Part shown: in pieces, positions 1 through 64,000 of the stretch
Position numbering within the stretch: position 1 is the stretch's first letter
How the letters are laid out: every line of letters starts with the position of its first letter
IMG/VR virus record: IMGVR_UViG_3300037067_009230
Span: 12,156-76,155 of that record
DNA: 64,000 nucleotides
Origin: a virus
Taxonomy: Duplodnaviria; Caudoviricetes
Strand: one strand, 5' to 3'
The notes under the pieces: generated by a model
Seen by the model: the letters and a program-made list of their open reading frames with translations, nothing else
What the model was told of the DNA's origin: nothing
Databases searched by the model: none
Made by a program: the position numbers and the translations under genes

Positions 1-24
1 ACATAAAAATTAAAAATTAAAAAT

Positions 25-1170
25 TTATTTTGTTTTCAAAAAACTGGTAGCCTTTTCAACCTCAGCCTGCAAAACATTTTGACTAATATTTCCAGTACCC
101 CCGGTCGGAATAGGTCTATCACTTCTCATCAAAAGAGATTCAGTGGTCTTAGATTCTGTTTCAGATCTAACTTTAGCCACGAAGTCACCAATTGTTTTAG
201 CTTGTGCAGCAACAATAGATTTTCCAAACGTGAGATAAGCTATTTTCTCAGCAGCATCAGGGAGATACGTTCTATCCTTTGCGAATAAACTGTCATTTAA
301 TCCAGTAGTCATAGTCTGTCTGACTTGCTCAATGGCTGCCTTCTCCATTCTAGGATTATTCGCTACCATTTGAGCAATAGAAGAATCCACGGAGGCCAAA
401 AAAGATTTTTGCCTTGTTTCCGCAGCTGACCTAATATTCGTTTGCATATTAGCATACTCATCCTGATCCGCTTTGTACTTTAGTTTAGCAATGTCTTGAA
501 AACTTTCTTGTATATTTGGATCAAGCGTATCAAAGGTTTCTTTTGTAAAGTCCTTTTGTGTATAATGATTTATTAAACTCAAAGCATCATGTGATTCAAA
601 AGGTTTATCAAAATCAATAATAGATTTTTGAGTAAGCTTTTGAATTATAGGCATATGATCCTGACCCTGTAAAGCAGCAGACAAAATCAAAGAAACATCT
701 TTTGGAAGATTGTTGATACTATCTGTATAAGTATCTACTAATTTCTGCAATTTATCAACAGAAGCAGCCTTTTCCTGAACTACTTTATAGTTAGTTATAA
801 GACCCACAAAATCTTGTACATCCTTTAATTCTGCTCCAATAGTATCTTTAGCAAAAGCAGCTACATCAGCAAAAGATGATAATTTAATCTGATCAACTGG
901 GGTACCACCATATACCTGATCCCCTAAAGGTGTCTTAACAACAATAGGATTTACAACAGGCTTAGATATATTTTGGATATTCGGGTCTATAACTCCTTTA
1001 TTAGGTTGCAAAATAGGGGCAACTGGCTCAATAACAGGAGCAGAAGCAGAAGGAGTTCCTACTGAAGTACTATTTTCGGTATTATTAGTCACCACAGCTT
1101 GCAATTTATTATCCGGTACTAAACCCGCAGCAGCGGATATCATACTCTCATCTGAAGAATTTCTTGGCAT
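25..1170 (-). CDS. Putative capsid-assembly/scaffold-like protein downstream of portal
   Basis: 381-aa ORF with a low-complexity Pro/Val-rich N-terminus and helical body. Its position after the portal resembles the pre-MCP gene of crAss-like phages (positional inference). Confidence 0.4.
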   Translation of the reverse strand: MPRNSSDESMISAAAGLVPDNKLQAVVTNNTENSTSVGTPSASAPVIEPVAPILQPNKGVIDPNIQNISKPVVNPIVVKTPLGDQVYGGTPVDQIKLSSFADVAAFAKDTIGAELKDVQDFVGLITNYKVVQEKAASVDKLQKLVDTYTDSINNLPKDVSLILSAALQGQDHMPIIQKLTQKSIIDFDKPFESHDALSLINHYTQKDFTKETFDTLDPNIQESFQDIAKLKYKADQDEYANMQTNIRSAAETRQKSFLASVDSSIAQMVANNPRMEKAAIEQVRQTMTTGLNDSLFAKDRTYLPDAAEKIAYLTFGKSIVAAQAKTIGDFVAKVRSETESKTTESLLMRSDRPIPTGGTGNISQNVLQAEVEKATSFLKTK

Positions 1171-1230
1171 AACTTTAATTTTTAATTTTTATTTTTTGGC
1201 TTATTACCATAATTAATTTACTACCAACTA

Positions 1231-1238
1231 CAAAGTTA
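1231..1238 (-). promoter_or_regulatory. Bacteroidota sigma70-type -7 box (TAACTTTG)
   Basis: Matches TAnnTTTG, intergenic, upstream of 25..1170. Confidence 0.6.
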
Positions 1239-1267
1239 TATAATAATTTATACGACTTTAAAAATTT

Positions 1268-3460
1268 TTATCCTTTTTTAGCATTAATAGCTGCCATTTT
1301 TACAGATCGGTCAGCATCTTGATTTAATTGATCCCTGACTTTATCCCTGACATTCTCATCATAAACAACCCTACCGGCCTGTTCCTGAACATTCTGTTGT
1401 TGAGAGGTAATAGCAGCCTGTCGCTGTTCAGCCATACGTTTTTGAACAGCCATACGTTTTTGAAATTCCCTCATCTCAAGTAAAGCTTCTTCCATAGTAG
1501 CTCTACCATAAAGTTTAGAAACAGTAGGTTGATCCAATAAACCAAATTGTAAGAATGACATCAAAGTACTATCAACAGACAAACGTTCATTAGCACTATC
1601 AATACTACGAACTAATGTAACACGCATAGATTCATTACGCATATCCTTAGATAGTTTAAGAATATTAGCTGAATCCTCCCCAACTGCATCCATTAGTTCT
1701 ACATCATTATCTATGTAATAACGTTTTCCCGAAGTGGCTATACTTTGATAACAACCCCTATATACGTCCATTATAGCTTTATAAAAAGGTTCCTGAATTA
1801 TAGACCCCCGCTGTATCATTAACTGCATGACACCTACAAGTTGGTCAGGATTATTAGATTCCCCCTTCACACCCTCATTAACTCCTGTCACTTGTTCTAT
1901 GCCCATCTTGAAACTATCAATCAAATTAGAAAAAGCAACAATAGATTCCTTTGGTGTAGAATCATAACGGCCAAATATATTCTGAACTCCCCTACCCTTA
2001 GCATTTACGCCTATGGCTTCACCTCGTGCGATTTTAGACCTTATCTCATCCTCAGGAGTGCCAGATATCAAGTCATTATCATAAACAACACCAGCCCCTC
2101 CGGAATTATTAATTTGGTTCTCCATAACAGATAAAAACCTATTTATCATTCTTTGAGGATTAATGACAACATCCACAGGTGATAAAACTATCCCGTTTAA
2201 ATATGACCAAGTACCCACTTTATAAGGCGGAAGCATATTAGTAGGGCGATATAAATCAGGCTCTTGATATGGAAGCATACCACATTCAAGAACTATATCT
2301 TTCGCTGATCTATCATTAGGGTTAGCAGTAACAATTTCAAGAGGAATAAAATTACAATATCTCCAAAGATCTACATATAGATGTGCTGTATCAGATCCCT
2401 TAACTACTTTTCGTTGATATGAGGTAAGATCTTTATAAGGCACAACATCCTTCATAGTATACTTAGGATCAGTCTCCCCATCTTCTATGTAATTTATTCT
2501 TTGTAATATCCTTTGACCAAATTGATCATGTACATAACCAAATGTATCAACTACTAAATCGCGCCATACAGCATAATATACCGGTATCTTACCAGAAATA
2601 GCTAAATCAATTGGAGCATTATATGGATGAGATGAACGATTAGATACAAAAGTTTCAATACGTTTTCTATCATCTATTGAAATATTCTGATAAGATTCAA
2701 ATAATGTAGAAACTGATAAATAATCGCCCTCAAAAAAATATTCTGCATCCAGTAAACAGGGATCAGTAGCAGATCTATCCCAGCCAAATTTATCCGGTAG
2801 TATATGCTGAAACAACCATTCCCCGTTATAAGGGTAAGGCTTCTGAATAGCAATTCCAGCTAATGCCATATCACGAGCTAAAATACCTCTATATGAATCT
2901 AAATTATTTATATTTTTTGAATACCGTAATAAACGATTTATAGAAATTATATTTTTATCTGAATATAGATTTGAATACTTATCCTCTACATCTACTGAAT
3001 CACCAACGGGCATATTATTAGCCTGCATGTAATCCCTAAAACCTGTCATATCCTTAGCAACGTCATTGTATAAAAGCAATTTAGCTAATCCTCCCTCTCT
3101 ACGGCTACGAGCCATAGGAGATAGATTAGCTACCTTCATATCAAATGTCATCCTCTCAGCATTCCCCCGATATTGCTCAACCATAGGTTGAATATAATTC
3201 CTTGTAACCTTTAGTCTATTTCTATCCTGACCACTCTCATCCTTAAAAAAAGCCTCAGTATCCTCAGACAGTATCCATTGTTTGTTCATATAGAACTGAG
3301 CATTAATTCTATAATTATTAACATACTCTCTATGAAGTTGATTATAACCTGAACTAATTACCCATCTGGCATATTTAACATGGTAATCTTCGTTCTTATC
3401 TACCTCAGCAGTTTCTACCCGATTCGGTTTATTTGGATTACCTGTAACAATAAATTCCAT
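1268..3460 (-). CDS. Portal protein
   Basis: 730 aa, near TerL. Has N-terminal 'NAQFYMNKQW', 'NYIQPMVEQYRG', the 'EQVTGVNEGVKGE' stem motif and a Gln-rich coiled-coil C-terminus typical of P22/crAss-like portals. Confidence 0.8.
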   Translation of the reverse strand: MEFIVTGNPNKPNRVETAEVDKNEDYHVKYARWVISSGYNQLHREYVNNYRINAQFYMNKQWILSEDTEAFFKDESGQDRNRLKVTRNYIQPMVEQYRGNAERMTFDMKVANLSPMARSRREGGLAKLLLYNDVAKDMTGFRDYMQANNMPVGDSVDVEDKYSNLYSDKNIISINRLLRYSKNINNLDSYRGILARDMALAGIAIQKPYPYNGEWLFQHILPDKFGWDRSATDPCLLDAEYFFEGDYLSVSTLFESYQNISIDDRKRIETFVSNRSSHPYNAPIDLAISGKIPVYYAVWRDLVVDTFGYVHDQFGQRILQRINYIEDGETDPKYTMKDVVPYKDLTSYQRKVVKGSDTAHLYVDLWRYCNFIPLEIVTANPNDRSAKDIVLECGMLPYQEPDLYRPTNMLPPYKVGTWSYLNGIVLSPVDVVINPQRMINRFLSVMENQINNSGGAGVVYDNDLISGTPEDEIRSKIARGEAIGVNAKGRGVQNIFGRYDSTPKESIVAFSNLIDSFKMGIEQVTGVNEGVKGESNNPDQLVGVMQLMIQRGSIIQEPFYKAIMDVYRGCYQSIATSGKRYYIDNDVELMDAVGEDSANILKLSKDMRNESMRVTLVRSIDSANERLSVDSTLMSFLQFGLLDQPTVSKLYGRATMEEALLEMREFQKRMAVQKRMAEQRQAAITSQQQNVQEQAGRVVYDENVRDKVRDQLNQDADRSVKMAAINAKKG

Positions 3461-3470
3461 AGTATATTAT

Positions 3471-4076
3471 TTAATCATTGTTATCTTCTTTACTCATGTG
3501 CCAATCCCTAATAGAAGAAGCACCCTCATCTCCATCTTTCTGTTTACCTGATATATCTACTATACCAAACCCCTCTTCAAGTTTAGCCAGTAATGATGGA
3601 ATCTCTTCCGCTATCTTAGCACTGGTTGTTACATATCTGGGATAGTCAATATAAGTTACTGCTTTATTCCCAGATCCTTCAGTAGCAATAAAAGCATCTG
3701 GCCCTTGTTCTATTAACTTTTCATAATGATCAAAAATAGTTTTGATCATTTTATAACCCTTATATCGGGCACCCGGATCAAACTCAGACATCTTCTTTAT
3801 AGCAACAGCCATAGAAGAATTAAATTGCAATTTTAAAATATTTTCTTTCTCCGTTTTACTTGGAGTATATGTGGACATCCTTAATGCCTCCTGTACTCTC
3901 TCATAATCATCTGGAATACCTATTACAAGAGGACTGGTAGGATTAGCATACCACCATACAAAAATTAAAGCCTTAGATAGTAAATCAGAAAACTCTGGTA
4001 CACGATCCAACTCAGGGTATCTGCTACGATAATTCTCAGCTTTTATACCTCTTGGGTCAAATAAACTAATCTTCAT
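3471..4076 (-). CDS. Hypothetical protein between TerL and portal
   Basis: 201-aa ORF overlapping the TerL stop. Confidence 0.6.
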   Translation of the reverse strand: MKISLFDPRGIKAENYRSRYPELDRVPEFSDLLSKALIFVWWYANPTSPLVIGIPDDYERVQEALRMSTYTPSKTEKENILKLQFNSSMAVAIKKMSEFDPGARYKGYKMIKTIFDHYEKLIEQGPDAFIATEGSGNKAVTYIDYPRYVTTSAKIAEEIPSLLAKLEEGFGIVDISGKQKDGDEGASSIRDWHMSKEDNND

Positions 4077-6345
4077 TGTTAAAATTTGATAAAATATCTT
4101 TTTCTTCTGTCTTAAACACCGAAACCTTAACGGGCATCCTTACCATATCCCAATCCTTTGTGCGAACTAACCTATGCCTCAAAATAGTCTTACTACTAAT
4201 TGCATCCTTGTGTACAGGTTGAAGATTTGGATGAGAAAGTCTGCATATATAAGCATAAACGATAGCATATAAAACATCATCAAAATGCATTAAACGATTT
4301 TGTGGTCCCCAGACTTCCTTACCACTCTTGGATAAATCCTGTACAAAAGTAGTTAATTGCTCAAAGATAACACTTATGTAAATACGACTGTGATAATTTC
4401 TTAATAATTCAGTCATATAATCAATTATGCCATTTGCTCTGGTGCCTTTATTGTCTATTCCTATTAACCGGGCACCACCAGTAACCTTACTTGGTAATTG
4501 TGAATTAAATACTAAAGAACTAAAATATCCTTTAGCCTCAACATAATCCATATAGTTAGTTCCAATGTTAGCCTCAACAAGATCATGAACACCTACCTTT
4601 ATTCCGGGTCTGGTATCATAATATAACCCTAATAGTAAGCTCTGTAAGAAAGTGTATTTATGATCATGCTGTTGACGAAAATTCATAACAGCTGAAATAG
4701 TTTTCTCATAATCGTCCCATATTGCAGTTGCAAATTTAGAGTGACCTGTCTCTGTTGCTATGGGGTCTGTTCCCTTCCAATACCTATTCATCCAGAGATC
4801 TTCCGGTCTGCGAAATATACAAGTAGAGGCTTTTTTAAAATCATCTTCATCATCAATAGGGATAAATTTAGCCCCTATTACTCTATAAGGGACATCACTC
4901 TCAGGGGGCATAGGATCCATCTCATCAAAAATAGGTTCAAAATAACCATAAGTAGGAGCCATAGATGAAGATAGTTTCCTGCACCTATCCAGTCCACCCT
5001 CGATAATTTCACGGGAAACAAGGGTACTGGCAGTAGTTAAGAACATATCCTTGTAATTGGAAGGATAATGCTGATGGAACTGAGTCTTGGAGGTTTCGAG
5101 ATCTATATCTTCCTTCATTGCTCTGGCACCATAGTACCAAGCTTTCTCCTTCTCATATTCCTGTTTATCAAAACGACAATGCCAACTAAAAAACAGTGGA
5201 ACAAAACCGTTGGAGAAATTCTTAGATTCCCATAAACCTAAGATACGATACCACTCTTTTTCATACTCCCCCTTGCCCTTATCGAGTTTCCCACCCGTCC
5301 CCCACATCCAAATTTGCCTCTTCAATTCAAACTTTCCGGTCTTTGGATTATTCCAAAACAGGGTAGGACGAGCCTCGTTTAACATGGCTCCTAAGATACC
5401 AATATTCCCTATCTCATCTATAAGAGCAAGCTGAGGTGAACCACCATTAATAGCTGTTGGTTTAGGGGCTATGACATCTATCCTGCTATTAGGATAACCC
5501 TTTTCTCCTTTCTGTGATTTATCAGACAACCAAAAACGACTTCCAGAATCTGATTTAACTTTTGGCATCATCCATTTTGGGAGGCCTCCAAAAGGATATT
5601 TTATCTTATCATTGAAGATTTCTTCTCCGGTATCCTTATCCTCAGTTACAAATTTTATGTAATAGTTTGATTGAAGTATAAGTTTCTTTATGCCTAAAAG
5701 ACCCATGATAGAGGTAAATCCTATCTGACGTCCTTTACCACCGATCACATTATACCCACAATCAAACAAATAACAAATAACTGCATGATGTTCACGAGCC
5801 TGATACTTGACAAAACCTGAAGAGATATCACCCTCTTTTAACTCCCCATATCGGTTAACAAAATATAAACTATTCTCATCACAACGATTATATTCTCGTA
5901 TCTTAAAACCTCTTTTAGCATCATCAGTATGATATGAAGTTATATTATCATCTTCAGATAACCACCTAAATGCTTGAACTTTATATAAAGTAAATTTTTT
6001 ATATTCTGCTTTGTTTGGAAAATATCCATATAGCATAGAATTAATCCATGCTACAAATTCCGGACTATGCTCTAAAACACTTTCCGGCATCCAGTCAGAT
6101 TTGGTAATATCCTCTTTGTATCTGTAATATAGAGAACTCTCTGAGAAAGGATTCATCATAGTTTCCCATGATTCATCTATACGGGCGGCTAACTCTTCAT
6201 CAGGTCTTGTTCCACGTTTACCGGTACGAATATAACCTTCTCGTTTTAATTCCTCAATTTTATCAGGCTGTAAAATGCCCTTCTCATATTGAGTCATTAA
6301 GTATTTCAAATACTTCTTTCGTGCTGCGGCTTCGGTTAATGGCAT
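4066..6345 (-). CDS. terL: Terminase large subunit
   Basis: Walker A-like GKGRQIGFT, Walker B LIDEIG, coupling motif GTGG, and RNase H-like nuclease motifs GTDP and HFDDVLYA. Confidence 0.9.
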   Translation of the reverse strand: MPLTEAAARKKYLKYLMTQYEKGILQPDKIEELKREGYIRTGKRGTRPDEELAARIDESWETMMNPFSESSLYYRYKEDITKSDWMPESVLEHSPEFVAWINSMLYGYFPNKAEYKKFTLYKVQAFRWLSEDDNITSYHTDDAKRGFKIREYNRCDENSLYFVNRYGELKEGDISSGFVKYQAREHHAVICYLFDCGYNVIGGKGRQIGFTSIMGLLGIKKLILQSNYYIKFVTEDKDTGEEIFNDKIKYPFGGLPKWMMPKVKSDSGSRFWLSDKSQKGEKGYPNSRIDVIAPKPTAINGGSPQLALIDEIGNIGILGAMLNEARPTLFWNNPKTGKFELKRQIWMWGTGGKLDKGKGEYEKEWYRILGLWESKNFSNGFVPLFFSWHCRFDKQEYEKEKAWYYGARAMKEDIDLETSKTQFHQHYPSNYKDMFLTTASTLVSREIIEGGLDRCRKLSSSMAPTYGYFEPIFDEMDPMPPESDVPYRVIGAKFIPIDDEDDFKKASTCIFRRPEDLWMNRYWKGTDPIATETGHSKFATAIWDDYEKTISAVMNFRQQHDHKYTFLQSLLLGLYYDTRPGIKVGVHDLVEANIGTNYMDYVEAKGYFSSLVFNSQLPSKVTGGARLIGIDNKGTRANGIIDYMTELLRNYHSRIYISVIFEQLTTFVQDLSKSGKEVWGPQNRLMHFDDVLYAIVYAYICRLSHPNLQPVHKDAISSKTILRHRLVRTKDWDMVRMPVKVSVFKTEEKDILSNFNNED

Positions 6346-6662
6346 AATACTGAATTTTCTATGTTTAAAACACCAGTACCGTCATCACAGAAGTACCCGT
6401 CATCCCCATAAACTGAGAAATATCCATCAAATGATCCGAAATGAATACCACGATATAATCTATATTCCGGCATTCCTTTTACTGGATTCCAGAATATATG
6501 GATAGAATTTCCTTTATGTCCTGCATAAACCTGTAAGGTATTTACATAGGATTCCTCTCCAGTTGGGTTAACCTCAACCAGAGAATAGAAATACATACCC
6601 TTAGGCAGATCACCATCATCATTCACACGAACCTCTTGAGCATCTATTACTGGACTGATCAT
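6336..6662 (-). CDS. Small fibronectin-III/Ig-like protein
   Basis: Pattern YFYSL...IFWNPVKGMPEYRLYRG...DGYFCDDG. Confidence 0.5.
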   Translation of the reverse strand: MISPVIDAQEVRVNDDGDLPKGMYFYSLVEVNPTGEESYVNTLQVYAGHKGNSIHIFWNPVKGMPEYRLYRGIHFGSFDGYFSVYGDDGYFCDDGTGVLNIENSVLCH

Positions 6663-6700
6663 AAATAAATTAAAACCTTTATCCCTGTTAAATAACTTTA

Positions 6701-6708
6701 CAAAGGTA
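6701..6708 (-). promoter_or_regulatory. -7 box (TACCTTTG) for the packaging operon
   Basis: TAnnTTTG in the intergenic gap upstream of 6336..6662. Confidence 0.6.
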
Positions 6709-6727
6709 ATAATTTATTTATAATAAT

Positions 6728-7003
6728 CTAAATATTATTTCTTAAGTAGTATTTTTTCTTCAGAATATACACCATATCCTGTATTTGCTGAATCTTGTCA
6801 CTAAGTTCTTTTAATTTATCCTCGGTAACTGCCAGAGCCCTAAAATTAGTGGGATGGGCAGTGATATATACCAGCATCTCCGGTAAAGTGGATAGTTCAT
6901 TTATACCTACATCTACAGGATCTTCATTACCAATTGCCATATCAGCAATCTGATTTAGCAGGTAAAGAGGATCAGTATTCTTATCAATTGGATGCCTACC
7001 CAT
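6728..7003 (-). CDS. Hypothetical protein
   Basis: 91-aa ORF coupled to the upstream ORF. Confidence 0.55.
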   Translation of the reverse strand: MGRHPIDKNTDPLYLLNQIADMAIGNEDPVDVGINELSTLPEMLVYITAHPTNFRALAVTEDKLKELSDKIQQIQDMVYILKKKYYLRNNI

Positions 7004-7394
7004 TTAAGTCTTTAAAAAAGGGTTCCAGATTCTTATCATAAGCCCTGCCAGCATCTCTGGCACGTTTAGCTATCATAACATCACGCATCTGAGGTTTAAA
7101 AGTTCTTTCCAGTTTATGAACCAAAGAAGCTGATTCGGTAATGGAAGAATTATCAATTACGGGAACTTCCAAAGGGGTCTTTTTTATTTCCATATTTACA
7201 GGATTCTGTAAAGACTCCATCGGTTTTAATTCAATAGGCTTAACCTCTACCATCTTTGATTGAATAGCCATACGTATTAAATCTCGTATGATAGCTGCTA
7301 CTGAAGGAAATTGCTCAGTCTGCATCCCCTCTAATTTAGCATAATCATCCCTATCAACCATAACATGCATTAACTTAAAATTATTTTTTAACAT
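6996..7394 (-). CDS. Putative ribbon-helix-helix DNA-binding protein
   Basis: N-terminal LMHVMVD-RDDYAKLE...SVAAIIRDLIRMAI fits the beta-alpha-alpha RHH pattern. Confidence 0.5.
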   Translation of the reverse strand: MLKNNFKLMHVMVDRDDYAKLEGMQTEQFPSVAAIIRDLIRMAIQSKMVEVKPIELKPMESLQNPVNMEIKKTPLEVPVIDNSSITESASLVHKLERTFKPQMRDVMIAKRARDAGRAYDKNLEPFFKDLNG

Positions 7395-7521
7395 AATGTA
7401 ATTTATTAGATTATTAATATATTAATCATATTTAGTTTATACTATCTATATACAATATATATACCTTATATATACTAACCTTATACTATCTATATACTTT
7501 ATATATACAATCTTTATACAA

Positions 7522-7553
7522 CAAATATACAACCTTTATACTTTACATCCAAA
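7522..7553 (-). promoter_or_regulatory. Bacteroidota promoter TTTG-N20-TATATTTG
   Basis: Both boxes with consensus spacing, upstream of 6996..7394. Confidence 0.65.
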
Positions 7554-7721
7554 TAAATTGTAATTTTTTTAAAATCTCCCCAATGGTCAAGTGATCAATG
7601 GTCAATATACATATTTAATAATACACGCGCATAAATAGGTTATTTATATAATTCTTATATAAATTATATAAATATAGAAAAATTTAAAAAATAAAATTAA
7701 TAAAAAATAAAGTGCAAAATA

Positions 7722-7751
7722 TTTGCATATTTAAAAAATGTAGTATCTTTG
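7722..7751 (+). promoter_or_regulatory. Bacteroidota promoter TTTG-N18-TATCTTTG
   Basis: Both boxes, divergent from the 7522 promoter, upstream of 7786. Confidence 0.7.
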
Positions 7752-7785
7752 CATAAGATCTTAATTTACCATTAAAAAATTCATT

Positions 7786-8472
7786 ATGATAAGTAGAGAA
7801 ATTAAAATGATCATGGAAACTATTGGCCAACTTGATAACATATCCAAGGGGCTTGATATAAATAAAGAAGCTGTTAGTAAACATTCTTCCACGTTAACGG
7901 AGGTTAGGAATAAGTTATCAAAATATACTGAGCAGTATAATAACGCTGAGTATATGAAAACACTTTCTCCACCTGAACAGCAAAACCTGATGAAGAATGC
8001 CAGAGCTTTATATGAAGTTCATGAGAAACTTGTAAAGGAACTTGATTATCTTGATATGAGTAAGCAACCACCCTTTATAGTTAAAGCTATCTCAGCTCTG
8101 GATAAAGCATATCTATTCTCTCAGTACCTGTATGAAGAAGTCCTTAAACCTTGTGGAGATATTGTAATTCCTCATTTTACTTGTATTCAAGTGAAGTATA
8201 TTGATAAAGCATCTTACAAGCAGTTAGTACTATCCATAACCACAGAGTTAGAAACCTTTGCCAATGATCTTTACAATAGTCATATTCCTACAACTATAGA
8301 AACTGGTCTCCATGTAACTACAATTTACACTCATCTCATTGAATCGTATATGTGGTTCAAGAAAGAGAATGAGAGATTAAGTATAGAAGCCTTACCAGAG
8401 ATCAATAAGATTGATATACCAGAGGAAAGTGTACTTGAAGTACCTACACAACCGGAAGAAGTTAAACCCTAA
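7786..8472 (+). CDS. Hypothetical protein
   Basis: 228-aa ORF with a promoter upstream and a hairpin downstream. Confidence 0.7.
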   Translation: MISREIKMIMETIGQLDNISKGLDINKEAVSKHSSTLTEVRNKLSKYTEQYNNAEYMKTLSPPEQQNLMKNARALYEVHEKLVKELDYLDMSKQPPFIVKAISALDKAYLFSQYLYEEVLKPCGDIVIPHFTCIQVKYIDKASYKQLVLSITTELETFANDLYNSHIPTTIETGLHVTTIYTHLIESYMWFKKENERLSIEALPEINKIDIPEESVLEVPTQPEEVKP

Positions 8473-8482
8473 CAGTATTAAT

Positions 8483-8570
8483 AAAACAAGGCTCCCGTTA
8501 TTTTGAGAGCCTTGCATTCACCAGTAAAAGTAGAAAAATCAACGAAGCAGGAAGGAAATAAGAGAAATTA
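8483..8570 (-). ncRNA. Candidate ~90-nt pyrimidine-rich small RNA
   Basis: Minus-strand promoter TTTG(8606-8603)-N18-TATATTTG(8584-8577), then a minus-strand intrinsic terminator, with no ORF between. Confidence 0.35.
8487..8514. terminator. Stem-loop CAAGGCTCCC-N8-GAGAGCCTTG; T-tract on the minus strand
   Basis: 10-bp imperfect stem followed by TTTTATT on the minus strand. Confidence 0.6.
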
Positions 8571-8631
8571 CATCTACAAATATAAATTAATTTTTAATTA
8601 TCCAAATAAAAAATTATAAAAAACTTAAAAT

Positions 8632-9111
8632 ATGTCAAATTTTACTACCAAAGATTCTAAAGAACATAAAACATTTTCCACAGGAATGCAAAGAGACACT
8701 GATTCTGATAAACCCAGATTTGATCTTATTACACCGGAACAGATCCCTTATAGTGAACAGATGCTCACCAGATGGGCCAGCCGTATGACCATGGGAGCAA
8801 AGAAATATGATCAACGTAACTGGGAGAAAGCAGAGACTACTGAGGAACTAAACCGCTTCATTAACTCTGCATTTCGTCATTTCATGCAGTGGCTTTGTGG
8901 AGAAGTAGATGAGGACCATGCATCAGCTGTATTCTTTAATATTCAGGGAGCTGAATATGTGAAGTATAAATTATCCCATAATAAACATCTTATCACAACT
9001 GATGAAGATGATGTATGCTTTACTTGTGTAAGAAATAAAATTACCGCTCTAAGTGATAAAGAGATTGAAGAAGTCCAATTATGTAAATCTTGTGTACACG
9101 ATAAGAAATAG
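8632..9111 (+). CDS. dATP/dGTP diphosphohydrolase-domain protein (DUF5664-like)
   Basis: GMQRD..DKPRFDLI, GAKKYDQRNWEK, SAFRHF..W..GEVDEDH motifs. Confidence 0.8.
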   Translation: MSNFTTKDSKEHKTFSTGMQRDTDSDKPRFDLITPEQIPYSEQMLTRWASRMTMGAKKYDQRNWEKAETTEELNRFINSAFRHFMQWLCGEVDEDHASAVFFNIQGAEYVKYKLSHNKHLITTDEDDVCFTCVRNKITALSDKEIEEVQLCKSCVHDKK

Positions 9112-9128
9112 AACTAATAACGATAATC

Positions 9129-9296
9129 ATGGATGAATTAGATGAGGTAAACGATAAAATAAGAAAATTTAAAAATCTTGAAAGAGTGCAAGCGTGGGGA
9201 AAACGTAATCCAGAAAAAGTCAAAGCGTATAGGGATAAATGGAACAAAGAAAAAAGACGAGAGTATCAAAGAGCTTATAGAGTAAAGAACAAGTAA
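9129..9296 (+). CDS. Small basic hypothetical protein (55 aa, not in ORF track)
   Basis: Translated by hand: MDELDEV...NPEKVKAYRDKWNKEKRREYQRAYRVKNK. Fills the gap between flanking genes. Confidence 0.5.
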   Translation: MDELDEVNDKIRKFKNLERVQAWGKRNPEKVKAYRDKWNKEKRREYQRAYRVKNK

Positions 9297-9298
9297 GT

Positions 9299-9496
9299 AT
9301 GGAACATTATAAATTAGTATTCATTGATGAGCAGGGGAATGAAGAGTCTACTCAAATTGAGTCAGATGACCTTCGTTATCTCACATCAGAGGCTAGGGAT
9401 CTTCAGAGAATCCTCCCTAAAGAGCGGAAGGATGATCATTGCTATTATGCTGTTTTTGATGGTATAACATTGATATATTCAGCTTATGGCTATTAA
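9299..9496 (+). CDS. Hypothetical protein
   Basis: 65-aa ORF in a tightly packed operon. Confidence 0.55.
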   Translation: MEHYKLVFIDEQGNEESTQIESDDLRYLTSEARDLQRILPKERKDDHCYYAVFDGITLIYSAYGY

Positions 9497-9671
9497 TGAA
9501 GTTTACGTTCTTACAGAGGAGGAATTAAAGCGATTACTTGCATCACAGAGGGCTATTTGTAGTGATAATTATATCAATGGCTATGATGTAATAACAGCAC
9601 CGGAACCGGAGTTACCAAAGAAATTAAGTGAGTGGGATATGATGCAGAAAATTTTTAATAAAAAATATTAA
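9486..9671 (+). CDS. Hypothetical protein
   Basis: 61-aa ORF overlapping the previous stop. Confidence 0.55.
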   Translation: MAINEVYVLTEEELKRLLASQRAICSDNYINGYDVITAPEPELPKKLSEWDMMQKIFNKKY

Positions 9672-9672
9672 G

Positions 9673-10185
9673 ATGAGAGAAATAAAATTCAGGGGTAAAA
9701 GAATTGACAATGGGGAGTGGGTTTTTGGTGGGTTTCATGAGCATAAAAATGTAATGCTTTGCATCGCATCAGAAGAGGAAATTAAAAACAACCTAAAAGC
9801 TCTTATTCTTGTAGACGGGATGAGTGATTGGAATTTACCAGTTCCAATAAATGTTATCGAAGTAGACCCTAAATCTGTAGGTCAATTTACAGGGCTTAAA
9901 GACAAAAACGGAAAAGAGATTTATGAGGGGGATATTGTTAAAAGTATGATAGAAGATTACTCCATAATGGATGATTGGGATAACAACGACCCTAGATGGG
10001 AACAACAACTTCCAACTATTGAAGATAATCGAGATGTAGTTACTCTGGAAAGATTTAGATTTTGGTTAAAGAACGAGGAGTTTGGCTATGAAGGTGAAGA
10101 TATTCAAAATTCCGACTATTATGAAATCATCGGTAATATTTATGATAATCCTGAACTTTTAATAAAAAATATTGATAAATATTAG
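9673..10185 (+). CDS. YopX family protein
   Basis: MREIKFRGKRIDNGEWVFG...VGQFTGLKDKNGKEIYEGDIV...EIIGNIYDNPELL. Confidence 0.9.
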   Translation: MREIKFRGKRIDNGEWVFGGFHEHKNVMLCIASEEEIKNNLKALILVDGMSDWNLPVPINVIEVDPKSVGQFTGLKDKNGKEIYEGDIVKSMIEDYSIMDDWDNNDPRWEQQLPTIEDNRDVVTLERFRFWLKNEEFGYEGEDIQNSDYYEIIGNIYDNPELLIKNIDKY

Positions 10186-10205
10186 GATTATATCCTAAAA
10201 CATTA

Positions 10206-10230
10206 TACATTTGTATCACGTTCATTGAAG
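10206..10230 (+). promoter_or_regulatory. -7 box TACATTTG plus boxA-like CGTTCATTGAAG
   Basis: TAnnTTTG at 10206-10213, followed 6 nt later by a boxA-like sequence, upstream of the tRNA. Confidence 0.5.
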
Positions 10231-10284
10231 TTTTAACGGCATGGTGGTGATTATAAAGAATATTAAGGTTTTAATCATTTAAAT

Positions 10285-10357
10285 TGCGGGTTACGCAGGA
10301 GGGGTTCCTCGAAGGGCTCATATCCCTTGCACAGTAGTTCGAGTCTACTACCCGCAA
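10285..10357 (+). tRNA. tRNA-Met(CAT), initiator-like
   Basis: Acceptor TGCGGGT/ACCCGCA; anticodon stem AAGGG/CCCTT with three G-C pairs and loop CTCATAT; T-arm AGTAG-TTCGAGT-CTACT. D-arm is atypical and CCA is not encoded. Confidence 0.85.
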
Positions 10358-10383
10358 CAAGGGATTGTTGATCCACAGGTGAG

Positions 10384-10572
10384 ATGATCCCCTTTAATTT
10401 AAAAATTTTAATTCTTCCATATATGCCACAAGGTTATCTTGATATGAAGCATGAGTTTATGCGTAAGGGGATGAGTGAGAAAGCAGCTGCAACCAAGGCC
10501 GCTAAGATATGGAACTCTAAGCATAAAGGGGGTGAGACTGTTGGTAGAGGTAGAGAGGATAAAGGTAAATAA
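10384..10572 (+). CDS. Small basic protein (probable start 10423)
   Basis: MPQGYLDMKHEF...AATKAAKIWNSKH, followed by hairpins. Confidence 0.5.
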   Translation: MIPFNLKILILPYMPQGYLDMKHEFMRKGMSEKAAATKAAKIWNSKHKGGETVGRGREDKGK

Positions 10573-10672
10573 TAAGTTTTTGTGTTTCTTCAGTTTGGGT
10601 GTGTTCGGGGCCGGAGTGGTTAACCGGCCCTTCTTTGAAAGGCTGTTATTTCATTATATTGCTGATTCGGAT

Positions 10673-10718
10673 GAGTATCCCAGCTTGAGCCCTTGGGAGT
10701 TCGCTGGGGTACTTTTTT
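10673..10718 (+). terminator. Putative intrinsic terminator
   Basis: GTATCCCAGC...GCTGGGGTAC stem followed by TTTTTT. Confidence 0.55.
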
Positions 10719-10869
10719 AAACTTTAAACTTTCTGTATGATGCATTCACAAAGAATTAAAAAAGATAAACCACCTAAGTTACCGCCTAATACAGAGTTTA
10801 AACTTAACTTAGTAACTCTTGTAAAATTTATTATATCTATCAAGAAATTCTTACATAAACAGAAAAATC

Positions 10870-11664
10870 ATGTGCTTCAAAAAACCAAACTTTATTTTCA
10901 CAGAACCATTTGACTTCAGATTAATATCTGCTACCATCAATGATTATCCGGGTAGTATGAATGATCTCCGTGGGTGTAACAATGACGGTAGGCTTGTTAA
11001 AGATACCGTTCTATCTTATAAATACAATGCTGATGTTCTCAGGCTTATTGATTCTCAGGCTACTGTATCTGCTGTTACTAATGCTATTAGCAGTGCTATA
11101 TCCCTACTTAAACCGGGAGCCATAGTGTGTATATTGGCTGATTCATGTTTTTCAGGTGATATTACCAGACTTATGATGAATTTCATGGGTAGTATTCCTA
11201 CACCTGAAAATTATAAGAGAAACAGATTTTATCAAACTCCGGGAGTCGTTCCTACGGTTAATTATCCACTCTTTCATAAATCAGGTGATATTCGTTGGAT
11301 AGCAATGGGTGGATGTGGCAAAGTAGCTTACAGTGCTGATGCTTATATCAATGGGGATTATTATGGAGCATTTACTTACTATGCCATGAACTCACTCCGT
11401 TTTGATATGACTTATAGGCAGTGGTATGAAGCGATTAAAAAATATCTTCCAAGTAGTTTATTTGAACAAGATCCTACATTTATGGGACCGGATGATTTAC
11501 TTGACTCAATAATTGGCTACAGGCAGACTCTATGGATTCATAATAGCAGCCACGGTACCCAACTTAACGGAACAAACGGGGATTCTGTAGATGAAGCTAT
11601 TTGTTTGTATGATGGCAATCTCAGAGATAAGGTGTATTATAATATCTTAAATAAGTTAAAATAG
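10870..11664 (+). CDS. Metacaspase/peptidase C14 family protein with rearranged catalytic His segment
   Basis: INDYPG...LRGCNND, ILADSCFSG (Cys93), SADAYING.YYGAFTY, QDP, and C-terminal HNSSHGTQ (His228)...DEAICLYD. Confidence 0.85.
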   Translation: MCFKKPNFIFTEPFDFRLISATINDYPGSMNDLRGCNNDGRLVKDTVLSYKYNADVLRLIDSQATVSAVTNAISSAISLLKPGAIVCILADSCFSGDITRLMMNFMGSIPTPENYKRNRFYQTPGVVPTVNYPLFHKSGDIRWIAMGGCGKVAYSADAYINGDYYGAFTYYAMNSLRFDMTYRQWYEAIKKYLPSSLFEQDPTFMGPDDLLDSIIGYRQTLWIHNSSHGTQLNGTNGDSVDEAICLYDGNLRDKVYYNILNKLK

Positions 11665-11669
11665 AGATT

Positions 11670-11891
11670 ATGAAAAATATTATAGTCATCTTGGAAAAGT
11701 CAGAAGACAATTATTCAGCATATATTCCTGCATTAGATGGATGTGTAGCCACAGGTGATACATTTCATCAAGTTAAGCAGAGAATTGAAGAAGCTGTGGA
11801 GTTTCATCTTGACGGAATGAAAGAAGAGGGGTTAGATATTCCTGAATTATTTCAAAGTGATTATGATTTCGTTTATAAAATCGAAGAATAA
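11670..11891 (+). CDS. hicB: HicB-family antitoxin (orphan)
   Basis: EKSEDNYSAYIPALDGCVATGDT...IEEAVEFHLDGMKEEGLDIP. No hicA nearby. Confidence 0.85.
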   Translation: MKNIIVILEKSEDNYSAYIPALDGCVATGDTFHQVKQRIEEAVEFHLDGMKEEGLDIPELFQSDYDFVYKIEE

Positions 11892-12080
11892 TATGATCTG
11901 TATCTACCAAATTCTTTAAAAACTGAAATTGTAGTAACTGCTAATATTAGGGAATGGAGAACCATATTTAAACAGCGTACTGCTTCTGGGGCTCATCCTC
12001 AAATGAGGGAGTTGATGTGCCCTCTTTTAGAGGAATTGAAAACAAATATTCCAGTAGTATTTAATGATATACTTTATTAA
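11892..12080 (+). pseudogene. thyX: C-terminal remnant of FAD-dependent thymidylate synthase ThyX
   Basis: 62 codons with no start, translated by hand: YLPNSLKTEIVVTANIREWRTIFKQRTASGAHPQMRELMCPLLEELKTNIPVVFNDI. Confidence 0.8.
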
Positions 12081-12092
12081 AAATAAATTATT

Positions 12093-12557
12093 ATGAAAAA
12101 GTACTTTTTAATTTTATCTTTTGCCCTACTTACATTAGTAGGATCAGCTCAGGTAAGTAATCTATTTAAACCAATAGATAATGTTCTACTGGTTAGCAAT
12201 AACAGATCTCTTGTTAACAATAGAGGTATTCTGGATAATGTAGCTATGAGATTGAATGTGGGAGTGACTACTACCCAGAGTACTTATGTAAACACTGAAG
12301 ATAAGTTATTTGATAGTCATCCTATGGCTGCTGTTGGATTCGGCTTTGGTTTGCAGCACTATGTAGCCAGACCCAATGGAGAATTATTTAATGACTACGG
12401 AGCTAATCTACTTCTGCTTGTACCCACTGGTGTTGAAGGTTCAAAGGGTATGGGAGTGGGCTTATTTGGGAATGTAGATAAGTTCCAGCTTGGTGTGGAT
12501 TACAATTTCACATTAAAGAAAGTTAGTTTAGATACCGGGATAACACTTAAATTTTAA
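12093..12557 (+). CDS. Exported outer-membrane beta-barrel-like protein
   Basis: Sec signal peptide, alternating beta-strand pattern and C-terminal Phe (GITLKF). Confidence 0.6.
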   Translation: MKKYFLILSFALLTLVGSAQVSNLFKPIDNVLLVSNNRSLVNNRGILDNVAMRLNVGVTTTQSTYVNTEDKLFDSHPMAAVGFGFGLQHYVARPNGELFNDYGANLLLLVPTGVEGSKGMGVGLFGNVDKFQLGVDYNFTLKKVSLDTGITLKF

Positions 12558-12562
12558 GAGTT

Positions 12563-12883
12563 ATGTGTGACGGAAATTTAGCAATGGCAGAAACTTTGAA
12601 TAACGCAGAACCAACCCAATTGGGTATAGGTGCAGTTAGCAGTAGTGCTTTTGTTAATAGAGAAGGTATTGTTTTGAAAGTTGGTATGAAAGTAAAAGGA
12701 TTTATTACATATCAACGCTCATATATGAGAACTGGTGACAAAGACATCACTGGTACTATTGTAAGCAAACATGGGAGATTGTATGTAAATAGCGATTCTG
12801 AACCCGAAAAGAACTATCCACTTTCAAAATTTGCTCACAATTGGCTAACTCAAAATAAAATTGCATGGTTGGATGTTCTTTAG
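12563..12883 (+). CDS. Cassette-borne hypothetical protein (cassette C1)
   Basis: N-terminus QLGIGAVSS is encoded by an attC-like right arm. Body is bounded by GTTAG(12635) and CTAAC(12896). Confidence 0.65.
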   Translation: MCDGNLAMAETLNNAEPTQLGIGAVSSSAFVNREGIVLKVGMKVKGFITYQRSYMRTGDKDITGTIVSKHGRLYVNSDSEPEKNYPLSKFAHNWLTQNKIAWLDVL

Positions 12884-12959
12884 CATTGCACCTAACGGAC
12901 AGCGGTAAGAGTAGGCCGCTTTGTAGACTGCTCAAATTTAGTAACAGCCTTTCTGCGGT

Positions 12960-13274
12960 ATGCTTTATGACCGCTTGTTAGGCACAGTACATTTTATTAT
13001 GATTTCAATTAAAAAAGCAGATTGGACAAAGAAAAGAGAATACTCAAAAGAAATGAAACTTGATGGATTTATTTCTTCCGTAGAATTAAGCGGAATGCAC
13101 TTTACTCAGATTGATTCACTCGGAATTGATTCTCGAAAATTAGATAATCCAAAAATACTTAAACAGAAATTTGAAGCAGATAATAATTTGCGTTGTATCT
13201 GTTTGGATTACGGAGGCAGAACTAAAAAATATTGGTACAAAGTTGGCGACTTGCGGAAGTTGTATTGTGCCTAA
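12960..13274 (+). CDS. Cassette-borne hypothetical protein (cassette C2; alternative start 12999)
   Basis: Stop TAA lies inside the terminal CTAAC box. Confidence 0.65.
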   Translation: MLYDRLLGTVHFIMISIKKADWTKKREYSKEMKLDGFISSVELSGMHFTQIDSLGIDSRKLDNPKILKQKFEADNNLRCICLDYGGRTKKYWYKVGDLRKLYCA

Positions 13275-13328
13275 CTAGCTAGTAAACATACTAAAGGTAT
13301 GTTTACTATACAAAAATCAGTAAATAAA
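13273..13328 (+). repeat. 56-bp attI-like array-terminal element, copy 1
   Basis: AACTAGCTAGTAAACATAC-TAAAG-GTATGTTTACTATACAAAAATCAGTAAATAAA; three copies in the window. Confidence 0.9.
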
Positions 13329-13363
13329 TACACTTTTAAGGCTAACAAAATAATCAGGTAATT

Positions 13364-13645
13364 ATGGAAAATAAAACATTATTAGTAATCATTCCGGGAC
13401 GAAATACCAAAAAGAGTATATTCAGTTTACTTGTAGCCGAGACGGGTGAGTTTTTAACATCTCGTTTCTGTACCAATTCTGATTTTGCTTATGGTGATTT
13501 ATACTTAACCAGGGAGGATAAAGTAAAAGAATATAAAGAACGCTTTGGAGAAGTTGAGGTGAAGTACATAGATGAGACAGATATCTCAGTAGCCGAATTA
13601 AAATCCCGGAACAAGAAGTGGTTTGAATCATTACCGAAAAAATGA
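13364..13645 (+). CDS. Hypothetical protein, tandem paralogue A
   Basis: KTLLVI.PGR...LLVAETGE.L.S..C.N..FA..DLY...KE.KERFGE shared with the next ORF. Confidence 0.7.
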   Translation: MENKTLLVIIPGRNTKKSIFSLLVAETGEFLTSRFCTNSDFAYGDLYLTREDKVKEYKERFGEVEVKYIDETDISVAELKSRNKKWFESLPKK

Positions 13646-13649
13646 AATT

Positions 13650-13856
13650 ATGAAAACACTATTAGTTATTGATCCAGGTAGAGATGTAATGTATGATTGC
13701 GTATTTCATTTATTGGTTGCTGAGACTGGGGAACATTTAGCATCTCATTTATGTAGTAATTATGGGTTTGCTAAATCAGACTTATATGAAGGGAGGCCAG
13801 AACGTATAAAAGAATTTAAGGAGAGATTTGGTGAAATAGAGATAATAATTCATTGA
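13650..13856 (+). CDS. Hypothetical protein, tandem paralogue B (shorter)
   Basis: Homologous to 13364..13645; start chosen by alignment. Confidence 0.65.
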   Translation: MKTLLVIDPGRDVMYDCVFHLLVAETGEHLASHLCSNYGFAKSDLYEGRPERIKEFKERFGEIEIIIH

Positions 13857-14179
13857 TGAAACCAATATCTCACCAAATGAATTATTATCTCGAAACAAAA
13901 AATGGTATGAATCTTTATCAAAAACAGAATAATATGAGCATATATACAATTGAAAGACAATTAAGTGACAAAGCGGATAAATGGGAACTGCATAATGTCC
14001 AAAATGAGAACAGGGAATTAAAAAACCAAATCAATGAACTTGAAAGAAAAATTGGACAACTTGAAAGTGTAAATAGTAACAGATATTATGCACTTGAACA
14101 GCTTTTTAATATACTTGCGGAACATCCAGAATTCTCTGATGTATCAGATCAACTTTATACGTTAAGGAGTAATCTTTAA
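13853..14179 (+). CDS. Coiled-coil hypothetical protein
   Basis: ORF track; heptad pattern. Confidence 0.5.
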   Translation: MMKPISHQMNYYLETKNGMNLYQKQNNMSIYTIERQLSDKADKWELHNVQNENRELKNQINELERKIGQLESVNSNRYYALEQLFNILAEHPEFSDVSDQLYTLRSNL

Positions 14180-14191
14180 TTATTATAAGTT

Positions 14192-14356
14192 ATGACAAGA
14201 GAATTGGGTTATTACTGGGTACAATGGGACATCAAAGATAATTGGCTAATATTCTGGTTTAATGGTGGATATTGGCAATGCTGTGCAATGGGTAGAATTG
14301 AACTTAATGACAAAAATATATTGTCAATTGATGAACATAGACTTTACCATAAGTAA
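14192..14356 (+). CDS. Small Trp-rich hypothetical protein (54 aa, not in ORF track)
   Basis: Translated by hand: MTRELGYYWVQW...IDEHRLYHK. Confidence 0.55.
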   Translation: MTRELGYYWVQWDIKDNWLIFWFNGGYWQCCAMGRIELNDKNILSIDEHRLYHK

Positions 14357-14368
14357 AAAATTGATTAT

Positions 14369-14581
14369 ATGATAACTATTAAAGTAAAAGGGTGTGTTAA
14401 GGAAACAACGAATGGTTATATAAAACCAGAATGTCCATGTGTGTGGCCCAATAAGAATGGAGAATGGCATTGTCAGTTTGGTTGTTTTCTATCATTTACC
14501 ATATTACATACAAAAGCTCCATCTGATTGTCCATTAAGAGAGGGAGGTGTTGAGATTATCTTAAGCGAAAGCGGGGGGTGA
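14369..14581 (+). CDS. Small Cys-rich hypothetical protein
   Basis: ECPC...WHCQFGC...PSDCPL. Confidence 0.55.
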   Translation: MITIKVKGCVKETTNGYIKPECPCVWPNKNGEWHCQFGCFLSFTILHTKAPSDCPLREGGVEIILSESGG

Positions 14582-14605
14582 AAAATAAAATCTATAATTA
14601 TTTAA

Positions 14606-14637
14606 AAAGGCTCTCATATTAGGGAGCCTTTCTTTTT
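14606..14637 (+). terminator. Intrinsic terminator
   Basis: AAAGGCTCTC-ATATTA-GGGAGCCTTT-CTTTTT at the end of the operon. Confidence 0.8.
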
Positions 14638-15415
14638 ATATCTTATATGGAAGATAGTAGAATCGTTTCCTGACCCTTCTGGGCCCTTTTAACGAGTTCA
14701 CATGCATACAGAGTATACCAGCCGCCTCTTTCTTTGTCCGGACCACCAGAGTCTCCTTAGGGGCTTCTAAGTCAATAACAATGTGTCGTAGGTGTTTCAT
14801 TCAAACATAGCTTTATCTATTCTGGCAAACAGATCCTTCTCCTTAAGGGTATTCTTAAGACACTGCCCAAGGAGCCTACAGCTTACACAAGAGCCAAATT
14901 CCTTACTATCATCCTTATTTGCTTTACACAGGGCACAGTAGATACTCCTGCAGGCTACGTGGATAAATTTTCTCATGATCTTTTTTATTGGTTTATGCAA
15001 AGATAAGTAAAATTGTGTATTCTCTAAGTGGGTTTTACACATTTTCATCAAAATTATTGGGAAATATGGGTATATTTTATGTTATATAACATGTTTTTAT
15101 AGGATATGTGCACATTTTCCACTTTTCTATGCGTGATGTACAGGTTATCGGGGTGGTCCCCTACCCCCTTTGTGTGTTACTGTGGAGGTTTTACACAATT
15201 TCAGGGTGAAATAGGGTCCCATATTCGGATAAAAAGGCATTTTTCTACTTAAAAAGAGGTGAGATCGGGGAATTTCCACTTTTCCATGGGTGGGGGACTA
15301 TCCATCCGATTCACCCCCTGCCCTGCTCTGAGGGAAAACTCGATCCTAAAACCGCTCTCGAATACGACCGGGTCCCCTTTGTCTAATAGATTGACATACA
15401 GCAACATACGTTTCT

Positions 15416-15443
15416 ATTTTACATAATGTTAATTATCGGACAC
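15416..15443 (-). other. XerCD dif-like recombination site
   Basis: Minus strand GTGTCCGATAA-TTAACA-TTATGTAAAAT is 11-6-11; the XerD arm is one mismatch from TTATGTTAAAT. Confidence 0.75.
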
Positions 15444-15673
15444 AAACATATTAAAACGCTTATTTTCAGGCTGTTATATGAATATTTGGGCAATATGACA
15501 GGAAACTGAGAAAATCATAGAGACATTAATAAAAGCGTAGGGGGTGCATAATCCTAATTCTATTTTTACAACTAGACAAATAATATGTTATAAAATATGT
15601 TTTACCTGCATTATATGTTATATAACATATTTTATAAATTGTAACTGACTGATACACAGTATAAAGTAAATAC

Positions 15674-15762
15674 CTGTAAATAATAGAGGATATAAAAGTC
15701 TTTTATTATTTATTACTTATACTATATAATAAAGGATCACTGTAAATAATAGAGGATATAAA
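15674..15762 (+). repeat. 23-bp direct repeat CTGTAAATAATAGAGGATATAAA x2
   Basis: Identical copies at 15674-15696 and 15740-15762. Confidence 0.85.
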
Positions 15763-15984
15763 GATCCGAATATATTTTATTATGGCAATATAAAAATAAT
15801 TGAAAATTATTACTCTCAATATCAGTAACTTATAAATAAAATGAAAATATTTTGAAAAATACCTATTAAAATATATTAATAAAGTAAAACTAAACGTCTC
15901 AAACGTTCACCCTGTGTGGTTTTGCACACGCAGAATTTTTATATTTTATTCCTTAAAAACTATGTAACTCACTGATAATCAGTC

Positions 15985-16033
15985 TTGACATTACATATCT
16001 TAATATTATATCTTTGCTACATGTTCTTTGACA
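15985..16033 (+). promoter_or_regulatory. Early promoter TTG-N21-TATCTTTG plus boxA-like TGTTCTTTGACA
   Basis: Bacteroidota consensus; boxA-like sequence is two mismatches from E. coli rrn boxA TGCTCTTTAACA. Confidence 0.65.
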
Positions 16034-16050
16034 TATGAAATAAAATATCA

Positions 16051-16091
16051 TCCCTGGCAGTTAAGCTGTGGCATTCGATCGCAACCAGGGA
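16051..16091 (+). ncRNA. Armless tRNA-like hairpin, copy 1 (divergent)
   Basis: TCCCTGG/CCAGGGA stem enclosing a short hairpin and a TTCGAT loop. Confidence 0.35.
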
Positions 16092-16123
16092 ACTAATTAT
16101 TAACCACTTTAATACTTAAAAAT

Positions 16124-16351
16124 ATGAATAAAAAATTATTTGAGTCTATTATAGACAAACATAATGCAGGCATGTTTAATATCTCACGCTTAGAGTATTC
16201 GAGTGAACACGAAGAAGCAAAACAAATGCTTAATAAATTAAATAAAAAAAATTTAATTCACTTTGTTAATTATCTTACATGGTATAATGGTCAGTTATAT
16301 GTAGGGATAAATGGTAAAGGCGAATTTGATTTATTTGATCTTCCAAAATAA
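16124..16351 (+). CDS. Early hypothetical protein
   Basis: First ORF after the early promoter. Confidence 0.65.
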   Translation: MNKKLFESIIDKHNAGMFNISRLEYSSEHEEAKQMLNKLNKKNLIHFVNYLTWYNGQLYVGINGKGEFDLFDLPK

Positions 16352-16378
16352 TTATTAACCACTTTAATACTTACTAAC

Positions 16379-16675
16379 ATGAAAACAATAGATTTTAAAC
16401 GTATTAACAAGGACGTTAACGGAAATCCTCGTTATGTATGTCATTATTCAGAGTTTATAACTGATAAGGATAGGGAAAATTTTCCTTACAAGCAACAAAT
16501 ATTTAAAGTAAATGGTTACTTAGATAATCTTTATAAAATTGCTCTAAATAGGGCTAAAACCCTTGGGGGTCGCAAATTCCACAATAAACAGTATGGCGGT
16601 GGGATTGTATTTCAATCTTATAATATCATATATTTGCAAAATAGTATCTTTGAATTAATGAAAAAATATGAATAA
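16379..16675 (+). CDS. Early hypothetical protein
   Basis: FKRINKDVNGNPRY...GGGIVFQSYN. Confidence 0.7.
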   Translation: MKTIDFKRINKDVNGNPRYVCHYSEFITDKDRENFPYKQQIFKVNGYLDNLYKIALNRAKTLGGRKFHNKQYGGGIVFQSYNIIYLQNSIFELMKKYE

Positions 16676-16704
16676 TGAAAACACAAACCAAAAAATCAAT
16701 CATT

Positions 16705-16977
16705 ATGAAAACTTTAGAAAATTTAATCAACGAAAAAACCTACCAAGTCATTGACCAAGTTTCAAATCGCTTCAATTTTTGCGAATTAGTCGACATTGAC
16801 AAACAACTTATTGAATATGCTGAAAATGGCACAGAATACGAATTAACTGAACAATTACCAGAAGATGTAAAAAGAGCAGTTGATACAATGATTACAAACG
16901 ATGTAAAAATTGAAGATTTTACAGGTGTTGTAAGATTTGAAAATGAAGATACTACTTATTATTTATTGACTTGGTAA
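16705..16977 (+). CDS. Hypothetical protein (start set by the repeated 31-bp leader)
   Basis: Leader identical to that of 19051..19149. Confidence 0.6.
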   Translation: MKTLENLINEKTYQVIDQVSNRFNFCELVDIDKQLIEYAENGTEYELTEQLPEDVKRAVDTMITNDVKIEDFTGVVRFENEDTTYYLLTW

Positions 16978-16978
16978 T

Positions 16979-17164
16979 ATGCTAAAACTTGAAGAAATAA
17001 GGGCGTTTTTAACCGAACGCCCTCTTCTTACTCAACGAGGTTTGAGTTTAGAAAGTGGCATATCTGACAGCCTTTTAGGCAAGATTTTAAGAGGTCAAAG
17101 AAATATGACCGAAGATGTTTCCGACAAGTTAGAACCGATACTCCGCAAGTACGGGTTTAAATAG
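16979..17164 (+). CDS. XRE/Cro-like HTH protein
   Basis: LTQRGLSLESGISDSLLGKILRGQRNMT. Confidence 0.8.
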   Translation: MLKLEEIRAFLTERPLLTQRGLSLESGISDSLLGKILRGQRNMTEDVSDKLEPILRKYGFK

Positions 17165-17246
17165 CAGTTAACGTTAAATGTTTGTGCAGTTGGGGATTAT
17201 AAACCACTGCACTGTCAAAATAGTACTAACTTAATAAATACAGATT

Positions 17247-17549
17247 ATGAGCGAATTAGCACAAGACCCCCAATTGCATAAACATATTGTTGTGCGTAGT
17301 TATTTATCATTCTTTGCAGAAAAACACAAGTGCCACATTGATAAAATAATGGTTGGAATGGTTGGGGGTGATTTGCATGTATGGAAATACGACGAAGGCG
17401 CAGCAAATATTTTTACACAACTCGAAATCATATCCAATTTTGAGACTGATGATAGAAAATGGATTTGTCAATTATGTGGCGAATTAGTTAACGGTAGAAA
17501 TGTAACATTTGAAGAATATCACGAAGGTTGTGGTGGCCTCTGTGTATAA
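17247..17549 (+). CDS. Cassette-borne protein with C-terminal Zn-ribbon-like motif
   Basis: ATG lies in the hairpin loop; CQLCG...HEGCGGLC. Confidence 0.65.
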   Translation: MSELAQDPQLHKHIVVRSYLSFFAEKHKCHIDKIMVGMVGGDLHVWKYDEGAANIFTQLEIISNFETDDRKWICQLCGELVNGRNVTFEEYHEGCGGLCV

Positions 17550-17557
17550 TTACGCAC

Positions 17558-17613
17558 AACTAGCTAGTAAACCTACTAAAAGTATGTTTACTATACAAAA
17601 ATCAGTAAATAAA
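17558..17613 (+). repeat. 56-bp attI-like array-terminal element, copy 2
   Basis: 54/56 identical to copy 1. Confidence 0.9.
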
Positions 17614-17628
17614 CAAAAAATTAAAGTC

Positions 17629-18182
17629 ATGAAAACAAAATTAACAGAAGCACAGAAGCAAGCTAATAAAGAGGCTAAACGAGCTAAAATAAAAGCTGAA
17701 AAAAGATTAAAAGAATAGAAGCTGAAAAAACCCAACCAGATGTAAAGGATATTACAATTACTATTGAATGGAAAAAGTCTCGGACATGGGGCGCAAATCC
17801 ACACGCAACGGCAGCCGTAAATTTTAAAGATAAAACAGCAGGCGAATTTAAAACAGGTTTTTACCGTTCTCCTGAAGGTAATTATACTTGTTCTGGGTGT
17901 GGGTACGATAAAGAAAGTACGGTTATTGCTCAGATATTTAATGACTTTCTGAAATACAAACTTTGGAGGCTTAGCCCTGAAAAATTAAAAGGTGGAAATG
18001 GATCCTTAGATAAAGGTCCGGCTCCATATGGAATTCATTTATATTCTGAAAATGAACCTTATTATGATGGAGGTATTGGAACAAGTTGCTATTATAATAT
18101 CTCTGAATACATTGGTGGTAAATTTGAATGCATTGCAAGTGGTAAAACGTTTGATGTTTATAAATATACTGATAACGAATAA
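17629..18182 (+). pseudogene. Frameshifted phage early gene (or sequencing error)
   Basis: MKTKLTEAQ...RLKE* continues in the -1 frame for 156 codons (ITIEWKKSRTWGANP...SGCGYDKES...YDGGIGTSC). Confidence 0.65.
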
Positions 18183-18262
18183 AGTTTTTGCCTGTTACAA
18201 GTCAGGGATTAATACAGAGTATCCCCCAGATAAGGGGGTAATGTAACCAAAAATTAAAAGAT

Positions 18263-18568
18263 ATGAAAACAGATAATCAAGTTACGGATGTAATTTTCCG
18301 TAAGTTTAAGGATGGAGATATAATAGCCTTATTTCCATATGAAATTGATAATTATCATGGTGACTGTCTAAGTTATATGCATATTGGACAACATGGCGGA
18401 GCTAATTACTGGCATTGCTTAACAATAACTAAGCCAGCAATGATAAATGAATATGAGCCATTGATGCGGGAACTTATTTCTATTGGATATGAACTAAGAA
18501 TAAGACAAAAAATAAATTACAAAGTGTTTTTATCTGCTATGAAAATATTTAGAGATAAATATAATTAA
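18263..18568 (+). CDS. Early hypothetical protein
   Basis: VIFRKFKDGDIIALFP...SYMHIGQHG. Confidence 0.7.
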   Translation: MKTDNQVTDVIFRKFKDGDIIALFPYEIDNYHGDCLSYMHIGQHGGANYWHCLTITKPAMINEYEPLMRELISIGYELRIRQKINYKVFLSAMKIFRDKYN

Positions 18569-18588
18569 CTAACCTAATACTTAACATT

Positions 18589-18972
18589 ATGAACTACAAT
18601 GATCTAATAAACAAAATTTACCAAAAGACCATCGAAAATCAGTTTTATGTTGTAAATATTGAAGGTAAGGAACCTGTTACGGGCTATACTGTAAGCACAA
18701 TTGGCAATGAATTAAGGATTAAATTAAGTGATTTTACACCCGAAAAAATTGATAAATATATTAAAACAAAGCTACTTAGGTATCCTTATGCCTATTTTGG
18801 TACATGGATCTTAGATGATACGGTATATATTGATGTTTTATATTATACAGAATGCAAAGCTATTGCCATCGAAGCTGGAAAAATGTTTGGCCAAGTATGT
18901 ATCTGGGATATCTCTAGTAAACAAGAAATATATTGGCTATCTGAGGCATTATTTGAATATAGTTTAAATTAA
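18589..18972 (+). CDS. Hypothetical protein of a GTW...DV...A...GK..GQ..IWD family
   Basis: Motif pattern; a similar domain occurs in the 2093-aa protein. Confidence 0.6.
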   Translation: MNYNDLINKIYQKTIENQFYVVNIEGKEPVTGYTVSTIGNELRIKLSDFTPEKIDKYIKTKLLRYPYAYFGTWILDDTVYIDVLYYTECKAIAIEAGKMFGQVCIWDISSKQEIYWLSEALFEYSLN

Positions 18973-19015
18973 CCGGACTATGGAGCATGAGGCAGTCCGA
19001 TTCTGCCTCCGGTTC
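18971..19015 (+). ncRNA. Armless tRNA-like hairpin, copy 2
   Basis: AACCGGA/TCCGGTT acceptor-like stem; GGCAG-TCCGATT-CTGCC T-arm. Confidence 0.5.
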
Positions 19016-19050
19016 AAATGTTTTTAGTATTAACCAAAAAATCAATCATT

Positions 19051-19149
19051 ATGAAAACTTTACTTATTCTTTTAATCGTATTTGTTGCTATATGCCTTCT
19101 AGGTATATTATACAACGGTTACACATGCTTCAAACAACTGTTTAAATAA
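19051..19149 (+). CDS. 32-aa membrane peptide (not in ORF track)
   Basis: MKTLLILLIVFVAICLLGILYNGYTCFKQLFK. Confidence 0.5.
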   Translation: MKTLLILLIVFVAICLLGILYNGYTCFKQLFK

Positions 19150-19213
19150 CAGAGTGTCAAAGAACTACAGTATTTAAATATACTTAAAATTTCAATATGT
19201 TTAATTAAAAAAG

Positions 19214-19726
19214 TTGAAAAAAATTATGAAAAAGTACAAATTGACTAATCAGGAATTGCAGACTTACAAGGACTGCCAATGGGAAATCGGCGTATCAAAA
19301 ACAACATCCGGAGAAGGTAATTTATGTTCCTCCGGATGGTTACATTATTATGATAATCCTTTATTAGCCATCTTATTAAATCCTATTCATGCAGATATTA
19401 AAAATCCACGACTTTTTGAATGTAAGGCTGAAGGTAAACATCTTAGTGATAGAGGATTAAAAGGGGGTTGTACAAAAATGACTTTAATTAAAGAAATTAC
19501 AGTCCCTGAAATTTCCAAAGAACAAAAAATTGCTTTTGGGATTCTTTGTTCTTTGGAAGTATATAAAGAAACAAAATATAAGAAGTGGGCTGAAAATTGG
19601 CTAAATAATACCGACAGGTCAGCAGATGCTGCTTATGCTTATGCTTATGCTGCTTATGCTGCTTATGCTTATGCTGCTGATGTTATAGATTTAATTAAAA
19701 TAGCTGAAAAAGCTATGAAATATTAA
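19214..19726 (+). CDS. Hypothetical protein with Ala/Tyr tandem repeat
   Basis: LCSSGWLHYY; GCT/TAT repeat encodes AAYAYAYAAYAAYAYAA. Confidence 0.7.
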   Translation: MKKIMKKYKLTNQELQTYKDCQWEIGVSKTTSGEGNLCSSGWLHYYDNPLLAILLNPIHADIKNPRLFECKAEGKHLSDRGLKGGCTKMTLIKEITVPEISKEQKIAFGILCSLEVYKETKYKKWAENWLNNTDRSADAAYAYAYAAYAAYAYAADVIDLIKIAEKAMKY

Positions 19727-19733
19727 AGTAAAT

Positions 19734-19778
19734 AACCCTGTATGGTACTCGATCAGGTTCGACTCCTGATCCGGGTTC
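19734..19778 (+). ncRNA. Armless tRNA-like hairpin, copy 3
   Basis: AACCC/GGGTT stem; ATCAGG-TTCGACT-CCTGAT T-arm. Aligns with copy 2 (TAACC...TATGG...GGTTCAA). Confidence 0.5.
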
Positions 19779-19779
19779 A

Positions 19780-20046
19780 ATGAGTAATATTACTCAGTTA
19801 TTTAAATTTATTGATATGAAAATAGAACATTTTGAATCCAAAGAATCTGGCAAAGTTTCTTTAGTATGCCAAGATCCATTATTTAATCAATGGAATAATT
19901 TAAAACAATTAATGTCAAAGGCTGTAAGTATTCGTGAGTGGAATATTTTACGGGGGCTGGCTAAACTTACCTATCCAATTGAATTAATAAATAGACTGGA
20001 TGCTTCTGGCTTTATCGTTTCCTTAAATCTTAAAAATGAGAAATAA
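19780..20046 (+). CDS. Hypothetical protein
   Basis: ORF track; coupled to the next gene. Confidence 0.55.
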   Translation: MSNITQLFKFIDMKIEHFESKESGKVSLVCQDPLFNQWNNLKQLMSKAVSIREWNILRGLAKLTYPIELINRLDASGFIVSLNLKNEK

Positions 20047-20588
20047 TGGAAAAGGAAACAGTAACAATTGAGATTCTAAATCGAGCTATTGAAGTAGAGC
20101 CAGTAACTGCTATACATCCAAAGGGTGTAAAAATATTCATGGAGAGAATCATAGGTACCACAAAGTATCTTTCAAACAACAGAAAGATCTTATATGATGT
20201 ATCCTTCATTAGTTTGTATAATTACAATAATAAAATTATTGATGGGTGTTTTGCGATTGATGGGTTTGTCTATAAAATTGATGCATGGGCTTCCATAGAT
20301 TTTCCGGATAGATTCTTACAGATACTGGATAAAAATGTACCAGAATGTAGGGGTATATGTTTTTATCTTGATAATAAACTCTATGCTGAGAATGTACCAT
20401 TTCTCAAATGTGATGATATGCAAGACCATCTTCTTACCCAAAGAAATGATGGTCTGATGTGGTTCAACAAGTTAAAAATTGTGGACAAATCAGGAAACAA
20501 GACAGTATTTTACCCTTCCATCAAAGCAAAGAAACTTCATGATCAATTTAAAACGCAAAAAGAAGGATATAGTACCACAGAAGCCTGA
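20046..20588 (+). CDS. Hypothetical protein
   Basis: 180-aa ORF. Confidence 0.65.
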   Translation: MEKETVTIEILNRAIEVEPVTAIHPKGVKIFMERIIGTTKYLSNNRKILYDVSFISLYNYNNKIIDGCFAIDGFVYKIDAWASIDFPDRFLQILDKNVPECRGICFYLDNKLYAENVPFLKCDDMQDHLLTQRNDGLMWFNKLKIVDKSGNKTVFYPSIKAKKLHDQFKTQKEGYSTTEA

Positions 20589-20769
20589 TATTAAAGTTGC
20601 TTATTATGGGTTCCATTGCCCTATTTGTGGAGTTTACGTACCAGCCGGGACTAATTATTTAAACTTTAATGGGTTTAAAATGTGTATTAAAGAGTCTAAT
20701 TAATTAGCCTCTTATCGAATAAACAGTAAATTGTATGTAAAAACATCTATATTAGTAGATAATTATTAA

Positions 20770-20809
20770 ACAAAAAGGGGGTAAGATTGATTTCTTACCC
20801 CCTTTTTGT
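20770..20809. terminator. Bidirectional terminator between convergent operons
   Basis: Perfect 17-bp inverted repeat ACAAAAAGGGGGTAAGA-TTGATT-TCTTACCCCCTTTTTGT. Confidence 0.9.
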
Positions 20810-20817
20810 TTTAAATT

Positions 20818-21261
20818 TTAAAGAGACTCTTTTAATAAAATCTTTGATTCTGTTAATATCTGTTTTCTCCGATTCTTTAACTTAATGATTGTAGTATCAA
20901 TCATAGCCAGTAAAGTATTTCTATCCAGTTCAAAAAATATTGTAAGTAACCCCGTATTTTGTAACTCATTTGGGATATAAACTCTTTGAAATCCTACTGG
21001 TTGAGTAACCTCTGCCTCAGATGTATTATCACCTGTATGAACCATCTCCAGAGGTTGCCCACAATTATTAGCCGGGTAAATAGGACTGATAATAGGTCGG
21101 GCACCGTTATTAGGAAGGGTTTCCATAATAATGTCACCGTTTACAATGTCACAATTTATCATAGTTTTACCAAATAAACCTAATTTGGCTATCCTATAAT
21201 CAATAAATTTAAGTTCCTCATCCAAGTTCCCAGCCTTATTTAAAAATTTTCTCAGTTGCAT
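20818..21261 (-). CDS. Hypothetical protein
   Basis: 147-aa ORF, last gene before the terminator. Confidence 0.65.
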   Translation of the reverse strand: MQLRKFLNKAGNLDEELKFIDYRIAKLGLFGKTMINCDIVNGDIIMETLPNNGARPIISPIYPANNCGQPLEMVHTGDNTSEAEVTQPVGFQRVYIPNELQNTGLLTIFFELDRNTLLAMIDTTIIKLKNRRKQILTESKILLKESL

Positions 21262-21265
21262 AATA

Positions 21266-22270
21266 TTAGTCTTTATATACTGTACCTCTATATATTTTCA
21301 TGTTACTCATAGCAAAATCTTTTCCAGATGTCTCAATTAACGCAAATCCCTGATTCCATTTATTTATAGGATTCCATTCCGGATGAAGTCCACAAAGACA
21401 CCCAATAGACCACCAGCTCATAAGTTTCTCGTTTATGTCAAGTTCTGAATGAGCACTGGATCTATGATGATGAGACACCACAGCAGAACTAAGAGTTTTT
21501 AAGAATAAACCTCTGGCCGGATTAACTGGAGAAGCTGCCCCACCCTGTAATTCATGCCCATGAACCCAAGGTAATCTCCCAGTATATATAATCTGATGTT
21601 CAATAACATCAACATTTTCAATCCCCCTGATCTTAATTATATTCTCAAATTTATATTCTTCCATATCAAGTAACTCAGGTGCCTTTACTCTTAAATAATT
21701 TTCCCATCGTTCTTCATGATTACCAAGTTTCCAGTAAATCTTTACGTCTGGAAAAGTTTTTTGAAGTATATTAAGAAATTCAACCCACATCCATAGTTCA
21801 TCACTAAAAGATCTATTTCTCATATCCTTATTAAATTTGGATAATTGATAACAATCAAGACCATCCCCATTGATCAGTATAAAATTTATCTTTCGATGTC
21901 CTATTGTATAATCTATCATTGCATTAATAGCCTCAACATTATGATATGGAAAATGAGAATCTGAAAATACTAATCCATTATTAAACCTTTCTGGTATATG
22001 AATAGGATTCCATGTAGTTTCATCTGATTCAGGAATCGCAAATGGGTTTAAAGATCCAGCCTCTTTAAGATATTTATTAGTACTTAATCTTTTTCTGTCA
22101 TTATTACCATTTTGCCCTCTATAATACCTAATTATATTCCTAGCGGATTCTACATTTAAAAATATGGTAGAATTTTCTGTATAAATCTTTTTAGCTAAAG
22201 TAAGGGAAGGAACATTTGGAAATCTTTCTAAGTATTCTTTTACTACAATACCTGTTATTTTTTTATTCAT
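21266..22270 (-). CDS. Calcineurin-like metallophosphoesterase with N-terminal helical domain
   Basis: SDSHFP, INGDGLD, GNHEE, HGHE, SHHH motifs. Confidence 0.85.
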   Translation of the reverse strand: MNKKITGIVVKEYLERFPNVPSLTLAKKIYTENSTIFLNVESARNIIRYYRGQNGNNDRKRLSTNKYLKEAGSLNPFAIPESDETTWNPIHIPERFNNGLVFSDSHFPYHNVEAINAMIDYTIGHRKINFILINGDGLDCYQLSKFNKDMRNRSFSDELWMWVEFLNILQKTFPDVKIYWKLGNHEERWENYLRVKAPELLDMEEYKFENIIKIRGIENVDVIEHQIIYTGRLPWVHGHELQGGAASPVNPARGLFLKTLSSAVVSHHHRSSAHSELDINEKLMSWWSIGCLCGLHPEWNPINKWNQGFALIETSGKDFAMSNMKIYRGTVYKD

Positions 22271-22294
22271 AACGTTAAGTTTAATAAGTATTTA

Positions 22295-22302
22295 CAAATA
22301 TA
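22295..22302 (-). promoter_or_regulatory. -7 box TATATTTG
   Basis: TAnnTTTG in the 39-bp gap upstream of the phosphoesterase. Confidence 0.55.
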
Positions 22303-22309
22303 CTACTAT

Positions 22310-23656
22310 TTAGTAAACTATGAATAAATTTTTACTAGGCCTTGTACAATTTGTATAATAAATTCTATTTCTTTCATACACATTATAATTAGTTTCAATA
22401 TCCCATTTTAGAACATAAGCATTTTCATAAGTACTACCCTGTGCCTTATGAGCTGTAATAGCATATGAATATTTTACTTGATGCCATTGTTGGAGAAAAT
22501 TATAATAGTCTACCCATGCAGATCTGGATTGATACGACCCCTGAGAATAACTTTTAGCTAAAGCTACTTGTAAAGTGCAGAGTTTATTAAAAGTTGCTTC
22601 TGAATCCTCATGTATAATTCGGAGCATATACTCATTATATTTCTCATAAGTATATACTCGAACTTGAGTGTTATAATATTTTAAGGTGTATTCATCATTT
22701 AAGACTTCTTGCATGACAGTTGCCGATAAAACTTCCATCTCCTCATTTGTATTAATTAATGTATGCTTATCTTTTATAACTGGACCATCAGCAATTAATT
22801 TATCTCCTTTTATAATTTTTGGAATATCTACTCCAAAAATATATTCTCGAATTCTTTTATTATAATCATCAATAGTATTGTTTCTCCATCCTATTACTTT
22901 TATGTAATCAATAGATCTTTCATAGTTTGGACTTGTAAACATTGGAAGAATCTTATTGATAAAATATTCTTCTTCTTTGTCCTTTTTTATTGGAAAAACC
23001 CCTCCCAGATCATTCTTAACCTCCTGAGGATTCAATATTTGAACCGGGGCATGTATCCTTGTCCTAATATTAGTGGCATTTTCAATTATAGGATTACCAG
23101 CTGCTTGTCTAATAATAGAATTAAGAGAACTTGTTTCAATTCCATATTTTAATCTAACCTCCTTATTAAACGGTAAAGAAGATTCTTGACCTACCGGGGG
23201 AATCTGTAAAGGATCTCCAACCAGTATAATTTTCTTCCCATTTTCAGATAAAGGAATTAAAGTTTCAAATATTATATCATTAATCATTGAAACCTCATCA
23301 ACTATAATATGGGTATATTCATCTGCTGGAAATCCTAATGAATGATCCGGCTTAAATGATAAGGTTCCATCATTATTAATAACTTGTCTCATCCCAAGTG
23401 CTGCGTGGATGGTACTAAACGTCACATCACATTTAATCATATCTTTGAGTACTTTGACAGCCTTATGGGTGGGGGCTGTTACAATTACACGACATTTATT
23501 TTTTTTAATATATCGTACAATTTCATCAAGTAAATATGTTTTACCAGTTCCGGCATATCCTTGTAATAAATATATTCCTCCCCCATCTAATTTTAAGAAC
23601 ATTAAAATAGCTTCATATGCTTTTGGTTGATCTCCGAGTAAGTTTTTTTCTTCCAT
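22310..23656 (-). CDS. SF1 Dda/RecD-like helicase
   Basis: GYAGTGKT, APTHKA, IVDEVSM, GDPLQIPPV, YAITAHKAQGSTY. Confidence 0.9.
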   Translation of the reverse strand: MEEKNLLGDQPKAYEAILMFLKLDGGGIYLLQGYAGTGKTYLLDEIVRYIKKNKCRVIVTAPTHKAVKVLKDMIKCDVTFSTIHAALGMRQVINNDGTLSFKPDHSLGFPADEYTHIIVDEVSMINDIIFETLIPLSENGKKIILVGDPLQIPPVGQESSLPFNKEVRLKYGIETSSLNSIIRQAAGNPIIENATNIRTRIHAPVQILNPQEVKNDLGGVFPIKKDKEEEYFINKILPMFTSPNYERSIDYIKVIGWRNNTIDDYNKRIREYIFGVDIPKIIKGDKLIADGPVIKDKHTLINTNEEMEVLSATVMQEVLNDEYTLKYYNTQVRVYTYEKYNEYMLRIIHEDSEATFNKLCTLQVALAKSYSQGSYQSRSAWVDYYNFLQQWHQVKYSYAITAHKAQGSTYENAYVLKWDIETNYNVYERNRIYYTNCTRPSKNLFIVY

Positions 23657-23745
23657 TTGCTATAATTGTTAATATCAATCTACATAATAAAGTTAGAGTA
23701 CAGAAAATTATTATAACTACAATACCTATTGTAATTGAGAAAAAA

Positions 23746-24186
23746 TTAAATATTGCTCTCATGACTAAAATAGGGATTTGCTTGTTTTGATAATCTATCT
23801 ACAATCCTTTGTCTAGGGTTCGATCTTGGAACCCAATCAAAATGTATCGATTTATCTTTCATGTAACTTAACATATTATTAATCTGAGCGTTAAGTTCTA
23901 TCAGTTTAGGTGCACGCACTCTATATTTACCCTGTAATTGATGAATTACTATCTCGGAATCACTAAATATTATAGCACCTGTTATGTTTTTCTTAAGTGT
24001 AAGGAGTTTTGACATAGCTGCTTTAATGGCTAAATACTCTGCCTCGTTATTACTTCCTAGATGTTCACCGGAAATCCTTAAAGTTAAAAAGGGTTTTATG
24101 CTTTTTTCATAAAAAAATGCCACACCCATACCCATCCTACCATCTAGGTAATAACAAGAACCATCACAATGAATGTGTATGATCAT
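23746..24186 (-). CDS. rnhA: Ribonuclease HI
   Basis: HCDGSC, SNNEAEYLA, FSDSEIV, WVPR, VDRLS. Confidence 0.9.
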   Translation of the reverse strand: MIIHIHCDGSCYYLDGRMGMGVAFFYEKSIKPFLTLRISGEHLGSNNEAEYLAIKAAMSKLLTLKKNITGAIIFSDSEIVIHQLQGKYRVRAPKLIELNAQINNMLSYMKDKSIHFDWVPRSNPRQRIVDRLSKQANPYFSHESNI

Positions 24187-24872
24187 AATAACTTCTGTTT
24201 TATTACTTGTAAATGGGCAGCTACAAAAAGATCTGCTAGAACATTAATAGTGATTGGCTGCCTCATTAATTCAGCCTGTTCTTTATTTGTATAGAATCCA
24301 GTCTCTGTAAGAATTGCAGGCATTCTAGTCTTAGTAAGAACATAAAATTTTGCCTCCTTATCTTTATCTCCATCTATCATATCAGCTCGCATTTGCCACC
24401 CCATATTAGAAAGATGATTATAAAATATATCAGCTATCGGATCTGATTTTGTCTTTCCGGGAGATGTAAATACCTCAATACCGGATGCAGCGTGTGTTTT
24501 AAACGCATTAGCATGAATTGAATGATAGTAGCATTTAAATTTATGATCTGATAAATATTGCATGGTATTATTAGCCCTTTCAACTCTTAAAGGCACTGTA
24601 ATGTCATCATCCTCTGATACTATAATAGAATATGGAAGGTCTAGATCATTTAATTTAGATGCATATGTCCATGCTAATGCCCTATTAAATACCCCCTCAT
24701 AAAAAGTAAACTCAGGATATACATACATTTTTGATGGTGCAGTAGTATATACACAGTCTAATATCCCACCGTGTCCCGGATCTATAAGAGGTACAATTTT
24801 TGAATCTCTGCCATAATGATATGATGGTATCTGATTCTTTATATCACTGATAATTTTAAGAAGTGCTTTCAT
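24183..24872 (-). CDS. N-acetylmuramoyl-L-alanine amidase (Amidase_3), putative endolysin
   Basis: IDPGHGG, SIHANA, ILTETGFYTN. Confidence 0.9.
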   Translation of the reverse strand: MKALLKIISDIKNQIPSYHYGRDSKIVPLIDPGHGGILDCVYTTAPSKMYVYPEFTFYEGVFNRALAWTYASKLNDLDLPYSIIVSEDDDITVPLRVERANNTMQYLSDHKFKCYYHSIHANAFKTHAASGIEVFTSPGKTKSDPIADIFYNHLSNMGWQMRADMIDGDKDKEAKFYVLTKTRMPAILTETGFYTNKEQAELMRQPITINVLADLFVAAHLQVIKQKLL

Positions 24873-25417
24873 TTATAAATTTGTTTGAATAATTCATAAC
24901 TGATATCCCTAAAGAATATGTCAGATTTAAATCCAATAATATCCAGATTCCACCCCATAAACTGTGCTGCTGTGTATCTCATCCATTCAATATGTTCGAT
25001 TAAAACCATAGGAAAAAAGATATAATATAAATCTTTTGGCATGCCGTTCTCTCGAACCATCAAAAATGGTTTTTTCTTAGCAGCAACAGCATCATTTTTA
25101 CACTGGATCATAAACCTGTATATGACAGAGTTAGTCCTAATGAACGGTGCGGTCTTTTTTAATCCAAGGTTCTTATAGAACTTAGTCTCCACACTATAAG
25201 GGAAATCAAATTCTCTGTCTACATTAATAACATCTCCGCAAATATCACCACGTTCTTTCCATCTTAATCCCCCGGACATAGGTACTCTAACAAATTCATG
25301 CCCGGTCCATTCCTGTAATAAATGAGTAACATTTAACTCATTTCTATTCCCTTTGAGTTTACTATTAATCCTGTTATTTGTAAGTTTAATGTCAAATAAA
25401 TCTTCGGCTACGTTCAT
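24869..25417 (-). CDS. Holliday-junction resolvase-like PD-(D/E)XK nuclease
   Basis: KGNRNE...FVRVPMSGG...GDV...SVETKF. Confidence 0.75.
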   Translation of the reverse strand: MNVAEDLFDIKLTNNRINSKLKGNRNELNVTHLLQEWTGHEFVRVPMSGGLRWKERGDICGDVINVDREFDFPYSVETKFYKNLGLKKTAPFIRTNSVIYRFMIQCKNDAVAAKKKPFLMVRENGMPKDLYYIFFPMVLIEHIEWMRYTAAQFMGWNLDIIGFKSDIFFRDISYELFKQIYK

Positions 25418-25884
25418 AATACCTTATTTATGAAATAATGTTTCCAAAGTCTTTCCTGCTCTGTCTTATCACCACTGGTCTTAATCCAGTATAGTAAAGA
25501 TAGGAAAAAATTATTCTTCCAACCCCCATTTTTATCAAACCATTTTTTAAACTCCTTTGTCTCATTCTCTTCCTTTACTTTTTTCTTACTATTCTTTTCC
25601 ATTTCAAGTATTTTACTAACTTGGTCAGAAAAAGCAGCACCCCGAAGAGTAAATGGTCTATTTTTTGATTTGTTAAACTCTTTACATTCGGCTATCCACA
25701 TATTACGATACTTAGTAAATAGTGCATCGGCTTCTTCACCTTCAGTATCCTTTAAATCGGACCGGTAAGTAAAAAATAAATTTATAAGTGTGGTAAGAGT
25801 CTCCTGTTTCTTTGCTCTTAATCTTCTAACAAATCTGGGATCTTTCTCCTTAGTTTCGTTTTGAACAACCTTTTTCTTTTCCAT
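25414..25884 (-). CDS. Hypothetical protein
   Basis: 156-aa ORF coupled to both neighbours. Confidence 0.65.
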   Translation of the reverse strand: MEKKKVVQNETKEKDPRFVRRLRAKKQETLTTLINLFFTYRSDLKDTEGEEADALFTKYRNMWIAECKEFNKSKNRPFTLRGAAFSDQVSKILEMEKNSKKKVKEENETKEFKKWFDKNGGWKNNFFLSLLYWIKTSGDKTEQERLWKHYFINKVL

Positions 25885-27830
25885 TAGTTTAAAATTAAAT
25901 TGTTATTTTCTTTAGTAAAATTTATTGTATTAGCATATAAGTTATCCAGAGTACTGGAATGAGATATTACATAAACACTCTTTCCTTCATCGGCTTTCAT
26001 CCTAATTAAATCAAATACAGCATTTTCACCATCCTCATCCAAACCATCAAAAACTTCATCCATAATTAATAGGTTGATATCTGTATTAATTGAAATGAGA
26101 TCGTACATCGCAAAAATTAAAACGATATCTAATCTTTGCTTCTCACCCCCTGAAAATTCTTTATAGTCTTTATTTAATTTATCCCCTAAAGAGCATATTG
26201 TCGTAAAAGGCTTGCTAGATTTCGTTAAATCAATTGCAAATTCAATTGATATTCCAAGCCGTTCTCCATATTTGCGTGTATTCTCGTTAAGCTGGGCCAG
26301 CATAGCGTTAAAAATAAATGCTTTTATTCCACTGGCACCAAATCCCTTCTCAGACCACCATTTTATTATTTTAATCTCTTCTTGTAAATCCGTGATATTA
26401 CTATTAAGTGATTCAGATTTAATCTTCATTAAAGTAATTGCTTTCCCCTGTGATGCTATATTAAAATCTGGAGCCTTTTCATTCTGTAAAGATTTTAACC
26501 TAATCTTTTCATTTTCTAATAGGACTATCTCAAATAGGGTATTTTCAATGTTATTAAGTTCTTGATATCTGGCAGCAACTACATTGTATCTATCATTTGT
26601 GGTAGTAATATCGTTTTTAACTCTTTTAATCCCTTCTGTGACATCATCTAAAGCCTGTGTTAATTGAAGTAATTTATTATTTAACTCAAGTATCTGAGTA
26701 TTTAAATCTTCAATCTCAGCCTCAGCCTCTTTGTTAGCAGTCGAATAAATCTTTTCAATATTTGCATGATTAGTTTGATTAATAGCCTGATGACATACAG
26801 GGCATAATCCTTTTACAATAGATTCTTTAACAATACCTTTATTTTCCTCAATCTCTTTCTTAATTTGATTTATTCTAGCAGTAAACTGGTTAATTCTATA
26901 ATTATTATTATCAATCTCAGACTGAATACGTTTCTGGTCATTATCAATCTCTACCAAATCCAATCGATACTTATTCTTGGTACTAGTGAGTTCATTATAT
27001 TCCTGTTCAATCTTATCATGTTCTTCTTTGTCATAATCAAGAGGAGGAACAACTACTTTTAACTCATTATTATAATTAGTAATAAGAGTTTCAAAACCCT
27101 TAATATTTGATTCACAGTCTGAAATCTTATTAGCCTGATTCTGACCCCACTCCTCACAAAGACGTTTATCCCGAACAAGGGTAGCCTCTGCCATAGTAAT
27201 CTGAGAATTAAGGGTATCAGCCTCAGATATGATCTTACTAAGATTTTGATTCTTCTCAGTAAGATCCAGTTCGGCTTTATGCTTACAGATATTAACCCAC
27301 TCTACATCAAATAATTGCTCAAACAAGGCTCTCTTATCTTTATTATCCTGAGTGATTAATCGGGCCATCCTTTGACCAAACATTACAGAGTTCATAAATG
27401 TCTTAGGATCAGTGCCAAGGAGTTTATTAATTCTTTCCTGAGTTTCATCTTTATTAATTCCTGGGAAAAGTTGTTCATTATTTTTCCAGAGCATGAGTGA
27501 ATCATTACCCTTTAAACCGTTAGTATCTCCCTTATAATCCAAATGACGAGCAATGGAGTAATCTTCTCCATCTACTTCAAAATACGTTATTACTCTGGTT
27601 CCTTTCCAATTTGAGGGTCTTATCTCTTCCCATGAAGCGACTTTATCCTGATTAGTTTCTTTTAAGTTTGTACCAAATAAACACCATACCACAGATTCAA
27701 ATAATGTTGTTTTTTTAGTACCATTAACACCTTTAATAAGATTTAATCCGGGACGGTCAAGATCAAATATTAATTGATTGACGATACCACGGAAACCATC
27801 TATTATTGCTTGTTGAAATTTAATTTTCAT
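25884..27830 (-). CDS. sbcC: SbcC/Rad50 (gp46-like) ATPase
   Basis: Walker A variant GVNGTKKT, coiled coil, Zn-hook CPVC, FSGGE signature, MDEVFDGLD, ISH. Confidence 0.9.
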   Translation of the reverse strand: MKIKFQQAIIDGFRGIVNQLIFDLDRPGLNLIKGVNGTKKTTLFESVVWCLFGTNLKETNQDKVASWEEIRPSNWKGTRVITYFEVDGEDYSIARHLDYKGDTNGLKGNDSLMLWKNNEQLFPGINKDETQERINKLLGTDPKTFMNSVMFGQRMARLITQDNKDKRALFEQLFDVEWVNICKHKAELDLTEKNQNLSKIISEADTLNSQITMAEATLVRDKRLCEEWGQNQANKISDCESNIKGFETLITNYNNELKVVVPPLDYDKEEHDKIEQEYNELTSTKNKYRLDLVEIDNDQKRIQSEIDNNNYRINQFTARINQIKKEIEENKGIVKESIVKGLCPVCHQAINQTNHANIEKIYSTANKEAEAEIEDLNTQILELNNKLLQLTQALDDVTEGIKRVKNDITTTNDRYNVVAARYQELNNIENTLFEIVLLENEKIRLKSLQNEKAPDFNIASQGKAITLMKIKSESLNSNITDLQEEIKIIKWWSEKGFGASGIKAFIFNAMLAQLNENTRKYGERLGISIEFAIDLTKSSKPFTTICSLGDKLNKDYKEFSGGEKQRLDIVLIFAMYDLISINTDINLLIMDEVFDGLDEDGENAVFDLIRMKADEGKSVYVISHSSTLDNLYANTINFTKENNNLILN

Positions 27831-27856
27831 TTTATTAATAATTAATAAAAAGTGTG

Positions 27857-27912
27857 TTTATTTACTGATTTTTGTATAGTAAACATACTAAAGGTGTGTT
27901 TACTAGCTAGTT
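27857..27912 (-). repeat. 56-bp attI-like array-terminal element, copy 3
   Basis: Matches copy 1 except for the hairpin loop, which is reverse-complemented (CTTTA vs TAAAG), and one substitution. Confidence 0.9.
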
Positions 27913-28267
27913 AGCAGCCATTTTTAAGGAAGTCTGGTAGCTTCTCATAACATTCACTTAAAAATAATGGTCTGTCTTTGTAATGCTTTCGTAACTTCAA
28001 GAGCATATTTCTTTGATATTCCACCTGTTTAACAAAGTCATTGTATTCGGTTTCTGTAAGTTCATTTTGTCCTTCTTTTCTAAAGAATTTATTGTAGAAA
28101 TAAACAAGTGAATCTTTGCACTTTTGAAGTTCCTCTTGGTCAGCAGATAATAAACGGCTGCTAACCGCATCTATACCCAATTGGGTAGTTTCTGAGGTAT
28201 TCAAATTTTTGTGTTCCATTGTTACTTTATTTTTTAAGTTGATAATTTTGTGTTTCAAATTGCCCAA
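27911..28267 (-). CDS. Cassette D8 protein (probable start 28219 in hairpin loop)
   Basis: QLGIDAVSS N-terminus comes from the hairpin arm; stop inside CTAAC. Confidence 0.65.
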   Translation of the reverse strand: MGNLKHKIINLKNKVTMEHKNLNTSETTQLGIDAVSSRLLSADQEELQKCKDSLVYFYNKFFRKEGQNELTETEYNDFVKQVEYQRNMLLKLRKHYKDRPLFLSECYEKLPDFLKNGC

Positions 28268-28319
28268 CTGGGCATAGCTGCAACACGTTAGGTTTAATAA
28301 TTACCCCTACGCACCGGGA

Positions 28320-28490
28320 CTAATTACTATCAGGATCGTATGTTTTATATTTCCATCCTAACCATGCCATTCGTCCAAATTTCTTATCCAGTTCTAAATC
28401 AATGTGGGCCATTGACCAATTCTTACTGATTTCAAATTCCTCTGATGACCCATTTTCTAATTCTACAATTATTGTTCTCATTTGTCGCAT
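28320..28490 (-). CDS. Cassette D7 protein (56 aa, not in ORF track)
   Basis: Translated by hand: MRQMRTIIVELENGSSEEF...WLGWKYKTYDPDSN. Confidence 0.55.
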   Translation of the reverse strand: MRQMRTIIVELENGSSEEFEISKNWSMAHIDLELDKKFGRMAWLGWKYKTYDPDSN

Positions 28491-28577
28491 AATTAATTTC
28501 GTTATCTGATCTCTTCTGTAATTACTGAAATCTAACTACGTGTAAAATTCATTGAAACGAAATTTTACACCTGTCCG

Positions 28578-28874
28578 TTAGCAAACATGCCGATAGAGGT
28601 ACCCACTTTTATGAGCGCGTTCATCAACTTGTTGCATTAGTTCTTTTGCTGATTCACTTCCGTAAGGTCTGCGATATTTGACTTCTTCTGTGCCGTCTGG
28701 CCACTTTTGCACAATTTCAGTAGTTACAAAGGCACGATTTGCTAACAATGTATTTACGCCATTGGCGGTTACATTCTCGCTGGATAAGTTATCGGTTTTC
28801 ATATATTCGTTTTTACGTTTAAAATTTGTACTAATTAATCGCCAACAGGCGCAAATACTCACCGTTAGCGGCAA
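28578..28874 (-). CDS. Cassette D6 protein (probable start 28802)
   Basis: Start in hairpin loop; stop inside CTAAC. Confidence 0.6.
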   Translation of the reverse strand: MPLTVSICACWRLISTNFKRKNEYMKTDNLSSENVTANGVNTLLANRAFVTTEIVQKWPDGTEEVKYRRPYGSESAKELMQQVDERAHKSGYLYRHVC

Positions 28875-29167
28875 TTAAGCGATTTTATGTACTCATTAGC
28901 AACATAACTTGCTTTGCATTCATCAAACTCATTAAGTGTTGATTTGTACCATATCAAAAAATCGCTTAACAGTTCGCTTTGCCCGCTAACATCAGGTATA
29001 GTTAATTGCCTTTGCTCCGATTCATACCCGTTCGCTAAGTGCTCAGAATATTCGGTCATTAACCTAATAACAGTATCATAACTAAATGCTGTTCCTTCTT
29101 CTTGTCCGTCTGGGTAACGAACTTTCTGTGTGTACCCTTTTTCAAATAAAAATTGATGTGCTTTCAT
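28865..29167 (-). CDS. Cassette D5 protein; N-terminal ~59 aa encoded within a giant attC-like hairpin
   Basis: QLTIPDVS marks the GTT junction; stop inside CTAAC. Confidence 0.65.
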   Translation of the reverse strand: MKAHQFLFEKGYTQKVRYPDGQEEGTAFSYDTVIRLMTEYSEHLANGYESEQRQLTIPDVSGQSELLSDFLIWYKSTLNEFDECKASYVANEYIKSLNCR

Positions 29168-29275
29168 AATTCGCTCACTATTTAAGTTATTAAAGTTTAT
29201 TACTCTTATTAAGGTTAGTAGTAATTTGACAGAGGCAACTAACCATACCTGTGTTCGTTAGGCACAATAAAAAGA

Positions 29276-29512
29276 TTACGGTGTATCTCTGAAATAAGCA
29301 GTTGTGATATGATATTTTGCTTGTTCATCTTTTGGTAGTTTATGAATTTCGTCCATAATCCTATTATACATCTCCACCTTTTTAATCTTATACTGTTTAA
29401 GTTCTTTATACCATTTTATGGCGAATGGTAGTTTAGTTATCCACCCAATTAAAATGCCTATTGCTAAAATAATACATGTACTCATATTATTAAGATTTAC
29501 TGTGCCTAACAC
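29276..29512 (-). CDS. Cassette D4 membrane-anchored protein (probable start 29485)
   Basis: Hydrophobic N-terminus CIILAIGILIGW. Confidence 0.6.
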   Translation of the reverse strand: MLGTVNLNNMSTCIILAIGILIGWITKLPFAIKWYKELKQYKIKKVEMYNRIMDEIHKLPKDEQAKYHITTAYFRDTP

Positions 29513-29638
29513 ATGCTATAAAAAATAGCGGTTTTAGTAGTTTGCACAAGGTTTATACTTCTATTTAATTTCACTGTATTTTGATAAATTTGTTCTTCTA
29601 TTTCCGCTACTTTTCATAGCATCAACGTTAGGGTGCAT

Positions 29639-29977
29639 TTAAAAATCCTTACACCAACTATCCAACTGAAAGGATAGACTGTCATATACTATTGTTTTAT
29701 TTGGTAACTTTCGCCAATTCCAATAACCTCGTGGATATTCTTCTGTTGCAATAAATTTAATTTGCTTTTTGATTAATCCAAACAAAATAGGTTGTTCGCA
29801 AGTCAAAATGATGTTACCCTTTTCGTTTGTTTCTTTTTTAATTGCTTTCATAAAAATTGAATAAAAACGCACCCTAACAATGTATATAGCAAATTGGGGG
29901 TGTCGTTCCAACTTGTATATTTGTGCTGTTAATTTACTTCTGTGTGGCTCGATAGGGTAGCACATTTTAATCCCCAA
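29639..29977 (-). CDS. Cassette D3 protein (alternative start 29851)
   Basis: Body bounded by gttagggtgc / gcaccctaac. Confidence 0.6.
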   Translation of the reverse strand: MGIKMCYPIEPHRSKLTAQIYKLERHPQFAIYIVRVRFYSIFMKAIKKETNEKGNIILTCEQPILFGLIKKQIKFIATEEYPRGYWNWRKLPNKTIVYDSLSFQLDSWCKDF

Positions 29978-30021
29978 CTTGCCATATACTTAACGTTAGT
30001 TGCAAGGCTAAGTCCATGCAT

Positions 30022-30852
30022 TTAATCAACATTTGTGGGTAAATCCGTAAAAGAAAAAAGCCCACGCTCTTTTGCTTTTTCAAAGCAATTAGGGTTAATG
30101 TCACAACCAATAAAACTTCGGTTTAAGTCTTTACAAACTTCTGCTGTTGTAAAACTACCTGAATAAAAGTCCGCAACTAAATCACCTTCATTGCTACTTG
30201 CTTTAATAATTCGTTCAATTAATGATTTTGGTTTTTGGGTATCATACCCAAGTCTTTCAGAGTTAGTCGGCCCTAAATTATTCAATTCCCAAACATCATC
30301 AATAGGTGTTGAATCTTGTATTTTATAAACAACATCCCCATTTTCATCCCTTTTCATTACCTTTTTGCCATCTTTCACATCTACCTTATTTTTCTTTCTT
30401 GGTGTTTCTAACGGTAATCTTAATTCATTAAATATTATTTTGTCGGTTTTACCATAAAATATAAGTATATCGTGGTTTTTAGCAAACGCCTTTTGTTTTA
30501 TACTCCATTTATTGTAACTCCAAATAACCTCATTCACAAAATTATCATACCCAAATATATCATCCATAATACACCGCATCCAATGGTTTATTTTTGTGTC
30601 CATTTGTAGGTAAATGCTTCCTGTTGGTTTTAATATCCTGTGCATTTCTTTTATTCGTGGTATGTAGTGGCTTTCAATTTCGCTTCGTATTGGCTTTATA
30701 TCTTGATAGTCTGCAAATCTTCTACCAGTACCATAGAGTATATCACAATAAATTAAATCAATCGTGTTGTCTTTAATTTCTGCCATCAATTCTAAATTGT
30801 CGCAAATTCTAAGGTCTAAAAACCCCTCCCCATTTTTTTCTTTTACTCTCAT
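30022..30852 (-). CDS. N4/N6 DNA methyltransferase (beta class), cassette D2
   Basis: Motif IV variant YCDILYGTG, TQKPKSLIERII, motif I DFYSGSFTT, FIGCDIN. Confidence 0.85.
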   Translation of the reverse strand: MRVKEKNGEGFLDLRICDNLELMAEIKDNTIDLIYCDILYGTGRRFADYQDIKPIRSEIESHYIPRIKEMHRILKPTGSIYLQMDTKINHWMRCIMDDIFGYDNFVNEVIWSYNKWSIKQKAFAKNHDILIFYGKTDKIIFNELRLPLETPRKKNKVDVKDGKKVMKRDENGDVVYKIQDSTPIDDVWELNNLGPTNSERLGYDTQKPKSLIERIIKASSNEGDLVADFYSGSFTTAEVCKDLNRSFIGCDINPNCFEKAKERGLFSFTDLPTNVD

Positions 30853-31022
30853 TCGTTCATTTAATTAAGTTTCTACTAATTTTACCGCCCAGCATATAAC
30901 AATGTATATAATTTATAGGCAGTTATGTTAATAATTCAATCTTTATTTCTCGTTTAAAGTATGTAGGTAACTCAAAATTCGTAGCTCGAAATGCCTACAA
31001 ATCATATACAAACCGTTAGCAC

Positions 31023-31262
31023 CTATTTTAAAATGAATGACTGACAATCATCACATATAAAACTATGAGCATAAACAGATTTTAATTCGCACCATGAGCA
31101 ATGACCATATGTGGCACCCGTATAGTATTTACAGTTCCCGTATTTATAAAAAACAGGTGCTAACACAGGCTCAACTGCAATAGCTGGAGAAGTATGTTGC
31201 GTAGGTCTTACTCTTTTTGCCATGTTCGTTGTATTTTGATAATTAAGTATTTCAAATTCCAC
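31023..31262 (-). CDS. Cassette D1 small Cys-rich protein (probable start 31223)
   Basis: CKYY...HCSWC...ICDDC; start in hairpin loop. Confidence 0.6.
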   Translation of the reverse strand: MEFEILNYQNTTNMAKRVRPTQHTSPAIAVEPVLAPVFYKYGNCKYYTGATYGHCSWCELKSVYAHSFICDDCQSFILK

Positions 31263-31283
31263 TACATGCGGTTAGCATCAACG

Positions 31284-31676
31284 TTAGACACCTATTTCAA
31301 AAGAATAATCACTCCCATTGATAGTTTCTTTTTCATAATAATTACATAGTTCACCAAGGGAATAGAAAACAGGTATATTATGTTTCTTTGCAAGTGCTAC
31401 CTCATCATCTGCGCCAACGCTCTCACCAGATAAACGCAGTACACAATCACAAACTAGTAGCCATATATTATCTATAGTAATCCAATCATTGTCGGGTCTT
31501 GGCTGTACTACATTTTGAAAATGATTTAAAAGTGGTACAAAAGGCACAAAATTTAAATTCATGAGAATATGTGCAGTATCTATCTGCCTATTTACATTTG
31601 AGATTTTATTACCCAGTGTATAAGGACTTGCGATATAAACCTTAATTGAATCTTTAGTCATATTTGGGAAAGTCAT
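31284..31676 (-). CDS. DUF1937/DUF4406-like (nucleoside 2-deoxyribosyltransferase-like) protein
   Basis: KVYIASPY...WLLVCDCVLRLSGESVGADDEV...IPVF. Confidence 0.75.
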   Translation of the reverse strand: MTFPNMTKDSIKVYIASPYTLGNKISNVNRQIDTAHILMNLNFVPFVPLLNHFQNVVQPRPDNDWITIDNIWLLVCDCVLRLSGESVGADDEVALAKKHNIPVFYSLGELCNYYEKETINGSDYSFEIGV

Positions 31677-32653
31677 TTTATTAAAATTAATCCATAGTTT
31701 AAAACCTTCTCATCTAATTTAGTGACTTCTGCATAGTTTTTTATAATAGTCTCCGGTGCAAGGTCTGTTCTGAAATTATTTAACATTTCCTGCTGCTTAG
31801 TGGTTTTTGTATTAATGACAGGAGACCATACCACATATTGCTGTTGTTCCCACTCAGTTAACTCAGATCCCTCTTCTTTTCTAATGAACTGGGGAAATTT
31901 ATCTGTGATGTCCTTAAATGATATAGTATTAGGATCATCTAAGTCTAATATCCAGAATCCCTTCCGTTTTCCAAGATCTCCGAGATCCCTATGCATAGGA
32001 CTTCCGACATTAATAAACTTATCAGTTATCTCTCCACCATCATGGACATGACCATTAAACACCATATCAAAATTATCAAATAATGAATCATCTGGTTGAA
32101 TATGATCTTTCTCTGGAAAGCCAGAAGCTACCATCTGGTGCATGAGAAGATAACTTTTACCTGTAGTATATGTTTGTTTCACTTTATCCTGTAAACCACC
32201 AAGAACCTTTTTAAAATGCTCCGGATATTCAAAATATGAAATACCAAATATATGATTATTGTTATCGGTAGATAGCCGACTCATATCATTTAATAGAATG
32301 AAATTATCAAACAAAATAGCCAAATGTTGAAGGGCACTGGTAGCCGGTTGGTCTATGAGATTTTTACTTGCTTGATCATGATTACCAGAAATAGCTATAA
32401 TCTTGATTAATGGATATTTCTTAAAGTTATTCTTGAAGCAGGCAATAATAGCATCCTCAGCTTCAGTGGACATAATCTGCATCAAGTTATAAAGATCCCC
32501 CGGCAATAAGATATATTTTATTTCATTTACACTTGCAAAATTAAACAGGTAATCAAGATATGCAATTCCATTATTTAACCTGCGGTTATCCTGATTGAAT
32601 TTCTGATATTTATGCACGTGGATATCTGACGTAACAATAGCTAATTCACTCAT
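31673..32653 (-). CDS. sbcD: SbcD/Mre11 (gp47-like) nuclease
   Basis: SDIH, PGDLYN, GNHD, NGHVH motifs. Confidence 0.9.
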   Translation of the reverse strand: MSELAIVTSDIHVHKYQKFNQDNRRLNNGIAYLDYLFNFASVNEIKYILLPGDLYNLMQIMSTEAEDAIIACFKNNFKKYPLIKIIAISGNHDQASKNLIDQPATSALQHLAILFDNFILLNDMSRLSTDNNNHIFGISYFEYPEHFKKVLGGLQDKVKQTYTTGKSYLLMHQMVASGFPEKDHIQPDDSLFDNFDMVFNGHVHDGGEITDKFINVGSPMHRDLGDLGKRKGFWILDLDDPNTISFKDITDKFPQFIRKEEGSELTEWEQQQYVVWSPVINTKTTKQQEMLNNFRTDLAPETIIKNYAEVTKLDEKVLNYGLILIK

Positions 32654-33122
32654 CTTTTATAAAATCTGTTAATGTATTATTTCCTTTTGGTAAATGTATT
32701 ATACATCCTAAGGGTTCAAAATATGCAACTATCTTATCCACAGCCTCACTAAATTCAACTGTTGACATTTGAGAGAAATGTTTACCTTTAATAACAATTA
32801 CCTCTTCCCCTTGAATCGTTTCAAGTACTGGCTGCTGACCAAGAACTTTTGTTCTGAGATAAGCATAAACAGCATCCTTAGTATGTATTTCCCCTGTAGT
32901 TTCTTTAAGAAATGCCATTACCTCTACGACAGCTACACCCCAAATATAACGGTTCTGGGCATCTGTACGCTTTTTATAGAAGGGTCTTAAAGTAATCTCC
33001 AAGGGAGTTTCTTTTATGATTTGAAATAATCTAACTAATAGGCCCCCAGAGTCTATTATGATACTCTGGAGGTCATCAGAAAATTTACCTGTTACGGTAT
33101 AGTTAAAATCTTTTCCGGCCAC
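32646..33122 (-). CDS. NinB/YbcN-like recombination protein
   Basis: RTDAQNRYIWG...SQMSTVEFSEAVDKI. Confidence 0.6.
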   Translation of the reverse strand: MAGKDFNYTVTGKFSDDLQSIIIDSGGLLVRLFQIIKETPLEITLRPFYKKRTDAQNRYIWGVAVVEVMAFLKETTGEIHTKDAVYAYLRTKVLGQQPVLETIQGEEVIVIKGKHFSQMSTVEFSEAVDKIVAYFEPLGCIIHLPKGNNTLTDFIKDE

Positions 33123-34189
33123 TACTGTGTATCTTTAAGATCCTGTAAAAGATTTCTACCTCTTCTACTACTTGTAGGGGCTGCTGGTGGTGGGGTACTT
33201 GGTGTACCAGCCCTTCTACCTCTACCAGATGGAGCTGCAACCTCTTCCTGTATTTGAGTAGGAGCATCAATTGGTGCAGGAGCAGGTGCAGGAGTAGCAC
33301 CCGGACGTCTACGTGGAGTCGGAGCCTCTTCTGCATCAGTATCCTTAAATTTATCCTTCAATGCATTCCGTATGTCAGGAAATTCATAATTTGCATCAGA
33401 ATCAGCAGGAATCTCACAGTCCCCATAGAGATAGTTACCCATTACTGCACTCATGTACTCATCCGTAAACATCATGGATTGTGCAATCTCAAAAGGATCT
33501 GTTAATTTACCTTCCTGATAAAACTCAATAGGCATTGGCATCTTCTCAGTTGCAGCTACGGCATACTTGGAATCTCTATCTTCACCTGTTCTAGTAAGAA
33601 CAATATTCATACCATCAGTAGCACTCATCATCTGTGAATTACCACGGGTCTGAGCAATAACATTGATCGCTTTAATAACGGTAAGATTAGCTACCAGAAT
33701 TTTTACTCTGTTATCAAGAATAAAATTCTTTATTTTTTCAACATCATAAGATCTCCCATCTGCACCATAAATTCCTGCGATGTTGTTGTTTGCATCAAGT
33801 TCCCAATTAAACTGTAAAACTGGAACCCAATATTCCCATTTAAACTGAATAAGTGGGATATTTTTAATGTTCTTTTTATTGAGAAGCAGAGCAAGAGTTT
33901 TATCTGTCTTAGACACACGGTCAGCTTCTTTTTTCATATTTTCCAGAACATCTATTTCTTCTGGGCCAAAGAGTTTCTTTGATATTAGTCTTTTACCATT
34001 AACCCACCAAACCGGAACTTCAACGAAATATACACCATCCATAGATGGTAAAGGATTTAAAATCCTTGCATCAAGAGGTTTTGTAATCTTACTAACCTGA
34101 ATCCAATTCTTGTTAGCACCTCCACCTCTCTTTTTTAGTTCTTCTTCTTTTTCTTTTAATTTACTTAGATCTAACCCTGTGTTACTCAT
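33122..34189 (-). CDS. Putative single-stranded DNA-binding protein (gp32-like)
   Basis: DGMNIVLTRTGEDRDSKYAV, acidic/Pro-rich disordered tail, located next to polA. Confidence 0.55.
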   Translation of the reverse strand: MSNTGLDLSKLKEKEEELKKRGGGANKNWIQVSKITKPLDARILNPLPSMDGVYFVEVPVWWVNGKRLISKKLFGPEEIDVLENMKKEADRVSKTDKTLALLLNKKNIKNIPLIQFKWEYWVPVLQFNWELDANNNIAGIYGADGRSYDVEKIKNFILDNRVKILVANLTVIKAINVIAQTRGNSQMMSATDGMNIVLTRTGEDRDSKYAVAATEKMPMPIEFYQEGKLTDPFEIAQSMMFTDEYMSAVMGNYLYGDCEIPADSDANYEFPDIRNALKDKFKDTDAEEAPTPRRRPGATPAPAPAPIDAPTQIQEEVAAPSGRGRRAGTPSTPPPAAPTSSRRGRNLLQDLKDTQ

Positions 34190-34248
34190 GTTTAAAATGT
34201 TTAATTGTTTTGGACAAAATTGTCATTGATTTTATAGGAACAAATATA

Positions 34249-36723
34249 CTAATTTATTAGATACGGAGATACACTTTTCCAATTTTTTTTACTTGTTTCA
34301 AATTCTACTTTTATAGGTAAAGAATCTATTTCTTTATAGAAATACTTTTTTAATGGAAGTTTCTCCATCGTTTCCCGAATAATTATTATAGATTCATCTA
34401 AGATACTGTCGGGAACATAAAAGTAAATTGCATCATGTATCTCATTTACAATCAATATTTTTGGATCTAATCTATTGGACAATAAAGTCAAAGCCCATAT
34501 TGTTAACTCTCCCCCGGTTCCTTGGATAGGGGAATTTATGGCGTTACGTTCGGCATGACTCCTAACACCCTCATTTATACTATCTATGTCTGGAAGATGA
34601 ACCTTTCTTCCAAAAAAAGTACGCACGTATTTAAATTTTTTACCTTTCTCTTTATATAACTTATGATAAGTTAAAAGATTTGGGTATTTCTTAAAATAGG
34701 CTTCTCTTCTTTTCTTAGCTTCATTAAGTGAAATATTTAAATTATATGTTGTTCTGGCATATTCTCTAAACCCCTCAGGTGAAATCCCATAAATGAACCC
34801 AAAATTCTCTGCCTTCGCTTCGAATCGGTACTGCTTATATAAGTCATGATCTATTACTTTAAACTCATCCAATGTATACCCATGAGAGTTAGCAGCTGTA
34901 ATCTCATGAAGATCCTGATTATTTCTGTATGCATCAATCATTGCAGTTTCTTGTGCATAATGAGCAATAAGTCGTAACTCCATTTGTGAATAATCCGCTG
35001 ATACAAGTGTGTATCCCTCAGGTACAGTAAATGATTGTTTTACGAGAGATACTGAATCCTCAACTACTTTATATTTTGTCCGGGTAATAATATTTTGCAG
35101 ATTAGGTTTATCTGAACTAAGCCTGCCAGTTTTAGCAACGTGCTGATTAAAATTAGTATGGATAAAATGATTCTCATCAAGTTTATTAAGGATACTCTCC
35201 AAATAAGTACTAACTAATTTCTTTAATTGCCTATAAACCATTAATTGTTCAATAAATCCAGATTTATCATTAATAAGACTTAGATTATCTGCCCCAGTTG
35301 AATCGTCTGAGTTACCATAATGATTCTCAGGTTTTTTAAAATTAAAACCTTCTTTTGAAAAGAATAATTCCTTTAACTGATCAGGGCTATTAAAATTAAT
35401 ACTTTGACTTTCAACAGTTATTGTACCTGATTTAAATCCCGATATTTGATTCTCTAATTCTGTTATTTTTCTTTGATTATTAGTTTGAGCAGTTTTACTC
35501 TTAAATTCTGCATTTTGACACTTTTCCAATTTTGCCACCAAATTATTGATAGTGTCTATCCTAAATTGTTCTGTTTTAAACATATCAAATTTTGTAACAG
35601 CGGTATGCATTCTCATAATACTTTCTTGATCCTCAATAAGTTCTTCAACATTACGAATAGATTCTGTAATAAAATCTTTATCTACTAACATCCCCGTCTC
35701 CTCCACTTTAAAGAATGCCTTTGTAGCAGCAGCGGTAAGATTCCGATACATAAGATAAAGATGATCATCCTTTAAAAGAATATCAGTTAATACCCAATAT
35801 AATCTAAATGTAAGATCTGAATCCAGTGCATTATATCTGGCCAAATCATTTAAAGGTATATTAGCCCAATCTTTTGTAATAGCCTTTTCATAATTAGCAA
35901 ACCGTGGAAAAAAGTCACGTACTATATCTTTTAATTTATGTGATAAATTCTCATCATAGAGTTGATGCATTAGCATAGTATCATGAAATGGTCCTCTAAA
36001 TTCGGTTACACCACACCATGCCAAACAATGCATATCAAATTTAATATGATGACCCACTTTAGTTATATTCGGATTACCAAATACCCTTTTATTTAACTCA
36101 TGAAAAATAAATTTTATTTGGGTATCACTAAAAGGACTTTCCTTATGATATAAAGGTATCACATAACTGGAACCCTGCTGAAAACTAATAGATAAGGAAG
36201 TGCAATAAAAGTCCGGATCAAATGTACCCATATCAGTAAGTTCAGTAGTCTCAAAATCAAAGCAGCAATAACCCGTTTGTTTTATATAAAGTATAAGTTC
36301 GGCCAATGTTACCATATCTGTCACAACCTTATACTGATTTTCTACTTCCTCCTTCTTTATACCCATAGAGATATGATAAGCTACAAGCATATCCTCGGCA
36401 AATTTTCTAAGATAATTAGGATTATGATCTATAAATCCGGGAGAAACTATTGGAACTACCGGTATTCCAGATGGTGCGGTTTGAACAGTCCCTGCATATT
36501 TAGTAATGCCATGTAGGTTTGCTATGTAATTAAGGGATTTTTCCCCAATAGGAACAATCACATCCGCTTCTGTAATCTTAAGAAGGGGATTTAAATCTAC
36601 TATCTGAACATTGGCCGGATCTATCTTAACTACATCATACATCACACTCTCAAGTAATTTATAACTTGCAGAGCCGGGATATAATGTCTTTTCCTTAATT
36701 AGAACTATCTTTCCGTCTTGCAT
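34249..36723 (-). CDS. polA: Family A DNA polymerase with N-terminal UDG-like domain
   Basis: Exo I FDFETT; motif A ADYSQMELR; motif B KAENFGFIYG; motif C IHDA. Confidence 0.95.
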   Translation of the reverse strand: MQDGKIVLIKEKTLYPGSASYKLLESVMYDVVKIDPANVQIVDLNPLLKITEADVIVPIGEKSLNYIANLHGITKYAGTVQTAPSGIPVVPIVSPGFIDHNPNYLRKFAEDMLVAYHISMGIKKEEVENQYKVVTDMVTLAELILYIKQTGYCCFDFETTELTDMGTFDPDFYCTSLSISFQQGSSYVIPLYHKESPFSDTQIKFIFHELNKRVFGNPNITKVGHHIKFDMHCLAWCGVTEFRGPFHDTMLMHQLYDENLSHKLKDIVRDFFPRFANYEKAITKDWANIPLNDLARYNALDSDLTFRLYWVLTDILLKDDHLYLMYRNLTAAATKAFFKVEETGMLVDKDFITESIRNVEELIEDQESIMRMHTAVTKFDMFKTEQFRIDTINNLVAKLEKCQNAEFKSKTAQTNNQRKITELENQISGFKSGTITVESQSINFNSPDQLKELFFSKEGFNFKKPENHYGNSDDSTGADNLSLINDKSGFIEQLMVYRQLKKLVSTYLESILNKLDENHFIHTNFNQHVAKTGRLSSDKPNLQNIITRTKYKVVEDSVSLVKQSFTVPEGYTLVSADYSQMELRLIAHYAQETAMIDAYRNNQDLHEITAANSHGYTLDEFKVIDHDLYKQYRFEAKAENFGFIYGISPEGFREYARTTYNLNISLNEAKKRREAYFKKYPNLLTYHKLYKEKGKKFKYVRTFFGRKVHLPDIDSINEGVRSHAERNAINSPIQGTGGELTIWALTLLSNRLDPKILIVNEIHDAIYFYVPDSILDESIIIIRETMEKLPLKKYFYKEIDSLPIKVEFETSKKNWKSVSPYLIN

Positions 36724-37144
36724 ATACTTTTCCCTCCTTAAGAATTAAATTAGTTGTAGGTATTGTTCTTTTAAGATATTCAATAACAGCTATATCATCT
36801 TTAGTACGAGCCAAATCAGATACAGCATCAACAAGTTCCTGAAATAATAACGGCTCTCCTTCCTCTTCATATTTTATGGCTAATTCTTCAATTTTAGCCA
36901 TATTAACAGAATCAAAATCAGTTTGATCCAACAAAGGACCATGCTTTTGTTCAAAGTCTGTTTTCTTCTTTTGAATAATTCCCTGAAACTTTATACCACA
37001 TATCTCTATGTCGGCACATATTGAACAATCTTTATCCTGAGGATTATAAAATTCTGTTCCAAAACAATCCCCAGCCGACCCATCCAGTATAGTTACTGGT
37101 TTTAAGAGGTCTACTTTCTGCTTCGTTTCCTTTGGCTTTCTCAT
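36695..37144 (-). CDS. Hypothetical protein with four-Cys motif
   Basis: CFG...DCSICADIEIC. Confidence 0.6.
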   Translation of the reverse strand: MRKPKETKQKVDLLKPVTILDGSAGDCFGTEFYNPQDKDCSICADIEICGIKFQGIIQKKKTDFEQKHGPLLDQTDFDSVNMAKIEELAIKYEEEGEPLLFQELVDAVSDLARTKDDIAVIEYLKRTIPTTNLILKEGKVYARRKDSSN

Positions 37145-37148
37145 AATT

Positions 37149-38630
37149 TTAATTTATTATAACATTTCTCATACGCTTAACATCTTTAATATCAAAATGA
37201 TAAATAATCTCTAACTCTTCTGCTTTATATAAATTTATACGTTCTATGGAGTGCTTTTGTACAAACCTACCAATGTCATAAAAATCATGAAATTCTACTT
37301 CACTCTTAGATTCATGGATTCTTTCTCCCCTGCCCATCCATTGCTTAATATAAGACTTTGATTTACCTCCGGCAGCGTTGATAATGGTAGATATTCTAGG
37401 TAAATTTACTCCCTCTTTTATGACACCTGTAGAAATAAGTACATCAATCTCATTATCCCTAAATGCATCAATCTTGGTAAATATTTCTTTATCTTTTGAG
37501 TGTGTAAGTTCAGTAATAAGCCCCTGTTGTTTAAGATATTTACAGATAAGATCCCCCTGCTCTGTTTTTTCTACTGCAACTAATATAGGACCTGTAGACA
37601 AACGACCTTTAATAATTTCGTACATTAAAGACATCCTCTCTATGGATTCCATTATCAATTTATGGATACAATCATCATAATCAACTACTGGGTCATATAA
37701 AATTGTATTACATAAATGCATGTGTACTTTAATTGGGGTACTTATGCCTCTATCCATAAGATATCTTTTTGATACTTTAATAAGTTTTGGGCCCGATAAA
37801 CCAACCTTAACCATATTCGCTACAATATCATCAGAATCAAAAGCAGACCCAGAAAGAAATAATCGTACAGAAGCTGGACAATGAACTAATACTTTGGAAT
37901 ACATATCGCTTCCGGCTCTGTGGGCTTCATCGACTGCTAAAACAGTGAAACTATTTAAATCTTTTATAAAATTAAGATCCTCAATACGATTATACATAGT
38001 CTGAATCATAGCTACCGTAATTGGCTTAATGATATAATTCTTATCATTAATCTGTCCAATCTCTGTAAATACAGATTCAAAATATTTAACCAAGTCTCGA
38101 TAGATAGTTTTCCTATGGATAACAATAAGCATCCTTTCTTCTGTTTTCAAGTTCAGATAAACCCCCACCATAACAGCAGTTTTTCCGGCATTCGTAGCTG
38201 CATCTGCCACACCTCTTGGAAAATATATACTTGTACCTCTGAACTTTATATAATTATTAAATGATTCAATTATATGCTTTTGATGGATGTACTGCTCATT
38301 AATTTCCTGAGAACCTATCTTTGATACAAACTCCGATTTAAATTGGGGTATATTCTGTCTTAGGTCGTTAATTGTGACTTCAAGGGTAGGGTACTCTTCA
38401 TCAATAAACTTAAGAAATACAGGCAAAAACCCGGTAGCCATAGCCCCCCGCTTAGTGAGAAAATATTTCATCCCATCCCAGTGAAACTTTAAAGCCTTAG
38501 CAGCAAAGAAACTACCCGGAACTTTGACTGACATATACTCCCTACAATGCTCCAATAAATTAGGATCAACTAAATTATCCTTACCACCTATGGTAATCTG
38601 ACATTTTATGTTCTCAATCGATATAATCAT
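37149..38630 (-). CDS. SF2 DNA helicase (UvsW-like)
   Basis: TNAGKT, VDEAH, SGS, EGVNLP, QWMGRGER. Confidence 0.9.
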   Translation of the reverse strand: MIISIENIKCQITIGGKDNLVDPNLLEHCREYMSVKVPGSFFAAKALKFHWDGMKYFLTKRGAMATGFLPVFLKFIDEEYPTLEVTINDLRQNIPQFKSEFVSKIGSQEINEQYIHQKHIIESFNNYIKFRGTSIYFPRGVADAATNAGKTAVMVGVYLNLKTEERMLIVIHRKTIYRDLVKYFESVFTEIGQINDKNYIIKPITVAMIQTMYNRIEDLNFIKDLNSFTVLAVDEAHRAGSDMYSKVLVHCPASVRLFLSGSAFDSDDIVANMVKVGLSGPKLIKVSKRYLMDRGISTPIKVHMHLCNTILYDPVVDYDDCIHKLIMESIERMSLMYEIIKGRLSTGPILVAVEKTEQGDLICKYLKQQGLITELTHSKDKEIFTKIDAFRDNEIDVLISTGVIKEGVNLPRISTIINAAGGKSKSYIKQWMGRGERIHESKSEVEFHDFYDIGRFVQKHSIERINLYKAEELEIIYHFDIKDVKRMRNVIIN

Positions 38631-39048
38631 AATCTTCGCATCCCACTTCTTTTAAACCGGTTACAAATTTATTATAAGCTATCTTATCGTGCTTTTTTCT
38701 ATATTCCATAATCTGGGGAAGATCTTTGAAATTCTTAATAGATTCAAAATCCCTGTCATCTAATTTCTCATGGCAACCTTTATGGTCTCCAAAATTTTGA
38801 CAACGTAATTTAAAATTTTCTGGGTCTGTTTCTAAATCCACTCTTTGTCCTACCGGAATATTATGGCTGTGACCAAAGGAACCCTGACCACTAATACCAC
38901 AACTGGAACAAAATAAATAGTCAAACTCATCTATTAATTGCTGATCCTGTTCCTTACGAGCTTTTAAATACTCAGCCTTGTGGCGTGCGCGTTTTGAATT
39001 TAACCTCTTTATAGGGTATCTCTTTTTTACTTTTGATTGCTTTATCAT
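38614..39048 (-). CDS. HNH/NinG-like nuclease
   Basis: CSSCG...HSHNIP...NFKLRCQ...CHEKLD. Confidence 0.65.
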   Translation of the reverse strand: MIKQSKVKKRYPIKRLNSKRARHKAEYLKARKEQDQQLIDEFDYLFCSSCGISGQGSFGHSHNIPVGQRVDLETDPENFKLRCQNFGDHKGCHEKLDDRDFESIKNFKDLPQIMEYRKKHDKIAYNKFVTGLKEVGCEDYDYID

Positions 39049-39820
39049 ATCCTGCGTCTTGTTGTGTTTCTTTGCCTGTATATATTTTATAATTTAATTT
39101 TGCATTATCCCCATGTAATTGAGAAAATTCAGGAACACTCTTAAGATAACCCCACTTTTCAAACTGGGCATTCATCCAATCATCATAATCAGCCTTTAAA
39201 TCTTCTGCATCCTGCTTAGCATATAATAAATGTATATACTTATCAGAATTTAATACTATCTCTGAGTTAACCCCGGCATATTTTTTCATAGCCTCTATCC
39301 AACAATTATGCATCTTCTTGGTTAATTCCGGAGTTGGATCATCATTAATTGTATTTATATTCTGATATGTAGAAGATATCCAATCAGCAGAGGCCTTTAA
39401 CCGGTATAAACTATACTTCTTATTTAACAATTTAACGCCTAACTGAATATATTGCTTGAAACCTGTTTCATAAGGAACATTGTATAAAGTGCAAAAATCC
39501 ACAGCTTGTCGGGTAATCTCCTTAAGAGTTAAATATTGTGGATCTTTTTTATGTATTGGAAGAACTTTTATATTATTCTCCATCATTACAATATTATATA
39601 TACCATTAAAAGTATCTACCCATTCAGATTCAGTATCAATAACCCTCTCTGCTTTTTTTCGGGAATTAGATGGTAAAACCACATTAATACGATTCCTAAT
39701 AGAATATTTCATGGCTGCTCGCATAATATCATTAATCCTTGCAGCAGTCACATCTAAAAACATGCTTTCAAGTACTTTAACTAAATCTGATCTTTTTATA
39801 TGAATCGAAGGGTCTCTCAT
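38972..39820 (-). CDS. Hypothetical replication-module protein
   Basis: 282-aa ORF between primase and nuclease. Confidence 0.7.
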   Translation of the reverse strand: MRDPSIHIKRSDLVKVLESMFLDVTAARINDIMRAAMKYSIRNRINVVLPSNSRKKAERVIDTESEWVDTFNGIYNIVMMENNIKVLPIHKKDPQYLTLKEITRQAVDFCTLYNVPYETGFKQYIQLGVKLLNKKYSLYRLKASADWISSTYQNINTINDDPTPELTKKMHNCWIEAMKKYAGVNSEIVLNSDKYIHLLYAKQDAEDLKADYDDWMNAQFEKWGYLKSVPEFSQLHGDNAKLNYKIYTGKETQQDAGYDKAIKSKKEIPYKEVKFKTRTPQG

Positions 39821-40815
39821 GCTTTTACTGATTTTAAATCATTCATTTCTTTATATAAAAAACTCATATCTACCCACGGAGTATTTTTTTCTACTTCAAA
39901 TACTATATCCTTACCTATCTCATTAACATCTTTTCCAAGACCCTCTTTCTGACAAGAAGTAAGATTCAATACTTTTATTTTTTTCGTATTACCTTTAACA
40001 GAAAACAGTTCATACCCCATGTCTAATCCATTTGCATAAAAACCCGCATCTGGAATAATAATTAATTCCTTAATAGGGCTATTAATAACAATATTCCTTT
40101 GTATTACACTCCATATAGAACCTTGCATGGAAGAACCCCTTTCTCCTATTGTAGCAGCACACGCCCAACCTTCTGTTAGATATACTTTATCTTGTAGTAA
40201 AAAAGCTTCCTCATTAAAAAATACTTCCCCCTTTCCTACACCAACTTTTCCTTTATCCGGATTTTTATACCTTTCAAAATTACCAATAAAATCCCTGCCT
40301 ATAAAATAGGTTAATATACCATGACGTTTAAATGGGATAATAATGTATCCGAAATAGTTATCCTTTGGGTTGTCTGCAAGCTCATCACAATAACCCACCC
40401 CGATTCTATCAAGATAATTTAAATCAAATCCACGACCACGGAGATAATTTCTGGCTCTGTTTGCCAAAACAGTAGATCCTGAAAGGATAGGTTTATATCC
40501 TATAGGTAAAAATAATTTTATATCTTTGGTGATTCTTTTTATAGACTGAGGAATTTTAATAATCCCTGTCTCCATAGAATCTATTAACTCACGGGTTTCA
40601 AAGTAACTAATATCATGGTAAATCTGTATTATATCCAGTAAAAACCTGTTACGATAACAACCCCTCCAACATTTACCAATCAAATAATCAAAATGAACAG
40701 CTAATTTATGTTTACCACATACAGGACAGGTACATTGATACCACCCATTAGAACTATGTTCTATGGGACCATGAAACTTTTCAAAATAAGCATACAATTT
40801 GTCCCGATCTATCAT
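39817..40815 (-). CDS. DnaG-type DNA primase
   Basis: Zn finger CPVC...CWRGC, FIGRDF...KNP, TOPRIM LTEGW and PDAG. Confidence 0.85.
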   Translation of the reverse strand: MIDRDKLYAYFEKFHGPIEHSSNGWYQCTCPVCGKHKLAVHFDYLIGKCWRGCYRNRFLLDIIQIYHDISYFETRELIDSMETGIIKIPQSIKRITKDIKLFLPIGYKPILSGSTVLANRARNYLRGRGFDLNYLDRIGVGYCDELADNPKDNYFGYIIIPFKRHGILTYFIGRDFIGNFERYKNPDKGKVGVGKGEVFFNEEAFLLQDKVYLTEGWACAATIGERGSSMQGSIWSVIQRNIVINSPIKELIIIPDAGFYANGLDMGYELFSVKGNTKKIKVLNLTSCQKEGLGKDVNEIGKDIVFEVEKNTPWVDMSFLYKEMNDLKSVKA

Positions 40816-40826
40816 ATTAGTATAAT

Positions 40827-42152
40827 TTAATCATCCGTTGCATCCGAATTATATTCATCTTTACAAACCTCTTTTACTTCCATTATCTTCTCATCAACAT
40901 GAATTAAACACTCAACACCCTGCTTGAATCGTACACCCTCCCTTTGACATACAGGTACAATTCTCCTAAATCCTTCCTCTATCTCTGTATCTGTTGCACA
41001 AATAGCAAAAACACCATGTGCATTCATCGCTTTCCCAAAATCCTCTGCAAGATCACCCATATCAAAAACCTTCTTCCCAATAGCTTTTCTATTAACCTGT
41101 GAGGGAGCTATGGCAAATGTTCCAAGTTTCTTATTTAAATTGATAGCTTCATCATATACTAATTGAATCCTGATTCGGGTATCTCGTTTCTGATCTAATA
41201 CATTTGAAGGGATAAATTTATCAATGGTATCATAAATTATAATATCTGGCATCCAGCTATTTTTTTCCTTTAAATAAGTTAATCGTGCCTCAACGTCAGT
41301 CATACTTTTTGAATAAGCCGGATAAGTATCAATAAAAATATCCCCCCTCATAAAATGCCCAAACTTATATAAAATCTCATCTAATTCTTCCTGTACACTT
41401 GACTCATAAAGCTCATGGAGCTCACAGTTCATTAAAGCCATTTTAAGCCTATTTCTAATACTGGTAGCACCATTTTCATTGTCTGCATAATATACTTTTG
41501 CACCTCCTCTGGCAAATTCTAAAGCTATTTTTAAAATTATACCCGTCTTAAAATGCTTAGGCCCTGATAAGAAAATAATCAATTGGGGAGAATAGAAACC
41601 CCCCGCAGCTGTCATATCATTAAGATCTTCAAGAAAGGTGGGAAGTCCCTGAATCCGTTCATCCTTATGTTTATATCTATCCTCAACTAAAAATCCTCCA
41701 TCCTCATGAGCAGTTACACCAACAGATTTAACAAGTGATGAGAGTTTATCAACTTTCTCGAATACTTGATTTACACTTAATCGTTTTGCAGCATAATCCA
41801 TGAAGGTATCCTGCAAACTCTTTTGCTGTATCTCAACAATAATAGTATCTTCTATTTTCCGTATATCCCCATCAGGAATAGAAAGATATATATCCTCAAA
41901 GTTATCTCTCAAACTTTGACTCATACCCTCCGTCAGATCTGGTGTAATCTGAATCTGCTCCTCTAAAAATTGTTTAGCTGTAACCTTAGATGGTAATGAT
42001 CTGTATAACTTATAGTATTTTTTTAGAATTTGAATAGATAATTTATCTTCTATCAGGTCAAAAAAATCTTCCCCCAGATCATTTAAATAAATTTCCCCAT
42101 TAGGACATTGCACCAGATACTGTAAAACTAACAGTTTATAGTCTGATATCAT
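40827..42152 (-). CDS. DnaB-like replicative helicase
   Basis: Walker A variant SGPKHFKT, IIIYDTID, PSQVNR, DLAEDFGKA. Confidence 0.8.
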   Translation of the reverse strand: MISDYKLLVLQYLVQCPNGEIYLNDLGEDFFDLIEDKLSIQILKKYYKLYRSLPSKVTAKQFLEEQIQITPDLTEGMSQSLRDNFEDIYLSIPDGDIRKIEDTIIVEIQQKSLQDTFMDYAAKRLSVNQVFEKVDKLSSLVKSVGVTAHEDGGFLVEDRYKHKDERIQGLPTFLEDLNDMTAAGGFYSPQLIIFLSGPKHFKTGIILKIALEFARGGAKVYYADNENGATSIRNRLKMALMNCELHELYESSVQEELDEILYKFGHFMRGDIFIDTYPAYSKSMTDVEARLTYLKEKNSWMPDIIIYDTIDKFIPSNVLDQKRDTRIRIQLVYDEAINLNKKLGTFAIAPSQVNRKAIGKKVFDMGDLAEDFGKAMNAHGVFAICATDTEIEEGFRRIVPVCQREGVRFKQGVECLIHVDEKIMEVKEVCKDEYNSDATDD

Positions 42153-42154
42153 CC

Positions 42155-42499
42155 CTATTCTTTTTCCTTATCGCCTATTTCTGATTCCATATAATTCCAA
42201 ACACGACCAACTATCAGAGGATTAGGATGTTCTCCTATAATTTTCTTAATTGTACTAAGTTCATTAATAGTTAAATCAACATCCCCATTTGCTTTTTTGA
42301 TCTTTTCAGCCAGTAAGAAACGATTATAACGTTCTATATCGGTACACGTAGCATCCTCTTTAGTTAGGTTTCCCATAACTACCTCATCAAGAAAAATAGG
42401 TACCTCAATCTCTTTTTTATCACCATCCAAATCAATTCGTTTAATCTGTTGACCATTCAAATTATACAATCCCTGCTTCTTAAAGTTAATTGTTGCCAT
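42155..42499 (-). CDS. Hypothetical protein
   Basis: 114-aa ORF with its own promoter. Confidence 0.65.
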   Translation of the reverse strand: MATINFKKQGLYNLNGQQIKRIDLDGDKKEIEVPIFLDEVVMGNLTKEDATCTDIERYNRFLLAEKIKKANGDVDLTINELSTIKKIIGEHPNPLIVGRVWNYMESEIGDKEKE

Positions 42500-42529
42500 A
42501 ATCCTAATTTTTTAGTATTTTAATATATA

Positions 42530-42560
42530 CAAAGATAGATAAATCTTTTGAATTCCCAAA
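42530..42560 (-). promoter_or_regulatory. Bacteroidota promoter TTTG-N19-TATCTTTG heading the replication module
   Basis: Both boxes with consensus spacing. Confidence 0.7.
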
Positions 42561-42565
42561 CTTAT

Positions 42566-44320
42566 TTAATACTTTCCGAAAGTACCTCTATAACGACCAA
42601 AAGTTCCTTTATAACGACCATATTTTAATGATGGATTTATAATCTCTTCAATATATTCATAAGCTCCGATAGAGGGACTTGAAAAATATGCGTTACCGGC
42701 ATAGTCAGTAGTTGTGCTAGTACTGATTCCTGCATGATAAGCGGGAGAGCTGGTTGATGACAGTGTATAATCTGTTAATGAAGTAAGCAGGGGATTTTGT
42801 CCAAGTATGTTTCCTGAGTTAGTATAATTTGTTGGTACGAAACCATCAACCCATTCTGGAGCATTATTATTACCATTCCCATAACATAGATTATTTCTGA
42901 TGTAAAGATCATCAAACAAAGTTCTTGACCCTAATGCATGGATGGCTGCTCCATCAAATCCAACTATAATATTATTTTCTATCCACCAATGTTGATTACT
43001 CATTGACGCTGACAACTCAAGTCCCCACCTGCTTACAGTGGTACGGTTAGGATCAGCTATTATAGTATTATGCCGGATGTAATTGTATACAGAACTAGCC
43101 TGATCAACATAGTTATCAGGATAATAGAAGCCCCAAGTTTGAAAGTCTGCATCTGATCGACCTAAGTCCATCAAAAGATTAATCTCTATTGTGGTATAAC
43201 TCATTTGATCATACCCTGTATAATTGTGTAAAGGACGATACAACGCAATTGCAACTTTTCTGATCTTATTCCTTCGAATTATCAGATGCTCAATTCTTCC
43301 TTCTATGTCAATCCCAACTTCCTGTTGACCTTGTATTTCATCATATCCAATGTCATTTCTGTCGATATCAACTGAATATCCCGCTCCAACAGCATCTACC
43401 ATGTTAACTAAATCAAAAGCTCCTATAATTCTGTTATTATAAAACCTGTCTCCTCCTAATCCATTCCACCATTCAATAGCAAATCCCCAATTACTGTTAG
43501 GAGTTGTCTCAGTATGTGCAAAATTATCGTGTATATCACTATGCTTATTAAATCCCAGATCTCCAAACTTAATAGCATAACCATTCAGTCCTACCCCTCG
43601 TCCTAACTGAATAAGAGCACAATTATATACTTTGATCCCATCCTGGCTACCGATCCTGATTAATCCTTTTCCTTCACCATTATCTCTTGTTCCTGAGTAA
43701 CCTGAACAGTTAATAATCTCACAGTCATATACTTCATTACCTGTTGCCCAATAAGAAGGCATTACTGCATAATCACAATTATCAGGTTCGCCTTTAGTTT
43801 TGTTGCTATATGGATTGTCAGCTGTAAATGTAGTTTCGTCTTGACCTATAAGGACTATACCTTCTGTTGTAAAATCAATAATTTTAAGATGATGTAATTT
43901 AACATTACACCTCGCAAGAACCTTTATTGCTCTATATCCTGTCATATCCCCATCAATTGTCATATAAGATATGCTCTGATTCCCATAATTTGTATTTCCC
44001 CAATATCCCCAAGATTCAAGAGCAAGACATGAACCTTCCGTATATGTAAGATTAAGTATTGTATTATCAATTCCAGACCCAACAATTGATACTCCGTCTG
44101 CCAATTCAAGTTTTGTTGAGCATGAGAACGTTCCACTTCCAAAATGAATTATATCACCCTCGCTTGTCGCAGTTGCTACAGCATAAGCAGCAGTAAGCCA
44201 AGGTGAACCATTAAGTCCTGTATTGCCGTTATTACCATTAGTTGCCACATAGTAATCAGTTGCAAATACGCGCAGTGTGCAAAATATTATTACTATAGAT
44301 ATTAATAGCTTTCTCATCAT
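42566..44320 (-). CDS. Right-handed beta-helix (pectate-lyase-like) protein with signal peptide
   Basis: YYVATNGNN..G...PW, GDIIHFGSGTF, Asn-ladder repeats, C-terminal SSPAYHAG...PSIGAYE. Confidence 0.75.
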   Translation of the reverse strand: MMRKLLISIVIIFCTLRVFATDYYVATNGNNGNTGLNGSPWLTAAYAVATATSEGDIIHFGSGTFSCSTKLELADGVSIVGSGIDNTILNLTYTEGSCLALESWGYWGNTNYGNQSISYMTIDGDMTGYRAIKVLARCNVKLHHLKIIDFTTEGIVLIGQDETTFTADNPYSNKTKGEPDNCDYAVMPSYWATGNEVYDCEIINCSGYSGTRDNGEGKGLIRIGSQDGIKVYNCALIQLGRGVGLNGYAIKFGDLGFNKHSDIHDNFAHTETTPNSNWGFAIEWWNGLGGDRFYNNRIIGAFDLVNMVDAVGAGYSVDIDRNDIGYDEIQGQQEVGIDIEGRIEHLIIRRNKIRKVAIALYRPLHNYTGYDQMSYTTIEINLLMDLGRSDADFQTWGFYYPDNYVDQASSVYNYIRHNTIIADPNRTTVSRWGLELSASMSNQHWWIENNIIVGFDGAAIHALGSRTLFDDLYIRNNLCYGNGNNNAPEWVDGFVPTNYTNSGNILGQNPLLTSLTDYTLSSTSSPAYHAGISTSTTTDYAGNAYFSSPSIGAYEYIEEIINPSLKYGRYKGTFGRYRGTFGKY

Positions 44321-44916
44321 TCTACTTTTGAGCTTGTTGTTGTCACGTAATCCTTGTCCGGTACTGATACCTGCACACGTCCTATAAGAAAATTATCGCC
44401 AGTTGCTGATCCGCTGTATGGGACTACAGCTATTGCTGTGCATCCGGAGGGTGTTGTAAAGGGAACTGATATACGAACCGGAGATGTTGATGTGCTGCTA
44501 TAATAAGAATCGTTAGCAATTGTCGCCCATCCATTTGAAGTGTCGTATATTACATATTCAGCAGAAGACCCTGAAGATCCCCTTGTTGCATCAAAACTAA
44601 GTACATAACTTGTGCTTGCTGTTAATCCTGTTATTCCCTGAGAAGATCCCCCCCAAGCTGATGATAATGTAATCCGATCCATTGTGGTATTACCACTTAA
44701 ATCATTTCCTGCATTTGCTGTAATAGTTGTATTTGAATTATCCCATGCAGCATTATCTATTTGCTCAGAATATAAGAGTAAATTCTGTACACTAGTAGAA
44801 GATGAAGAAGCAGTAGCAAACATTCCGGAAGCTTGCCCCTGTATATAATTGCAACAAAATAATATTAATACACCAATAATTAATTTTTTCATTCCAATGA
44901 CCCGATTAATTTCCAT
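44317..44916 (-). CDS. Carbohydrate-binding-module-like protein with signal peptide
   Basis: NLLLYSEQIDNAAW...Y.LSFDA...RISVPFTTP...QV jelly-roll pattern. Confidence 0.55.
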   Translation of the reverse strand: MEINRVIGMKKLIIGVLILFCCNYIQGQASGMFATASSSSTSVQNLLLYSEQIDNAAWDNSNTTITANAGNDLSGNTTMDRITLSSAWGGSSQGITGLTASTSYVLSFDATRGSSGSSAEYVIYDTSNGWATIANDSYYSSTSTSPVRISVPFTTPSGCTAIAVVPYSGSATGDNFLIGRVQVSVPDKDYVTTTSSKVE

Positions 44917-46457
44917 GCATTTGTTCCTATCTTAATTAACTCTGCATCCCCTAAAACTGTTATTCCTAATACACTTCCTTTACTATATATTGTAACACCG
45001 GATGTAGCAACTATTGTTGATTTACCAGACCCTAAACAAGATATAAGTATTTGTGTCCCTATTGGAAATGCCACACTAGAATTAAGCGGTACTGTAAGAT
45101 TAGTTGCAGAGGATGAATTTACTGTTATAAGTTTTGATGCATCTGTAAGAACAAATGTATAAGATGTTGTCTGTGCATTAATAGTAAGATATTTTGGAAA
45201 AAACACTGTTTCCAAATCTGTTGTATCATTCAACTGATCTTGAATATTACTTGTAGCCCCATCAAGATATCCTATCTCAGTGCTTGATACCGTTCCTATT
45301 GAAGTAGTAGAAGGTAAAACAACTGCGCCAGTAAAAGTAGGGCTTGAAAACATTGTAGCCTTACTCTCATTAGTAACATTACCCAAACCTAAACTTATAC
45401 GACCTGTTGCAGCAACTAAATTTGTTGAACTGCCATCCCATTGTCTACGTTCTGAATAGGCTGTACCCCAATTAGTTTGCTCTATTGTAGTAGGAACAAC
45501 ATATCCTGATGTTAATGAAAAAACTCCAGTAGAATTTGTATAAGTTAATCCAGTTACAGTAGATGAAAATAATCCACGTATTGTTGAATTAGTTCCTACA
45601 AAGTACCCAGCAGATGCATGATTACCCCATGAATATGCAGTATTCCAATTAGCTGAATTATCCCCTAGTATAGAATAAGTACCCAATGTAGCCCCCCGAA
45701 GCATAATACCCTGACCAGTAAAATCTCCATCTACAAGTACGTCAGCATGAGATGTTTCAGATGTTAAATATCCTGCACTTGCATGATTACCCCAACTGTA
45801 AGCTGTATTCCAATTAGATGAGTTATCCGTTATAGTAGTACCCCATGAAGAACCACTAACTACTGTTGGTATACCTGTACCTGAAGGATACGTCATAGAA
45901 CCACCCCCACTGCCATTAGCTACCCACGATCTTACACCGCCCACTGTTGAAGATAGTATATAACCATCTACTCCGGGATTACCTAAAATAGGTTCATATA
46001 CACTAGTATGGGTATGACTTGTTGCAGATTTACTATTAAGTTGAGTTTGAATAGATGATGTTACACCATCCAACCAAGCCAATTCAGCAGCACTTACAAT
46101 TCCTATAGAAGTAGTAGAAGGTAACGTAACTGTACCAGTAGGGGTAGGATTATTACTATTTAACTTTGCATTTATCTGATTTTGTATACTAGAGGTAACA
46201 CCAACAAGATAATTTAATTCTGTGGCATTTGTTACTACACCATCAAGAATATTAAGTTCTGTTCCATTTGCTGTTATTGTTGTAGTTCCTATTTTAAAAG
46301 AATTTTGTAATCTTAATGGAACCAATATATTTATGTCCTTAATAAAAGAAACACTATCTCTATAACTATACTTTGATCTCTGGGGAACCCACCCCTGTTG
46401 AGAGCATAATTGAATGGATATAAGAATAAAACCACAAATAGTTAATAATTTTTTCAT
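44889..46457 (-). CDS. Fibre-like protein with internal repeats and signal-peptide-like N-terminus
   Basis: Repeats EL.YLDGVTSSIQ.QLN and NWNTAYSWGNHASAGY; C-terminal SYT.VL.DA.KLI...G.AELIKIGTNAW head domain. Confidence 0.7.
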   Translation of the reverse strand: MKKLLTICGFILISIQLCSQQGWVPQRSKYSYRDSVSFIKDINILVPLRLQNSFKIGTTTITANGTELNILDGVVTNATELNYLVGVTSSIQNQINAKLNSNNPTPTGTVTLPSTTSIGIVSAAELAWLDGVTSSIQTQLNSKSATSHTHTSVYEPILGNPGVDGYILSSTVGGVRSWVANGSGGGSMTYPSGTGIPTVVSGSSWGTTITDNSSNWNTAYSWGNHASAGYLTSETSHADVLVDGDFTGQGIMLRGATLGTYSILGDNSANWNTAYSWGNHASAGYFVGTNSTIRGLFSSTVTGLTYTNSTGVFSLTSGYVVPTTIEQTNWGTAYSERRQWDGSSTNLVAATGRISLGLGNVTNESKATMFSSPTFTGAVVLPSTTSIGTVSSTEIGYLDGATSNIQDQLNDTTDLETVFFPKYLTINAQTTSYTFVLTDASKLITVNSSSATNLTVPLNSSVAFPIGTQILISCLGSGKSTIVATSGVTIYSKGSVLGITVLGDAELIKIGTNAWKLIGSLE

Positions 46458-46894
46458 TAGTATGTAATTATAAGATGTACTCCAAGAACAATTTCTGAAG
46501 AATAAACAATAATAGTATAGACACCACCAACAAAGGCAACCTGTACATCCATATTCTGCATTAAGTTACCAGCAGAATCAAATAAAGTTATAGTAGCAGG
46601 TTTTGTAGTTAAAGTTGTAATAAATGTATTATACCCAACCGCAAAATCCATAACTTGTTCATAAGGAGTGTTAGCTGATCCACCAACTATAGGAGGAATC
46701 CATATGCGATTACCATCCATATCAGATGATAATATATACCCATCAACAGGAGGATTACCTAAGGATGGCTCAGATGTAACTATTGGGGTACCACTACCAA
46801 GATCTAAATCATTTAATGTAGGAACAGGCAGAGGAGCACTCCTGTTTGGATGCCCATCTATTACAATTCCCCCAATATTCATTAAATCAGCCAT
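46457..46894 (-). CDS. Small fibre-related protein
   Basis: Shares an EP.LGNP.VDGYILSS...W module with the downstream fibre-like protein. Confidence 0.55.
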   Translation of the reverse strand: MADLMNIGGIVIDGHPNRSAPLPVPTLNDLDLGSGTPIVTSEPSLGNPPVDGYILSSDMDGNRIWIPPIVGGSANTPYEQVMDFAVGYNTFITTLTTKPATITLFDSAGNLMQNMDVQVAFVGGVYTIIVYSSEIVLGVHLIITY

Positions 46895-46938
46895 TCAAAT
46901 ATATTTATGAGTTGAGAACAAAATAACACCAATCTATA

Positions 46939-49900
46939 TTATCTAGGAATATCTTTTAGAAAAGCAATTTCTTTCTTTAATTGTGCAATCTCTAAACAAA
47001 ATAAATCCATATATGCAACACTAAGCATCCCATCTTTATCTGATCTAACCAATTCTGGATATGACTCTTGTATTGACTGAGCTATCACACCATATCTCAG
47101 TTGTCCCAGATCTGTTTTCATTCTAAACTGTTTGTAATCTATATTGATATATTTTGGTTCAAGCGGTTTTATCATAGTTTTAAGTCTTTCATCAGAAATA
47201 GTGACAAAACTAGTTGCGTACATAGAACCAGTAGAATAGGTAGACCCGGTAACATACAAAGAATAAGATATATTAGCCGGGCCACGAATACCAACATAAC
47301 CATAAGCTGTAGAACCATTATATGCAAGTAATGTATTCCCTACAACCCCTGTACCATTACCTAAACCACCATACATATAAACACTTCCCCCAGCATTATT
47401 ACCAGAAATATCATAACCATTACCGCCTTTAAGTGTAATATTTTTTCCAGTAGCACTACCACTAGTACCATTTGTACCAGTAATTATAGCATTATTATTA
47501 TTCCCAATATTAACAGCATTTGTATAAAGACTTACAGAAGGTCCATTAATAGCCACATAATTATTAACTCCATCTCCTATTGAGATAAAACTTGCTCCTT
47601 TTGATCTAATATTTAATGATACATTAGCAGCAGATCCATTAGAAGATAATATTACGGAACTTGCTGCGTAATTACTATCACCTAAATAAATAGATCCCAT
47701 AAGATTTGTAGCATTGGGATTACCCGGGGATATATACACATCACCTTGTAAAGAACTACTATCCCCTGATATAGCTGCACCCCCCCTTATATAAATACTC
47801 CCAGCATCAGCCCCAGAAGCATTATAAGGAGCACCTCCCATTAAATATAAATTTCTACCTGTAGGTGTACCTACAAGACCCGCAGATGCACTAATATTAA
47901 ATGACGAATTAGAAGTAGCGTTTAAAATACCCTCAGAATTAGCTCCTATATAATATGTATTTACTCGAATCAAATCCCCTGTAGTTGCCGGAGAAAGGGT
48001 AGTCCCTACCCTCTGCCAATAATTAGTACCACCAGTAGGAATAGCCCATGTTCCATCAGCTCTTAAAAAATTAGTAGTTCCTCCGGCAAGTTTTGGGAGA
48101 TATCCATGCTTAAGTGTAGTAGCATTATTAGTGGTAATATCCGTAAAAGTAATAATAGATTCTGCATGAACATGAGAAAGTGCAGCAGCCCCTACATCAG
48201 TATAAGTTAAACCATGAGCTGCAAAAGTAAATGTAGTGGCACTGGTAGCTTTGAGAAAATATCCCGTGGTTAATCCAGAAGCTGTATGATAAGAACTTAC
48301 TAAAGCATGACTAGCTACCGAAGAAGCCCCATAACTAATCTTACCTGTAGTGCTATCATAATAAACAATATTAGTCTCCGTTGTCCTAGCAGGAAGATAC
48401 CCTGTAGATCCTGTACCAAAATAAATATTACCGGCAGTACCCACTGTACCCCCATAGATATAGACATGACCAGATTGGCCACTGGTATTAGCATCTCCAC
48501 CCCGTAATGTTAAATTACCCCCACCATAAGTAGAAGTAGCAGCAGATCCAGCTAATATTGAGAGATTATAACCAGTAGTTGAAGCAGGCGCATTAGCCAC
48601 TGATATAATTCTATTATTTCCTGATAAGGATATACCACCGGCAACCGCTAATACAGAAGATCCAAAAGTTAATCCGGTAGTACCTTCTATAGTATGGTCA
48701 TCAACCCATACAGCTATTTGATTATCTACAGGAGTACTTGATTTATAAACATCACCACCACCCCCGGAACTAGCAGCACCATAAGTTAAAAGACCTGTAG
48801 CAGTATCATAATAAACAACATTAGTCTCAGAAGATTTAATAGGAAGATATCCTGCAGTCCCTGTACCAAAATAAATATTACCCCGTATTCCAGCACTTGA
48901 TGGACGAGGTGCTCCACCATATAAATATAAATTACCCCCATTTAAATCCCCTGAAGTAGCATAAGTATCTCCCCCTTTTAGTGTAAGATGTGTGAGTGCA
49001 GTAGCATTTCCACTATTCCCTGTTAAAGTTACTCCCCCGTTTCCTGTATTACCAAAAGTGTGGGTAGAACCGGTTGCTGCGATATTACCAAAAGCATAAA
49101 GTCCCCCATAAATAAGTACACTTCCAGTTGTTCCCTTAGGTTGAAGAACTATATCAATATTAGTTGATGTTCCTTTAACCCCTATAATAACTGTGGAAGG
49201 TATATAAGTATTATTCCCTAAATATATATATGCTCCGTATGATGAACTATGAGGATTACCGGGAACAATGTAAACATTACCGGGAGATGAAGATGAATCC
49301 CCTAATATGGCGTTACCTGCATGTAATATTAAATCTCCCGCATCAGTTCCGGCAGCCCCAACCGCATCTCCAGAAGAAATAGTTAAATGTTTCAAAGACC
49401 CGTCACCGGAATCAATAAGTGAAACACCTAATGCCCCTGTTGAACTATCATATACTAAACCAGTATGCCCTTCAATATGGGTAGAATCAGTCCAAACGGC
49501 TATTTGATTATCAACAGGAGTACCAATATTAGAAACATTTCCTGTACCTGTAGGAGACCCCCAACTTAATACACCAGATCCATTATTATATAAATATCCT
49601 ATGTTATGGGATAAATTACTTAAAGTGGTAAGAATAATAGAAGAAGATTGCTTCCCCGCCAGATCAGATACCAAATTTGTAATTTTAGACTGGGCTAATG
49701 ACGGAATATCCCCCGAAACTAATGACCTAAAAGTAGGAGACCCAGCCAACCCGTCCGGGGAAGCATATATGTAATTTGCAGCTATAGAACCAAAATATGT
49801 TGCTAAATTTGAAATGTATGTTCCAGTATGATTATGATCTGAACGGGCTACAGATGTTGCTACACCCGTACCCGAAAAACCATATTTTGTAAAAGTATCT

Positions 49901-50844
49901 ACCCCTGTCTGATATATAAATCCAGCAGAAGCATCCAGAGCAGCCAAGGCTGTAAGAGTAGCATCTACAGATTGATATAATCCAGCATGATTATGAGGAG
50001 ACCCATTAATATTATAAGTTGATCCAAGAGGTATATTAACTACACCCGTATCTGATATAGTCATTAATGAATCATCTACCAAAGCTCCAGTAGCACCATC
50101 CCATCTTACAACTGCATTATTTGTAGAAGAAGATATTTTTCGTACTTGTGCATAATTAGTGACATTCCCTAATCCTATATCTGAATTAGTTAAACCATGC
50201 GATGTAAATCCATAAGTAGTTCCGGATAGTGCTTTTAAGAATTGCCCTGCTGTTAAACCAGTTACAGGATGATTGGTAATATCTACTAAATTATGAATAG
50301 TAGGAGCTTTCCCTGCCAAATCTGTAACCAAATTAGTAATTTGAGATTGAGATAGTGTTAATGATGAGCTATTAATACCTTGAATAGTGGTAGCATTAAC
50401 CCAAGAAGCTAACTGACCACTAGAAGGAGTTCCTGAAACAACTACATTACCGCTTCCTGAAGCAAGTAGAGATGCTAATGTCACACTTCCGGATATGCTA
50501 TCACTGAATACAATGTTACCTAACCCATCCTGCGTAATCGTAGAGGCTATTCCTAACCTTATACCGTCTTTTGGATATATCTTACCATGAACATATAATG
50601 CCTCATCAAAAACAGTAATCAAACTTCCTATTGCGACTTTGTACAATACAGAAGCAGGGGATACAATGTCGTTTATCTTCTGCCAATAATTATATGCAGA
50701 TGGTACAGGATTACTAAAATCATGCCCATAAATAAAATCATGGGGTTTATAGCCCTCGCCTAAGTCAATATCCATAGATGGTACGATAGGAGGTACAGGA
50801 CTACCACCCACAAAAACACCATTACCATCAAGGAAATCATCCAT
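46939..50844 (-). CDS. Tail fibre with C-terminal intramolecular chaperone (peptidase S74)
   Basis: Gly/Ser/Thr-rich repeats; ISDERLK...YGVIAQ...YPELV...SVAY...QLKKEI. Confidence 0.85.
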   Translation of the reverse strand: MDDFLDGNGVFVGGSPVPPIVPSMDIDLGEGYKPHDFIYGHDFSNPVPSAYNYWQKINDIVSPASVLYKVAIGSLITVFDEALYVHGKIYPKDGIRLGIASTITQDGLGNIVFSDSISGSVTLASLLASGSGNVVVSGTPSSGQLASWVNATTIQGINSSSLTLSQSQITNLVTDLAGKAPTIHNLVDITNHPVTGLTAGQFLKALSGTTYGFTSHGLTNSDIGLGNVTNYAQVRKISSSTNNAVVRWDGATGALVDDSLMTISDTGVVNIPLGSTYNINGSPHNHAGLYQSVDATLTALAALDASAGFIYQTGVDTFTKYGFSGTGVATSVARSDHNHTGTYISNLATYFGSIAANYIYASPDGLAGSPTFRSLVSGDIPSLAQSKITNLVSDLAGKQSSSIILTTLSNLSHNIGYLYNNGSGVLSWGSPTGTGNVSNIGTPVDNQIAVWTDSTHIEGHTGLVYDSSTGALGVSLIDSGDGSLKHLTISSGDAVGAAGTDAGDLILHAGNAILGDSSSSPGNVYIVPGNPHSSSYGAYIYLGNNTYIPSTVIIGVKGTSTNIDIVLQPKGTTGSVLIYGGLYAFGNIAATGSTHTFGNTGNGGVTLTGNSGNATALTHLTLKGGDTYATSGDLNGGNLYLYGGAPRPSSAGIRGNIYFGTGTAGYLPIKSSETNVVYYDTATGLLTYGAASSGGGGDVYKSSTPVDNQIAVWVDDHTIEGTTGLTFGSSVLAVAGGISLSGNNRIISVANAPASTTGYNLSILAGSAATSTYGGGNLTLRGGDANTSGQSGHVYIYGGTVGTAGNIYFGTGSTGYLPARTTETNIVYYDSTTGKISYGASSVASHALVSSYHTASGLTTGYFLKATSATTFTFAAHGLTYTDVGAAALSHVHAESIITFTDITTNNATTLKHGYLPKLAGGTTNFLRADGTWAIPTGGTNYWQRVGTTLSPATTGDLIRVNTYYIGANSEGILNATSNSSFNISASAGLVGTPTGRNLYLMGGAPYNASGADAGSIYIRGGAAISGDSSSLQGDVYISPGNPNATNLMGSIYLGDSNYAASSVILSSNGSAANVSLNIRSKGASFISIGDGVNNYVAINGPSVSLYTNAVNIGNNNNAIITGTNGTSGSATGKNITLKGGNGYDISGNNAGGSVYMYGGLGNGTGVVGNTLLAYNGSTAYGYVGIRGPANISYSLYVTGSTYSTGSMYATSFVTISDERLKTMIKPLEPKYINIDYKQFRMKTDLGQLRYGVIAQSIQESYPELVRSDKDGMLSVAYMDLFCLEIAQLKKEIAFLKDIPR

Positions 50845-51061
50845 AGAACTCTGATTTAAGTGTTATCATACCGGTTAACTCATCTATCTCCGTGGTAGAA
50901 AATTCTTCGAGGCACGCGTTATCACCTAAGCACTGCAAGATCATTTGCTTATTTAAAAGTTTTAATAATTCATCCTGATCCGGCAAATTTCGTATAACCC
51001 CATATACATTACGGGAACAATACTTTGCAACCTCTAAAGAGAATGTATTTTCAGCTGCCAT
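50837..51061 (-). CDS. Hypothetical protein
   Basis: 74-aa ORF coupled to the fibre gene. Confidence 0.55.
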   Translation of the reverse strand: MAAENTFSLEVAKYCSRNVYGVIRNLPDQDELLKLLNKQMILQCLGDNACLEEFSTTEIDELTGMITLKSEFYG

Positions 51062-51064
51062 AGT

Positions 51065-51793
51065 TTAATATTTTGAAGCGATTTGCTTACAGAAATTTAT
51101 ATTTACATCTACCTCAGTAAATCTATCAGCTGCCATAAGAACAGGAATTGAGTTAATAGATACAAAAAGTCGAATAGCATCAATAAATTCAGAATCTTTT
51201 AAAAGTTTCTCCCAATTTTCCCCTATTTTATTATTCACAACATTAGCATTATAAATACGTCTGGCATAGCAACGTTTGGCCTCAGAATAAACAACAATCC
51301 TTTGAGCAAGTCTGTATTTAGATGGAAGCAAATCTATATCTGTTATAGCAGTCCAATATGCCCCCTCTGTGGGAGTTACCCCTGTAGAGTTTTGTAATGC
51401 TTTCCATATTGTAGACCCATAATAAACATAAGGCGTGGTTGAATACAAATAAGCAGCGATAGCAGAATATGTAGGAACTGTATAAATAGTTACCCAATAT
51501 TGCCCATCTCCTGTTGAATAAGTATAATCAACATGAGGATCTCCGGAACTACCTGTACTTGGGGCTGCAATAATGCCCTCTCCATCCCCTAAAGTAGAAT
51601 ATAAATACTCAGTGAGGTCAGGTAAAGTAATCTTTAACTTATAAAAAGAACTAAAATTACTCCTTGAATGCCCTGCCTCTGGAGAAGAATCATCATAATT
51701 ACTTCTATCTATAATAGAGATTACACCATTAGATATGGAAATATCCGCCACACCTGTGACAGGATTTATAAGGGAAGTAGCGAAATTAGCCAT
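51065..51793 (-). CDS. Virion-module protein with CBM5/12-like motif
   Basis: YVYYGSTIWKALQNSTGVTPTEGAYWT. Confidence 0.55.
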   Translation of the reverse strand: MANFATSLINPVTGVADISISNGVISIIDRSNYDDSSPEAGHSRSNFSSFYKLKITLPDLTEYLYSTLGDGEGIIAAPSTGSSGDPHVDYTYSTGDGQYWVTIYTVPTYSAIAAYLYSTTPYVYYGSTIWKALQNSTGVTPTEGAYWTAITDIDLLPSKYRLAQRIVVYSEAKRCYARRIYNANVVNNKIGENWEKLLKDSEFIDAIRLFVSINSIPVLMAADRFTEVDVNINFCKQIASKY

Positions 51794-51808
51794 TATAATA
51801 CGTTTTTA

Positions 51809-51816
51809 CAAAGTTA
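51809..51816 (-). promoter_or_regulatory. -7 box TAACTTTG for the fibre operon
   Basis: TAnnTTTG in a short intergenic gap. Confidence 0.6.
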
Positions 51817-51827
51817 TCATTTATTTA

Positions 51828-54800
51828 TTAAAAGTTAGGAATCTTCCGATCCTTTTTATTAGGAAGAGGTTTATCAATAGGTTTATTTAAATTTTCTGAA
51901 GGTTTTGCCTTTTCATTTAATATTTTTTCAACCTCCTCAGGAGTTAAATCACTATCATCTACTGCATTTCCCAGAGTATAATCAGACGAACCAAGAATAC
52001 GTTGAATTTTATAGGTTAATGGTTTACCCTCTTCTTTACCCGTAGATACATCATAAATCCCCTCCCCAATAGCAGTAGCACCGGGAATAGGAAGACCAAG
52101 ACCAGCACCTATTATCTTACTAGCATATTTAATTGTCTTTAATAATTCCGGTGTATTCCATCTATAATCCTCAGCAGCCTTACGAACTGCATCAATATAT
52201 TCAGGAGGCACCCCTTCGATCATTTCTTTATCTGACATATGAACCTTAGGTAAATGTTCTACCACTTTAGCAGCGTCATCATACGTACTTAGTATTGGTG
52301 AAACATTATATTTCTTCCATGATTCTCCCTGAGCAACATTTAATAAACCCATTCCAATATCCCCTAAAGCAAAAAGATTATTAAGATTACCTATTGCCCC
52401 TGCCCATAATTCATCTTTAGTATCCCATTTAAAACCATTGGCCATAAATTGAAATAATGCAGGCATCACTACATGATAAATAGCTATTGTTTTAACATTT
52501 TGTTGCCATGAACCTCTGCCAGTAAATAAATTACGAGTAGCAGCAGATACCTTTCTATGATACTGCATAGGGGCAGATTTATACATAGTCATGGTCTTAA
52601 AAAAATCATTTGCTGTCTGAACCTGAGATAAATTAAAATGTAGGCCTGATTGCTGTGTATCATCCACGGCTCTTGAAAAAGTATGTAATGCCTTAGCCTC
52701 CGCTAATTTTTTATTATATCCCGCTTTTATTGCCTGATCATAAGCATAACGATAAACAGGAATACCACCAATAAAGATTGATGTTGCATCAAACCCACTT
52801 ATAGGAAACATTGCTTTATGCCTCCAATCAGATTTATTTGCAATTGAATGATAATCTGCTGCAAGAATTTCTGTAATTACATTATCCCATCCTTGACCAT
52901 ATCTTTGTTGAAGATAAGCATCGTTCCATAATTTTTTTGCTAATTCTATATTATTTTTATCCCCCATCCAACGTGTTAAATCTTGAATAGCATATTTAGG
53001 TATCTCCTTCATTGGAATATACTCCATAAATGCTGGTATAGAAGATAATTGTTTTATTCCAACCGGAATTTTAAGAGCTAAGGAAGCAAACAGAATATTA
53101 TTCCTAACCTTTCTTATTGTCTTTGCTGTCATCCATGCATCTGTAGGTTTATGTAAAAGATCAGCAACGTCTTTTTGTAATATCCTTAAATGCTGATCCC
53201 CATGAGCAAATACCTGTTTAATTGTATTTCTTATATCTGGATTGCTAACAAATGAATTAAGTATACGAATTGGTTCTGCATAATTTTTCCAGTAAGTCAT
53301 ATTATGAACATACGACATTAAAACTTGATCAGCATCCATTAATCTTAATGGTTTATCATGTTTAACACGACTAAGTAAACTTCCATTCTTAACATTAGAA
53401 GCAAAACTTTGTCTCGATAATAAATCATCATCGTTAATTTTTTTGCTATCCACCCCCTCTATAAATATAGGAGAATACATATCACTATATGGCATATCCC
53501 TACCATACATCTGCCTATAAATAGGATTTAAAAATTCATATAATCTAGGATAAAATTCATTTAACTGCCAATCAGCCCAAGCTTTATCCTGAGGTGTAAG
53601 AATATCTATTACTTTCTGCCCTAAATCAGTTAATTCCCCATTACGTTTATAATAACCAGCCTCATTGGATTTTTCAAGAGATAAATCCTGAAGTTCCATA
53701 TAAACCTTAATAGCCTGATTTGTTGTTAAATTTAATTCTTTATCCTTACCTAAAATATTTTTATACTTGATATTATGTATAATAGAAGTTCTATCTTTGG
53801 CATTTTTATTTAATTCCTTCTTTCCATATATCTCTTCAGCTTTCTTAGTAATCTCGTTAAATAAATTAGTCCTATCTATATATAATTGTCTATTAGCATA
53901 CCACATAGGCTCCCCTAAAGTTTCATGAAGAATACCCTCATTAGGTTTACTAGTTGTATCATTTTGAGAGAAAAATTCAATATGGGAAAATAGACTACTT
54001 GACATAGGCCAATCAAATACAGTAGCCCCAAATTCTTTAAGGAAAGAATTTTTCATATTCTGTATATTTCGGGGATCTGTCTCAATCACTTTCTTACCTG
54101 CTATTGCAGCAGCTTGAAGTTTAGCAATTTCGGCTTCTTGGGCTTTTTGTACCATTCGGGCAGCAGCAGCCTTAGAAGAACCCGCTTTTCTTATCTCCAT
54201 TAAATCTCTGGCTGCCCCCTGTAAAACATACGAATTAGCTCCACCTACACTTGTTTCATTTAAAAGGCCCCAAAAATTATACTTAGTTATTTGATCCATC
54301 TCTTCTGCTGTGGGAAATTGCCTGCCCTCCTCATCTATCTTAGCGTATATCTTATTAATAGCCTCTTGCCCCTCTGCCCAGTTCTTATTAAGCATATTAT
54401 CCCTAATACCATTCTTCCCCAATATTGCATCCCAAAGAGGTAATCCACCTATACCTTTAATATTTTTATCTGGCTGCCCTGAAACTTTTTTACTTAAAGA
54501 TTTCTCTGTACTTTGTTTATCAAGAATATCTAAAGCTTGCTCAGCTTTAGCTTCATTAAATCTCCATGTAGCATTATTAACAATTTTATCAAAATAGTCG
54601 ATAGCTCTATTTAATGATGCTGGTTTAGTAAAATCAATGCTATTCACTTTATTAAGCATCCTCTTTTGAAGTTTAACACCCAAACCGGAAAAAGATGGCA
54701 TACCCTTAATGAAATCCTTAAATTTATCCTTAATAGAAAGTTCAGGACTATCTGCTGCACTTAATCTCTCTATAAGAATACCACCCTCAGGATATCGAGC

Positions 54801-57800
54801 TATCACCTTATAAGTACCTTCACGAATTAATTCCTGAGTTACATCACCAAATTTTTGGGCATATTCTTTAGTATCTGACAACCAACTAAGATTCTTAGCA
54901 TCTATTTTTTTAAGATCAATATCAGGTTCAACTTGTATATCTTTATTACCTAATTTATCTCTCTCATATGTAATCACATCCTCAGCTGTAGCATTCTTTG
55001 GCATCTCAGATGGAATACCCCCACGATAAAACCTCTTTGATGGAGTAAGACTATTTTTAGCTTTTATATCTGAAAGAATCTTATTCTTAGTTTCAGTCCA
55101 AGCTTTCTTTAATTCCTTTTGTTCTGCTATAGGTATCTCTAAAGATTTCATCTTTCTTTCAAGAGGGGTCTTTGCTGGACTTCCTTCAAGATCCACATTC
55201 TCTAACCCCGCATATCCTTCTTCATATAGCCTACGAGATTCGGCCATAGCTTCTTCATATAAACTACGTGGAGTGATGCGTAAATCTTTTATTCTTTCTT
55301 CAAAAGGTATTGTACCAATATCACCTTTTTTAGTACCAGTAGAAACTTCCTTCATGTTCTCAAGATCCGTAACAGATTCTTGATTGTACTTCTTACCAAG
55401 TTCAATAGCTTTATCTTTATTAGTAGTGGCAACAATATCTAATGTATGCTCACTATCAGATTTTTTTCGGGTACTTATTGATAATATATCTTCGTTACCT
55501 TCCAGTATATCCTTATTTTTTTCAATAAAAGTTTTTATTTCTTCCGGAGTTAACCCCTCAGTCTTAGGTCTGAATATTATATCCCCATTTTCAGCTTTTT
55601 GTACATCAAATATCTTTGCAAGTTTCTCATGAATCTTGGGTATTTGAACCTTATTCTGTCGGGTTGAAGCAGGAGAAATAATACCTTTATACCCCTCTGG
55701 AAGATTCTTCATAGCATACTTATACAGGTTAGTGGCATAACCTTTACCCTCATTACCCGTAGCTGTTACAGCCTGTTGAATAGACCAATATTTATCCTCG
55801 TTTACCTTTACAGTTTTAAAGGTAATATGACTTATTTCATTACCCTCGGCATCTTCAATAGAAACCTTATCTTTTCCAGATTTTCTTTGTTGTACATCTG
55901 GTGTAAATCCTTCCGGAAACACGGGCTCTTCCATAGTTTTCTGTTCCTCAGATTTAACCGTCTTACTAATAGTCTCAGAACGTTCCGGAAATAAAGATAC
56001 AGATGCCTTACCCTTTTTACCTGTAAGATTCTCCCCACCCATTGAAAAAGTAGAACTACCAGTTTCCTCATGAGATTTAACCTGATCTTCTGCTTTATAT
56101 TTAGCCGGATTAGTTTCAACATCAACTACATCAACAGGAGGAATGCCCTCTTTACGATATTTATCCCTAATCGCTTCAGCTGCTTTTTGTGCTTCCCATG
56201 TTTTCTCTGTATGTATCTGGATCTCTCTTCCAATACCATCTTCTATCTTTGTTGCTATTATTCCAAGTCTACCTGTATCTTTATTAGCAACTCTTTTATT
56301 TGAAATAGAGTATCCCTCTTTTTTTAACTTCTTAGATACATTTTTAAGATCCTTCATATTACCAACAATGACAGCCCCACCCATAATATCTTTTACATCA
56401 GTAGAAGCCACACCCTCTCTACCCGCTTTCTCACTGGTACTCTCTACGGTCTTTAATCGGGATTCAAATCTACCACCCAATTCGTTAGCAAGTGCTTCCC
56501 CCTCAGCCTGAAACTGGGGAAATATCTGGGCAGCCCTACTCTCAACTATTCTGGCTTGTTTTAAATTCTCTTGTTTAACAGCATCAGGTATTTCAGGTTT
56601 AGTTTCTTCAACAATTTTTATCACTTTATTAACAAGACCCTCACGTTTAGCAGCCAAAGATTTTATCTTTATCTCTTGAAGTACTGGTGCTAAATTACTA
56701 TTTTTCTTTATCATATCTATCTGAGCATCAAGGTCAGATATCTTATCTGTGATAGATTTAGATGCAATGGCCATAGGATCTGTTTCTACTACAACCTGAT
56801 TAATCTTATCTATGATATGATTTTTTATTTCACTTGGTAGAGTACTCTCTTCTACAGATTTAACAACATCCTGTGGATTCTCTTTAATCTCTTCCAATAC
56901 TGATTTTAACATAGCAGTATTATTACTAAGTATGGCTGAAGCCACATCCCCTTCAGGATTCTTAGATGTCTTAGATTCAACTGCCTTTATTTTCTCTTGA
57001 GAATGAGAAATCATTTCATCAGAGCTAATCTCGCTTTCAACAGCTCTCTTTATAGTGTTCATATCGGAAGCAATGAAAGTATTTATACCTTTGGCCCACA
57101 TAGTTTTACCAACCTCTCTTGCACCTAATCCTACACCCGTACCAACACCAGTCCAAAATGTTTTCCAAGAACTTTTACCAGTTTCCAAAAATTCATTTAG
57201 TGTACCATAACCACCAAAGGCCAAAGCATTAGAACTTGTAGTTCCCAAACTACGAATCAACATACTGGTATGAAAATCTGCCTTAGTTTTTATTTCATGC
57301 ACAAACTTAAGAGCTAATTTTGAACCCAATTTAGAGGACATTGCCCCCATCATATCATAAACCTGACCCGTAACATATTGCTCTACTGCTCCTATAAATG
57401 GGGTAGTAAGTTTCTGCATTGTAGTACCCGTCTCTGCGGATTGAGCTCCGGCTATAGCACCCTCAGCTCCCATAACCATACCAAACTTACTTAGTACAGG
57501 CATACCATATTTCGCAAGTATCTGACTCGTTTTAATTTCAGGTGCTACTGCTGCCGTTAATATCTCTGGGCCTAGTGCTCCAATACTCCCAACTATATCT
57601 CCCATTATAGTATTGGGTAATTCCTTAGCATCCTTATATGCCATATCAATAGCCGAAGATATAACTTTAAAAGGTCTAATAGTATTAATTGAAGCATCTC
57701 CACCGAATTGTGGAGTAATATTTACTCCATATTTATTCCGAATATCCTTTATACCATTAGCTGCGTCTTTACCAAGTAAGATAGTATTTATTGCATCCCC

Positions 57801-58109
57801 TAAAGTAGTTTGAACATAATCCAATTGATTAAACATTCCCGCTAAAGCTTGGTCAAATTTTGCTGCACCACCTACTATAAATTCTCCTACTCCTTTTGCA
57901 GTCTCAGTTTTAGTTTTAGTTGGCTGAATAACATCTGCCCACTGAGGGGCATTAGGAAATTGAGAGGTATCTTTTGCAGTAGACAAAGAATCCATCACTC
58001 CAAATAAATCTTTCCATTTTACAGGATTAGGTTTTGGAGTAGCAGATGTTTTTGGTGGTATCTCCTGTTTATTATTTGTATCTTTAAATAAATCTTTCCA
58101 ATCGGTCAT
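51828..58109 (-). CDS. Large polyvalent ejection-type protein with RelA/SpoT-like and GNAT domains
   Basis: RLKTVES..EK..R...DVKDIMG...EIQIHT (RelA/SpoT-like); V.ATGNEGKGYATNLY (GNAT motif A); helical, hydrophobic C-terminus. Confidence 0.7.
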   Translation of the reverse strand: MTDWKDLFKDTNNKQEIPPKTSATPKPNPVKWKDLFGVMDSLSTAKDTSQFPNAPQWADVIQPTKTKTETAKGVGEFIVGGAAKFDQALAGMFNQLDYVQTTLGDAINTILLGKDAANGIKDIRNKYGVNITPQFGGDASINTIRPFKVISSAIDMAYKDAKELPNTIMGDIVGSIGALGPEILTAAVAPEIKTSQILAKYGMPVLSKFGMVMGAEGAIAGAQSAETGTTMQKLTTPFIGAVEQYVTGQVYDMMGAMSSKLGSKLALKFVHEIKTKADFHTSMLIRSLGTTSSNALAFGGYGTLNEFLETGKSSWKTFWTGVGTGVGLGAREVGKTMWAKGINTFIASDMNTIKRAVESEISSDEMISHSQEKIKAVESKTSKNPEGDVASAILSNNTAMLKSVLEEIKENPQDVVKSVEESTLPSEIKNHIIDKINQVVVETDPMAIASKSITDKISDLDAQIDMIKKNSNLAPVLQEIKIKSLAAKREGLVNKVIKIVEETKPEIPDAVKQENLKQARIVESRAAQIFPQFQAEGEALANELGGRFESRLKTVESTSEKAGREGVASTDVKDIMGGAVIVGNMKDLKNVSKKLKKEGYSISNKRVANKDTGRLGIIATKIEDGIGREIQIHTEKTWEAQKAAEAIRDKYRKEGIPPVDVVDVETNPAKYKAEDQVKSHEETGSSTFSMGGENLTGKKGKASVSLFPERSETISKTVKSEEQKTMEEPVFPEGFTPDVQQRKSGKDKVSIEDAEGNEISHITFKTVKVNEDKYWSIQQAVTATGNEGKGYATNLYKYAMKNLPEGYKGIISPASTRQNKVQIPKIHEKLAKIFDVQKAENGDIIFRPKTEGLTPEEIKTFIEKNKDILEGNEDILSISTRKKSDSEHTLDIVATTNKDKAIELGKKYNQESVTDLENMKEVSTGTKKGDIGTIPFEERIKDLRITPRSLYEEAMAESRRLYEEGYAGLENVDLEGSPAKTPLERKMKSLEIPIAEQKELKKAWTETKNKILSDIKAKNSLTPSKRFYRGGIPSEMPKNATAEDVITYERDKLGNKDIQVEPDIDLKKIDAKNLSWLSDTKEYAQKFGDVTQELIREGTYKVIARYPEGGILIERLSAADSPELSIKDKFKDFIKGMPSFSGLGVKLQKRMLNKVNSIDFTKPASLNRAIDYFDKIVNNATWRFNEAKAEQALDILDKQSTEKSLSKKVSGQPDKNIKGIGGLPLWDAILGKNGIRDNMLNKNWAEGQEAINKIYAKIDEEGRQFPTAEEMDQITKYNFWGLLNETSVGGANSYVLQGAARDLMEIRKAGSSKAAAARMVQKAQEAEIAKLQAAAIAGKKVIETDPRNIQNMKNSFLKEFGATVFDWPMSSSLFSHIEFFSQNDTTSKPNEGILHETLGEPMWYANRQLYIDRTNLFNEITKKAEEIYGKKELNKNAKDRTSIIHNIKYKNILGKDKELNLTTNQAIKVYMELQDLSLEKSNEAGYYKRNGELTDLGQKVIDILTPQDKAWADWQLNEFYPRLYEFLNPIYRQMYGRDMPYSDMYSPIFIEGVDSKKINDDDLLSRQSFASNVKNGSLLSRVKHDKPLRLMDADQVLMSYVHNMTYWKNYAEPIRILNSFVSNPDIRNTIKQVFAHGDQHLRILQKDVADLLHKPTDAWMTAKTIRKVRNNILFASLALKIPVGIKQLSSIPAFMEYIPMKEIPKYAIQDLTRWMGDKNNIELAKKLWNDAYLQQRYGQGWDNVITEILAADYHSIANKSDWRHKAMFPISGFDATSIFIGGIPVYRYAYDQAIKAGYNKKLAEAKALHTFSRAVDDTQQSGLHFNLSQVQTANDFFKTMTMYKSAPMQYHRKVSAATRNLFTGRGSWQQNVKTIAIYHVVMPALFQFMANGFKWDTKDELWAGAIGNLNNLFALGDIGMGLLNVAQGESWKKYNVSPILSTYDDAAKVVEHLPKVHMSDKEMIEGVPPEYIDAVRKAAEDYRWNTPELLKTIKYASKIIGAGLGLPIPGATAIGEGIYDVSTGKEEGKPLTYKIQRILGSSDYTLGNAVDDSDLTPEEVEKILNEKAKPSENLNKPIDKPLPNKKDRKIPNF

Positions 58110-59848
58110 TGTCCTGCATTTTTATGAATATAAGCACCACTTAAAACTTTAGTACCCCAACGATAAAAAATATTCGGGTCATCCTTAAAAAAATCTATGG
58201 TTGCATCATCAGGGGGAATAATCACATCTGAAGTTGCATTCCTATTAGGGTCAAAATTTCGTCTGCCCCCAGATGGATAAGTTACTTTATTTAACTGCTC
58301 ATGTGCATAAGATGCGTAAGGTATATTCGCTTCTATCTGACCCTTCATTATTTCATAAGGAGTTAAAACAGTGGTTTCTCCAAATAATTGTACCACATTA
58401 CCGGCATCGTCTACAGCATCGACTGGTTTAATCTCTTGTACAGTGCGTCCCTCTCCTATAGCTATAGGCATTTTATTTATAGTTTTTGTAATATCCGGTG
58501 TATAAGGCTCAGTAGCTTGGAAATGTATCTTACCCTCAATATATCTGCCCCTTTTAACAGCCCCACCTTCATCAATAATATCATACTCAGATGTTGGTAT
58601 CATACTATATGAATTAGGAACGGTAACTCTTCGTATACCCTGTCCCTTGGGGTCTCTAATATAAATAGACATTCCTCCAACGGTAGGAATAGGATTATTT
58701 TTATCTATAGGATAATCTAGTGCATTTTTCGCTATGGTCCCCGTCATAATAGACGGCTTATCCTGAAAAGTTATATCCCCCTTTTCATCCATCCAACCCA
58801 TCTTACGCAAACCCAAATCCCGATCTGCATTATTTTTCTTAACAGTCTGGATAGCTTTTTCTTTATCAAACTTAATACGATTTCTTACTCCACGTTCAAA
58901 AATCGCTAATTGATCCGGTTTATTTTTGAGCCATGAATATGTGGAAGATTCTAATGCTGTTTTAATAATATCATCAGCAGCACCTTCATTAGTTGTTTTA
59001 GTCTTAATGTATACATCTAATTCATCTGTAGACATAGAACCATAGTTCTTAAAATCAGAATCAATAACACTATCTTTATAACCAGCAGTAGCAGCCTCAG
59101 CTAATTTATCTGCACTCATAACAGATTTAAATTTCTGAGCATTTTTAAGAAGAGTATCTGGAGTAAGTGAATCAAGATTACTATGGGAGTATAAAAAATC
59201 ATCTACTGATTTTATAACTTCGGGATCAACATATTTTTCTATATTTCCATCTTTAGGATTTATATCTGCTTCTATCTGTGCTGCCTGAGCAAATACAACT
59301 TTAAACATATCAACATATTCCTTACATGTCCTCATAGTCTTTTGAAAATTCTTATCATGCTTAGTAGCAAGATAAGCTTTCATAGGATCACCTAATCTCT
59401 GAGTATACATGTTAAGGTATTGATCAATAATATCCTGTACCTTATTAGCAAAAGCAGGTTGCTTAAATGGATCAGCTAATTGTAGCTTATCAGCAAATAG
59501 TGGTTTATCAAGATCCTCTTTTAAGTCTTTATAGAATTTGGCTTCAGCTTCATATTTAGCTTTTTCCATTTCATCTAACATACCAAAAGGAAGTAAACCA
59601 CTACCGGTTGCAAAAATAGGAACACTACCCAAAGTTCTGCTGCTAATAGTACCAGCCTGTATACCCTCTGTAGCATTAGGAAAATATTGATTTTGTGTCA
59701 TGGGGCTCCCAACTGCGTGTTGTGCAAGGTTAGATAAATTCTCTAAGTAAGCTTGTTGGGCTTCCTGCATTCCTCCAATATTTCCTATTCCCCCATAGTT
59801 ATTACCTGATTCATCAGATACAATAGAAGGATTATTTTCAATAGCCAT
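58106..59848 (-). CDS. Putative internal virion/ejection protein
   Basis: 580 aa, between the Gly-rich pilot-like gene and the large ejection-type protein. Confidence 0.5.
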   Translation of the reverse strand: MAIENNPSIVSDESGNNYGGIGNIGGMQEAQQAYLENLSNLAQHAVGSPMTQNQYFPNATEGIQAGTISSRTLGSVPIFATGSGLLPFGMLDEMEKAKYEAEAKFYKDLKEDLDKPLFADKLQLADPFKQPAFANKVQDIIDQYLNMYTQRLGDPMKAYLATKHDKNFQKTMRTCKEYVDMFKVVFAQAAQIEADINPKDGNIEKYVDPEVIKSVDDFLYSHSNLDSLTPDTLLKNAQKFKSVMSADKLAEAATAGYKDSVIDSDFKNYGSMSTDELDVYIKTKTTNEGAADDIIKTALESSTYSWLKNKPDQLAIFERGVRNRIKFDKEKAIQTVKKNNADRDLGLRKMGWMDEKGDITFQDKPSIMTGTIAKNALDYPIDKNNPIPTVGGMSIYIRDPKGQGIRRVTVPNSYSMIPTSEYDIIDEGGAVKRGRYIEGKIHFQATEPYTPDITKTINKMPIAIGEGRTVQEIKPVDAVDDAGNVVQLFGETTVLTPYEIMKGQIEANIPYASYAHEQLNKVTYPSGGRRNFDPNRNATSDVIIPPDDATIDFFKDDPNIFYRWGTKVLSGAYIHKNAGQ

Positions 59849-59858
59849 AATCTATAAT

Positions 59859-60605
59859 TTATTCAAAATTCTGAGTACCCCCACTAATAGAAGAATATAC
59901 ATCAGCATCCCCTGTAGTTGGAGTAGAACCACCTAATAAAGAAGATAAACCATTTCCCCCATTCATGCCCGGTAGCATGTTTAATGCTTTGGGTCCAAAC
60001 TTAGCTAACATAGCCATTGCATTAGCATTAAAATCTTTTTTATTAGCTTGAGCATTAGCCATTTTATATGAAGCTTTCATCATTTCTACATCTAACTCAC
60101 GTTGACTTATTTTCTCAATAAGATCAGAAAGCATTTGAGTATACCCCATACCTTTTGTAGCAATAGTACCTAATGCTTTATTAGTAGAAACATCAGTCTG
60201 ATTAGATACTTGATTCATCATCATTAAAGCCAAAGATGGGTTAGTCATAGCTAATTCAGCAGATACACTCATACCCCCCGCCTCAGATTGTGATATCATA
60301 TCACGGGCAACTTGAAAGTCTGTACTAAAACCAGATTCCACAGCCCTCTTTTCTCTACTTAATTGATCCCTAAAAGTTAACATATTTGGGTCAATAGCGG
60401 GAATAGCTTCAATAGATGCCATAGCATCCTCCACAGCTCTTTGTTTCTTATTCCCCCCTATAGCACCAATAGCACCACCAGCTAAAGCACCTACTATTGT
60501 GCCTATCCCCGGAATTGGGATTAGTGAACCTAATTCTGCCCCAATAGTAGCCCCCGTAGCAGCACCACCTAGACCACCTACTATTGTACTTGTATTATCT
60601 GCCAT
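59859..60605 (-). CDS. Gly-zipper DNA pilot/ejection-like protein
   Basis: GGLGGAATGATIGAELG...GALAGGAIGAIGG followed by Ala/Met-rich helices. Confidence 0.55.
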   Translation of the reverse strand: MADNTSTIVGGLGGAATGATIGAELGSLIPIPGIGTIVGALAGGAIGAIGGNKKQRAVEDAMASIEAIPAIDPNMLTFRDQLSREKRAVESGFSTDFQVARDMISQSEAGGMSVSAELAMTNPSLALMMMNQVSNQTDVSTNKALGTIATKGMGYTQMLSDLIEKISQRELDVEMMKASYKMANAQANKKDFNANAMAMLAKFGPKALNMLPGMNGGNGLSSLLGGSTPTTGDADVYSSISGGTQNFE

Positions 60606-60611
60606 ATTAAT

Positions 60612-60911
60612 TTATGATTTAATTGGATGTTCCCTAGTCTCAACTCTTATTGTTCTAGCTAATTGACAATTAGGATAAAAAGCTATCCTTTTATGATTTG
60701 GAATACTGACACCCGTTAAGTTAGATCGAACCCCCTTTGATTTAACAGATGTTATTCTACCAATCCCCCGCAAATAAACATCCTTACCCGATTGTATTCT
60801 ACGGGACAGAATGTCCATAAGTACATCATAAACAAAATCTGCCTGTTCCTTATTAATTCTCGATTCTTTTGCTAATTCTGATACAATCTGTTTCTTTTCT
60901 GATACTTTCAT
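60612..60911 (-). CDS. HU/IHF-like DNA-binding protein
   Basis: VYLRGIGRI...RSNLTG..IP.HKRIAFYP. Confidence 0.85.
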   Translation of the reverse strand: MKVSEKKQIVSELAKESRINKEQADFVYDVLMDILSRRIQSGKDVYLRGIGRITSVKSKGVRSNLTGVSIPNHKRIAFYPNCQLARTIRVETREHPIKS

Positions 60912-60935
60912 TTTTTTATCTAATTTTTATTTTTA

Positions 60936-60943
60936 CAAAGATA
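60936..60943 (-). promoter_or_regulatory. -7 box TATCTTTG
   Basis: TAnnTTTG upstream of the HU gene. Confidence 0.6.
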
Positions 60944-60969
60944 ATAAAAATTATCTAATTTCTTATTAC

Positions 60970-63900
60970 TTAACCTCCTATAATCTCTCTATATCCCGTT
61001 TTTACATATTTTATACCATAAAAATAATTATGATCAGCATAATTAATTTTTACATACAATGTTTTACCTATTGCTTTTTTAAGACCTATCTTAGGTATAC
61101 CCTGAATATAATATAAAACATCATTGTATGTTTGAATTTTTGCAGTTACTACTGTAGAATAAACTAAAAAATCCTTATCTAATGAAAATTGTACATTATA
61201 AGGTTTATGAGTAGCACTGATAAATAAATCAATGAATTCATAAGTAGCCCCGATTTGTGGGGTAACAGAAAAAACTATATAAGGATAATAAGGAGTTTGA
61301 TTAACAGGTGTAGCCACATTAGTCATGAGTGAAATATCTCTATGATAGTTTATAGGGTCATAATTAATCTGGGCTAAAACAGATCTCGTATCACGAGTCT
61401 CTATCCAAGGAACAAATATAGTCTTAACAAGTTCTTTCCCAGCTATGGGACTTCTATGATGCACAGAACCACTCCAGTTATTAATATCAAAATTAAAATA
61501 AAAGGATGAAGATCCTATTCTATAAATAAGGTCATTATTACTCTCATCTATAACACTATGCATCAATGTAGTAAAAATAGTGCCAGCCAAATCTACCTCA
61601 GCAAGTTTACCAGAAATAGTTTTTCTATTATTATCCGTAATAGCCATAAACTGATTATTAGATAATATAATAATATCTTTATATGTTGGGAAAGTTAATA
61701 TCGGTGCTATTATGTTATTGCTGAGTTTTACATTACCCTCAGACTTGCCCCGCCAAAACTCTTTTGGACACCCTATACCGGTATTTAACCATACCTCCCC
61801 TTGAACTAAAGTAGATTCATTAACCATAAGTGCCAAAGAATTACCTCCGGCATCCGTAAGCATTTTCTTATCTGTAAGCACTAATCCGGCACCATAATCA
61901 GTAATTACATATAGATTATTACCCTTCTCTGATAATACATCATATAATATACTGATTTGGGATGCTTTATCGTTACGCAGATCATATACATTAGTCGGAA
62001 TAAATATACGACTAGACGGATATCCTACCAGACTCTCCGCAGACCAATGTAATCTTTTCATAAACTCTAACTGTTCCTGAGAACCTGATGAGGGTTTAGT
62101 AAAAGATCGTGTATGTAAAACCTTTTCATAATCAAAATTATTACCTATAGGTAAATGAAAACCCCCATAACCCCATAGCAAATATTCATCTCCATAATCA
62201 GCAAAATATTCATCAGCCCATATGCTGTGTTTTTCATAATAATCCTGAGTAGTATCAGTAGATAACTTCTCATCATAAAACGATGGACGTATTACATAAT
62301 TCCTATTAGGAAAATAATTCTTATATAAAAATGGAAGATTCATAGAAGATTCACAACCAAAAGAAACTACCCACTGCCTTAAATAATCCATACTGCACGT
62401 ACCCGGCAACTCTGTGGTTGAGGTATAACTAGATCTGATGTAATTAGTTTTAAATGAAAAATCCAGAAAAGGCATAGGAGCTCCGAGATATACACCTGCA
62501 TAAAGAGGCCCTCTTGTAACATTTGCATCAACAGGAGCAAAAATAGCATCATCAACAATAGTATCACCAAGAAAGATATTAATAGGGGAATTGTTATCAT
62601 ATTTAATTACAATTTTATCCCCTAATGCCGGGCATATGGCAACACCGGATGGTATGGTTGTATATGGAAAAGATATAACTTTACTTGGTCCTGCAATTGT
62701 ATCAGCGTAAGTATAGTAGTACAATCCATAACAAGTTAACCCACCAACAGGGGTAAAATACCCATTAGTCTCTAAATCGGTTCTATATGTGTTTATGTCA
62801 CCAGTACTCAAATTATTAACACCCAACCAAGGCAATTCGTTAACCCATAAATATCTATAAGAGGTAGAACTTAAAGTAAGAATATCCTCTTCACGTTCAT
62901 CCACTAAATCAAAAGTTTGACTAGGCTCCCCATTACCTATACCAATAATACTGGATAATTTGATATAATTCCCAATATCTTTATAACTATTAATATTGTT
63001 ATTTGGAATATGCTTACCATTTTGTATGATATTCACAATATACCAAGGCTCATGAAAAGCTCGTGCTCCTGCGTCGTTGCCGGATACCCTGTTCACATGA
63101 TCCATAGCATATATGTTTGTAGTTAATCCTATCTCCAGATAACGAGTTCTACTCTTATCAGCATTATTTTCTGTACTAAGTAAAGTAGGCTCAATGACAG
63201 ATGATATATTAAATGTTAAATTATCATCAACTAAACCATCTCCCTGAATATGTGTTGGATTCACATTTCTAAAACGGCCAAAAGTAGCCCTTCCCTCTCC
63301 TATTCCTATCTGTGCAGAGGTATCAAAATTAGTAGGCTCCATTAAATGAATATCATTCCCACCCATGATAGCATAAGAGACCATATCAATTCTTGTAGAA
63401 AGATATCCCGATGAATAATGAGCCGAATAAACATCAGTAAAAAAGCCCACCGGGGAAACTAATTGAATCTGATAATCAGATGGATTATTTTTTATATCAT
63501 CAAACAAAAAAGATTTATCCCCAATATTAGGATCTATCTCTGGAGAATAAAACCAAATTTTATCCAAATACTTAACTAGGGCTGGGCCAGAACCCGGCTC
63601 CTGTAAATTCAACGCATACATAGCAAGTCCCTGACAAACTATTCTTCCTGCCGCAGGTGTCCTCACAATACTAAATGATTTAACCCAGTTAGGTAGTTTA
63701 GTAGTATCTATACCACCTATGCTTAAACCAACAGTATATTTTATGGTACCATGTCTAGGAGTATTATAAGCTAACCCATCTACTGTATCCATATACTCAG
63801 TACCAAGCCCACTAAAATCAACACCACCACCACCATTACCTGCTATGCCCCCACCACCAACATAACCATCATCTCTCCCGGTTGGAGTAAATGGTCTATA

Positions 63901-63972
63901 CTTATTAGCATCAGACTTATCAAGGATCGTACGTACCCGTACATTCGTATCTTTTTGAATCAATTGGCTCAT
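60970..63972 (-). CDS. Tail stabilisation/tubular-like protein
   Basis: 1000 aa, beta-rich C-terminal part, positioned upstream of HU and the ejection genes as in crAss-like podophages. Confidence 0.55.
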   Translation of the reverse strand: MSQLIQKDTNVRVRTILDKSDANKYRPFTPTGRDDGYVGGGGIAGNGGGGVDFSGLGTEYMDTVDGLAYNTPRHGTIKYTVGLSIGGIDTTKLPNWVKSFSIVRTPAAGRIVCQGLAMYALNLQEPGSGPALVKYLDKIWFYSPEIDPNIGDKSFLFDDIKNNPSDYQIQLVSPVGFFTDVYSAHYSSGYLSTRIDMVSYAIMGGNDIHLMEPTNFDTSAQIGIGEGRATFGRFRNVNPTHIQGDGLVDDNLTFNISSVIEPTLLSTENNADKSRTRYLEIGLTTNIYAMDHVNRVSGNDAGARAFHEPWYIVNIIQNGKHIPNNNINSYKDIGNYIKLSSIIGIGNGEPSQTFDLVDEREEDILTLSSTSYRYLWVNELPWLGVNNLSTGDINTYRTDLETNGYFTPVGGLTCYGLYYYTYADTIAGPSKVISFPYTTIPSGVAICPALGDKIVIKYDNNSPINIFLGDTIVDDAIFAPVDANVTRGPLYAGVYLGAPMPFLDFSFKTNYIRSSYTSTTELPGTCSMDYLRQWVVSFGCESSMNLPFLYKNYFPNRNYVIRPSFYDEKLSTDTTQDYYEKHSIWADEYFADYGDEYLLWGYGGFHLPIGNNFDYEKVLHTRSFTKPSSGSQEQLEFMKRLHWSAESLVGYPSSRIFIPTNVYDLRNDKASQISILYDVLSEKGNNLYVITDYGAGLVLTDKKMLTDAGGNSLALMVNESTLVQGEVWLNTGIGCPKEFWRGKSEGNVKLSNNIIAPILTFPTYKDIIILSNNQFMAITDNNRKTISGKLAEVDLAGTIFTTLMHSVIDESNNDLIYRIGSSSFYFNFDINNWSGSVHHRSPIAGKELVKTIFVPWIETRDTRSVLAQINYDPINYHRDISLMTNVATPVNQTPYYPYIVFSVTPQIGATYEFIDLFISATHKPYNVQFSLDKDFLVYSTVVTAKIQTYNDVLYYIQGIPKIGLKKAIGKTLYVKINYADHNYFYGIKYVKTGYREIIGG

Positions 63973-64000
63973 GATAGGCTCTTATACCTTATCAGTAATA

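Follow-up and report, generated by a model that had tools for sequence, protein, structure and literature searches.

A phage-borne metacaspase-like protein family in which the catalytic Cys precedes the catalytic His

The locus

The window analysed in this work is a stretch of 64,000 nucleotides (positions 12,156 to 76,155) of the IMG/VR virus record IMGVR_UViG_3300037067_009230. The record is 76,155 bp long, has a completeness estimate of 92%, and carries genes for a portal protein, a terminase, SbcC-like and Dda-like proteins and a family A DNA polymerase. It contains a single match to the Pfam profile PF00656, the ORF at 10870..11664 on the plus strand, which sits among small genes of the same strand:

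8632-9111, plus strand: protein with a dGTP/dATP diphosphohydrolase N-domain (PF18909), upstream of the protease gene
between the PF18909 gene and the protease gene, same strand: YopX protein
10737-10913, plus strand: small ORF of 58 aa, ending 44 nt inside the start of the protease gene, in another frame
10870..11664, plus strand: permuted C14 metacaspase-like protease, 264 aa and stop (ORF, PF00656, homologues, fold match)
11670-11891, plus strand: HicB-like/UPF0150 protein, 73 aa (PF15919, E 1.5e-09; phrog_497)

The PF18909 protein is also encoded upstream of the protease in the contig of the closest relative (L005, 2060-2416), and the early-gene block is thus syntenic within this subclade; no gene context common to the window phage and its crAss-like relatives is conserved. 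The 58-aa ORF encodes a basic, amphipathic peptide ('...PPKLPP..FKLNLVTLVKFIISIKKFLHKQK...') with a homologue in the L005 contig (4880-5035), and three related proteins (P0152, P0279 and P0285) carry this peptide as an in-frame fusion ahead of the 'MCxKK' of the protease. It is a conserved leader ORF or an optional N-terminal extension, possibly supplying a partner or leader peptide.

The HicB-like gene starts 6 nt past the stop codon of the protease gene. We noticed no HicA among the ORFs adjoining it. A toxin–antitoxin pairing of the HicB-like protein with the protease was considered and dropped, since no HicB-like gene was found adjoining the protease homologues in other phages.

Gene layout

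The protease gene can be divided into the following parts, all on the plus strand:

10870..10884: N-terminal 'MCFKK', with M1 and C2 near-invariant in alignments A1 and A2
10915..11118: unmoved N-terminal part, with β1 (16-22), α1, β2 (55-60) and α2 (66-78) assigned by DSSP in the AlphaFold2 (AF2) model
11119..11157: Cys strand (canonical β4; strand 85-90 in the model) and D91-S92-C93-F-S-G
11158..11295: variable post-Cys loop, at the position of the canonical L4/inter-subunit linker, with a conserved basic R119-F120
11296..11484: p10-like part, with strands 144-147, 156-160, 163-166 and 203-205 and helices 167-175 and 182-189
11485..11526: connector, residues 206-219 ('GPDDLLDSIIGYRQ'), the counterpart of the tail with which canonical relatives end; junction 2 is at its end
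11527..11661: relocated His block, residues ~220-264 (pLDDT 84-93 in AF2)

Within the phage clade, proteins of either topology have a near-invariant 'M-C-x-K-K' N-terminus, which is absent from more distant bacterial relatives. C2 is present in 117 of the 127 permuted proteins, and the 'MCFKK' at the ORF start agrees with the N-terminus of the homologues. The first ten residues are modelled with moderate confidence (pLDDT about 70), and 'MCFKK' may serve an Arg/Lys protease as a Lys-containing pseudo-substrate or as a site of processing. In the unmoved part, the α1 motif G35-C36-x-N38-D39, in which G35, C36 and D39 are invariant or near-invariant, aligns to 'GCIND' of AtMC9. This part ends with 'LKPG' (G83), which is junction 1, and the Cys strand that follows leads to Cys93 (codon 11146-11148).

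After Cys93 comes the only stretch of low confidence in the AF2 model (residues 95-112, pLDDT <50), and then residue 119, which is Arg in 121 and Lys in 6 of the 127 permuted proteins. The p10-like part has the SGC..(Q)TSAD motif of the metacaspase p10 region, here 'GGCG..YSADAYI' with C149 and D157 (D157 and G166 are invariant). Residues 147-160 read GGCGKVAYSADAYI, against a family consensus 'SGCGExQTSADAYING', and the region aligns to residues 189-259 of 3bij and 246-276 of AtMC9. Canonical proteins stop at the connector ('...LFTNIVFT'), whereas the permuted proteins run on into the His block. This block is formed by strand 220-226 (canonical β3), S226-S-H228-G229 (His228 codon 11551-11553), a hairpin (229-233/240-246), the 'DEAI' strand, strand 249-252 and helix 253-260 (canonical α3).

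The chain order is Cys before His

The sequence-only reading had proposed that the catalytic His segment of this metacaspase lies behind the catalytic Cys, in a clean reading frame. The translation confirms both points, as the ORF is open over its 264 codons, 'LLKPG' (to G83) runs straight into 'AIVCILADSC' (Cys93), joining α2 to the Cys strand, and 'TLWIHNSSHG...DEAICLYDG...' (His228) forms the C-terminus. The window protein departs from the usual chain order of C14, in which His follows β3 and comes before the Cys that follows β4.

Profile and sequence comparisons gave the same picture. PF00656 scored 28.5 bits over a cut-off of 21.4 and covered residues 23-76 only (54 residues). Searched against the PDB with phmmer, the protein matched 3bij out of order, with residues 220-262 on 3bij 76-121 (the His segment) and residues 128-204 on 3bij 189-259, while residues 25-61 aligned to the start of AtMC9. 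A profile built from 77 permuted homologues matched Yca1, 3bij, AtMC4 and TbMCA2 with E values of 5e-23 to 9e-15 and the same out-of-order pattern, with positions 213-265 on 3bij 70-122 and 139-204 on Yca1 271-337; the relocated block also aligned to residues 168-216 of the TbMCA2 chain. The order is N-C-B instead of N-B-C, that is, two adjacent segments have been transposed and there is no circular permutation of the whole chain. This distinction had already been drawn from the sequence, and it is now supported by homologues, canonical relatives, two structure predictions and conservation of the dyad.

Homologues in independent assemblies

A search of 5.8 billion proteins returned 873 matches; most of the best 120 of these cover the entire query. 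From the best 120 or 150 matches of each search we collected 374 homologue clusters at 90% identity and classified them by motif: His precedes Cys in 226 and Cys precedes His in 131, which answers the call of the sequence-only reading for homologues with the same order. In any metagenomic virus record, such an order could a priori result from misassembly, a frameshift in the gene or a chimeric contig. Here the identical order recurs in 131 clusters drawn from JGI, ENA, Logan and NCBI assemblies that are independent of one another, the frame is clean and the full-length alignments have conserved junctions, and we regard misassembly or chance as excluded, with a residual probability close to nil.

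Both dyad motifs are present in 119 of the best 120 unfiltered matches, the exception being one fragment of 160 aa. They are kept in all full-length permuted proteins among those collected, and the divergent permuted members outside the motif pattern ('MDNC') also keep both Cys and His.

The permuted form is essentially a phage protein, since among 185,579 cellular species genomes it was found on two short MAG contigs only (L009 and L010), the remaining matches being canonical, and its ESM Atlas neighbours come from Uroviricota and Bacteroidota. Annotation resources hardly register it. We obtained no tblastn match in the INPHARED phage GenBank records, no PHROGs family for the window protein or the canonical relative P0100, no NCBIfam match for the window protein, and no full-length structural match in BFVD, where the best hits were giant-virus caspases with a TM of about 0.49. 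Where the sources give the permuted proteins any name, it is 'hypothetical protein'. With Pfam covering 54 residues and NCBIfam and PHROGs nothing, phage metacaspases are under-counted. An anti-defence function had been put forward for the protein from its sequence; it found no backing in PADLOC, which gave nothing for the window protein and one weak generic 'caspase' match for canonical P0100.

Canonical sisters and the history of the permutation

Relatives with the canonical order share 33-43% local BLASTP identity with the window protein and carry 'GDxLLIHYSGHG...DEAxYLYDG...DDDI..L..IPDG' between α2 and the Cys strand. The most informative comparison is that of P0078 (permuted) with P0100 (canonical), whose cores are 65% identical. 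In BLASTP they align with a single gap of 51 residues directly before the Cys strand, and a second match places P0078 212-261 on P0100 88-137. The His blocks of the permuted and canonical forms align end to end. P0100 itself matches PF00656 with 97.1 bits over profile positions 2-224 of 233. The two forms also occupy the same locus in crAss-like phages: the genes of permuted P0083 and canonical P0118 each lie two small genes upstream of CrAss_Ring_2 - x - CrAss_Ring_1 - MUZ, with a DUF5675 or M15 endolysin gene on the other side, and the P0078 gene is in the same kind of slot.

Trees were built from concatenated core and block alignments. With FastTree (241 proteins), 126 of 127 permuted proteins fall in one pure group and two state changes are needed. 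The IQ-TREE phylogeny (63 rows) needs five state changes, its deep branches are weak and its well-supported branches force only one; a single permuted clade is not rejected by the AU test (delta lnL 1.96, p 0.449). Because the canonical order prevails in the wider superfamily and in the outgroup rows, the permuted order is most likely the derived one, on a tree that is weakly resolved as to the number and direction of events. It probably goes back to one event or a few in a canonical phage metacaspase, and purifying selection has probably preserved it in many phages, crAss-like ones among them.

At the DNA level, the rearrangement could most simply have proceeded through a partial tandem duplication of the stretch reaching from the block to the 3΄ end (N-B-C-B-C), followed by loss of the distal C and the internal B. 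This route predicts an N-B-C-B intermediate, and a His block on both sides was seen in none of the 374 proteins collected from the best 120 or 150 matches per search.

Predicted structure

The AF2 model of the window protein, run with 77 permuted sequences and no templates, is a single domain predicted with confidence (pLDDT 84.4, pTM 0.85), and an independent model was obtained from the ESM Atlas (pTM 0.84). In the permuted model the elements are strand 16-22, helix 36-50, strand 55-60, helix 66-78 and strand 85-90, continuing to strand 203-205 and helix 208-211, and then strands 220-226, 229-233, 240-246 and 249-252 and helix 253-260. The model of canonical P0100 (pLDDT 90.5) has strand 21-27, helix 41-55, strand 59-65 and helix 71-83 up to the block, the block itself (strands 90-96, 98-103, 113-119 and 122-125, helix 126-133), and then strand 141-147 through to strand 253-255 and helix 258-261. 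Both models of the permuted protein contain the same elements as the P0100 model, with the block of four strands and a helix shifted as one unit.

The window protein has the caspase/haemoglobinase fold over residues 12-218, according to Foldseek (probability 1.00 to AtMC9, AtMC4 and 3bij) and VIA-align. In the latter, the permuted model aligns to metacaspases with Z 15-18 (best 6w8t, Z 18.0, rmsd 3.3 Å, 182 residues over the range 15-217) and the structural alignment spans residues about 12-218 only, while the canonical P0100 control gives Z 26.7, rmsd 3.2 Å and 235 residues over the range 19-267. The roughly 50 residues fewer in the permuted model correspond to the block, which a sequential aligner is unable to place; likewise, the ESM Atlas structure matches stop at residue 215-219.

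Where does the block go? The sheet order of metacaspases is 2-1-3-4-... (PMC4357240). As the core superposes on 2-1-3-4 sheets and 220-226 is the sole confident strand left unaligned, the models indicate that this strand most likely fills the β3 slot between β1 and the Cys strand. From the fold match and the otherwise empty β3 slot, His228 is predicted to pack against Cys93. A bias of AlphaFold in favour of the family fold is conceivable. Mean-field DCA, on 130 permuted sequences or on 344 sequences in total, mostly picked up gap and indel artefacts from the variable loops and gave no usable contacts between block and core.

We consider it probable that the window protein is a phage cysteine protease of metacaspase type (MEROPS C14B-like) whose caspase/haemoglobinase fold has been permuted naturally and in a non-circular way, with its block docked in cis, and that is predicted to be active. 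The unit formed by β3, the catalytic His, the L3 hairpin, the DEAI strand and α3 has left its place between α2 and β4 and now stands after the former C-terminal tail. In three dimensions this C-terminal block would fill its old slot, flanked by β1 and the Cys strand, bringing His228 opposite Cys93 and beside an S1 pocket made of C36, D39, D91 and S226, with cleavage after Arg or Lys.

The block could also be exchanged between chains. Terminal self-contained units are typical domain-swap elements, and this one is attached through a 14-residue connector at the end of the chain. The His block of one protomer would then enter the empty β3 slot of a second one, and the active site would form only on dimerisation or oligomerisation. 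By analogy, this might provide a built-in activation switch with a logic like that of dimerisation-driven caspase activation, and caspases and paracaspases are indeed activated as dimers (PMC4357240). We find a domain-swapped oligomer unlikely, because the AF2 and ESM models of the monomer are confident and compact without a partner and metacaspases with an eight-stranded sheet are monomeric (PMC4357240).

Catalytic residues and predicted activity

By sequence and by its conserved catalytic His and Cys, the window protein belongs to C14. Alignment A2 (77 permuted rows) shows no substitution at G35, C36, D91, C93, S95, D157, G166, S226, H228, G229 or D253, and a conservation of at least 90% at D39. 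The invariance of His and Cys in A2 is partly circular, owing to the motif filter; the unfiltered counts of the best 120 matches given above are independent of that filter. The mean identity among permuted proteins is 52% in the block versus 47% in the core, which argues that the block is no decaying remnant, since decay would give the opposite.

These observations bear on whether the rewiring might have broken catalysis, leaving a pseudo-protease or binding module that acts as a scaffold or decoy, for example for a host partner containing Arg/Lys. Bacterial pseudo-orthocaspases and dyad-substituted metacaspases are common (PMC3501461, PMC6426788). The known pseudo-variants, however, have lost His or Cys, whereas even permuted proteins of about 30-36% identity retain His, Cys, Gly229 and the residues of the pocket, and the block is more conserved than the core, and we judge this explanation to be quite improbable. 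The sequence-only reading had called the protein possibly active, and conservation of the dyad in the permuted proteins is consistent with a protease that is possibly still so.

In TbMCA2, the S1 pocket is formed by Cys92 and Asp95 on α1, Ser156 on L3 and Asp211 on L4 (PMC4357240). The window protein has equivalents of all four by motif position, with no residue-level superposition behind the equivalence: C36 and D39 in the 'GCNND' motif of α1, S226 two residues before His228, and D91 two residues before Cys93. As these pocket residues are kept, Arg/Lys specificity is predicted and, judged from its sequence, the protein is most likely an active Arg/Lys-specific protease with rewired connectivity. 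TbMCA2 also has a four-Asp Ca site (PMC4357240). In the subclade of the window protein itself, the L3 hairpin is shortened.

Metacaspases autoprocess in the loop region after Cys (PMC4357240). By analogy, the post-Cys loop with its conserved R119/K is a candidate autoprocessing region, and autoprocessing there would leave Cys and His on different chains. The relocation might be functional and not neutral: a His cassette held on a flexible C-terminal tether would allow the active site to be assembled on demand, through docking of the tail in cis, a swap in trans into a partner or cleavage of the post-Cys loop, and would give the phage a timing switch. We consider such a switch rather unlikely.

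Comparison with known systems

The permuted proteins share their fold and size with the canonical relatives (P0100, P0118; 3bij GSU0716, 6w8r AtMC4, 8a53 AtMC9, 4f6o Yca1, 4af8 TbMCA2), as well as the S-x-H-G, D-x-C and G-C-x-N-D helix motifs and the p10-type 'SGC..QTSADA'. Unlike them, they have Cys first and then His, and the β3-L3-α3 unit stands after the p10-like part and not before β4, so that the canonical links α2-to-β3 and α3-to-β4 are replaced by α2-to-β4 and C-tail-to-β3.

MEROPS gives the dyad order of clan CD as His then Cys. In every clan CD peptidase structure compared in PMC4357240, His comes after one strand and Cys after the next. In the literature on metacaspase permutation and on phage and crAss-like caspases and metacaspases we found no description of a Cys-before-His order. 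The nearest case is that of the type III metacaspases of phytoplankton, in which p10 stands before an intact p20, an arrangement discussed as a circular-permutation-type event (PMC3734836). Like them, the window family has undergone a natural reordering of segments inside the C14 metacaspase domain. In type III enzymes, however, His still precedes Cys on a contiguous p20, whereas here p20 is split and only its His-bearing third moves; the window protein is not of type III, since its p10-like region (143-205) is flanked by the Cys strand on one side and the His block on the other, instead of standing N-terminal to an intact p20. According to the citation of Srinivasula et al. 1998 in PMC3734836, engineered 'reverse' caspase-3 and -6 stay active with their segments re-ordered. 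Those constructs are artificial and have the small subunit ahead of the large one, with the His-Cys order unchanged.

The variant described here is genuine and widely spread among phages; it differs in topology from the rest of a well-known protease family and is probably active as far as its sequences tell. It forms a large natural family that has the dyad in the opposite chain order, with a fold predicted to be unchanged. To our knowledge, a catalytic element is rarely displaced by a non-circular permutation, and such cases are difficult to document. In this case the canonical sisters, with up to 65% core identity and a shared crAss-like phage locus, are close enough for the event to be reconstructed, and the permuted and canonical pair offers a natural test of the effects of connectivity on folding, activation and autoprocessing in the caspase fold.

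Gene context in related phages

What could be the role of the protease in these phages? In four contexts of differing types (crAss-like phages and a Mu_F/portal_3 phage), the gene immediately upstream of the C14 gene encodes a DUF5675 protein:

L001, 5543-5998: DUF5675 gene
L006, 1636-2034: DUF5675 gene
L007, 3579-3998: DUF5675 gene
P0078 contig: DUF5675 gene

The same upstream position is taken by a Peptidase_M15_3 endolysin in L003 and L004 and by an Amidase_3 protein in the P0053 contig, and DUF5675 may be a lysis-related partner. No conserved downstream partner gene of the protease was found in the related phages. The upstream cell-wall hydrolase and DUF5675 genes, together with the leader ORF and the hydrophobic tails of some members, hint at a late, envelope- or lysis-linked role of the protease; in the window phage, the protease gene is not adjacent to a lysin.

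Long hydrophobic, TM-like C-terminal extensions are present in P0324, which is canonical, and in P0244, which is permuted, and their sequences suggest membrane anchoring in some lineages.

Follow-up and report, generated by a model that had tools for sequence, protein, structure and literature searches.

The window analysed here, a 64,000-nt stretch of a tailed phage genome of ~76 kb, holds three small arrays of integron-type gene cassettes, and the hairpins that bound these cassettes repeatedly place a G opposite a T at the same positions. This raises the question of the role of such wobble pairs. In classical integrons, strand choice is ensured by extrahelical bases read by an IntI-specific domain. 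To our knowledge, integron biology recognises only unpaired features (extrahelical bases, central spacer and terminal loop) as telling the two attC strands apart, and regards the IntI-specific domain as needed for reading them. On balance, we favour a model in which a fixed G·T asymmetry would direct an Xer-like recombinase to the gene-sense strand of the cassette hairpin sites.

The long sites form a family of ~125 nt. A standard member combines an R box (CTAAC/GTTAG) with a 17-bp L stem, the two being separated by an unpaired spacer of unequal arms, and has a loop of ~65 nt. Inverted CTAAC...GTTAG cores, of the RYYYAAC...GTTRRRY type, are present in every long site and the R helix is conserved. 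In most sites, the unpaired central spacer has 5 nt on the AAC arm and 3 nt on the opposite arm. The L stem is unbroken, with rare bulges, and runs 6 bp, G·T, 4 bp, G·T, 5-6 bp. The fixed G·T positions are L-stem positions 7 and 12, plus base 11 of an extended R stem. Classical attC sites (Nivina et al., 2016, PMC5027507) share with this family the R box of the RYYYAAC/GTTRRRY type, the unpaired central spacer, the L box and the variable loop, a structure that is conserved over a variable sequence, and cassette ends that are complementary, as expected for an AAC/GTT crossover. In contrast to classical sites, the present family has no extrahelical bases (near L'', in the arm opposite AAC) and carries three fixed G·T pairs instead; its 5 versus 3 nt spacer also differs from the published 5-6 nt per arm.

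Array 1 opens at 12609-12642 (plus strand) with an orphan 3' arm of a long site, which ends in GTTAG (GTT at 12635), keeps both wobble T's and is almost identical to the 3' arm of site D8 described below. Site C1 (12892-12981, plus strand), a 90-nt CTAAC...GTTAG hairpin, represents another stem subfamily, in which the standard wobble grammar is absent, and is 84% identical to L001:1252-1363. The array ends at 13264-13328 (plus strand) with the cassette 3' repeat ATTGTGCCTAAC (AAC 13273-13275), followed by a conserved 53-nt anchor hairpin (attI-like); this end lies in repeat families D1 and D7. In array 2, the long site C17 (17168-17293, plus strand; 97.3 bits with model R1) has its 5'-arm G's at 17184 and 17189 and its 3'-arm T's at 17279 and 17274, and the next gene starts within its loop, at 17247. 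This array is closed by ATTACGCACAAC (AAC 17558-17560) and a copy of the anchor (17549-17613, plus strand).

Array 3 lies on the minus strand. Its first site, D0 (31160-31287; R1 46.6 bits), is degenerate, with the inner wobble retained and a C/A mismatch at the outer position. The long sites D1 (30896-31019; 79.8 bits; G's 31003 and 30998, T's 30910 and 30915), D2 (29874-29999; 109.4 bits; G's 29983 and 29978, T's 29888 and 29893) and D3 (29506-29631; 105.8 bits; G's 29615 and 29610, T's 29520 and 29525) follow. Next comes D4, where a CTAACG box is accompanied by a short, decayed hairpin; it was placed by eye at 29239-29261, with uncertain limits and no R1 match; the cassette that precedes it has a 5' end matching its own 3' repeat. 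The long site D5 (28742-28868; 82.3 bits; G's 28852 and 28846, T's 28756 and 28761) has both wobbles, with a 1-nt bulge (T) between them on the 5' arm. D7 (28532-28581; 20.7 bits, E 0.12) is a short site of 50 nt with no wobble, arranged as CTAAC-GGACA-10 bp stem-loop-GTA-GTTAG. The last long site, D8 (28161-28291; 79.6 bits), has G's at 28273 and 28268, T's at 28175 and 28180 and an ATG in its loop. The array is terminated at 27857-27921 by ATGGCTGCTAAC (AAC 27912-27910) and an anchor copy located directly upstream of an SbcC-like gene. Thus, the same anchor plus AAC closes the three arrays of the window, at the array end and not at the start. No copy of the 53-nt anchor was found among ~190 other loci; arrays outside the window end with AAC and a TAGT-palindrome adjoining a recombinase gene.

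Cassette ends were examined by comparing each 5' end (GTTRRRYNNN-G-NNNN) with the reverse complement of the 3' end (...AAC) of the same cassette. At base 11, G faces T in 8 of the 10 window cassettes: C0 to C1 (12645/12886), C1 to anchor (12987/13265) and C17 to anchor (17299/17550) in arrays 1 and 2, and D0 to D1 (31154/31025), D1 to D2 (30890/30005), D2 to D3 (29868/29637), D3 to D4 (29500/29267) and D8 to anchor (28155/27920) in array 3. The two others, D5 to D7 and D7 to D8, fit after a 1-nt bulge, that is, once one extra pyrimidine at base 10 is removed. These eight direct and two bulged cases are the same count as that of the preliminary description. That description had also noticed, in the inner arms, two G·T pairs five bases apart, which are indeed found in five long hairpins (C17, D1, D2, D3 and D8), where T(A/T)T-G-NNNN-G-T(A/T)G of the 5' arm pairs with C(A/T)A-T-NNNN-T-A(A/T)A of the 3' arm, and in a sixth, the bulged D5. 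Its placing of the wobbles on the gene-sense strand holds as well, the L-stem G being always on the AAC-bearing arm.

The end pairing is a general property of these cassettes. Ends are perfectly matched at bases 4-10 in 53/155 consecutive-site pairs, versus 0.6% of non-cognate trials, and base 11 is G/T in 50 of these 53 cassettes (27/29 viral and 23/24 bacterial). Pairing runs on through bases 12-14 and is gone by 15-16; counted from GTT/AAC, the ends are complementary over 14-15 nt. The extended R stem of 14-15 bp, formed when the two ends of a cassette pair, is a further difference from classical attC sites. A reading of the repeats as MITEs was rejected, since the complementarity spans each gene and not each element, and since the arms covary.

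Are the wobbles fixed beyond this phage? In a collection of 389 distinct related sites, drawn from viral contigs and from genomes of Bacteroidota, G·T is found 379 times at the inner wobble and 338 times at the outer one. By model-based set, the counts are 138/140, 141/149 and 100/100 for the inner pair and 116/140, 133/149 and 89/100 for the outer pair, bearing in mind that model-fitted alignments are biased towards the model and that the sequences are mutually related. The other stem columns mostly have 0-7 G·U per set (0-5%), with three columns at 7-29; the highest are beside the outer wobble (up to 29/149, ~19%) and at the first stem pair (up to 14/149). When a pattern leaving six central bases free was used, 55 unique viral-contig members were obtained, of which 53 and 54 have G·T at the two positions. 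Compensatory changes are seen at 15-16 of the 17 stem pairs, and 0/500 shuffles reached the observed values. The wobble positions, for which covariation on a larger alignment had been suggested as a check, are therefore fixed and non-random while the flanking pairs covary freely. The idea that a coding constraint on the 3' arm would account for the conservation was rejected, most sites being non-coding there.

On the other hand, the view that these hairpins are otherwise unrelated is not borne out. They constitute one homologous family with conserved flanks and loop motifs, and sites of the window share up to 95% identity with those of unrelated contigs (95% for D2 with L005 and L024, 93% for D3 with L013 and L035). 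What does stand from the preliminary description is that attC-like hairpin sites bound the cassettes, as indicated by end complementarity, arrays and a linked recombinase.

It could be imagined that the wobbles are neutral scars without present function, left by cytosine deamination in exposed single strands or by the hairpin origin, as a hairpin G·C pair is expected to become G·T when its C changes to T. However, damage would scatter, whereas two columns are ~87-97% G·T and no other exceeds ~19%. This position specificity is seen in phyla-wide sets, despite many changes in the neighbouring pairs, and deamination scars, which we consider extremely improbable, were rejected on this ground.

Alternatively, the G's and T's could be conserved as sequence, each arm having recombinase contacts of its own (TATG...GT(T/A)GG in one, CC(A/T)AT...TATA in the other), their facing as G·T being incidental. 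In line with this view, bases beside the wobbles are conserved too (T-A/T-T precedes the first G and T-(T/A)-G follows the second). Moreover, ~9% of sites have a Watson-Crick pair, usually A·T or G·C, in place of the outer wobble, and the site is not lost; because of this replacement, the outer wobble is not strictly required. Nevertheless, base 11 of the R stem again has G opposite T, in very different, cassette-specific contexts, and short sites of 50-90 nt with other flanks carry the same two wobbles. Recurrence in differing contexts speaks in favour of the pair as such, or of the strand asymmetry made by the pair, and incidental facing appears quite unlikely to us.

Strand asymmetry is indeed what folding calculations give. 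When DNA parameters are used, 125/140 sites have a gene-sense strand more stable than its complement, by 2.3 kcal/mol on average. For classical attC sites, the published figure, in favour of the bottom strand, is 2.12 kcal/mol (PMC5027507); both types of site thus have one strand that folds ~2 kcal/mol better. All three fixed pairs are wobbles on the gene-sense strand and become A·C mismatches on the other strand, so that only the gene-sense strand folds as an unbroken hairpin. It is probable, judging from sequence, that the wobbles are strand-selection marks on a single-stranded DNA site.

It may be asked whether the hairpins act mainly as RNA. The fixed G·U pairs would then serve for recognition or tuning in intercistronic mRNA structures involved in processing, 3'-end stabilisation or translation control of the gene starting in the loop, and cassette mobility would be a separate matter. 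On the folded strand, which is also that of the mRNA, every wobble is a G·U pair, and RNA folding gives the same preference, the gene-sense strand being favoured by 4.7 kcal/mol on average. Several genes start within a loop (C17 at 17247, D8 and D0). In addition, a twister-P3 self-cleaving ribozyme occupies an intergenic slot of the same small-gene block and a second one was found in another array-bearing contig. Covariation is equally compatible with RNA and DNA hairpins. However, many loops contain no start codon, and the sites match no Rfam family: a search at gathering thresholds and at E<=1 returned only the twister-P3 ribozyme and chance matches. The base-11 wobble joins bases that are one gene apart, which is sensible only in an excised circular cassette. 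The G/T orientation is constant, with no flips observed, and stability alone would not demand this. Finally, the constant tie to a tyrosine recombinase and to array ends indicates DNA. A mainly RNA-level role therefore seems unlikely to us. We infer that the folded molecule is DNA rather than RNA, that the gene-sense strand is the one exchanged and that the wobbles are read by the enzyme.

Bacteroidota loci with arrays of the same sites number at least 114, and many viral contigs carry such arrays as well. In all 22 array loci that hold a tyrosine recombinase gene, the latter is at one fixed end, gene-downstream, and the cassette genes point toward the recombinase/anchor end (22/22). As in classical integrons, the arrays have an anchor (attI-like) site at one end. 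In classical integrons, however, cassette genes point away from attI/intI and are expressed from Pc, whereas here they face the anchor or recombinase and often start in the loop, so that the folding strand is the coding strand. Another difference lies in the array-linked recombinase, whose alignment reveals no ~40-residue IntI-specific insertion. Its top match is the XerA-like family NF040815 (174-225 bits), while its scores with the integron integrase family TIGR02249 (151-203 bits) are below the cut-off of 265. It has the catalytic residues R..K..HxxR..H..Y and neither an extra arm-binding domain nor an IntI domain, as in Xer-type enzymes. In one Calditrichia genome, a true integron integrase was found, with no R1 site within 10 kb of it. 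As for the phage, its 76-kb record has successive attC-type sites (R1 matches) and no integron integrase, and fits the description of a CALIN (cluster of attC sites lacking an integrase). No tyrosine recombinase of any kind was found in this record; the enzyme would therefore have to come from the host or from a co-resident element.

In the favoured model, an Xer-like tyrosine recombinase would read the wobbles on the folded single-stranded DNA site, their asymmetry telling it which strand to bind and cut. The cut would fall at AA|C of the 5' CTAAC box, and the choice of strand would fix the orientation of the cassette. The proposal that the wobbles may be recognition or strand-choice determinants is partly supported: it fits their invariant position and orientation, the lack of extrahelical bases and the lack of an IntI-specific domain. 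A comparable reaction, cited in PMC5027507 as the only other such case, is the integration of the hairpin ssDNA of the CTX phage by XerC/XerD. There, the folded single strand is the substrate of a Xer-type tyrosine recombinase that lacks the IntI domain, but with a single phage attachment site and the chromosomal dif target, and with no cassettes or arrays; the two systems are likened by description.

The family suggests a second solution to strand choice, in which paired but non-Watson-Crick positions would make one strand foldable and the other not, and would go with a simpler Xer-like enzyme. The possibility, close to even in our view, is that Bacteroidota and lytic phages harbour a large, apparently unpublished integron-like branch, with an Xer-like enzyme devoid of the IntI domain, genes facing the recombinase, a strand code of three G·T pairs and host-phage exchange of cassettes, including anti-restriction methylases. 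If strand choice does work in this second way, the definition of integron-like systems would be widened, lytic phages would be seen to use the same cassette pool, and the scarcity of integrons reported by standard tools in Bacteroidota, where cassette arrays are frequent, would be explained. The wobble positions would also offer a small, clean set of mutations for work on strand selection.

Phage-borne cassettes were already described as CALINs in virulent phages, among them Polaribacter phage P12002L (Qi et al., 2023, PMC9892861). This phage, like the present one, has no integrase of its own; it carries an N6/N4 DNA methylase cassette related to the window cassette 30022-30852 and short sites with the same grammar, one of which includes GTATAT-G-GTGC-G-TTT. 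Model R1 found no long site in P12002L. In that study, by contrast, the sites were assayed with IntI1 as ordinary attC sites, and no mention is made of wobble positions, of the long family of 125 nt, of an Xer-like recombinase or of a reversed polarity. P12002L_attC1, the sole tested member of the family that we identified, gave no verified recombinants with IntI1 in this assay, the only one published (PMC9892861), a null result of little weight because IntI1 is heterologous. The P12002L_attC2 assay was considered as support for the strand assignment and rejected, as the primer table indicates that this site is an array-end repeat read in the opposite direction.

The sites also resemble the Vibrio cholerae repeats (VCRs) of sedentary chromosomal integrons, which are ~125 nt long and mutually very similar although the genes they accompany are unrelated; in the present family, neither flank is related in 233/242 pairs of sites that share at least 80% identity. 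VCRs differ by having extrahelical bases and a true IntI (general knowledge; PMC5027507). Since flanks are unrelated on both sides, the crossover end is deduced mainly from the array layout. With regard to the phage itself, its DNA polymerase has no cultured-phage relative above ~30% identity, and relatives sought via the Mre11-like protein were not found. In a DNA-similarity search with the array, methylase genes were the only matches.

Many of the small genes of the window are separated by elements that, on the gene-sense strand, open with CTAAC and close with GTTAG. Six of these sites are long (124-131 nt): C17 at 17168-17293 on the plus strand, and D1, D2, D3, D5 and D8 between 31019 and 28161 on the minus strand. 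A long site comprises, in order, CTAAC, a spacer made of G and four bases, a 17-bp stem, a loop of about 65 nt, the return arm, a three-base spacer and GTTAG. Of the remaining sites, D0 is long but degenerate, C1 represents a different stem subfamily, D7 is a short form of 50 nt and D4 has decayed. The preliminary description took these hairpins to be otherwise unrelated. This was wrong: they form one homologous family, and near-copies with up to 95% identity sit in otherwise unrelated contigs.

C17, D1, D2, D3 and D8 have T(A/T)T-G-NNNN-G-T(A/T)G on the 5' arm, opposite C(A/T)A-T-NNNN-T-A(A/T)A on the 3' arm. Two G·T pairs, spaced by five bases, thus enclose four Watson-Crick pairs that vary among sites. 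D5 has both wobbles and an extra one-base bulge. To avoid bias, viral contigs were scanned with a pattern fixed at the flanks only, the six central bases being free. G·T was found at the two positions in 53 and 54 of the 55 unique family members, while the four bases between the wobbles took many complementary forms. A covariance model built from 61 sites (R1) then recovered three further site sets. The inner and outer wobbles are G·U in 138 and 116 of the 140 distinct sites from viral contigs, in 141 and 133 of 149 from a first set of bacterial loci, and in 100 and 89 of 100 from a second. In these three sets, pairing is observed in 95-96% of cells, with two-sided changes at 15-16 of the 17 stem pairs; none of 500 shuffles matched the observed pairing values, and slid registers collapse. 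Elsewhere in the stem, G·U occurs 0-7 times per set in most columns; higher counts are reached next to the outer wobble (as many as 29/149) and at the first pair of the stem (as many as 14/149). The wobble G is always on the AAC-bearing arm, and the same two wobbles are found in short sites of 50-90 nt. Thus, the paired G·T positions first noticed in the inner arms of the window sites are position-specific and general: in the larger alignments they are fixed rather than random, and the pairs flanking them change on both sides.

A third wobble is found at the cassette ends. The bases following GTT in one site are the reverse complement of those preceding AAC in the next, so that the two ends of each cassette can pair together, over 14-15 bases in the window. 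Such pairing outward from the GTT/AAC triplet is the known signature of integron cassettes. The integron crossover splits the hairpin site, and an integrated cassette therefore holds both halves of its own R stem. Base 11 had been reported as G opposite T in most cassettes of the window, and this was borne out: it is so in eight, and in two more after a one-base bulge. In other loci, 53 cassettes match perfectly at bases 4-10, a match that random pairing of ends gives in 0.6% of trials; base 11 is G/T in 50 of them, and in those 50 the pairing runs on through bases 12-14 and ends by 15-16. This wobble is likewise position-specific and general. It can pair only once the cassette is excised and circular, and its conservation implies that this form is under selection.

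The three arrays of the window each end with AAC followed by near-identical copies of a 53-nt, hairpin-containing anchor (13276-13328 and 17561-17613 on the plus strand, 27909-27857 on the minus strand), composed of the hairpin TAGTAAACATAC and then TATACAAAAATCAGTAAATAAA. A search of about 190 other loci revealed no copy of this anchor. Arrays lying beside recombinase genes close with AAC and a TAGT-palindrome-ACTA element, and the window anchor has the same form (TAGTAAACATAC...GTATGTTTACTA). Arrays are present in viral contigs as well as in bacterial genomes, where the same pattern scan gave at least 120 loci; among the matches listed, these belong mostly to Flavobacteriaceae, Cytophagales, Bacteroidales and Saprospiraceae, with a few in Calditrichia, Chlorobiota and others. 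Many bacterial loci carry five to ten sites per 8 kb, on one strand throughout. In 233 of 242 pairs of similar sites the flanks are unrelated on both sides; where a single flank is shared, it is the downstream one in four pairs and the upstream one in none, which lends mild support to the idea that a site may travel with the gene behind it.

An integron-integrase search of five array-bearing genomes retrieved a true integrase in the Calditrichia genome only, and there it is not near any site. In the other four genomes, split, sub-threshold matches pointed to a smaller recombinase. Homologues of the latter occur in 22 array-bearing loci (18 bacterial, 4 viral), always (22/22) at the array end toward which the cassette genes point; array-linked recombinases are encoded, for example, at L057:202-1008 and L194:9856-11043. 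In the four viral contigs (L057, L017, L036 and L023), the Xer-like gene and the cassette genes are co-oriented; in 16 of the 18 bacterial loci they converge. Alignment shows that the array-linked recombinase has intact catalytic motifs and no counterpart of the insertion of about 40 residues that defines integron integrases; among NCBIfam models, the XerA-like NF040815 matches it best. According to a survey of the tyrosine recombinases (PMC8138268), conservation of the IntI insertion does not extend to the whole integron-like subgroup. Anchor and enzyme thus lie downstream of the cassette genes, whose orientation is the reverse of that in classical integrons.

This polarity, set by the anchor, bears on strand choice. 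In classical attC sites, the strand with AAC on the 5' arm is the recombined "bottom" strand (PMC5027507). Here AAC lies on the 5' arm of the gene-sense strand, which thus corresponds to the classical bottom strand; the crossover is predicted at AA|C of the 5' box on this strand. Each of the three special positions is a G·T wobble on the gene-sense strand and an A·C mismatch on its complement. Folding with DNA parameters favours the gene-sense strand in 125 of 140 sites, with a mean difference of 2.3 kcal/mol; the published bottom-strand advantage of classical attC sites is 2.12 kcal/mol (PMC5027507). It is established that attC sites are recognised by their structure and that unpaired features select the strand (PMC5027507). 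The strands of classical sites are told apart by extrahelical bases lodging in the integrase, whereas the sites of this family lack extrahelical bases and the linked enzyme lacks the IntI-defining domain. We therefore read the wobbles as candidate strand marks of putative recombination sites, which would take over this role from extrahelical bases. Stability, the geometry of the wobble pairs in the outer part of each binding box, or the two together may be responsible. Judging from the published numbering, the wobble T's, on the arm opposite AAC, would lie approximately where classical sites carry extrahelical bases. Our literature search turned up no account of fixed G·T positions in sites of the attC type, of this family of CTAAC...GTTAG sites of about 125 nt, or of its reversed polarity. 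Almost no complete integrons were reported in Bacteroidetes by IntegronFinder 2.0 (PMC9024848), and clusters of attC sites were reported in virulent phages, including a Polaribacter phage (PMC9892861).

Sites of that Polaribacter phage, P12002L, were assayed with IntI1, in the only published assay that could be linked to the present family. P12002L_attC1 gave no verified recombinants and P12002L_attC2 did recombine (PMC9892861). The former is a short member of the present family, its gene-sense strand being given as the bottom strand; the latter is an array-end repeat read in the opposite direction. The failure of attC1 fits a different cognate enzyme, yet it counts as weak negative evidence. 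It is possible that the hairpins act at the RNA level. The folded strand is also the mRNA, and sequence alone cannot separate an RNA from a DNA role. Moreover, several genes start inside hairpin loops, at 17247 in C17, at about 28217 in D8 and at about 31222 in D0; these genes read through the 3' arm, the same frame being kept in several sites, and their N-termini are related (..PQLHKHIVV.., ..TQLGIDAVSS..). A type-P3 twister self-cleaving ribozyme (18184-18254, plus strand; 51.9 bits for a gathering score of 39.9) sits in an intergenic slot of the plus-strand block of small genes, and a second one (56.4 bits) is found at 12174-12244, minus strand, of L012, a viral contig with a cassette array. 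If the hairpins are recombination sites with wobbles as strand marks, activity on the phage sites would require an enzyme supplied by the host or a co-resident element, since no tyrosine recombinase is encoded in the whole 76-kb record.

The window represents 64 kb of this record, the completeness of which was judged to be 92%. Its products include a portal protein, a large terminase, tail fibres, DnaB-like and other helicases, a family A DNA polymerase, and SbcC/Rad50-like and Mre11-like proteins; a tRNA-Met is also present. Among cultured phages, relatedness at the nucleotide level is confined to methylase genes, in phages of Flavobacterium, Cellulophaga and Polaribacter. The sole cassette of the window with a recognisable product encodes an N6/N4 DNA methylase (30022-30852, minus strand; PF01555, 1e-45). 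Related methylase cassettes occur in Polaribacter phage P12002L and in several viral contigs. The ends of the window's methylase cassette are the least complementary of its array. Upstream of the first array, a caspase-domain (Peptidase_C14) protein is encoded at 10870-11664 on the plus strand. Just before that array, the segment 11893-12080 (plus strand), which has no start codon, resembles by eye a putative C-terminal remnant of a ThyX-type thymidylate synthase. Finally, about 1 kb of AT-rich sequence without long ORFs (15050-16120), containing repeated ATATGTTATATAACATRTTTT palindromes and other repeats, separates gene blocks of opposite orientation and may be a regulatory or origin region.

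Follow-up and report, generated by a model that had tools for sequence, protein, structure and literature searches.

What is the 56-base element that closes each of three arrays of small gene cassettes in this virus? Integrons are viewed as bacterial systems with one integrase and one attI each. The phage work published to our knowledge describes integrase-free attC clusters and leaves the mode of cassette insertion unstated. The window, meaning the whole stretch of DNA analyzed here, is 64,000 nt long and forms part of a virus record (G000) that is estimated to be 92% complete. The record (76 kb) belongs to a flavobacterial phage and contains three rows of small cassettes. Judging from sequence, we favor the reading, at a probability of about 0.55, that the element is an attI-type end site of integron-like arrays, probably orphaned or served in trans.

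A search of the entire 76,155-bp virus record found exactly three copies of the element (T1, T2, and T3; Table 1). The original prediction had listed these copies and called them near-identical, and each was recovered at its predicted position and strand. The last 31 nt are invariant in all three (0 expected in 100 shuffles), as are the first 15 nt, which open with AAC TAGCTAG, and the copies differ only in the loop and in the final part of the 5' arm. The predicted extent of 56 bp describes what the three copies have in common; the homology between T1 and T3 is longer, at 67 nt, and reaches position 13337 on the T1 side. The predicted 12-bp hairpin and TAGCTA motif are also present: as DNA, T1 forms a 12-bp stem (dG -9.4, z -3.75), and the T2 and T3 hairpins have one stem mismatch each. 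No compensatory changes that would preserve the stem were seen among the three copies. The 5' arm and loop of T3 are flipped relative to their flanks, and this copy therefore folds better on the + strand of the window. Each copy begins immediately after the terminal AAC of the last cassette in its array (3/3), which makes the predicted fusion to the end box of that cassette exact. The preceding sequence is CTAAC at T1 and T3, and ACAAC at T2.

Table 1. Coordinates of the terminal elements, cassette arrays, and neighboring genes in the window.
Feature	Position	Strand	Description
Terminal element copy 1 (T1)	13273..13328	+	Joined at AAC; TAGCTAG; 12-bp hairpin without mismatch; A-rich tail
Terminal element copy 2 (T2)	17558..17613	+	Fused to unit ending ACAAC; single stem mismatch
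Terminal element copy 3 (T3)	27857..27912	-	sbcC start codon 26 nt downstream; 5' arm and loop flipped versus copies 1 and 2
Array 1	12591..13272	+	Orphan 3' arm, 88-nt hairpin, unit ending at T1
Array 1, orphan 3' arm	12591-12642		Homologous to the 3' arm of the final array 3 hairpin
Array 1, hairpin	12893-12980		88 nt
Array 2, single unit	17168..17557	+	Body ends ACAAC, complements own box 9/9
Array 2, hairpin	17168-17293		Boxes TTAACG and GTTGT
Array 3, eight units	27913..31290	-	Flanked by DUF7768 gene and T3
Array 3, hairpins 1-4	~31290-31158, 31022-30892, 30002-29872, 29634-29504
Array 3, hairpins 5-8	~29264-29215, 28871-28740, 28584-28530, 28294-28159
Array 3, N6/N4 DNA methylase unit	30022-30852
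sbcC/rad50-like gene	25884..27830	-	Native to the phage lineage, directly downstream of T3
sbcD-like phosphoesterase gene	31673..32653	-	Abuts sbcC in relatives
DUF7768 gene	31284-31676		Between sbcD and array 3

The arrays are real integron-like cassettes. Strong CTAACG...GTTAG hairpins are found at only three places in the genome, and each such array terminates in the element. The cassette hairpins, bounded by CTAACG and GTTAG, are ~124 nt long. Our own scan for hairpins of the attC type, imperfect palindromes between ...AAC and GTT... cores that hold a variable loop and an unpaired spacer, identified nine in G000 and 186 across the loci, with a modal length of 124-125 nt and a 5' spacer longer than the 3' spacer. 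The strand carrying AACG is the better-folding one in 177 of the 186, and the cassette genes lie on this strand, pointing towards the element. In 68 of 88 cases, the box following a hairpin is complementary to the end of the unit it belongs to (permuted mean 13.4, maximum 23), and the boxes of neighboring units match in just 5 of 88. For the units adjoining T1, T2, and T3, the own-box match, scored by eye, is 10/11, 9/9, and 10/10, respectively. In nine pairs, the core of a hairpin is conserved together with the body downstream of it, and in no pair together with the body upstream, which places the cut at AA/C ahead of the hairpin, the same junction at which the element is joined. In three phages, the methylase body is flanked left and right by differing hairpins; exchange is thus not limited to one cut point.

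Beside the exact junctions, cassette rules, and polarity observed directly here, the same layout is observed in phages in which a recombinase follows the terminal site. Phage G001 is unrelated to G000 save for one common methylase cassette (96% protein identity). It carries five copies of its own terminal element of ~80 nt, joined at TAAC/, one of which includes the start codon of a gene for a tyrosine recombinase. A third terminal element, with the same junction, is present in four copies in phage G004, which is likewise unrelated to G000 and has cassettes of the same kind. Across these three genomes (G000, G001, and G004), the AAC junction is precise in 12 of 12 terminal-element copies. A recombinase gene stands right after the terminal site in G001 and also in phage G005. 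More broadly, ~35 of 48 IMG/VR loci with an Xer/IntI-like recombinase have a conserved site, which begins TAAC/TA and contains an ATATAT motif, 40-52 nt before the start codon, and the hairpins of these loci lie upstream of the site on the same strand. P0048, the 266-aa Xer/IntI-like recombinase of this family, can be aligned with IntI1 over the full length (27% identity, E 3e-33); it does not have the ~45-aa insertion of IntI1 and scores under the NCBIfam cut-offs for integron integrase. The phage platforms with the Xer-like recombinase resemble G000 in their ~124-nt AACG hairpins, the own-box rule, and the genes placed on the folding strand, with one methylase cassette in common at 91% DNA identity; they differ from it in the recombinase that directly follows the terminal site and in the ATATAT within the site, a motif that is missing from the 56-base element. 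An nhmmer profile built from 34 recombinase-linked sites gave no match at T1, T2, or T3. Homology between the element and these sites had been considered from the spacing of their A-rich tails, and it is unsupported by nhmmer.

The closest bacterial comparison is with the class 1 integron of plasmid R100. Its AACG strand, the bottom strand that is recombined, reads hairpin, body, AA/C, attI1 (as the reverse complement), and intI1; aadA1 is antisense to this strand. The order along the folding (AACG) strand at T1-T3 is likewise hairpin, body, AA/C, and element. As with attI1 of R100 (Tn21 In2), the element is joined at AA/C (G/TT on the opposite strand) to the first-inserted end of the array, and, as with attI, each platform has its own such site while the cassettes are common to several platforms. 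The attI-like reading of the original prediction is thus supported in part, in position and polarity, which match attI1 of R100 and the other phages. The element departs from attI1 in other respects as well: no integrase gene lies beside it or elsewhere in the record, it is present in three copies per genome, whereas an integron has one attI, and it holds a 12-bp hairpin. The cassette genes of G000 also face the element, in contrast to integron genes, which point away from attI and are transcribed from a promoter at the attI/intI end, and the element thus cannot supply a Pc-type promoter.

The search for an enzyme covered the G000 record (92% complete), in which no tyrosine, serine, Y1, or Y2 recombinase was found. 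PF00589 gave no match at E<=1, tblastn with the phage Xer-like recombinase returned noise only, and the Y1/Y2 transposase families PF01797 and PF04986 are absent. An integron integrase, defined as a tyrosine recombinase with the IntI-specific extra domain, was not found beside the element, and no recombinase gene, tyrosine or HUH, lies downstream of T1, T2, or T3. Public collections were searched for further copies of the element. IMG/VR, queried with a 20-mer and with a hairpin pattern, contained none. The sole match in the JGI metagenomes is a chance 20-mer within a gene, and the sole match among the GTDB genomes is an intergenic partial look-alike, unexplained, in a Ruminococcus MAG. Megablast of the element region against cultured phages returned nothing, and neither did the hairpin query. 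The searches suggested in the original prediction thus yielded no convincing further copy, and no empty site was seen in the collections searched. The lack of a recombinase in the record and of further public copies, and with these of comparative or covariation support and of an empty site, weighs against the reading that we favor, as do the missing homology to the recombinase-linked sites, the missing ATATAT motif, the exchange at more than one cut point, and the lack of compensatory changes in the stem.

We propose the following arrangement. A cassette consists of a ~124-nt hairpin and the gene body after it, and cassettes are cut and joined at AA/C ahead of the hairpin. Behind the last cassette, the element stands where a further hairpin would otherwise begin. 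It would serve as the double-stranded partner for a folded cassette site in single-stranded form, the two being joined by a tyrosine recombinase. Were the element this double-stranded partner, a new cassette would enter next to it, at the 3' end of the array. We infer that the 56-mer may itself be a recombination site; the evidence for recombinase-dependent joining at such a position is the published assay in which IntI1 recombined the array-terminal region of Polaribacter phage P12002L (PMC9892861). The enzyme would presumably be supplied in trans, with the unrecovered 8% of the genome, another phage infecting the same cell, or the host as its source; failing that, all three copies would be orphans today. 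The element and its counterparts in other phages identify the insertion end of phage cassette arrays. These end sites are genome-specific and multi-copy, and in many phages they lie directly before a compact recombinase without the domain considered to define integron integrases. This provides a testable site-and-enzyme pair for a gene-capture system through which flavobacterial phages exchange accessory genes, anti-restriction methylases among them.

A tentative extension, which we consider possible but would not wager on, is that all three copies function as docking sites in a distributed integron, in which attI-type sites are spread through operons and loaded by a recombinase supplied in trans. 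The recombinase of a co-infecting phage with an Xer-like platform, or that of the host, would load cassettes at each site. The genes face the site, and new cassettes would accordingly be added to a transcription unit already in place, at its 3' end.

An end site for recombination must also be weighed against a present-day expression signal, such as a phage-specific promoter, a hairpin for RNA processing or stability, or a leader for translation restart, that restores expression of the resident genes behind the array. The cassette junction would then be a by-product, and the element either a secondary cassette target or a passenger that travelled with the cassettes. All three copies are co-oriented with local transcription, and the next start codon follows at a distance of 16-36 nt: a same-strand gene starts 27-36 nt past T1 and T3 (sbcC at T3), and the next ATG is 16 nt past T2, in frame with a start codon within the element. 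An ATG in the 3' arm opens an identical 10-codon mini-frame in 3/3 copies, which at T3 stops 9 nt ahead of the sbcC start, and the block nearest the gene is the invariant 31 nt. In phage relatives, sbcD abuts sbcC, with neither array nor element, and the two genes are translationally coupled; here they are split by the DUF7768 gene, array 3, and T3. The coupling would fit an expression signal, and the lack of array and element in the relatives is evidence for the attI-type reading. A related-locus search with SbcC returned no close relatives, and the relatives from the SbcC protein search had neither hairpins nor the element. However, by eye the element contains no flavobacterial -7 motif (TAnnTTTG), which is visible at three other promoters of the window, and no -33 TTTG on either strand. 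The hairpin is A+T-rich and followed by A-rich sequence with no T-run, and is thus not of the intrinsic terminator type; no Rfam family matched the element or the cassette hairpins. Two of the five G001 elements are followed solely by convergent genes, so that the elements as a class are not leaders, and the AAC junction in 12/12 copies from three genomes demands a recombination step in any case. We regard an expression signal as an unlikely explanation of the element.

Another alternative to an attI-like double-stranded site is that the element is a degenerate final attC, which would act as a folded single strand in combination with the end box of the last unit. Clusters of attC sites without an integrase (CALINs) are known from virulent phages (Qi et al. 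2023, PMC9892861), and G000 resembles these phages in its integrase-free arrays, in which N6/N4 DNA methylase cassettes also occur. Polaribacter phage P12002L, which was examined in that study, has homologues of the window's methylase. HattCI and Infernal called the terminal region of P12002L an attC, and IntI1 recombined this array-terminal site, 'P12002L_attC2', at G/TTAGGC as single-stranded DNA (PMC9892861). The 12-bp hairpin of the element, directly beside the core, fits such a use. 'P12002L_attC2' (PMC9892861, Table S3) corresponds to the end box of the last unit and the following ~60 nt, read on the opposite strand, which suggests that the published site is really an array-terminal site; a conserved element at array ends is not mentioned in that publication. 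Against a degenerate attC, no GTTAG-like box closes the element, which leaves the core unpartnered in the folded strand, a comparable hairpin is missing from the terminal elements in G001 and G004, and in the recombinase-linked loci the site occupies the attI position. We therefore judge this reading to be quite improbable.

The original prediction also raised a rolling-circle (HUH) end, given a hairpin plus CTAG like IS91/Helitron ends; in the wider form of a block-mobile element moved by an HUH or other transposase, this is very improbable: the hairpin adjoins CTAGCTAG, the element is present three times in one genome, and relatives have neither element nor array, but no Y1/Y2 transposase and no matching second end were found, the terminal elements of other phages share the junction without a CTAG hairpin, and the junction is the ordinary cassette cut point.

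The cassettes, to which we ascribe an attI-type end site, are also comparable to the PeSL (promoter-early stem-loop) cassettes reportedly described in T4-type phages by Arbiol et al. 2010. In both, small accessory phage genes lie between stem-loops and are shuffled among phages. PeSLs, however, are one repeated sequence that recombines by homology, whereas the G000 hairpins are unrelated in sequence, have only short cores in common, and follow the integron-type own-box rule, with the 56-mer restricted to array ends. Two further candidates were set aside: an N4-type hairpin promoter served by a phage RNA polymerase, as no polymerase was present among the large proteins tested, and an RNase III-type processing site, as protein-coding sequence makes up the 3' arm in many hairpins. 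Contigs from sequencing runs that match one of the hairpins continue into dissimilar sequence at its two boxes, although at 85% likeness they may come from other organisms.

Each of the three cassette arrays of this phage ends in a copy of a 56-base element, at the positions and in the orientations that the original prediction had given, and the whole genome record holds no further copy. All three copies agree exactly over their first 15 and last 31 nt, two blocks that enclose an A+T-rich hairpin, whose 12 bp had been predicted for every copy and are uninterrupted in copy 1 only. The flipped arm and loop of copy 3 leave the loop sequence alike on the window + strand in all three. As also predicted, each copy is fused to AAC, starting immediately after it. 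All are co-oriented with local transcription.

Features in the window discussed in the text
Feature	Position	Strand	Remarks
Iteron-like direct repeats	7407-7532		33-44 nt; divergent intergenic region at GC-skew turn; possibly a replication origin
tRNA-Met gene	10285-10358	+
Orphan 3' arm	12591-12642		start of a gene in array 1
56-mer copy 1	13273-13328	+	12-bp hairpin perfect, z -3.75
68-aa gene downstream of copy 1, first 19 codons	13650-13706		homologue in G001, 8606-8665
56-mer copy 2	17558-17613	+	one hairpin mismatch
Type-P3 twister ribozyme	18184-18254	+	51.9 bits (gathering score 39.9), E 8e-9; in small-gene block, ~570 nt downstream of copy 2
tRNA 3' half-like sequence	19727-19779	+	T-arm and acceptor, by eye; no ARAGORN call
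Convergent terminator hairpin	20761-20818
Two-gene module	20818-22270		147-aa protein, 334-aa metallophosphoesterase
12-nt junction at sbcC start	27830
56-mer copy 3	27857-27912	-	one hairpin mismatch; 5' arm and loop flipped
3' arm, last hairpin of array 3	28158-28209
Methylase unit	30911-29995
12-nt junction at sbcD stop/DUF7768 start	31676

On the gene-sense strand, the small genes terminate in CTAAC, which contains the stop codon TAA and is followed by G, an imperfect palindrome of ~124 nt and the closing box GTTAG. Strong structures of this kind occur in only three places in a genome-wide scan, and all three arrays end in the 56-mer. Three rules hold across at least 30 phage loci collected here. 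First, the ten bases from GTTAG are complementary to the end of their own unit in 68 of 88 cases (mean 13.4 and maximum 23 with permuted boxes); for the neighbouring box, across the same hairpin, the count is only 5 of 88. This own-box complementarity is the classic hallmark of integron cassettes. Second, of 186 hairpins, 177 fold better on the AACG strand than on its complement (means of -29.5 versus -23.4 kcal/mol). Third, hairpin cores common to different contexts are shared together with the downstream body in nine pairs and with the upstream body in none. By these rules, a unit consists of a hairpin and the body 3' of it, cut at AA|C before the hairpin, which is exactly the point at which the 56-mer joins.

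For comparison, attI1, aadA1 and the attC of aadA1 were read in the sequence of R100, a plasmid with a class 1 integron. In R100 it is the bottom strand that carries AACG, and along it hairpin, body, AA|C, the reverse complement of attI1 and intI1 follow one another. The phage arrays have the identical order, with the 56-mer in the place of attI; unlike in R100, their genes lie on the AACG strand and thus point towards the 56-mer. The proposal of an attI-like platform therefore stands as to position. Tyrosine, serine, Y1 and Y2 recombinases are all absent from the 76,155-bp IMG/VR record (92% complete; the window is 12156-76155), the genes adjoining copies 1 and 2 carry no telling domains, and homology of the 56-mer to recombinase-linked sites is undetectable. 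The search for the 56-mer elsewhere, also part of the original prediction, returned no relatives, empty sites or variant arrays in any collection searched. An intergenic stretch of a Ruminococcus MAG contig (SVNR01000009, 6715-6772) has the 8-nt stem arms and the 20-nt post-hairpin run in common with it, a similarity that could reflect chance or a palindrome that arose convergently.

Other phages with the same cassettes have terminal elements of their own: G001, a complete 71-kb phage, carries five copies of ~80 nt, all joined at TAAC|, and G004 four copies of a third kind. The gene of a 266-aa tyrosine recombinase has its start codon within one of the G001 copies. The enzyme is Xer/IntI-like and can be aligned with IntI1 over its whole length, except that the IntI-specific insertion is missing. 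Relatives of this enzyme are encoded in 48 IMG/VR loci, ~35 of which have a site with a TAAC|TA start and an ATATAT motif 40-52 nt before the recombinase start codon, with AACG hairpins upstream. The standard order is thus array, terminal site, recombinase. We favor, with a probability of roughly 0.55, the 56-mer as an attI-type end site in three copies, now served in trans or orphaned. The main rival, a present-day role in the expression of downstream genes, is unlikely, as it leaves the cassette junction itself unexplained and two of the five equivalent G001 elements face only convergent genes.

Integrase-free attC clusters have been described in virulent phages, including Polaribacter phage P12002L (Qi et al. 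2023, PMC9892861). IntI1 recombined 'P12002L_attC2' at G|TTAGGC, and attC1, an ordinary hairpin, failed (PMC9892861). According to the primer table, 'P12002L_attC2' comprises the end box of the last methylase unit and ~60 nt beyond (PMC9892861), and it corresponds to the terminal part of the array on the opposite strand.

The evidence for cassette mobility is direct and goes beyond inference. The methylase unit has counterparts of 91% DNA identity in G001, which has no other genes in common with the present phage, and it also matches a 2.5-kb contig consisting solely of three units; the homology ends at the end box. This contig (IMG/VR 3300005656_000198; 2,564 bp, direct terminal repeats) holds two DNA methylases and one two-ORF unit, and the own-box rule applies to all three. 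It could represent a circle of several cassettes or the product of assembling a tandem array. Since the hairpins on either side of the methylase body differ among three phages, exchange also occurs at or near the GTTA box. The orphan 3' arm in array 1 is 87% identical over 52 nt to its counterpart in the last hairpin of array 3, giving two unrelated proteins a common N-terminal TQLGI..AVSS motif. In G001, a homologue of the 68-aa gene breaks off after its first 19 codons at the hairpin that opens an array, which shows that resident genes can contain the starting point of an array.

In relatives whose SbcC is 53-62% identical, sbcD abuts sbcC; in the present phage they are set apart by a DUF7768 gene, eight units and the 56-mer. 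The 12-nt translational-coupling junction TTAATAAAATGA lies at both ends of this insert and joins sbcD straight to sbcC in one relative (L004), so that a short direct repeat frames the insert as a whole.

The window (G+C ~33%) encodes a portal, terminase, DnaB-like helicase, family A DNA polymerase, SbcCD and tail genes, with small + strand genes in a block at 7.8-20.6 kb flanked by two - strand blocks. Both the TAnnTTTG-type promoter motifs and a methylase that also occurs in Flavobacterium, Cellulophaga and Polaribacter phages suggest that the host belongs to the Flavobacteriia. The two-gene module lies on the helicase's strand in the window and on the opposite strand in two relatives, L005 (15803-17279) and L006 (15859-17334), an inversion with a breakpoint adjoining the convergent terminator hairpin.

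Follow-up and report, generated by a model that had tools for sequence, protein, structure and literature searches.

Integron attachment sites (attC) are imperfect inverted repeats, with an inverse core RYYYAAC and a core GTTRRRY, which fold as hairpins. The integrase IntI, a tyrosine recombinase with an integron-specific extra domain in its catalytic fold, recombines the folded bottom strand of attC. The attI site and the promoter Pc are neighbours of intI, and transcription of the cassettes leads away from attI. A cassette is bounded by the core, and its first bases pair with the inverse core of the attC that belongs to it, not with that of the adjacent site. Xer-type 'simple' tyrosine recombinases consist of a core-binding SAM-like domain and a catalytic part with the residues R-K-H-R-H-Y, and have no arm-binding domain.

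Clusters of attachment sites have been reported from phages before. Among 10,705 isolate genomes searched with integron software, Qi et al. (2023, Front Microbiol, PMC9892861) obtained 17 clusters, mostly of two to four short sites, and interpreted them as parts of bacterial integrons that phages carry. IntI1 recombined the PH101 sites, and P12002L_attC1 gave no recombinants. With these clusters the locus described here shares the phage-borne attC-like sites, the lack of an integrase and a methyltransferase cargo, but the long-hairpin family, the Xer-like recombinase, the chromosomal arrays of Bacteroidota and the inverted coding polarity were not reported there (PMC9892861). Stem-loops flanking small accessory genes in the hyperplastic regions of virulent phages are also known as the promoter-early stem-loops (PeSLs) of T4-type phages, to which modular gain and loss of such genes has been tied (Arbiol 2010, PMC2839356; Comeau 2014, PMC4122927). 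PeSLs are short promoter-terminator motifs with an early promoter, conserved in sequence, and homologous recombination is their presumed mode of action.

Our study concerns the sbcD–sbcC interval of an uncultured phage, whose record comprises 76 kb and is 92% complete; the window, i.e. the whole stretch of DNA that was analysed, is 64,000 nt long. The array found in this interval belongs, as an orphan, to an integron-like system that is widespread in Bacteroidota and their phages and uses a short Xer-type recombinase instead of the classical integron integrase.

The sbcD–sbcC interval and its eight cassettes

Between sbcD and sbcC, eight bodies alternate with eight hairpins; the genes are all encoded on the minus strand. 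The order in gene sense is a nucleoside-deoxyribosyltransferase-like gene, H8-D8, H7-D7, H6-D6, H5-D5, H4-D4, H3-D3, H2-D2, H1-D1, a 53-nt element and sbcC. The eight bodies and eight hairpins had been proposed in a preliminary description, and the recomputed hairpin sizes (128, 124, 126, 126, 276, 127, 50 and 131 bp from H8 to H1) agree exactly with those given there (six of 124-131 bp, one of 50 bp and one of 276 bp). Each cassette is bracketed by one pair of 6-nt tags, of which the first follows GTTA and is complementary to the second, located immediately ahead of the next TAAC. Scores marked R2 refer to a covariance model for which only the sites of other phages were used.

The upstream flank is an sbcD-like nuclease gene (31673-32653, minus strand; phrog_100 SbcD-like, E 1e-27). 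Its stop is overlapped by the start of the nucleoside 2-deoxyribosyltransferase-like gene (31284-31676, minus strand, 130 aa; PF24963, E 2.9e-6; phrog_355, E 5.5e-18), which ends within the TAAC opening the first hairpin. Judged by its sequence, the 3′ end of this gene (AT-GGTGTC-TAAC) looks like a cassette end; the gene is not present in the sbcD–sbcC relatives compared. Downstream follows an sbcC-like ATPase gene (25884-27830, minus strand; PF13476, PF02463 and PF13558; phrog_77, E 5e-83).

All cassettes are given on the minus strand. Cassette 8 (31015-31287; R1 94.6 bits, R2 70.3 bits) comprises H8 (31160-31287) and D8 (31015-31164); its ORF (31023-31223) starts in the hairpin loop and encodes 66 aa with CxxC...CxxC, and the tags GCACCT/AGGTGC match at 6/6 positions. 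In cassette 7 (29995-31019; R2 82 bits), H7 (30896-31019) has the 3′ core GTTAT and is followed by body D7 with an orphan N6/N4 DNA methyltransferase gene (30022-30852, 276 aa; PF01555, E 1e-45; phrog_67). This is the only annotated cargo of the eight-cassette array and plausibly has an anti-restriction role. At the DNA level the gene shares 75-83% identity with cassettes of L122/L032 and L080 and with the cassette that carries the methylase in Polaribacter phage P12002L; the end tags of cassette 7 do not match. Cassette 6 (29627-29999; R2 106.6 bits) with H6 (29874-29999) and D6 contains an ORF at 29639-29851, or one starting at 29965 in the loop, and has the tags GGGTGC/GCACCC (6/6). H6 and the tag to its right share 95% identity with L035, whereas left flank and body differ. 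Cassette 5 (29257-29631; R2 114.9 bits) with H5 (29506-29631) and D5 encodes 69 aa with a hydrophobic N-terminus (29276-29485) and carries the tags GGCACA/TGTGCC (6/6).

Cassette 4 (28864-29261) was recognized by its fold and end signatures, with a partial R2 alignment of 27.8 bits. The 100-aa ORF (28865-29167) starts in the enlarged loop of H4 (28986-29261), and its stop lies in the TAAC that ends D4 (28864-28990). A loop start and a TAAC stop are also found in the ORF of cassette 3 (28577-28868; R2 94.5 bits; H3 28742-28868, followed by D3; ORF 28578-28802, 74 aa). Cassette 2 (28287-28581) consists of the short H2 (28532-28581) and D2, is supported by its fold and by R2 with 22.6 bits (E 0.05), and has an ORF of 56 aa (28320-28490). 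Cassette 1, the last in gene direction (27910-28291; R2 93 bits), with H1 (28161-28291) and D1, has again an ORF with loop start and TAAC stop (27911-28219, 102 aa) and the tags GCAGCC/GGCTGC (6/6). H1 shows 92% identity with L085 and 88% with L048, and the same tag and hairpin type also open the array of the relative L258.

The preliminary description had ascribed self-complementary ends to the bodies, weaker ones to D2 and D5-D7. Complementarity is found fully for D1, D5, D6 and D8 (10/10) and in part for D3 and D4 (tag 5/6) and D2 (4/6), but not for D7, where no complementarity exists. Stops in the TAA of CTAAC, likewise noted before, were confirmed for the deoxyribosyltransferase-like gene, D1, D3 and D4. 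The mismatched tags of D7, the weak tags of D2 and the short H2 remain the weak spots of the array.

Hairpin family, tags and distribution

The hairpins belong to one covarying family of the form TAAC-G...stem...T-GTTA, with near-invariant G.T wobbles on one strand. Compensatory changes are observed at 12 of 26 pairs among seven window sites. In 150 sites from other phages, 91.7% of the cells are paired versus 65% in shuffles, double changes amount to 975 cells (a value reached by 0 of 500 shuffles) and G.T is near-invariant at three positions. The hairpin sequence is far more variable than the structure, and no Rfam family matches it. The seven long window sites reach R2 scores of 70-115 bits, and H4, H2 and the short site of array 1 reach 22-28 bits. 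A gapped pattern derived from the sites has six matches in the window versus none in 100 shuffles, far more than expected by chance. The 276-bp hairpin H4 is a real family member, which bears the family signature at both ends around a loop of ~213 nt.

Of 103 phage bodies, 58% show tag pairing from one body end to the other with a run of at least four; the share is only 2.5% if the comparison is made across the same hairpin, and the random level is 3%. A tag run of at least five is present in 51 of 66 bacterial bodies. The end repeats therefore match inside a cassette and not across a hairpin, as had been claimed. Between similar hairpins at different loci (52 pairs), the right flank or tag is common in 5-6 pairs and the left in none. 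The evidence for polarity from shared flanks comprises only these 5-6 events.

The family is widespread in both phages and Bacteroidota, with up to 12 sites in arrays of other IMG/VR phages and >100 sites in Bacteroidota chromosomes. Insertion at the locus varies between related phages: in the SbcC relatives L255 and L256, sbcD directly abuts sbcC without any site, in L257 the junction holds one endonuclease VII gene, and in L258 a different two-cassette array.

Two further arrays are located on the plus strand of the window. Array 1 (12606-13328; R2 27.3 bits for the short hairpin) is composed of a 3′ half-hairpin (12606-12639), one body, a short hairpin (12892-12981), a cassette body (12977-13275) with the tags GGCACA/TGTGCC, and a copy of the 53-nt element (13276-13328). 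Its cassette (12892-13275) is ~87% identical to L034 from an unrelated phage, and the homology starts at TAAC and ends exactly after the next TAAC. Array 2 (17169-17613; R2 105.8 bits) has a long hairpin (17169-17293) with the cores TTAAC/GTTGT, a body ending in TACGCA-CAAC with 6/6 matching tags, an ORF (17247-17549) starting in the loop, and then the element again (17561-17613). In the sbcD–sbcC array the element (27857-27909, minus strand) directly follows the last TAAC, 26 nt upstream of the sbcC start. The window contains exactly three identical copies, each at an array end, and shuffled sequences contain none.

We regard this 53-nt element, the 'anchor', as a candidate attI-like insertion site. 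This is only a positional inference, because the anchor has no detectable relative elsewhere (no match in IMG/VR) and does not resemble the TAT-ATAT-rich stretch that adjoins the recombinases in other phages. The sole metagenome 20-mer match to it lies inside a gene and was rejected as a chance match.

Taken together, covariation, within-cassette tags, TAAC breakpoints and the junctions of the relatives support the earlier proposal of an integron-like array inserted in the sbcD-sbcC operon without a recombinase in cis.

Recombinases at the array ends of relatives

The lack of a recombinase, first stated for the window, extends to the whole 76-kb record, in which no tyrosine recombinase was found. 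The co-occurring enzyme that the preliminary description had left to be found is present in related phages and Bacteroidota chromosomes, directly at the array end. A tyrosine recombinase of ~270 aa was detected in 9 of 30 array-bearing IMG/VR records. The catalytic residues R, K, HxxR, H and Y are invariant in nine sequences of the enzyme. At six loci a cassette end of the form AT-N6'-TAAC lies 46-52 nt before the recombinase ATG. The closest homologues are located at array ends in four of five Bacteroidota genomes, and the fifth has a decayed copy there.

These enzymes have PF13495 and PF00589 domains and conform to the two-domain 'simple' layout of the Xer type. Known systems close to them are XerA, XerC/D and the Xer-dependent mobile elements of dif sites. 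The best model is XerA with 170-236 bits; among solved structures XerA 5hxy ranks first (E 4e-36), and IntI4 2a3v, matched in two stretches, comes next. In the array-end enzymes of six phages and three bacteria, the integrase profile TIGR02249 is matched only in two pieces, skipping approximately profile positions 180-240, which represent the IntI-specific insertion, and all of them score below its cut-off of 265 bits. In contrast to known Xer recombinases, they are not found at a dif site, their genes always abut a cassette array, and they are not the housekeeping copies, since the Bacteroidota genomes contain separate, lower-scoring Xer genes. We found no demonstration in the literature of recombination by such an array-adjacent Xer-like enzyme.

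How far does this system correspond to a canonical integron? Common to both are one-gene cassettes parted by imperfect hairpin sites with inverse AAC/GTT cores (here closed by TAAC/GTTA and only partly in line with the attC core), stop codons in the inverse core, array growth at one end beside a tyrosine recombinase and the frequent occurrence of orphan arrays without enzyme. The within-cassette boundary of integrons, where a cassette begins with bases that pair with the inverse core closing the same cassette, is present as well, as seen from tags matching across the body and a shared cassette breaking at TAAC. However, an IntI is neither present in this phage record nor among the array-adjacent enzymes elsewhere, which lack the IntI insertion. 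The phage enzymes measure ~270 aa; those of Bacteroidota are extended at the N-terminus and reach 355-395 aa. The hairpin sites differ in being long and uniform (~126 nt), with near-invariant G.T wobbles and a 6-nt tag beyond the invariant TAAC/GTTA. In phage cassettes the strand of the gene is reversed with respect to the site, the gene often starts in the hairpin loop, and it is transcribed toward the recombinase end, unlike the transcription direction of integrons. In addition, this phage has three arrays without enzyme and the 53-nt repeat at each array end. The earlier label 'integron-like' thus holds for the cassette array, but not in the sense of a canonical integron, since the relatives' enzyme is Xer-like and has no IntI insertion.

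A remnant of a canonical integron, i.e. an ordinary attC cluster served by a host IntI and exchanging cassettes with bacterial integrons, nevertheless has to be weighed, and we consider it improbable. In its favour are the attC hallmarks among these features (imperfect hairpin, AAC/GTT inverse cores, stop position and within-cassette complementarity), the integrase-less clusters reported for virulent phages and the PH101 sites, likewise TAACG...TTGTTAT, which IntI1 recombined (PMC9892861). But P12002L_attC1, which is matched by the hairpin model (L121:30002-30062) and hence a member of the family, is the one site not recombined by IntI1 (PMC9892861), and the array-end recombinases skip the IntI insertion. 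IntegronFinder detects almost no integrons in Bacteroidetes (PMC9024848), yet the hairpin arrays fill their chromosomes. Moreover, GTTAT, which occurs at about half of the family sites, violates GTTRRRY. Finally, the coding strand is reversed between phage and bacterial cassettes, so that those of phages are not merely taken over from host arrays.

Transcript elements, repeats and cassette movement

Even less credit is due to the idea that the hairpins are regulatory stem-loops of transcripts or PeSL-like promoter-terminator modules, shuffled as a by-product of homologous recombination without a site-specific enzyme. It would fit hairpins between small genes of a hyperplastic region, the 38 of 99 phage ORFs that start inside the loop of the upstream hairpin and the G.U wobbles on the transcribed strand in phages, and PeSL-mediated shuffling is documented (PMC2839356, PMC4122927). 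The coding strand relative to the hairpin is the same in 99 of 103 phage bodies but opposite in 58 of 66 bacterial bodies; bacterial hairpins are antisense to the genes, and therefore the conserved wobble strand is not a transcript there. Since the orientation of the G.T strand toward the recombinase end is constant in phages and bacteria while coding polarity flips, the asymmetry serves DNA recombination and not a transcript. Homologous exchange within repeats leaves the complementary tags on the two sides of a body unexplained, exact TAAC breakpoints would not be expected from it, and the dedicated recombinase gene of relatives has a fixed spacing. The sites keep structure and not sequence, and membership of the PeSL type was rejected on these sequence grounds.

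That the hairpins are selfish REP/MITE-type miniature repeats, spread intergenically between resident phage genes, is hardly tenable: ~126-bp palindromes with conserved termini and many copies in phages and bacteria recall such repeats, but the hairpins covary and are not sequence copies of one another, occur only in co-oriented arrays with tagged bodies, are absent together with the bodies from the sbcD-sbcC locus of relatives, and move with a body as one unit, as in the array-1 cassette shared with L034.

Most probably, eight mobile cassettes accumulated at a single site between sbcD and sbcC and make up an integron-like array; in related phages and Bacteroidota chromosomes the corresponding array end carries the dedicated Xer-like recombinase. 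Each cassette consists of a structured recombination site, a ~126-nt hairpin on the gene-sense strand, and a cargo bracketed by its tags (GTTA-N6 ... N6'-TAAC). Pairing of both tags in an excised circle would lengthen the hairpin stem, whereas in the array they flank the body. By analogy with integrons, the tyrosine recombinase may cut one folded strand at TAA|C, and the circle may be inserted beside a fixed site at the array end, downstream in gene direction; cleavage position and single-stranded substrate are inferred. Direct evidence covers the structure, the pairing of the tags, the distribution of the family, the recombinase beside the arrays of relatives and the differences of the insertion among relatives. 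The identical 53-nt element at the end of each of the three arrays would be the insertion site. The recombinase may have been lost from this phage or never have been there. Activity in this phage is not demonstrated, because no recombinase is contained in the 92%-complete record; with no enzyme of its own, the cassettes would be moved in trans, by an enzyme from a co-infecting phage or the host, an inference as well, or else the arrays are now frozen.

In a wider sense, we lean, if only slightly, towards a second, undescribed kind of integron, with arrays of >100 cassettes in Bacteroidota and smaller ones in phages, in which structure-specific hairpins of ~126 nt would be the substrate of a Xer-like enzyme whose evolution did not involve the IntI insertion. 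Phages would maintain their own cassette pool with inverted coding polarity and loop start codons, and the phage studied here would have a private insertion site in three copies and depend on an enzyme in trans. The preliminary description knew of no account of such a system; this has to be corrected for integrase-less attC clusters in virulent phages, which are published (PMC9892861), but for a non-IntI cassette system we found no description in the literature. If this reading is true, an enzyme acting in trans could load accessory genes, such as anti-restriction methylases, into a phage without a recombinase.

The cassette array and its hairpin family

The interpretation of the interval between sbcD and sbcC as an integron-like cassette array is supported by our analysis. 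It is best regarded as a member, without a recombinase of its own, of an integron-like system for which cassette movement by a Xer-like tyrosine recombinase, the cleavage point and the role of a terminal element (the anchor) are inferred. The source record IMGVR_UViG_3300037067_009230 (76,155 bp, rated 92% complete in IMG/VR; the window spans its bases 12156-76155) carries every gene from 21 kb of the window onward on the minus strand. Among isolated phages, no match to 12 kb of this record was obtained with megablast, and its DNA polymerase shares at most 30% identity with any isolate. The main array is surrounded by a phage replication and recombination module encoding a helicase, DNA polymerase I, a NinB/Orf-like protein, SbcD (31673-32653, minus strand), SbcC (25884-27830, minus strand) and a Dda/PIF1-type helicase, with tail genes further on. 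The sbcD-sbcC interval of 3.85 kb contains a 130-aa nucleoside-deoxyribosyltransferase-like gene (31284-31676, minus strand) and the main array.

On the gene-sense (minus) strand, eight hairpins of 128, 124, 126, 126, 276, 127, 50 and 131 bp alternate with eight bodies, exactly as given in the preliminary description, and each hairpin is bordered by (C)TAAC at its opening and GTTA(G/T) at its closing. The 276-bp element (H4) is a true family member with the family motifs at both ends (..GGTATGGTTAGTTGCC / GGCAATTAACTATACC..) and a score in the range of 22-28 bits with R2, a covariance model built without the sites of the window. The motifs enclose a loop of ~213 nt, inside which an ORF of 100 aa begins. 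Stop codons falling in the TAA of CTAAC were likewise found, four in number. The body ends are complementary in 10/10 positions in cassettes 1, 5, 6 and 8; the variable part matches in 5/6 in cassettes 3 and 4, while the match is weak in cassette 2 and absent in cassette 7.

A gapped pattern drawn from the sites gave six matches in the window and none in 100 shuffles, and Rfam has no match at the hairpins. For seven of the eight cassette ORFs no credible function was obtained from Pfam or PHROGs, the sole matches (D5 and D1) being weak and under the curated cut-offs. Conserved N-terminal peptides (TQLGI.AVSS and similar) were rejected as the mark of a protein family, as the reading frame differs between sites and hairpin H7 is closed in the frame used by H6.

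Seven long sites of the window, six from the main array and one from array 2 (17169-17293, plus strand), align to a stem of 26 bp with compensatory changes in 12 pairs. Scanning IMG/VR with a pattern first and a covariance model thereafter delivered 164 matches in 80 loci (E <=0.01), with arrays of up to 12 sites. In 150 external sites 91.7% of the cells are paired, compared to 65% in column shuffles, and 975 cells show changes on both sides; no shuffle or slid register comes near. At three positions nearly every site has a G.T (G.U) pair in one constant strand orientation, and one of these near-invariant pairs sits directly inside the core (TAAC-G...T-GTTA). The model R2 recovers all window sites, the long ones with 70-115 bits and H4, H2 (also of the main array) and the short site of array 1 with 22-28 bits. 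The model scans proposed as a check found the family both in other IMG/VR phages and in Bacteroidota chromosomes. A shorter hairpin subtype of ~90 nt exists in the window (12892-12981, plus strand) and in the contigs L034 and L006; its 3′ half (..GCCTTTCTGCGGTATGCTTTATGACCGCTTGTTAG) is identical in the window phage and the unrelated contigs, while the 5′ half has diverged.

Predicted mobile unit and array ends

The six nucleotides following GTTA (the tag) can pair with the six nucleotides preceding the next TAAC. Among 103 bodies of phage loci, the pairing run is exactly six in 42 and at least four in 58%, against 2.5% across a single hairpin and 3% for random pairs in the controls. GT usually stands after the tag and AT before its partner, which adds one more wobble pair. 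As far as can be judged from sequence alone, this pairing is a hallmark of cassettes that pass through a circular form: in an excised circle the tags would extend the hairpin stem, and the core would be the point of opening. Integron cassettes share this feature.

Several observations agree on a predicted mobile unit composed of a hairpin and the body that follows on the wobble strand, namely the coding strand, the sharing of right flanks, the breakpoints in L034 and the common array ends. In phages, 99 of the 103 bodies code on the sense strand of the model, and for 38 of 99 ORFs the start codon lies within the upstream hairpin loop. Of 52 hairpin pairs with at least 85% identity between different loci, 5-6 share the right-hand tag or flank and none shares the left-hand one. 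The array-1 cassette at 12892-13275 shows ~87% identity to a cassette of the unrelated contig L034; the homology starts at TAAC and stops exactly after the next TAAC, past which the window continues with the anchor and L034 with another site. At their end in gene direction, all three window arrays (array 1, 12606-13328, plus strand; array 2, 17169-17613, plus strand; and the main array) show N6′-(T/C)AAC, where N6′ is the partner of the tag, followed by the identical anchor. The alternative cassette, a body with the hairpin after it in gene direction, was dropped in view of the counts of shared flanks, the breakpoints in L034 and the comparison with bacterial arrays. For the unit of hairpin plus following body, the exchange would take place at TAA|C of the wobble strand, the cleavage point being inferred.

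The anchor comprises 53 nt directly after the last core of each array; it starts with TAGCTAGTAAAC, includes a 10-bp hairpin and continues with an exactly conserved 28-mer. There is no further copy in the window and none in IMG/VR, so that a general promoter of this phage can be excluded: the element occurs solely at array ends. A single metagenome match to an anchor 20-mer lies inside a gene of 373 aa and is regarded as chance. By position we infer that the anchor is the counterpart of the attI-like stretch in relatives with a recombinase, to which it has no sequence similarity; its role is likewise inferred.

The 10-bp hairpins of the anchor are located at 13288-13312 and 17573-17597 (plus strand) and at 27873-27897 (minus strand), with the 3′ arm exactly kept. 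One copy has CTTTA as its 5-nt loop, the other two TAAAG or TAAAA; CTTTA is the reverse complement of TAAAG, as if the palindromic hairpin had flipped. The array start far from the anchor or recombinase can consist of a 3′ half-hairpin only, right after the upstream gene, as seen in the window (12606-12639, plus strand) and in a contig with an SbcC relative (L258:2340-2385). In such arrays the first cassette ORF begins at the would-be loop position. The early region of the window also contains a type-P3 twister ribozyme (18184-18254, plus strand; RF03154, 51.9 bits vs a gathering score of 39.9, E 2.5e-8) in the 80-nt gap separating two small early genes, with the array-2 anchor 570 nt upstream of it, and a tRNA-Met (CAT) at 10285-10358 (plus strand).

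Insertion site and recombinase

Peptide-seeded searches of IMG/VR and metagenome contigs revealed no close SbcC relatives, and all relatives used were obtained from the protein database. These homologues (53-64% identity) reside in syntenic contigs with the shared gene order helicase, polymerase, NinB-like, SbcD, SbcC, PD-(D/E)XK, amidase, RNase H and PIF1. The sbcD-sbcC interval is empty in L255, with a four-base gene overlap, measures 48 nt in L256 and holds one endonuclease VII gene in L257; these three contigs contain no hairpin sites. The closest relative, L258, has its own small array in this interval, with a single long hairpin (74.8 bits) and two cassettes whose cargo is unrelated. The array opens with a 3′ half-hairpin whose tag GCAGCC is identical to that of window cassette 1 and ends with TAAC|TACTTATATG.., which resembles the sequence next to the recombinases in other phages. 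From this comparison, the main array is a clean insertion in a conserved operon left empty in relatives. Relatives with identical arrays, or indels not breaking at the cores, would have refuted the preliminary description; neither was met among the relatives compared. Independently of hairpins, the sbcD surroundings are a hotspot in this phage lineage (L255:1782-2201 and L257:7571-8014 vs window 31284-32653), with a T5orf172/GIY-YIG-type gene before sbcD in one relative and the endonuclease VII gene between sbcD and sbcC in another.

The absence of a recombinase in cis holds for the whole record, which has no tyrosine recombinase or remnant of one. The co-occurring enzyme that was sought is present in 9 of 30 array-bearing IMG/VR records. 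At six loci the cassette end AT-N6′-TAAC is followed, after 46-52 nt, by the start of an ORF of ~270 aa on the strand of the cassettes. The array-adjacent phage proteins, with the ORFs L126:3054-3887 and L129:2638-3441 as examples, contain SAM-like and catalytic domains with invariant R, K, HxxR, H and Y, and match best to the XerA model (170-206 bits) and the XerA structure 5hxy. The integron-integrase model is matched in two pieces only, skipping profile positions ~180-240, which correspond to the IntI-defining insertion. None of 11 near-complete array-bearing records encodes an array-type recombinase, indicating that orphan arrays are common. The recombinase-carrying phage records (G004, G005, G019, G021, G022) are mostly large (100-256 kb), the 11 near-complete ones without the enzyme mostly 30-100 kb.

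Bacteroidota chromosomes and relation to integrons

With a strict pattern and one genome per species, at least 120 loci were detected; among the matches listed, taxa are mostly Bacteroidota, with a few Ignavibacteria, Marinimicrobia and Desulfobacterota. The model found arrays in pattern-matched bacterial loci. For Lacinutrix neustonica, a whole-genome scan gave at least 116 sites, the majority within one stretch of ~166 kb (arrays at C1:838833-1005128 and 3797182-3822983), and for an Olleya strain 64 (C1:521199-560769). Four of five genomes have their best homologue of the phage recombinase close to the main array, at the end of the same polarity and 1-8 kb from the last detected site; the Lacinutrix copy at this place is decayed by three stop codons. 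Array-adjacent enzymes include those of Dokdonia and Gillisia. The bacterial homologues share 35-38% identity with the phage enzyme, score well above housekeeping Xer genes and comprise 355-395 aa with an N-terminal extension of ~100 aa, the IntI insertion again being absent. Since surveys with IntegronFinder list hardly any integrons for Bacteroidetes (PMC9024848), arrays of this family appear to escape standard integron tools.

In bacterial loci, 58 of 66 bodies code opposite to the sense strand of the model. As in a classical integron, the gene comes first, the site downstream, and transcription leads away from the recombinase end, whereas phage cassettes have the opposite coding strand with respect to the site. 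The orientation of the wobble strand towards the recombinase end is constant in both. Because coding polarity flips and this orientation does not, we conclude that the conserved strand asymmetry serves a DNA reaction rather than an RNA structure, and that phage cassettes form a separate pool instead of being loans from host arrays.

Integrons, the textbook device by which bacteria capture genes, are generally considered to rely on a single enzyme family, IntI, and to be almost missing from Bacteroidota. The system described here differs in enzyme, site architecture and, in phages, coding polarity. An earlier study of 10,705 phage genomes (Qi et al. 2023, PMC9892861) described 17 attC clusters that lack an integrase and assayed six sites with IntI1; P12002L_attC1 of Polaribacter phage P12002L was the one site without recombinants. 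This site is a match of our hairpin model, and its neighbouring methylase cassette has 75-83% DNA identity to window cassette 7. No description of the long-hairpin family, the Xer-like enzyme, the Bacteroidota arrays or the polarity inversion was found in our literature search, which is not proof of novelty.

The hairpin family is widespread in the chromosomes of Bacteroidota and in many phages of this phylum, next to a recombinase of another, simpler kind. The window itself adds a clean insertion in an operon empty in relatives, a private terminal element at three arrays and an array without an enzyme in cis. If the Xer-like enzyme moves the cassettes, capture at folded DNA sites would have evolved or diversified outside IntI, virulent phages would own a dedicated route for trading small accessory and anti-defence genes, and a large reservoir of mobile genes would have been missed by standard integron finders.
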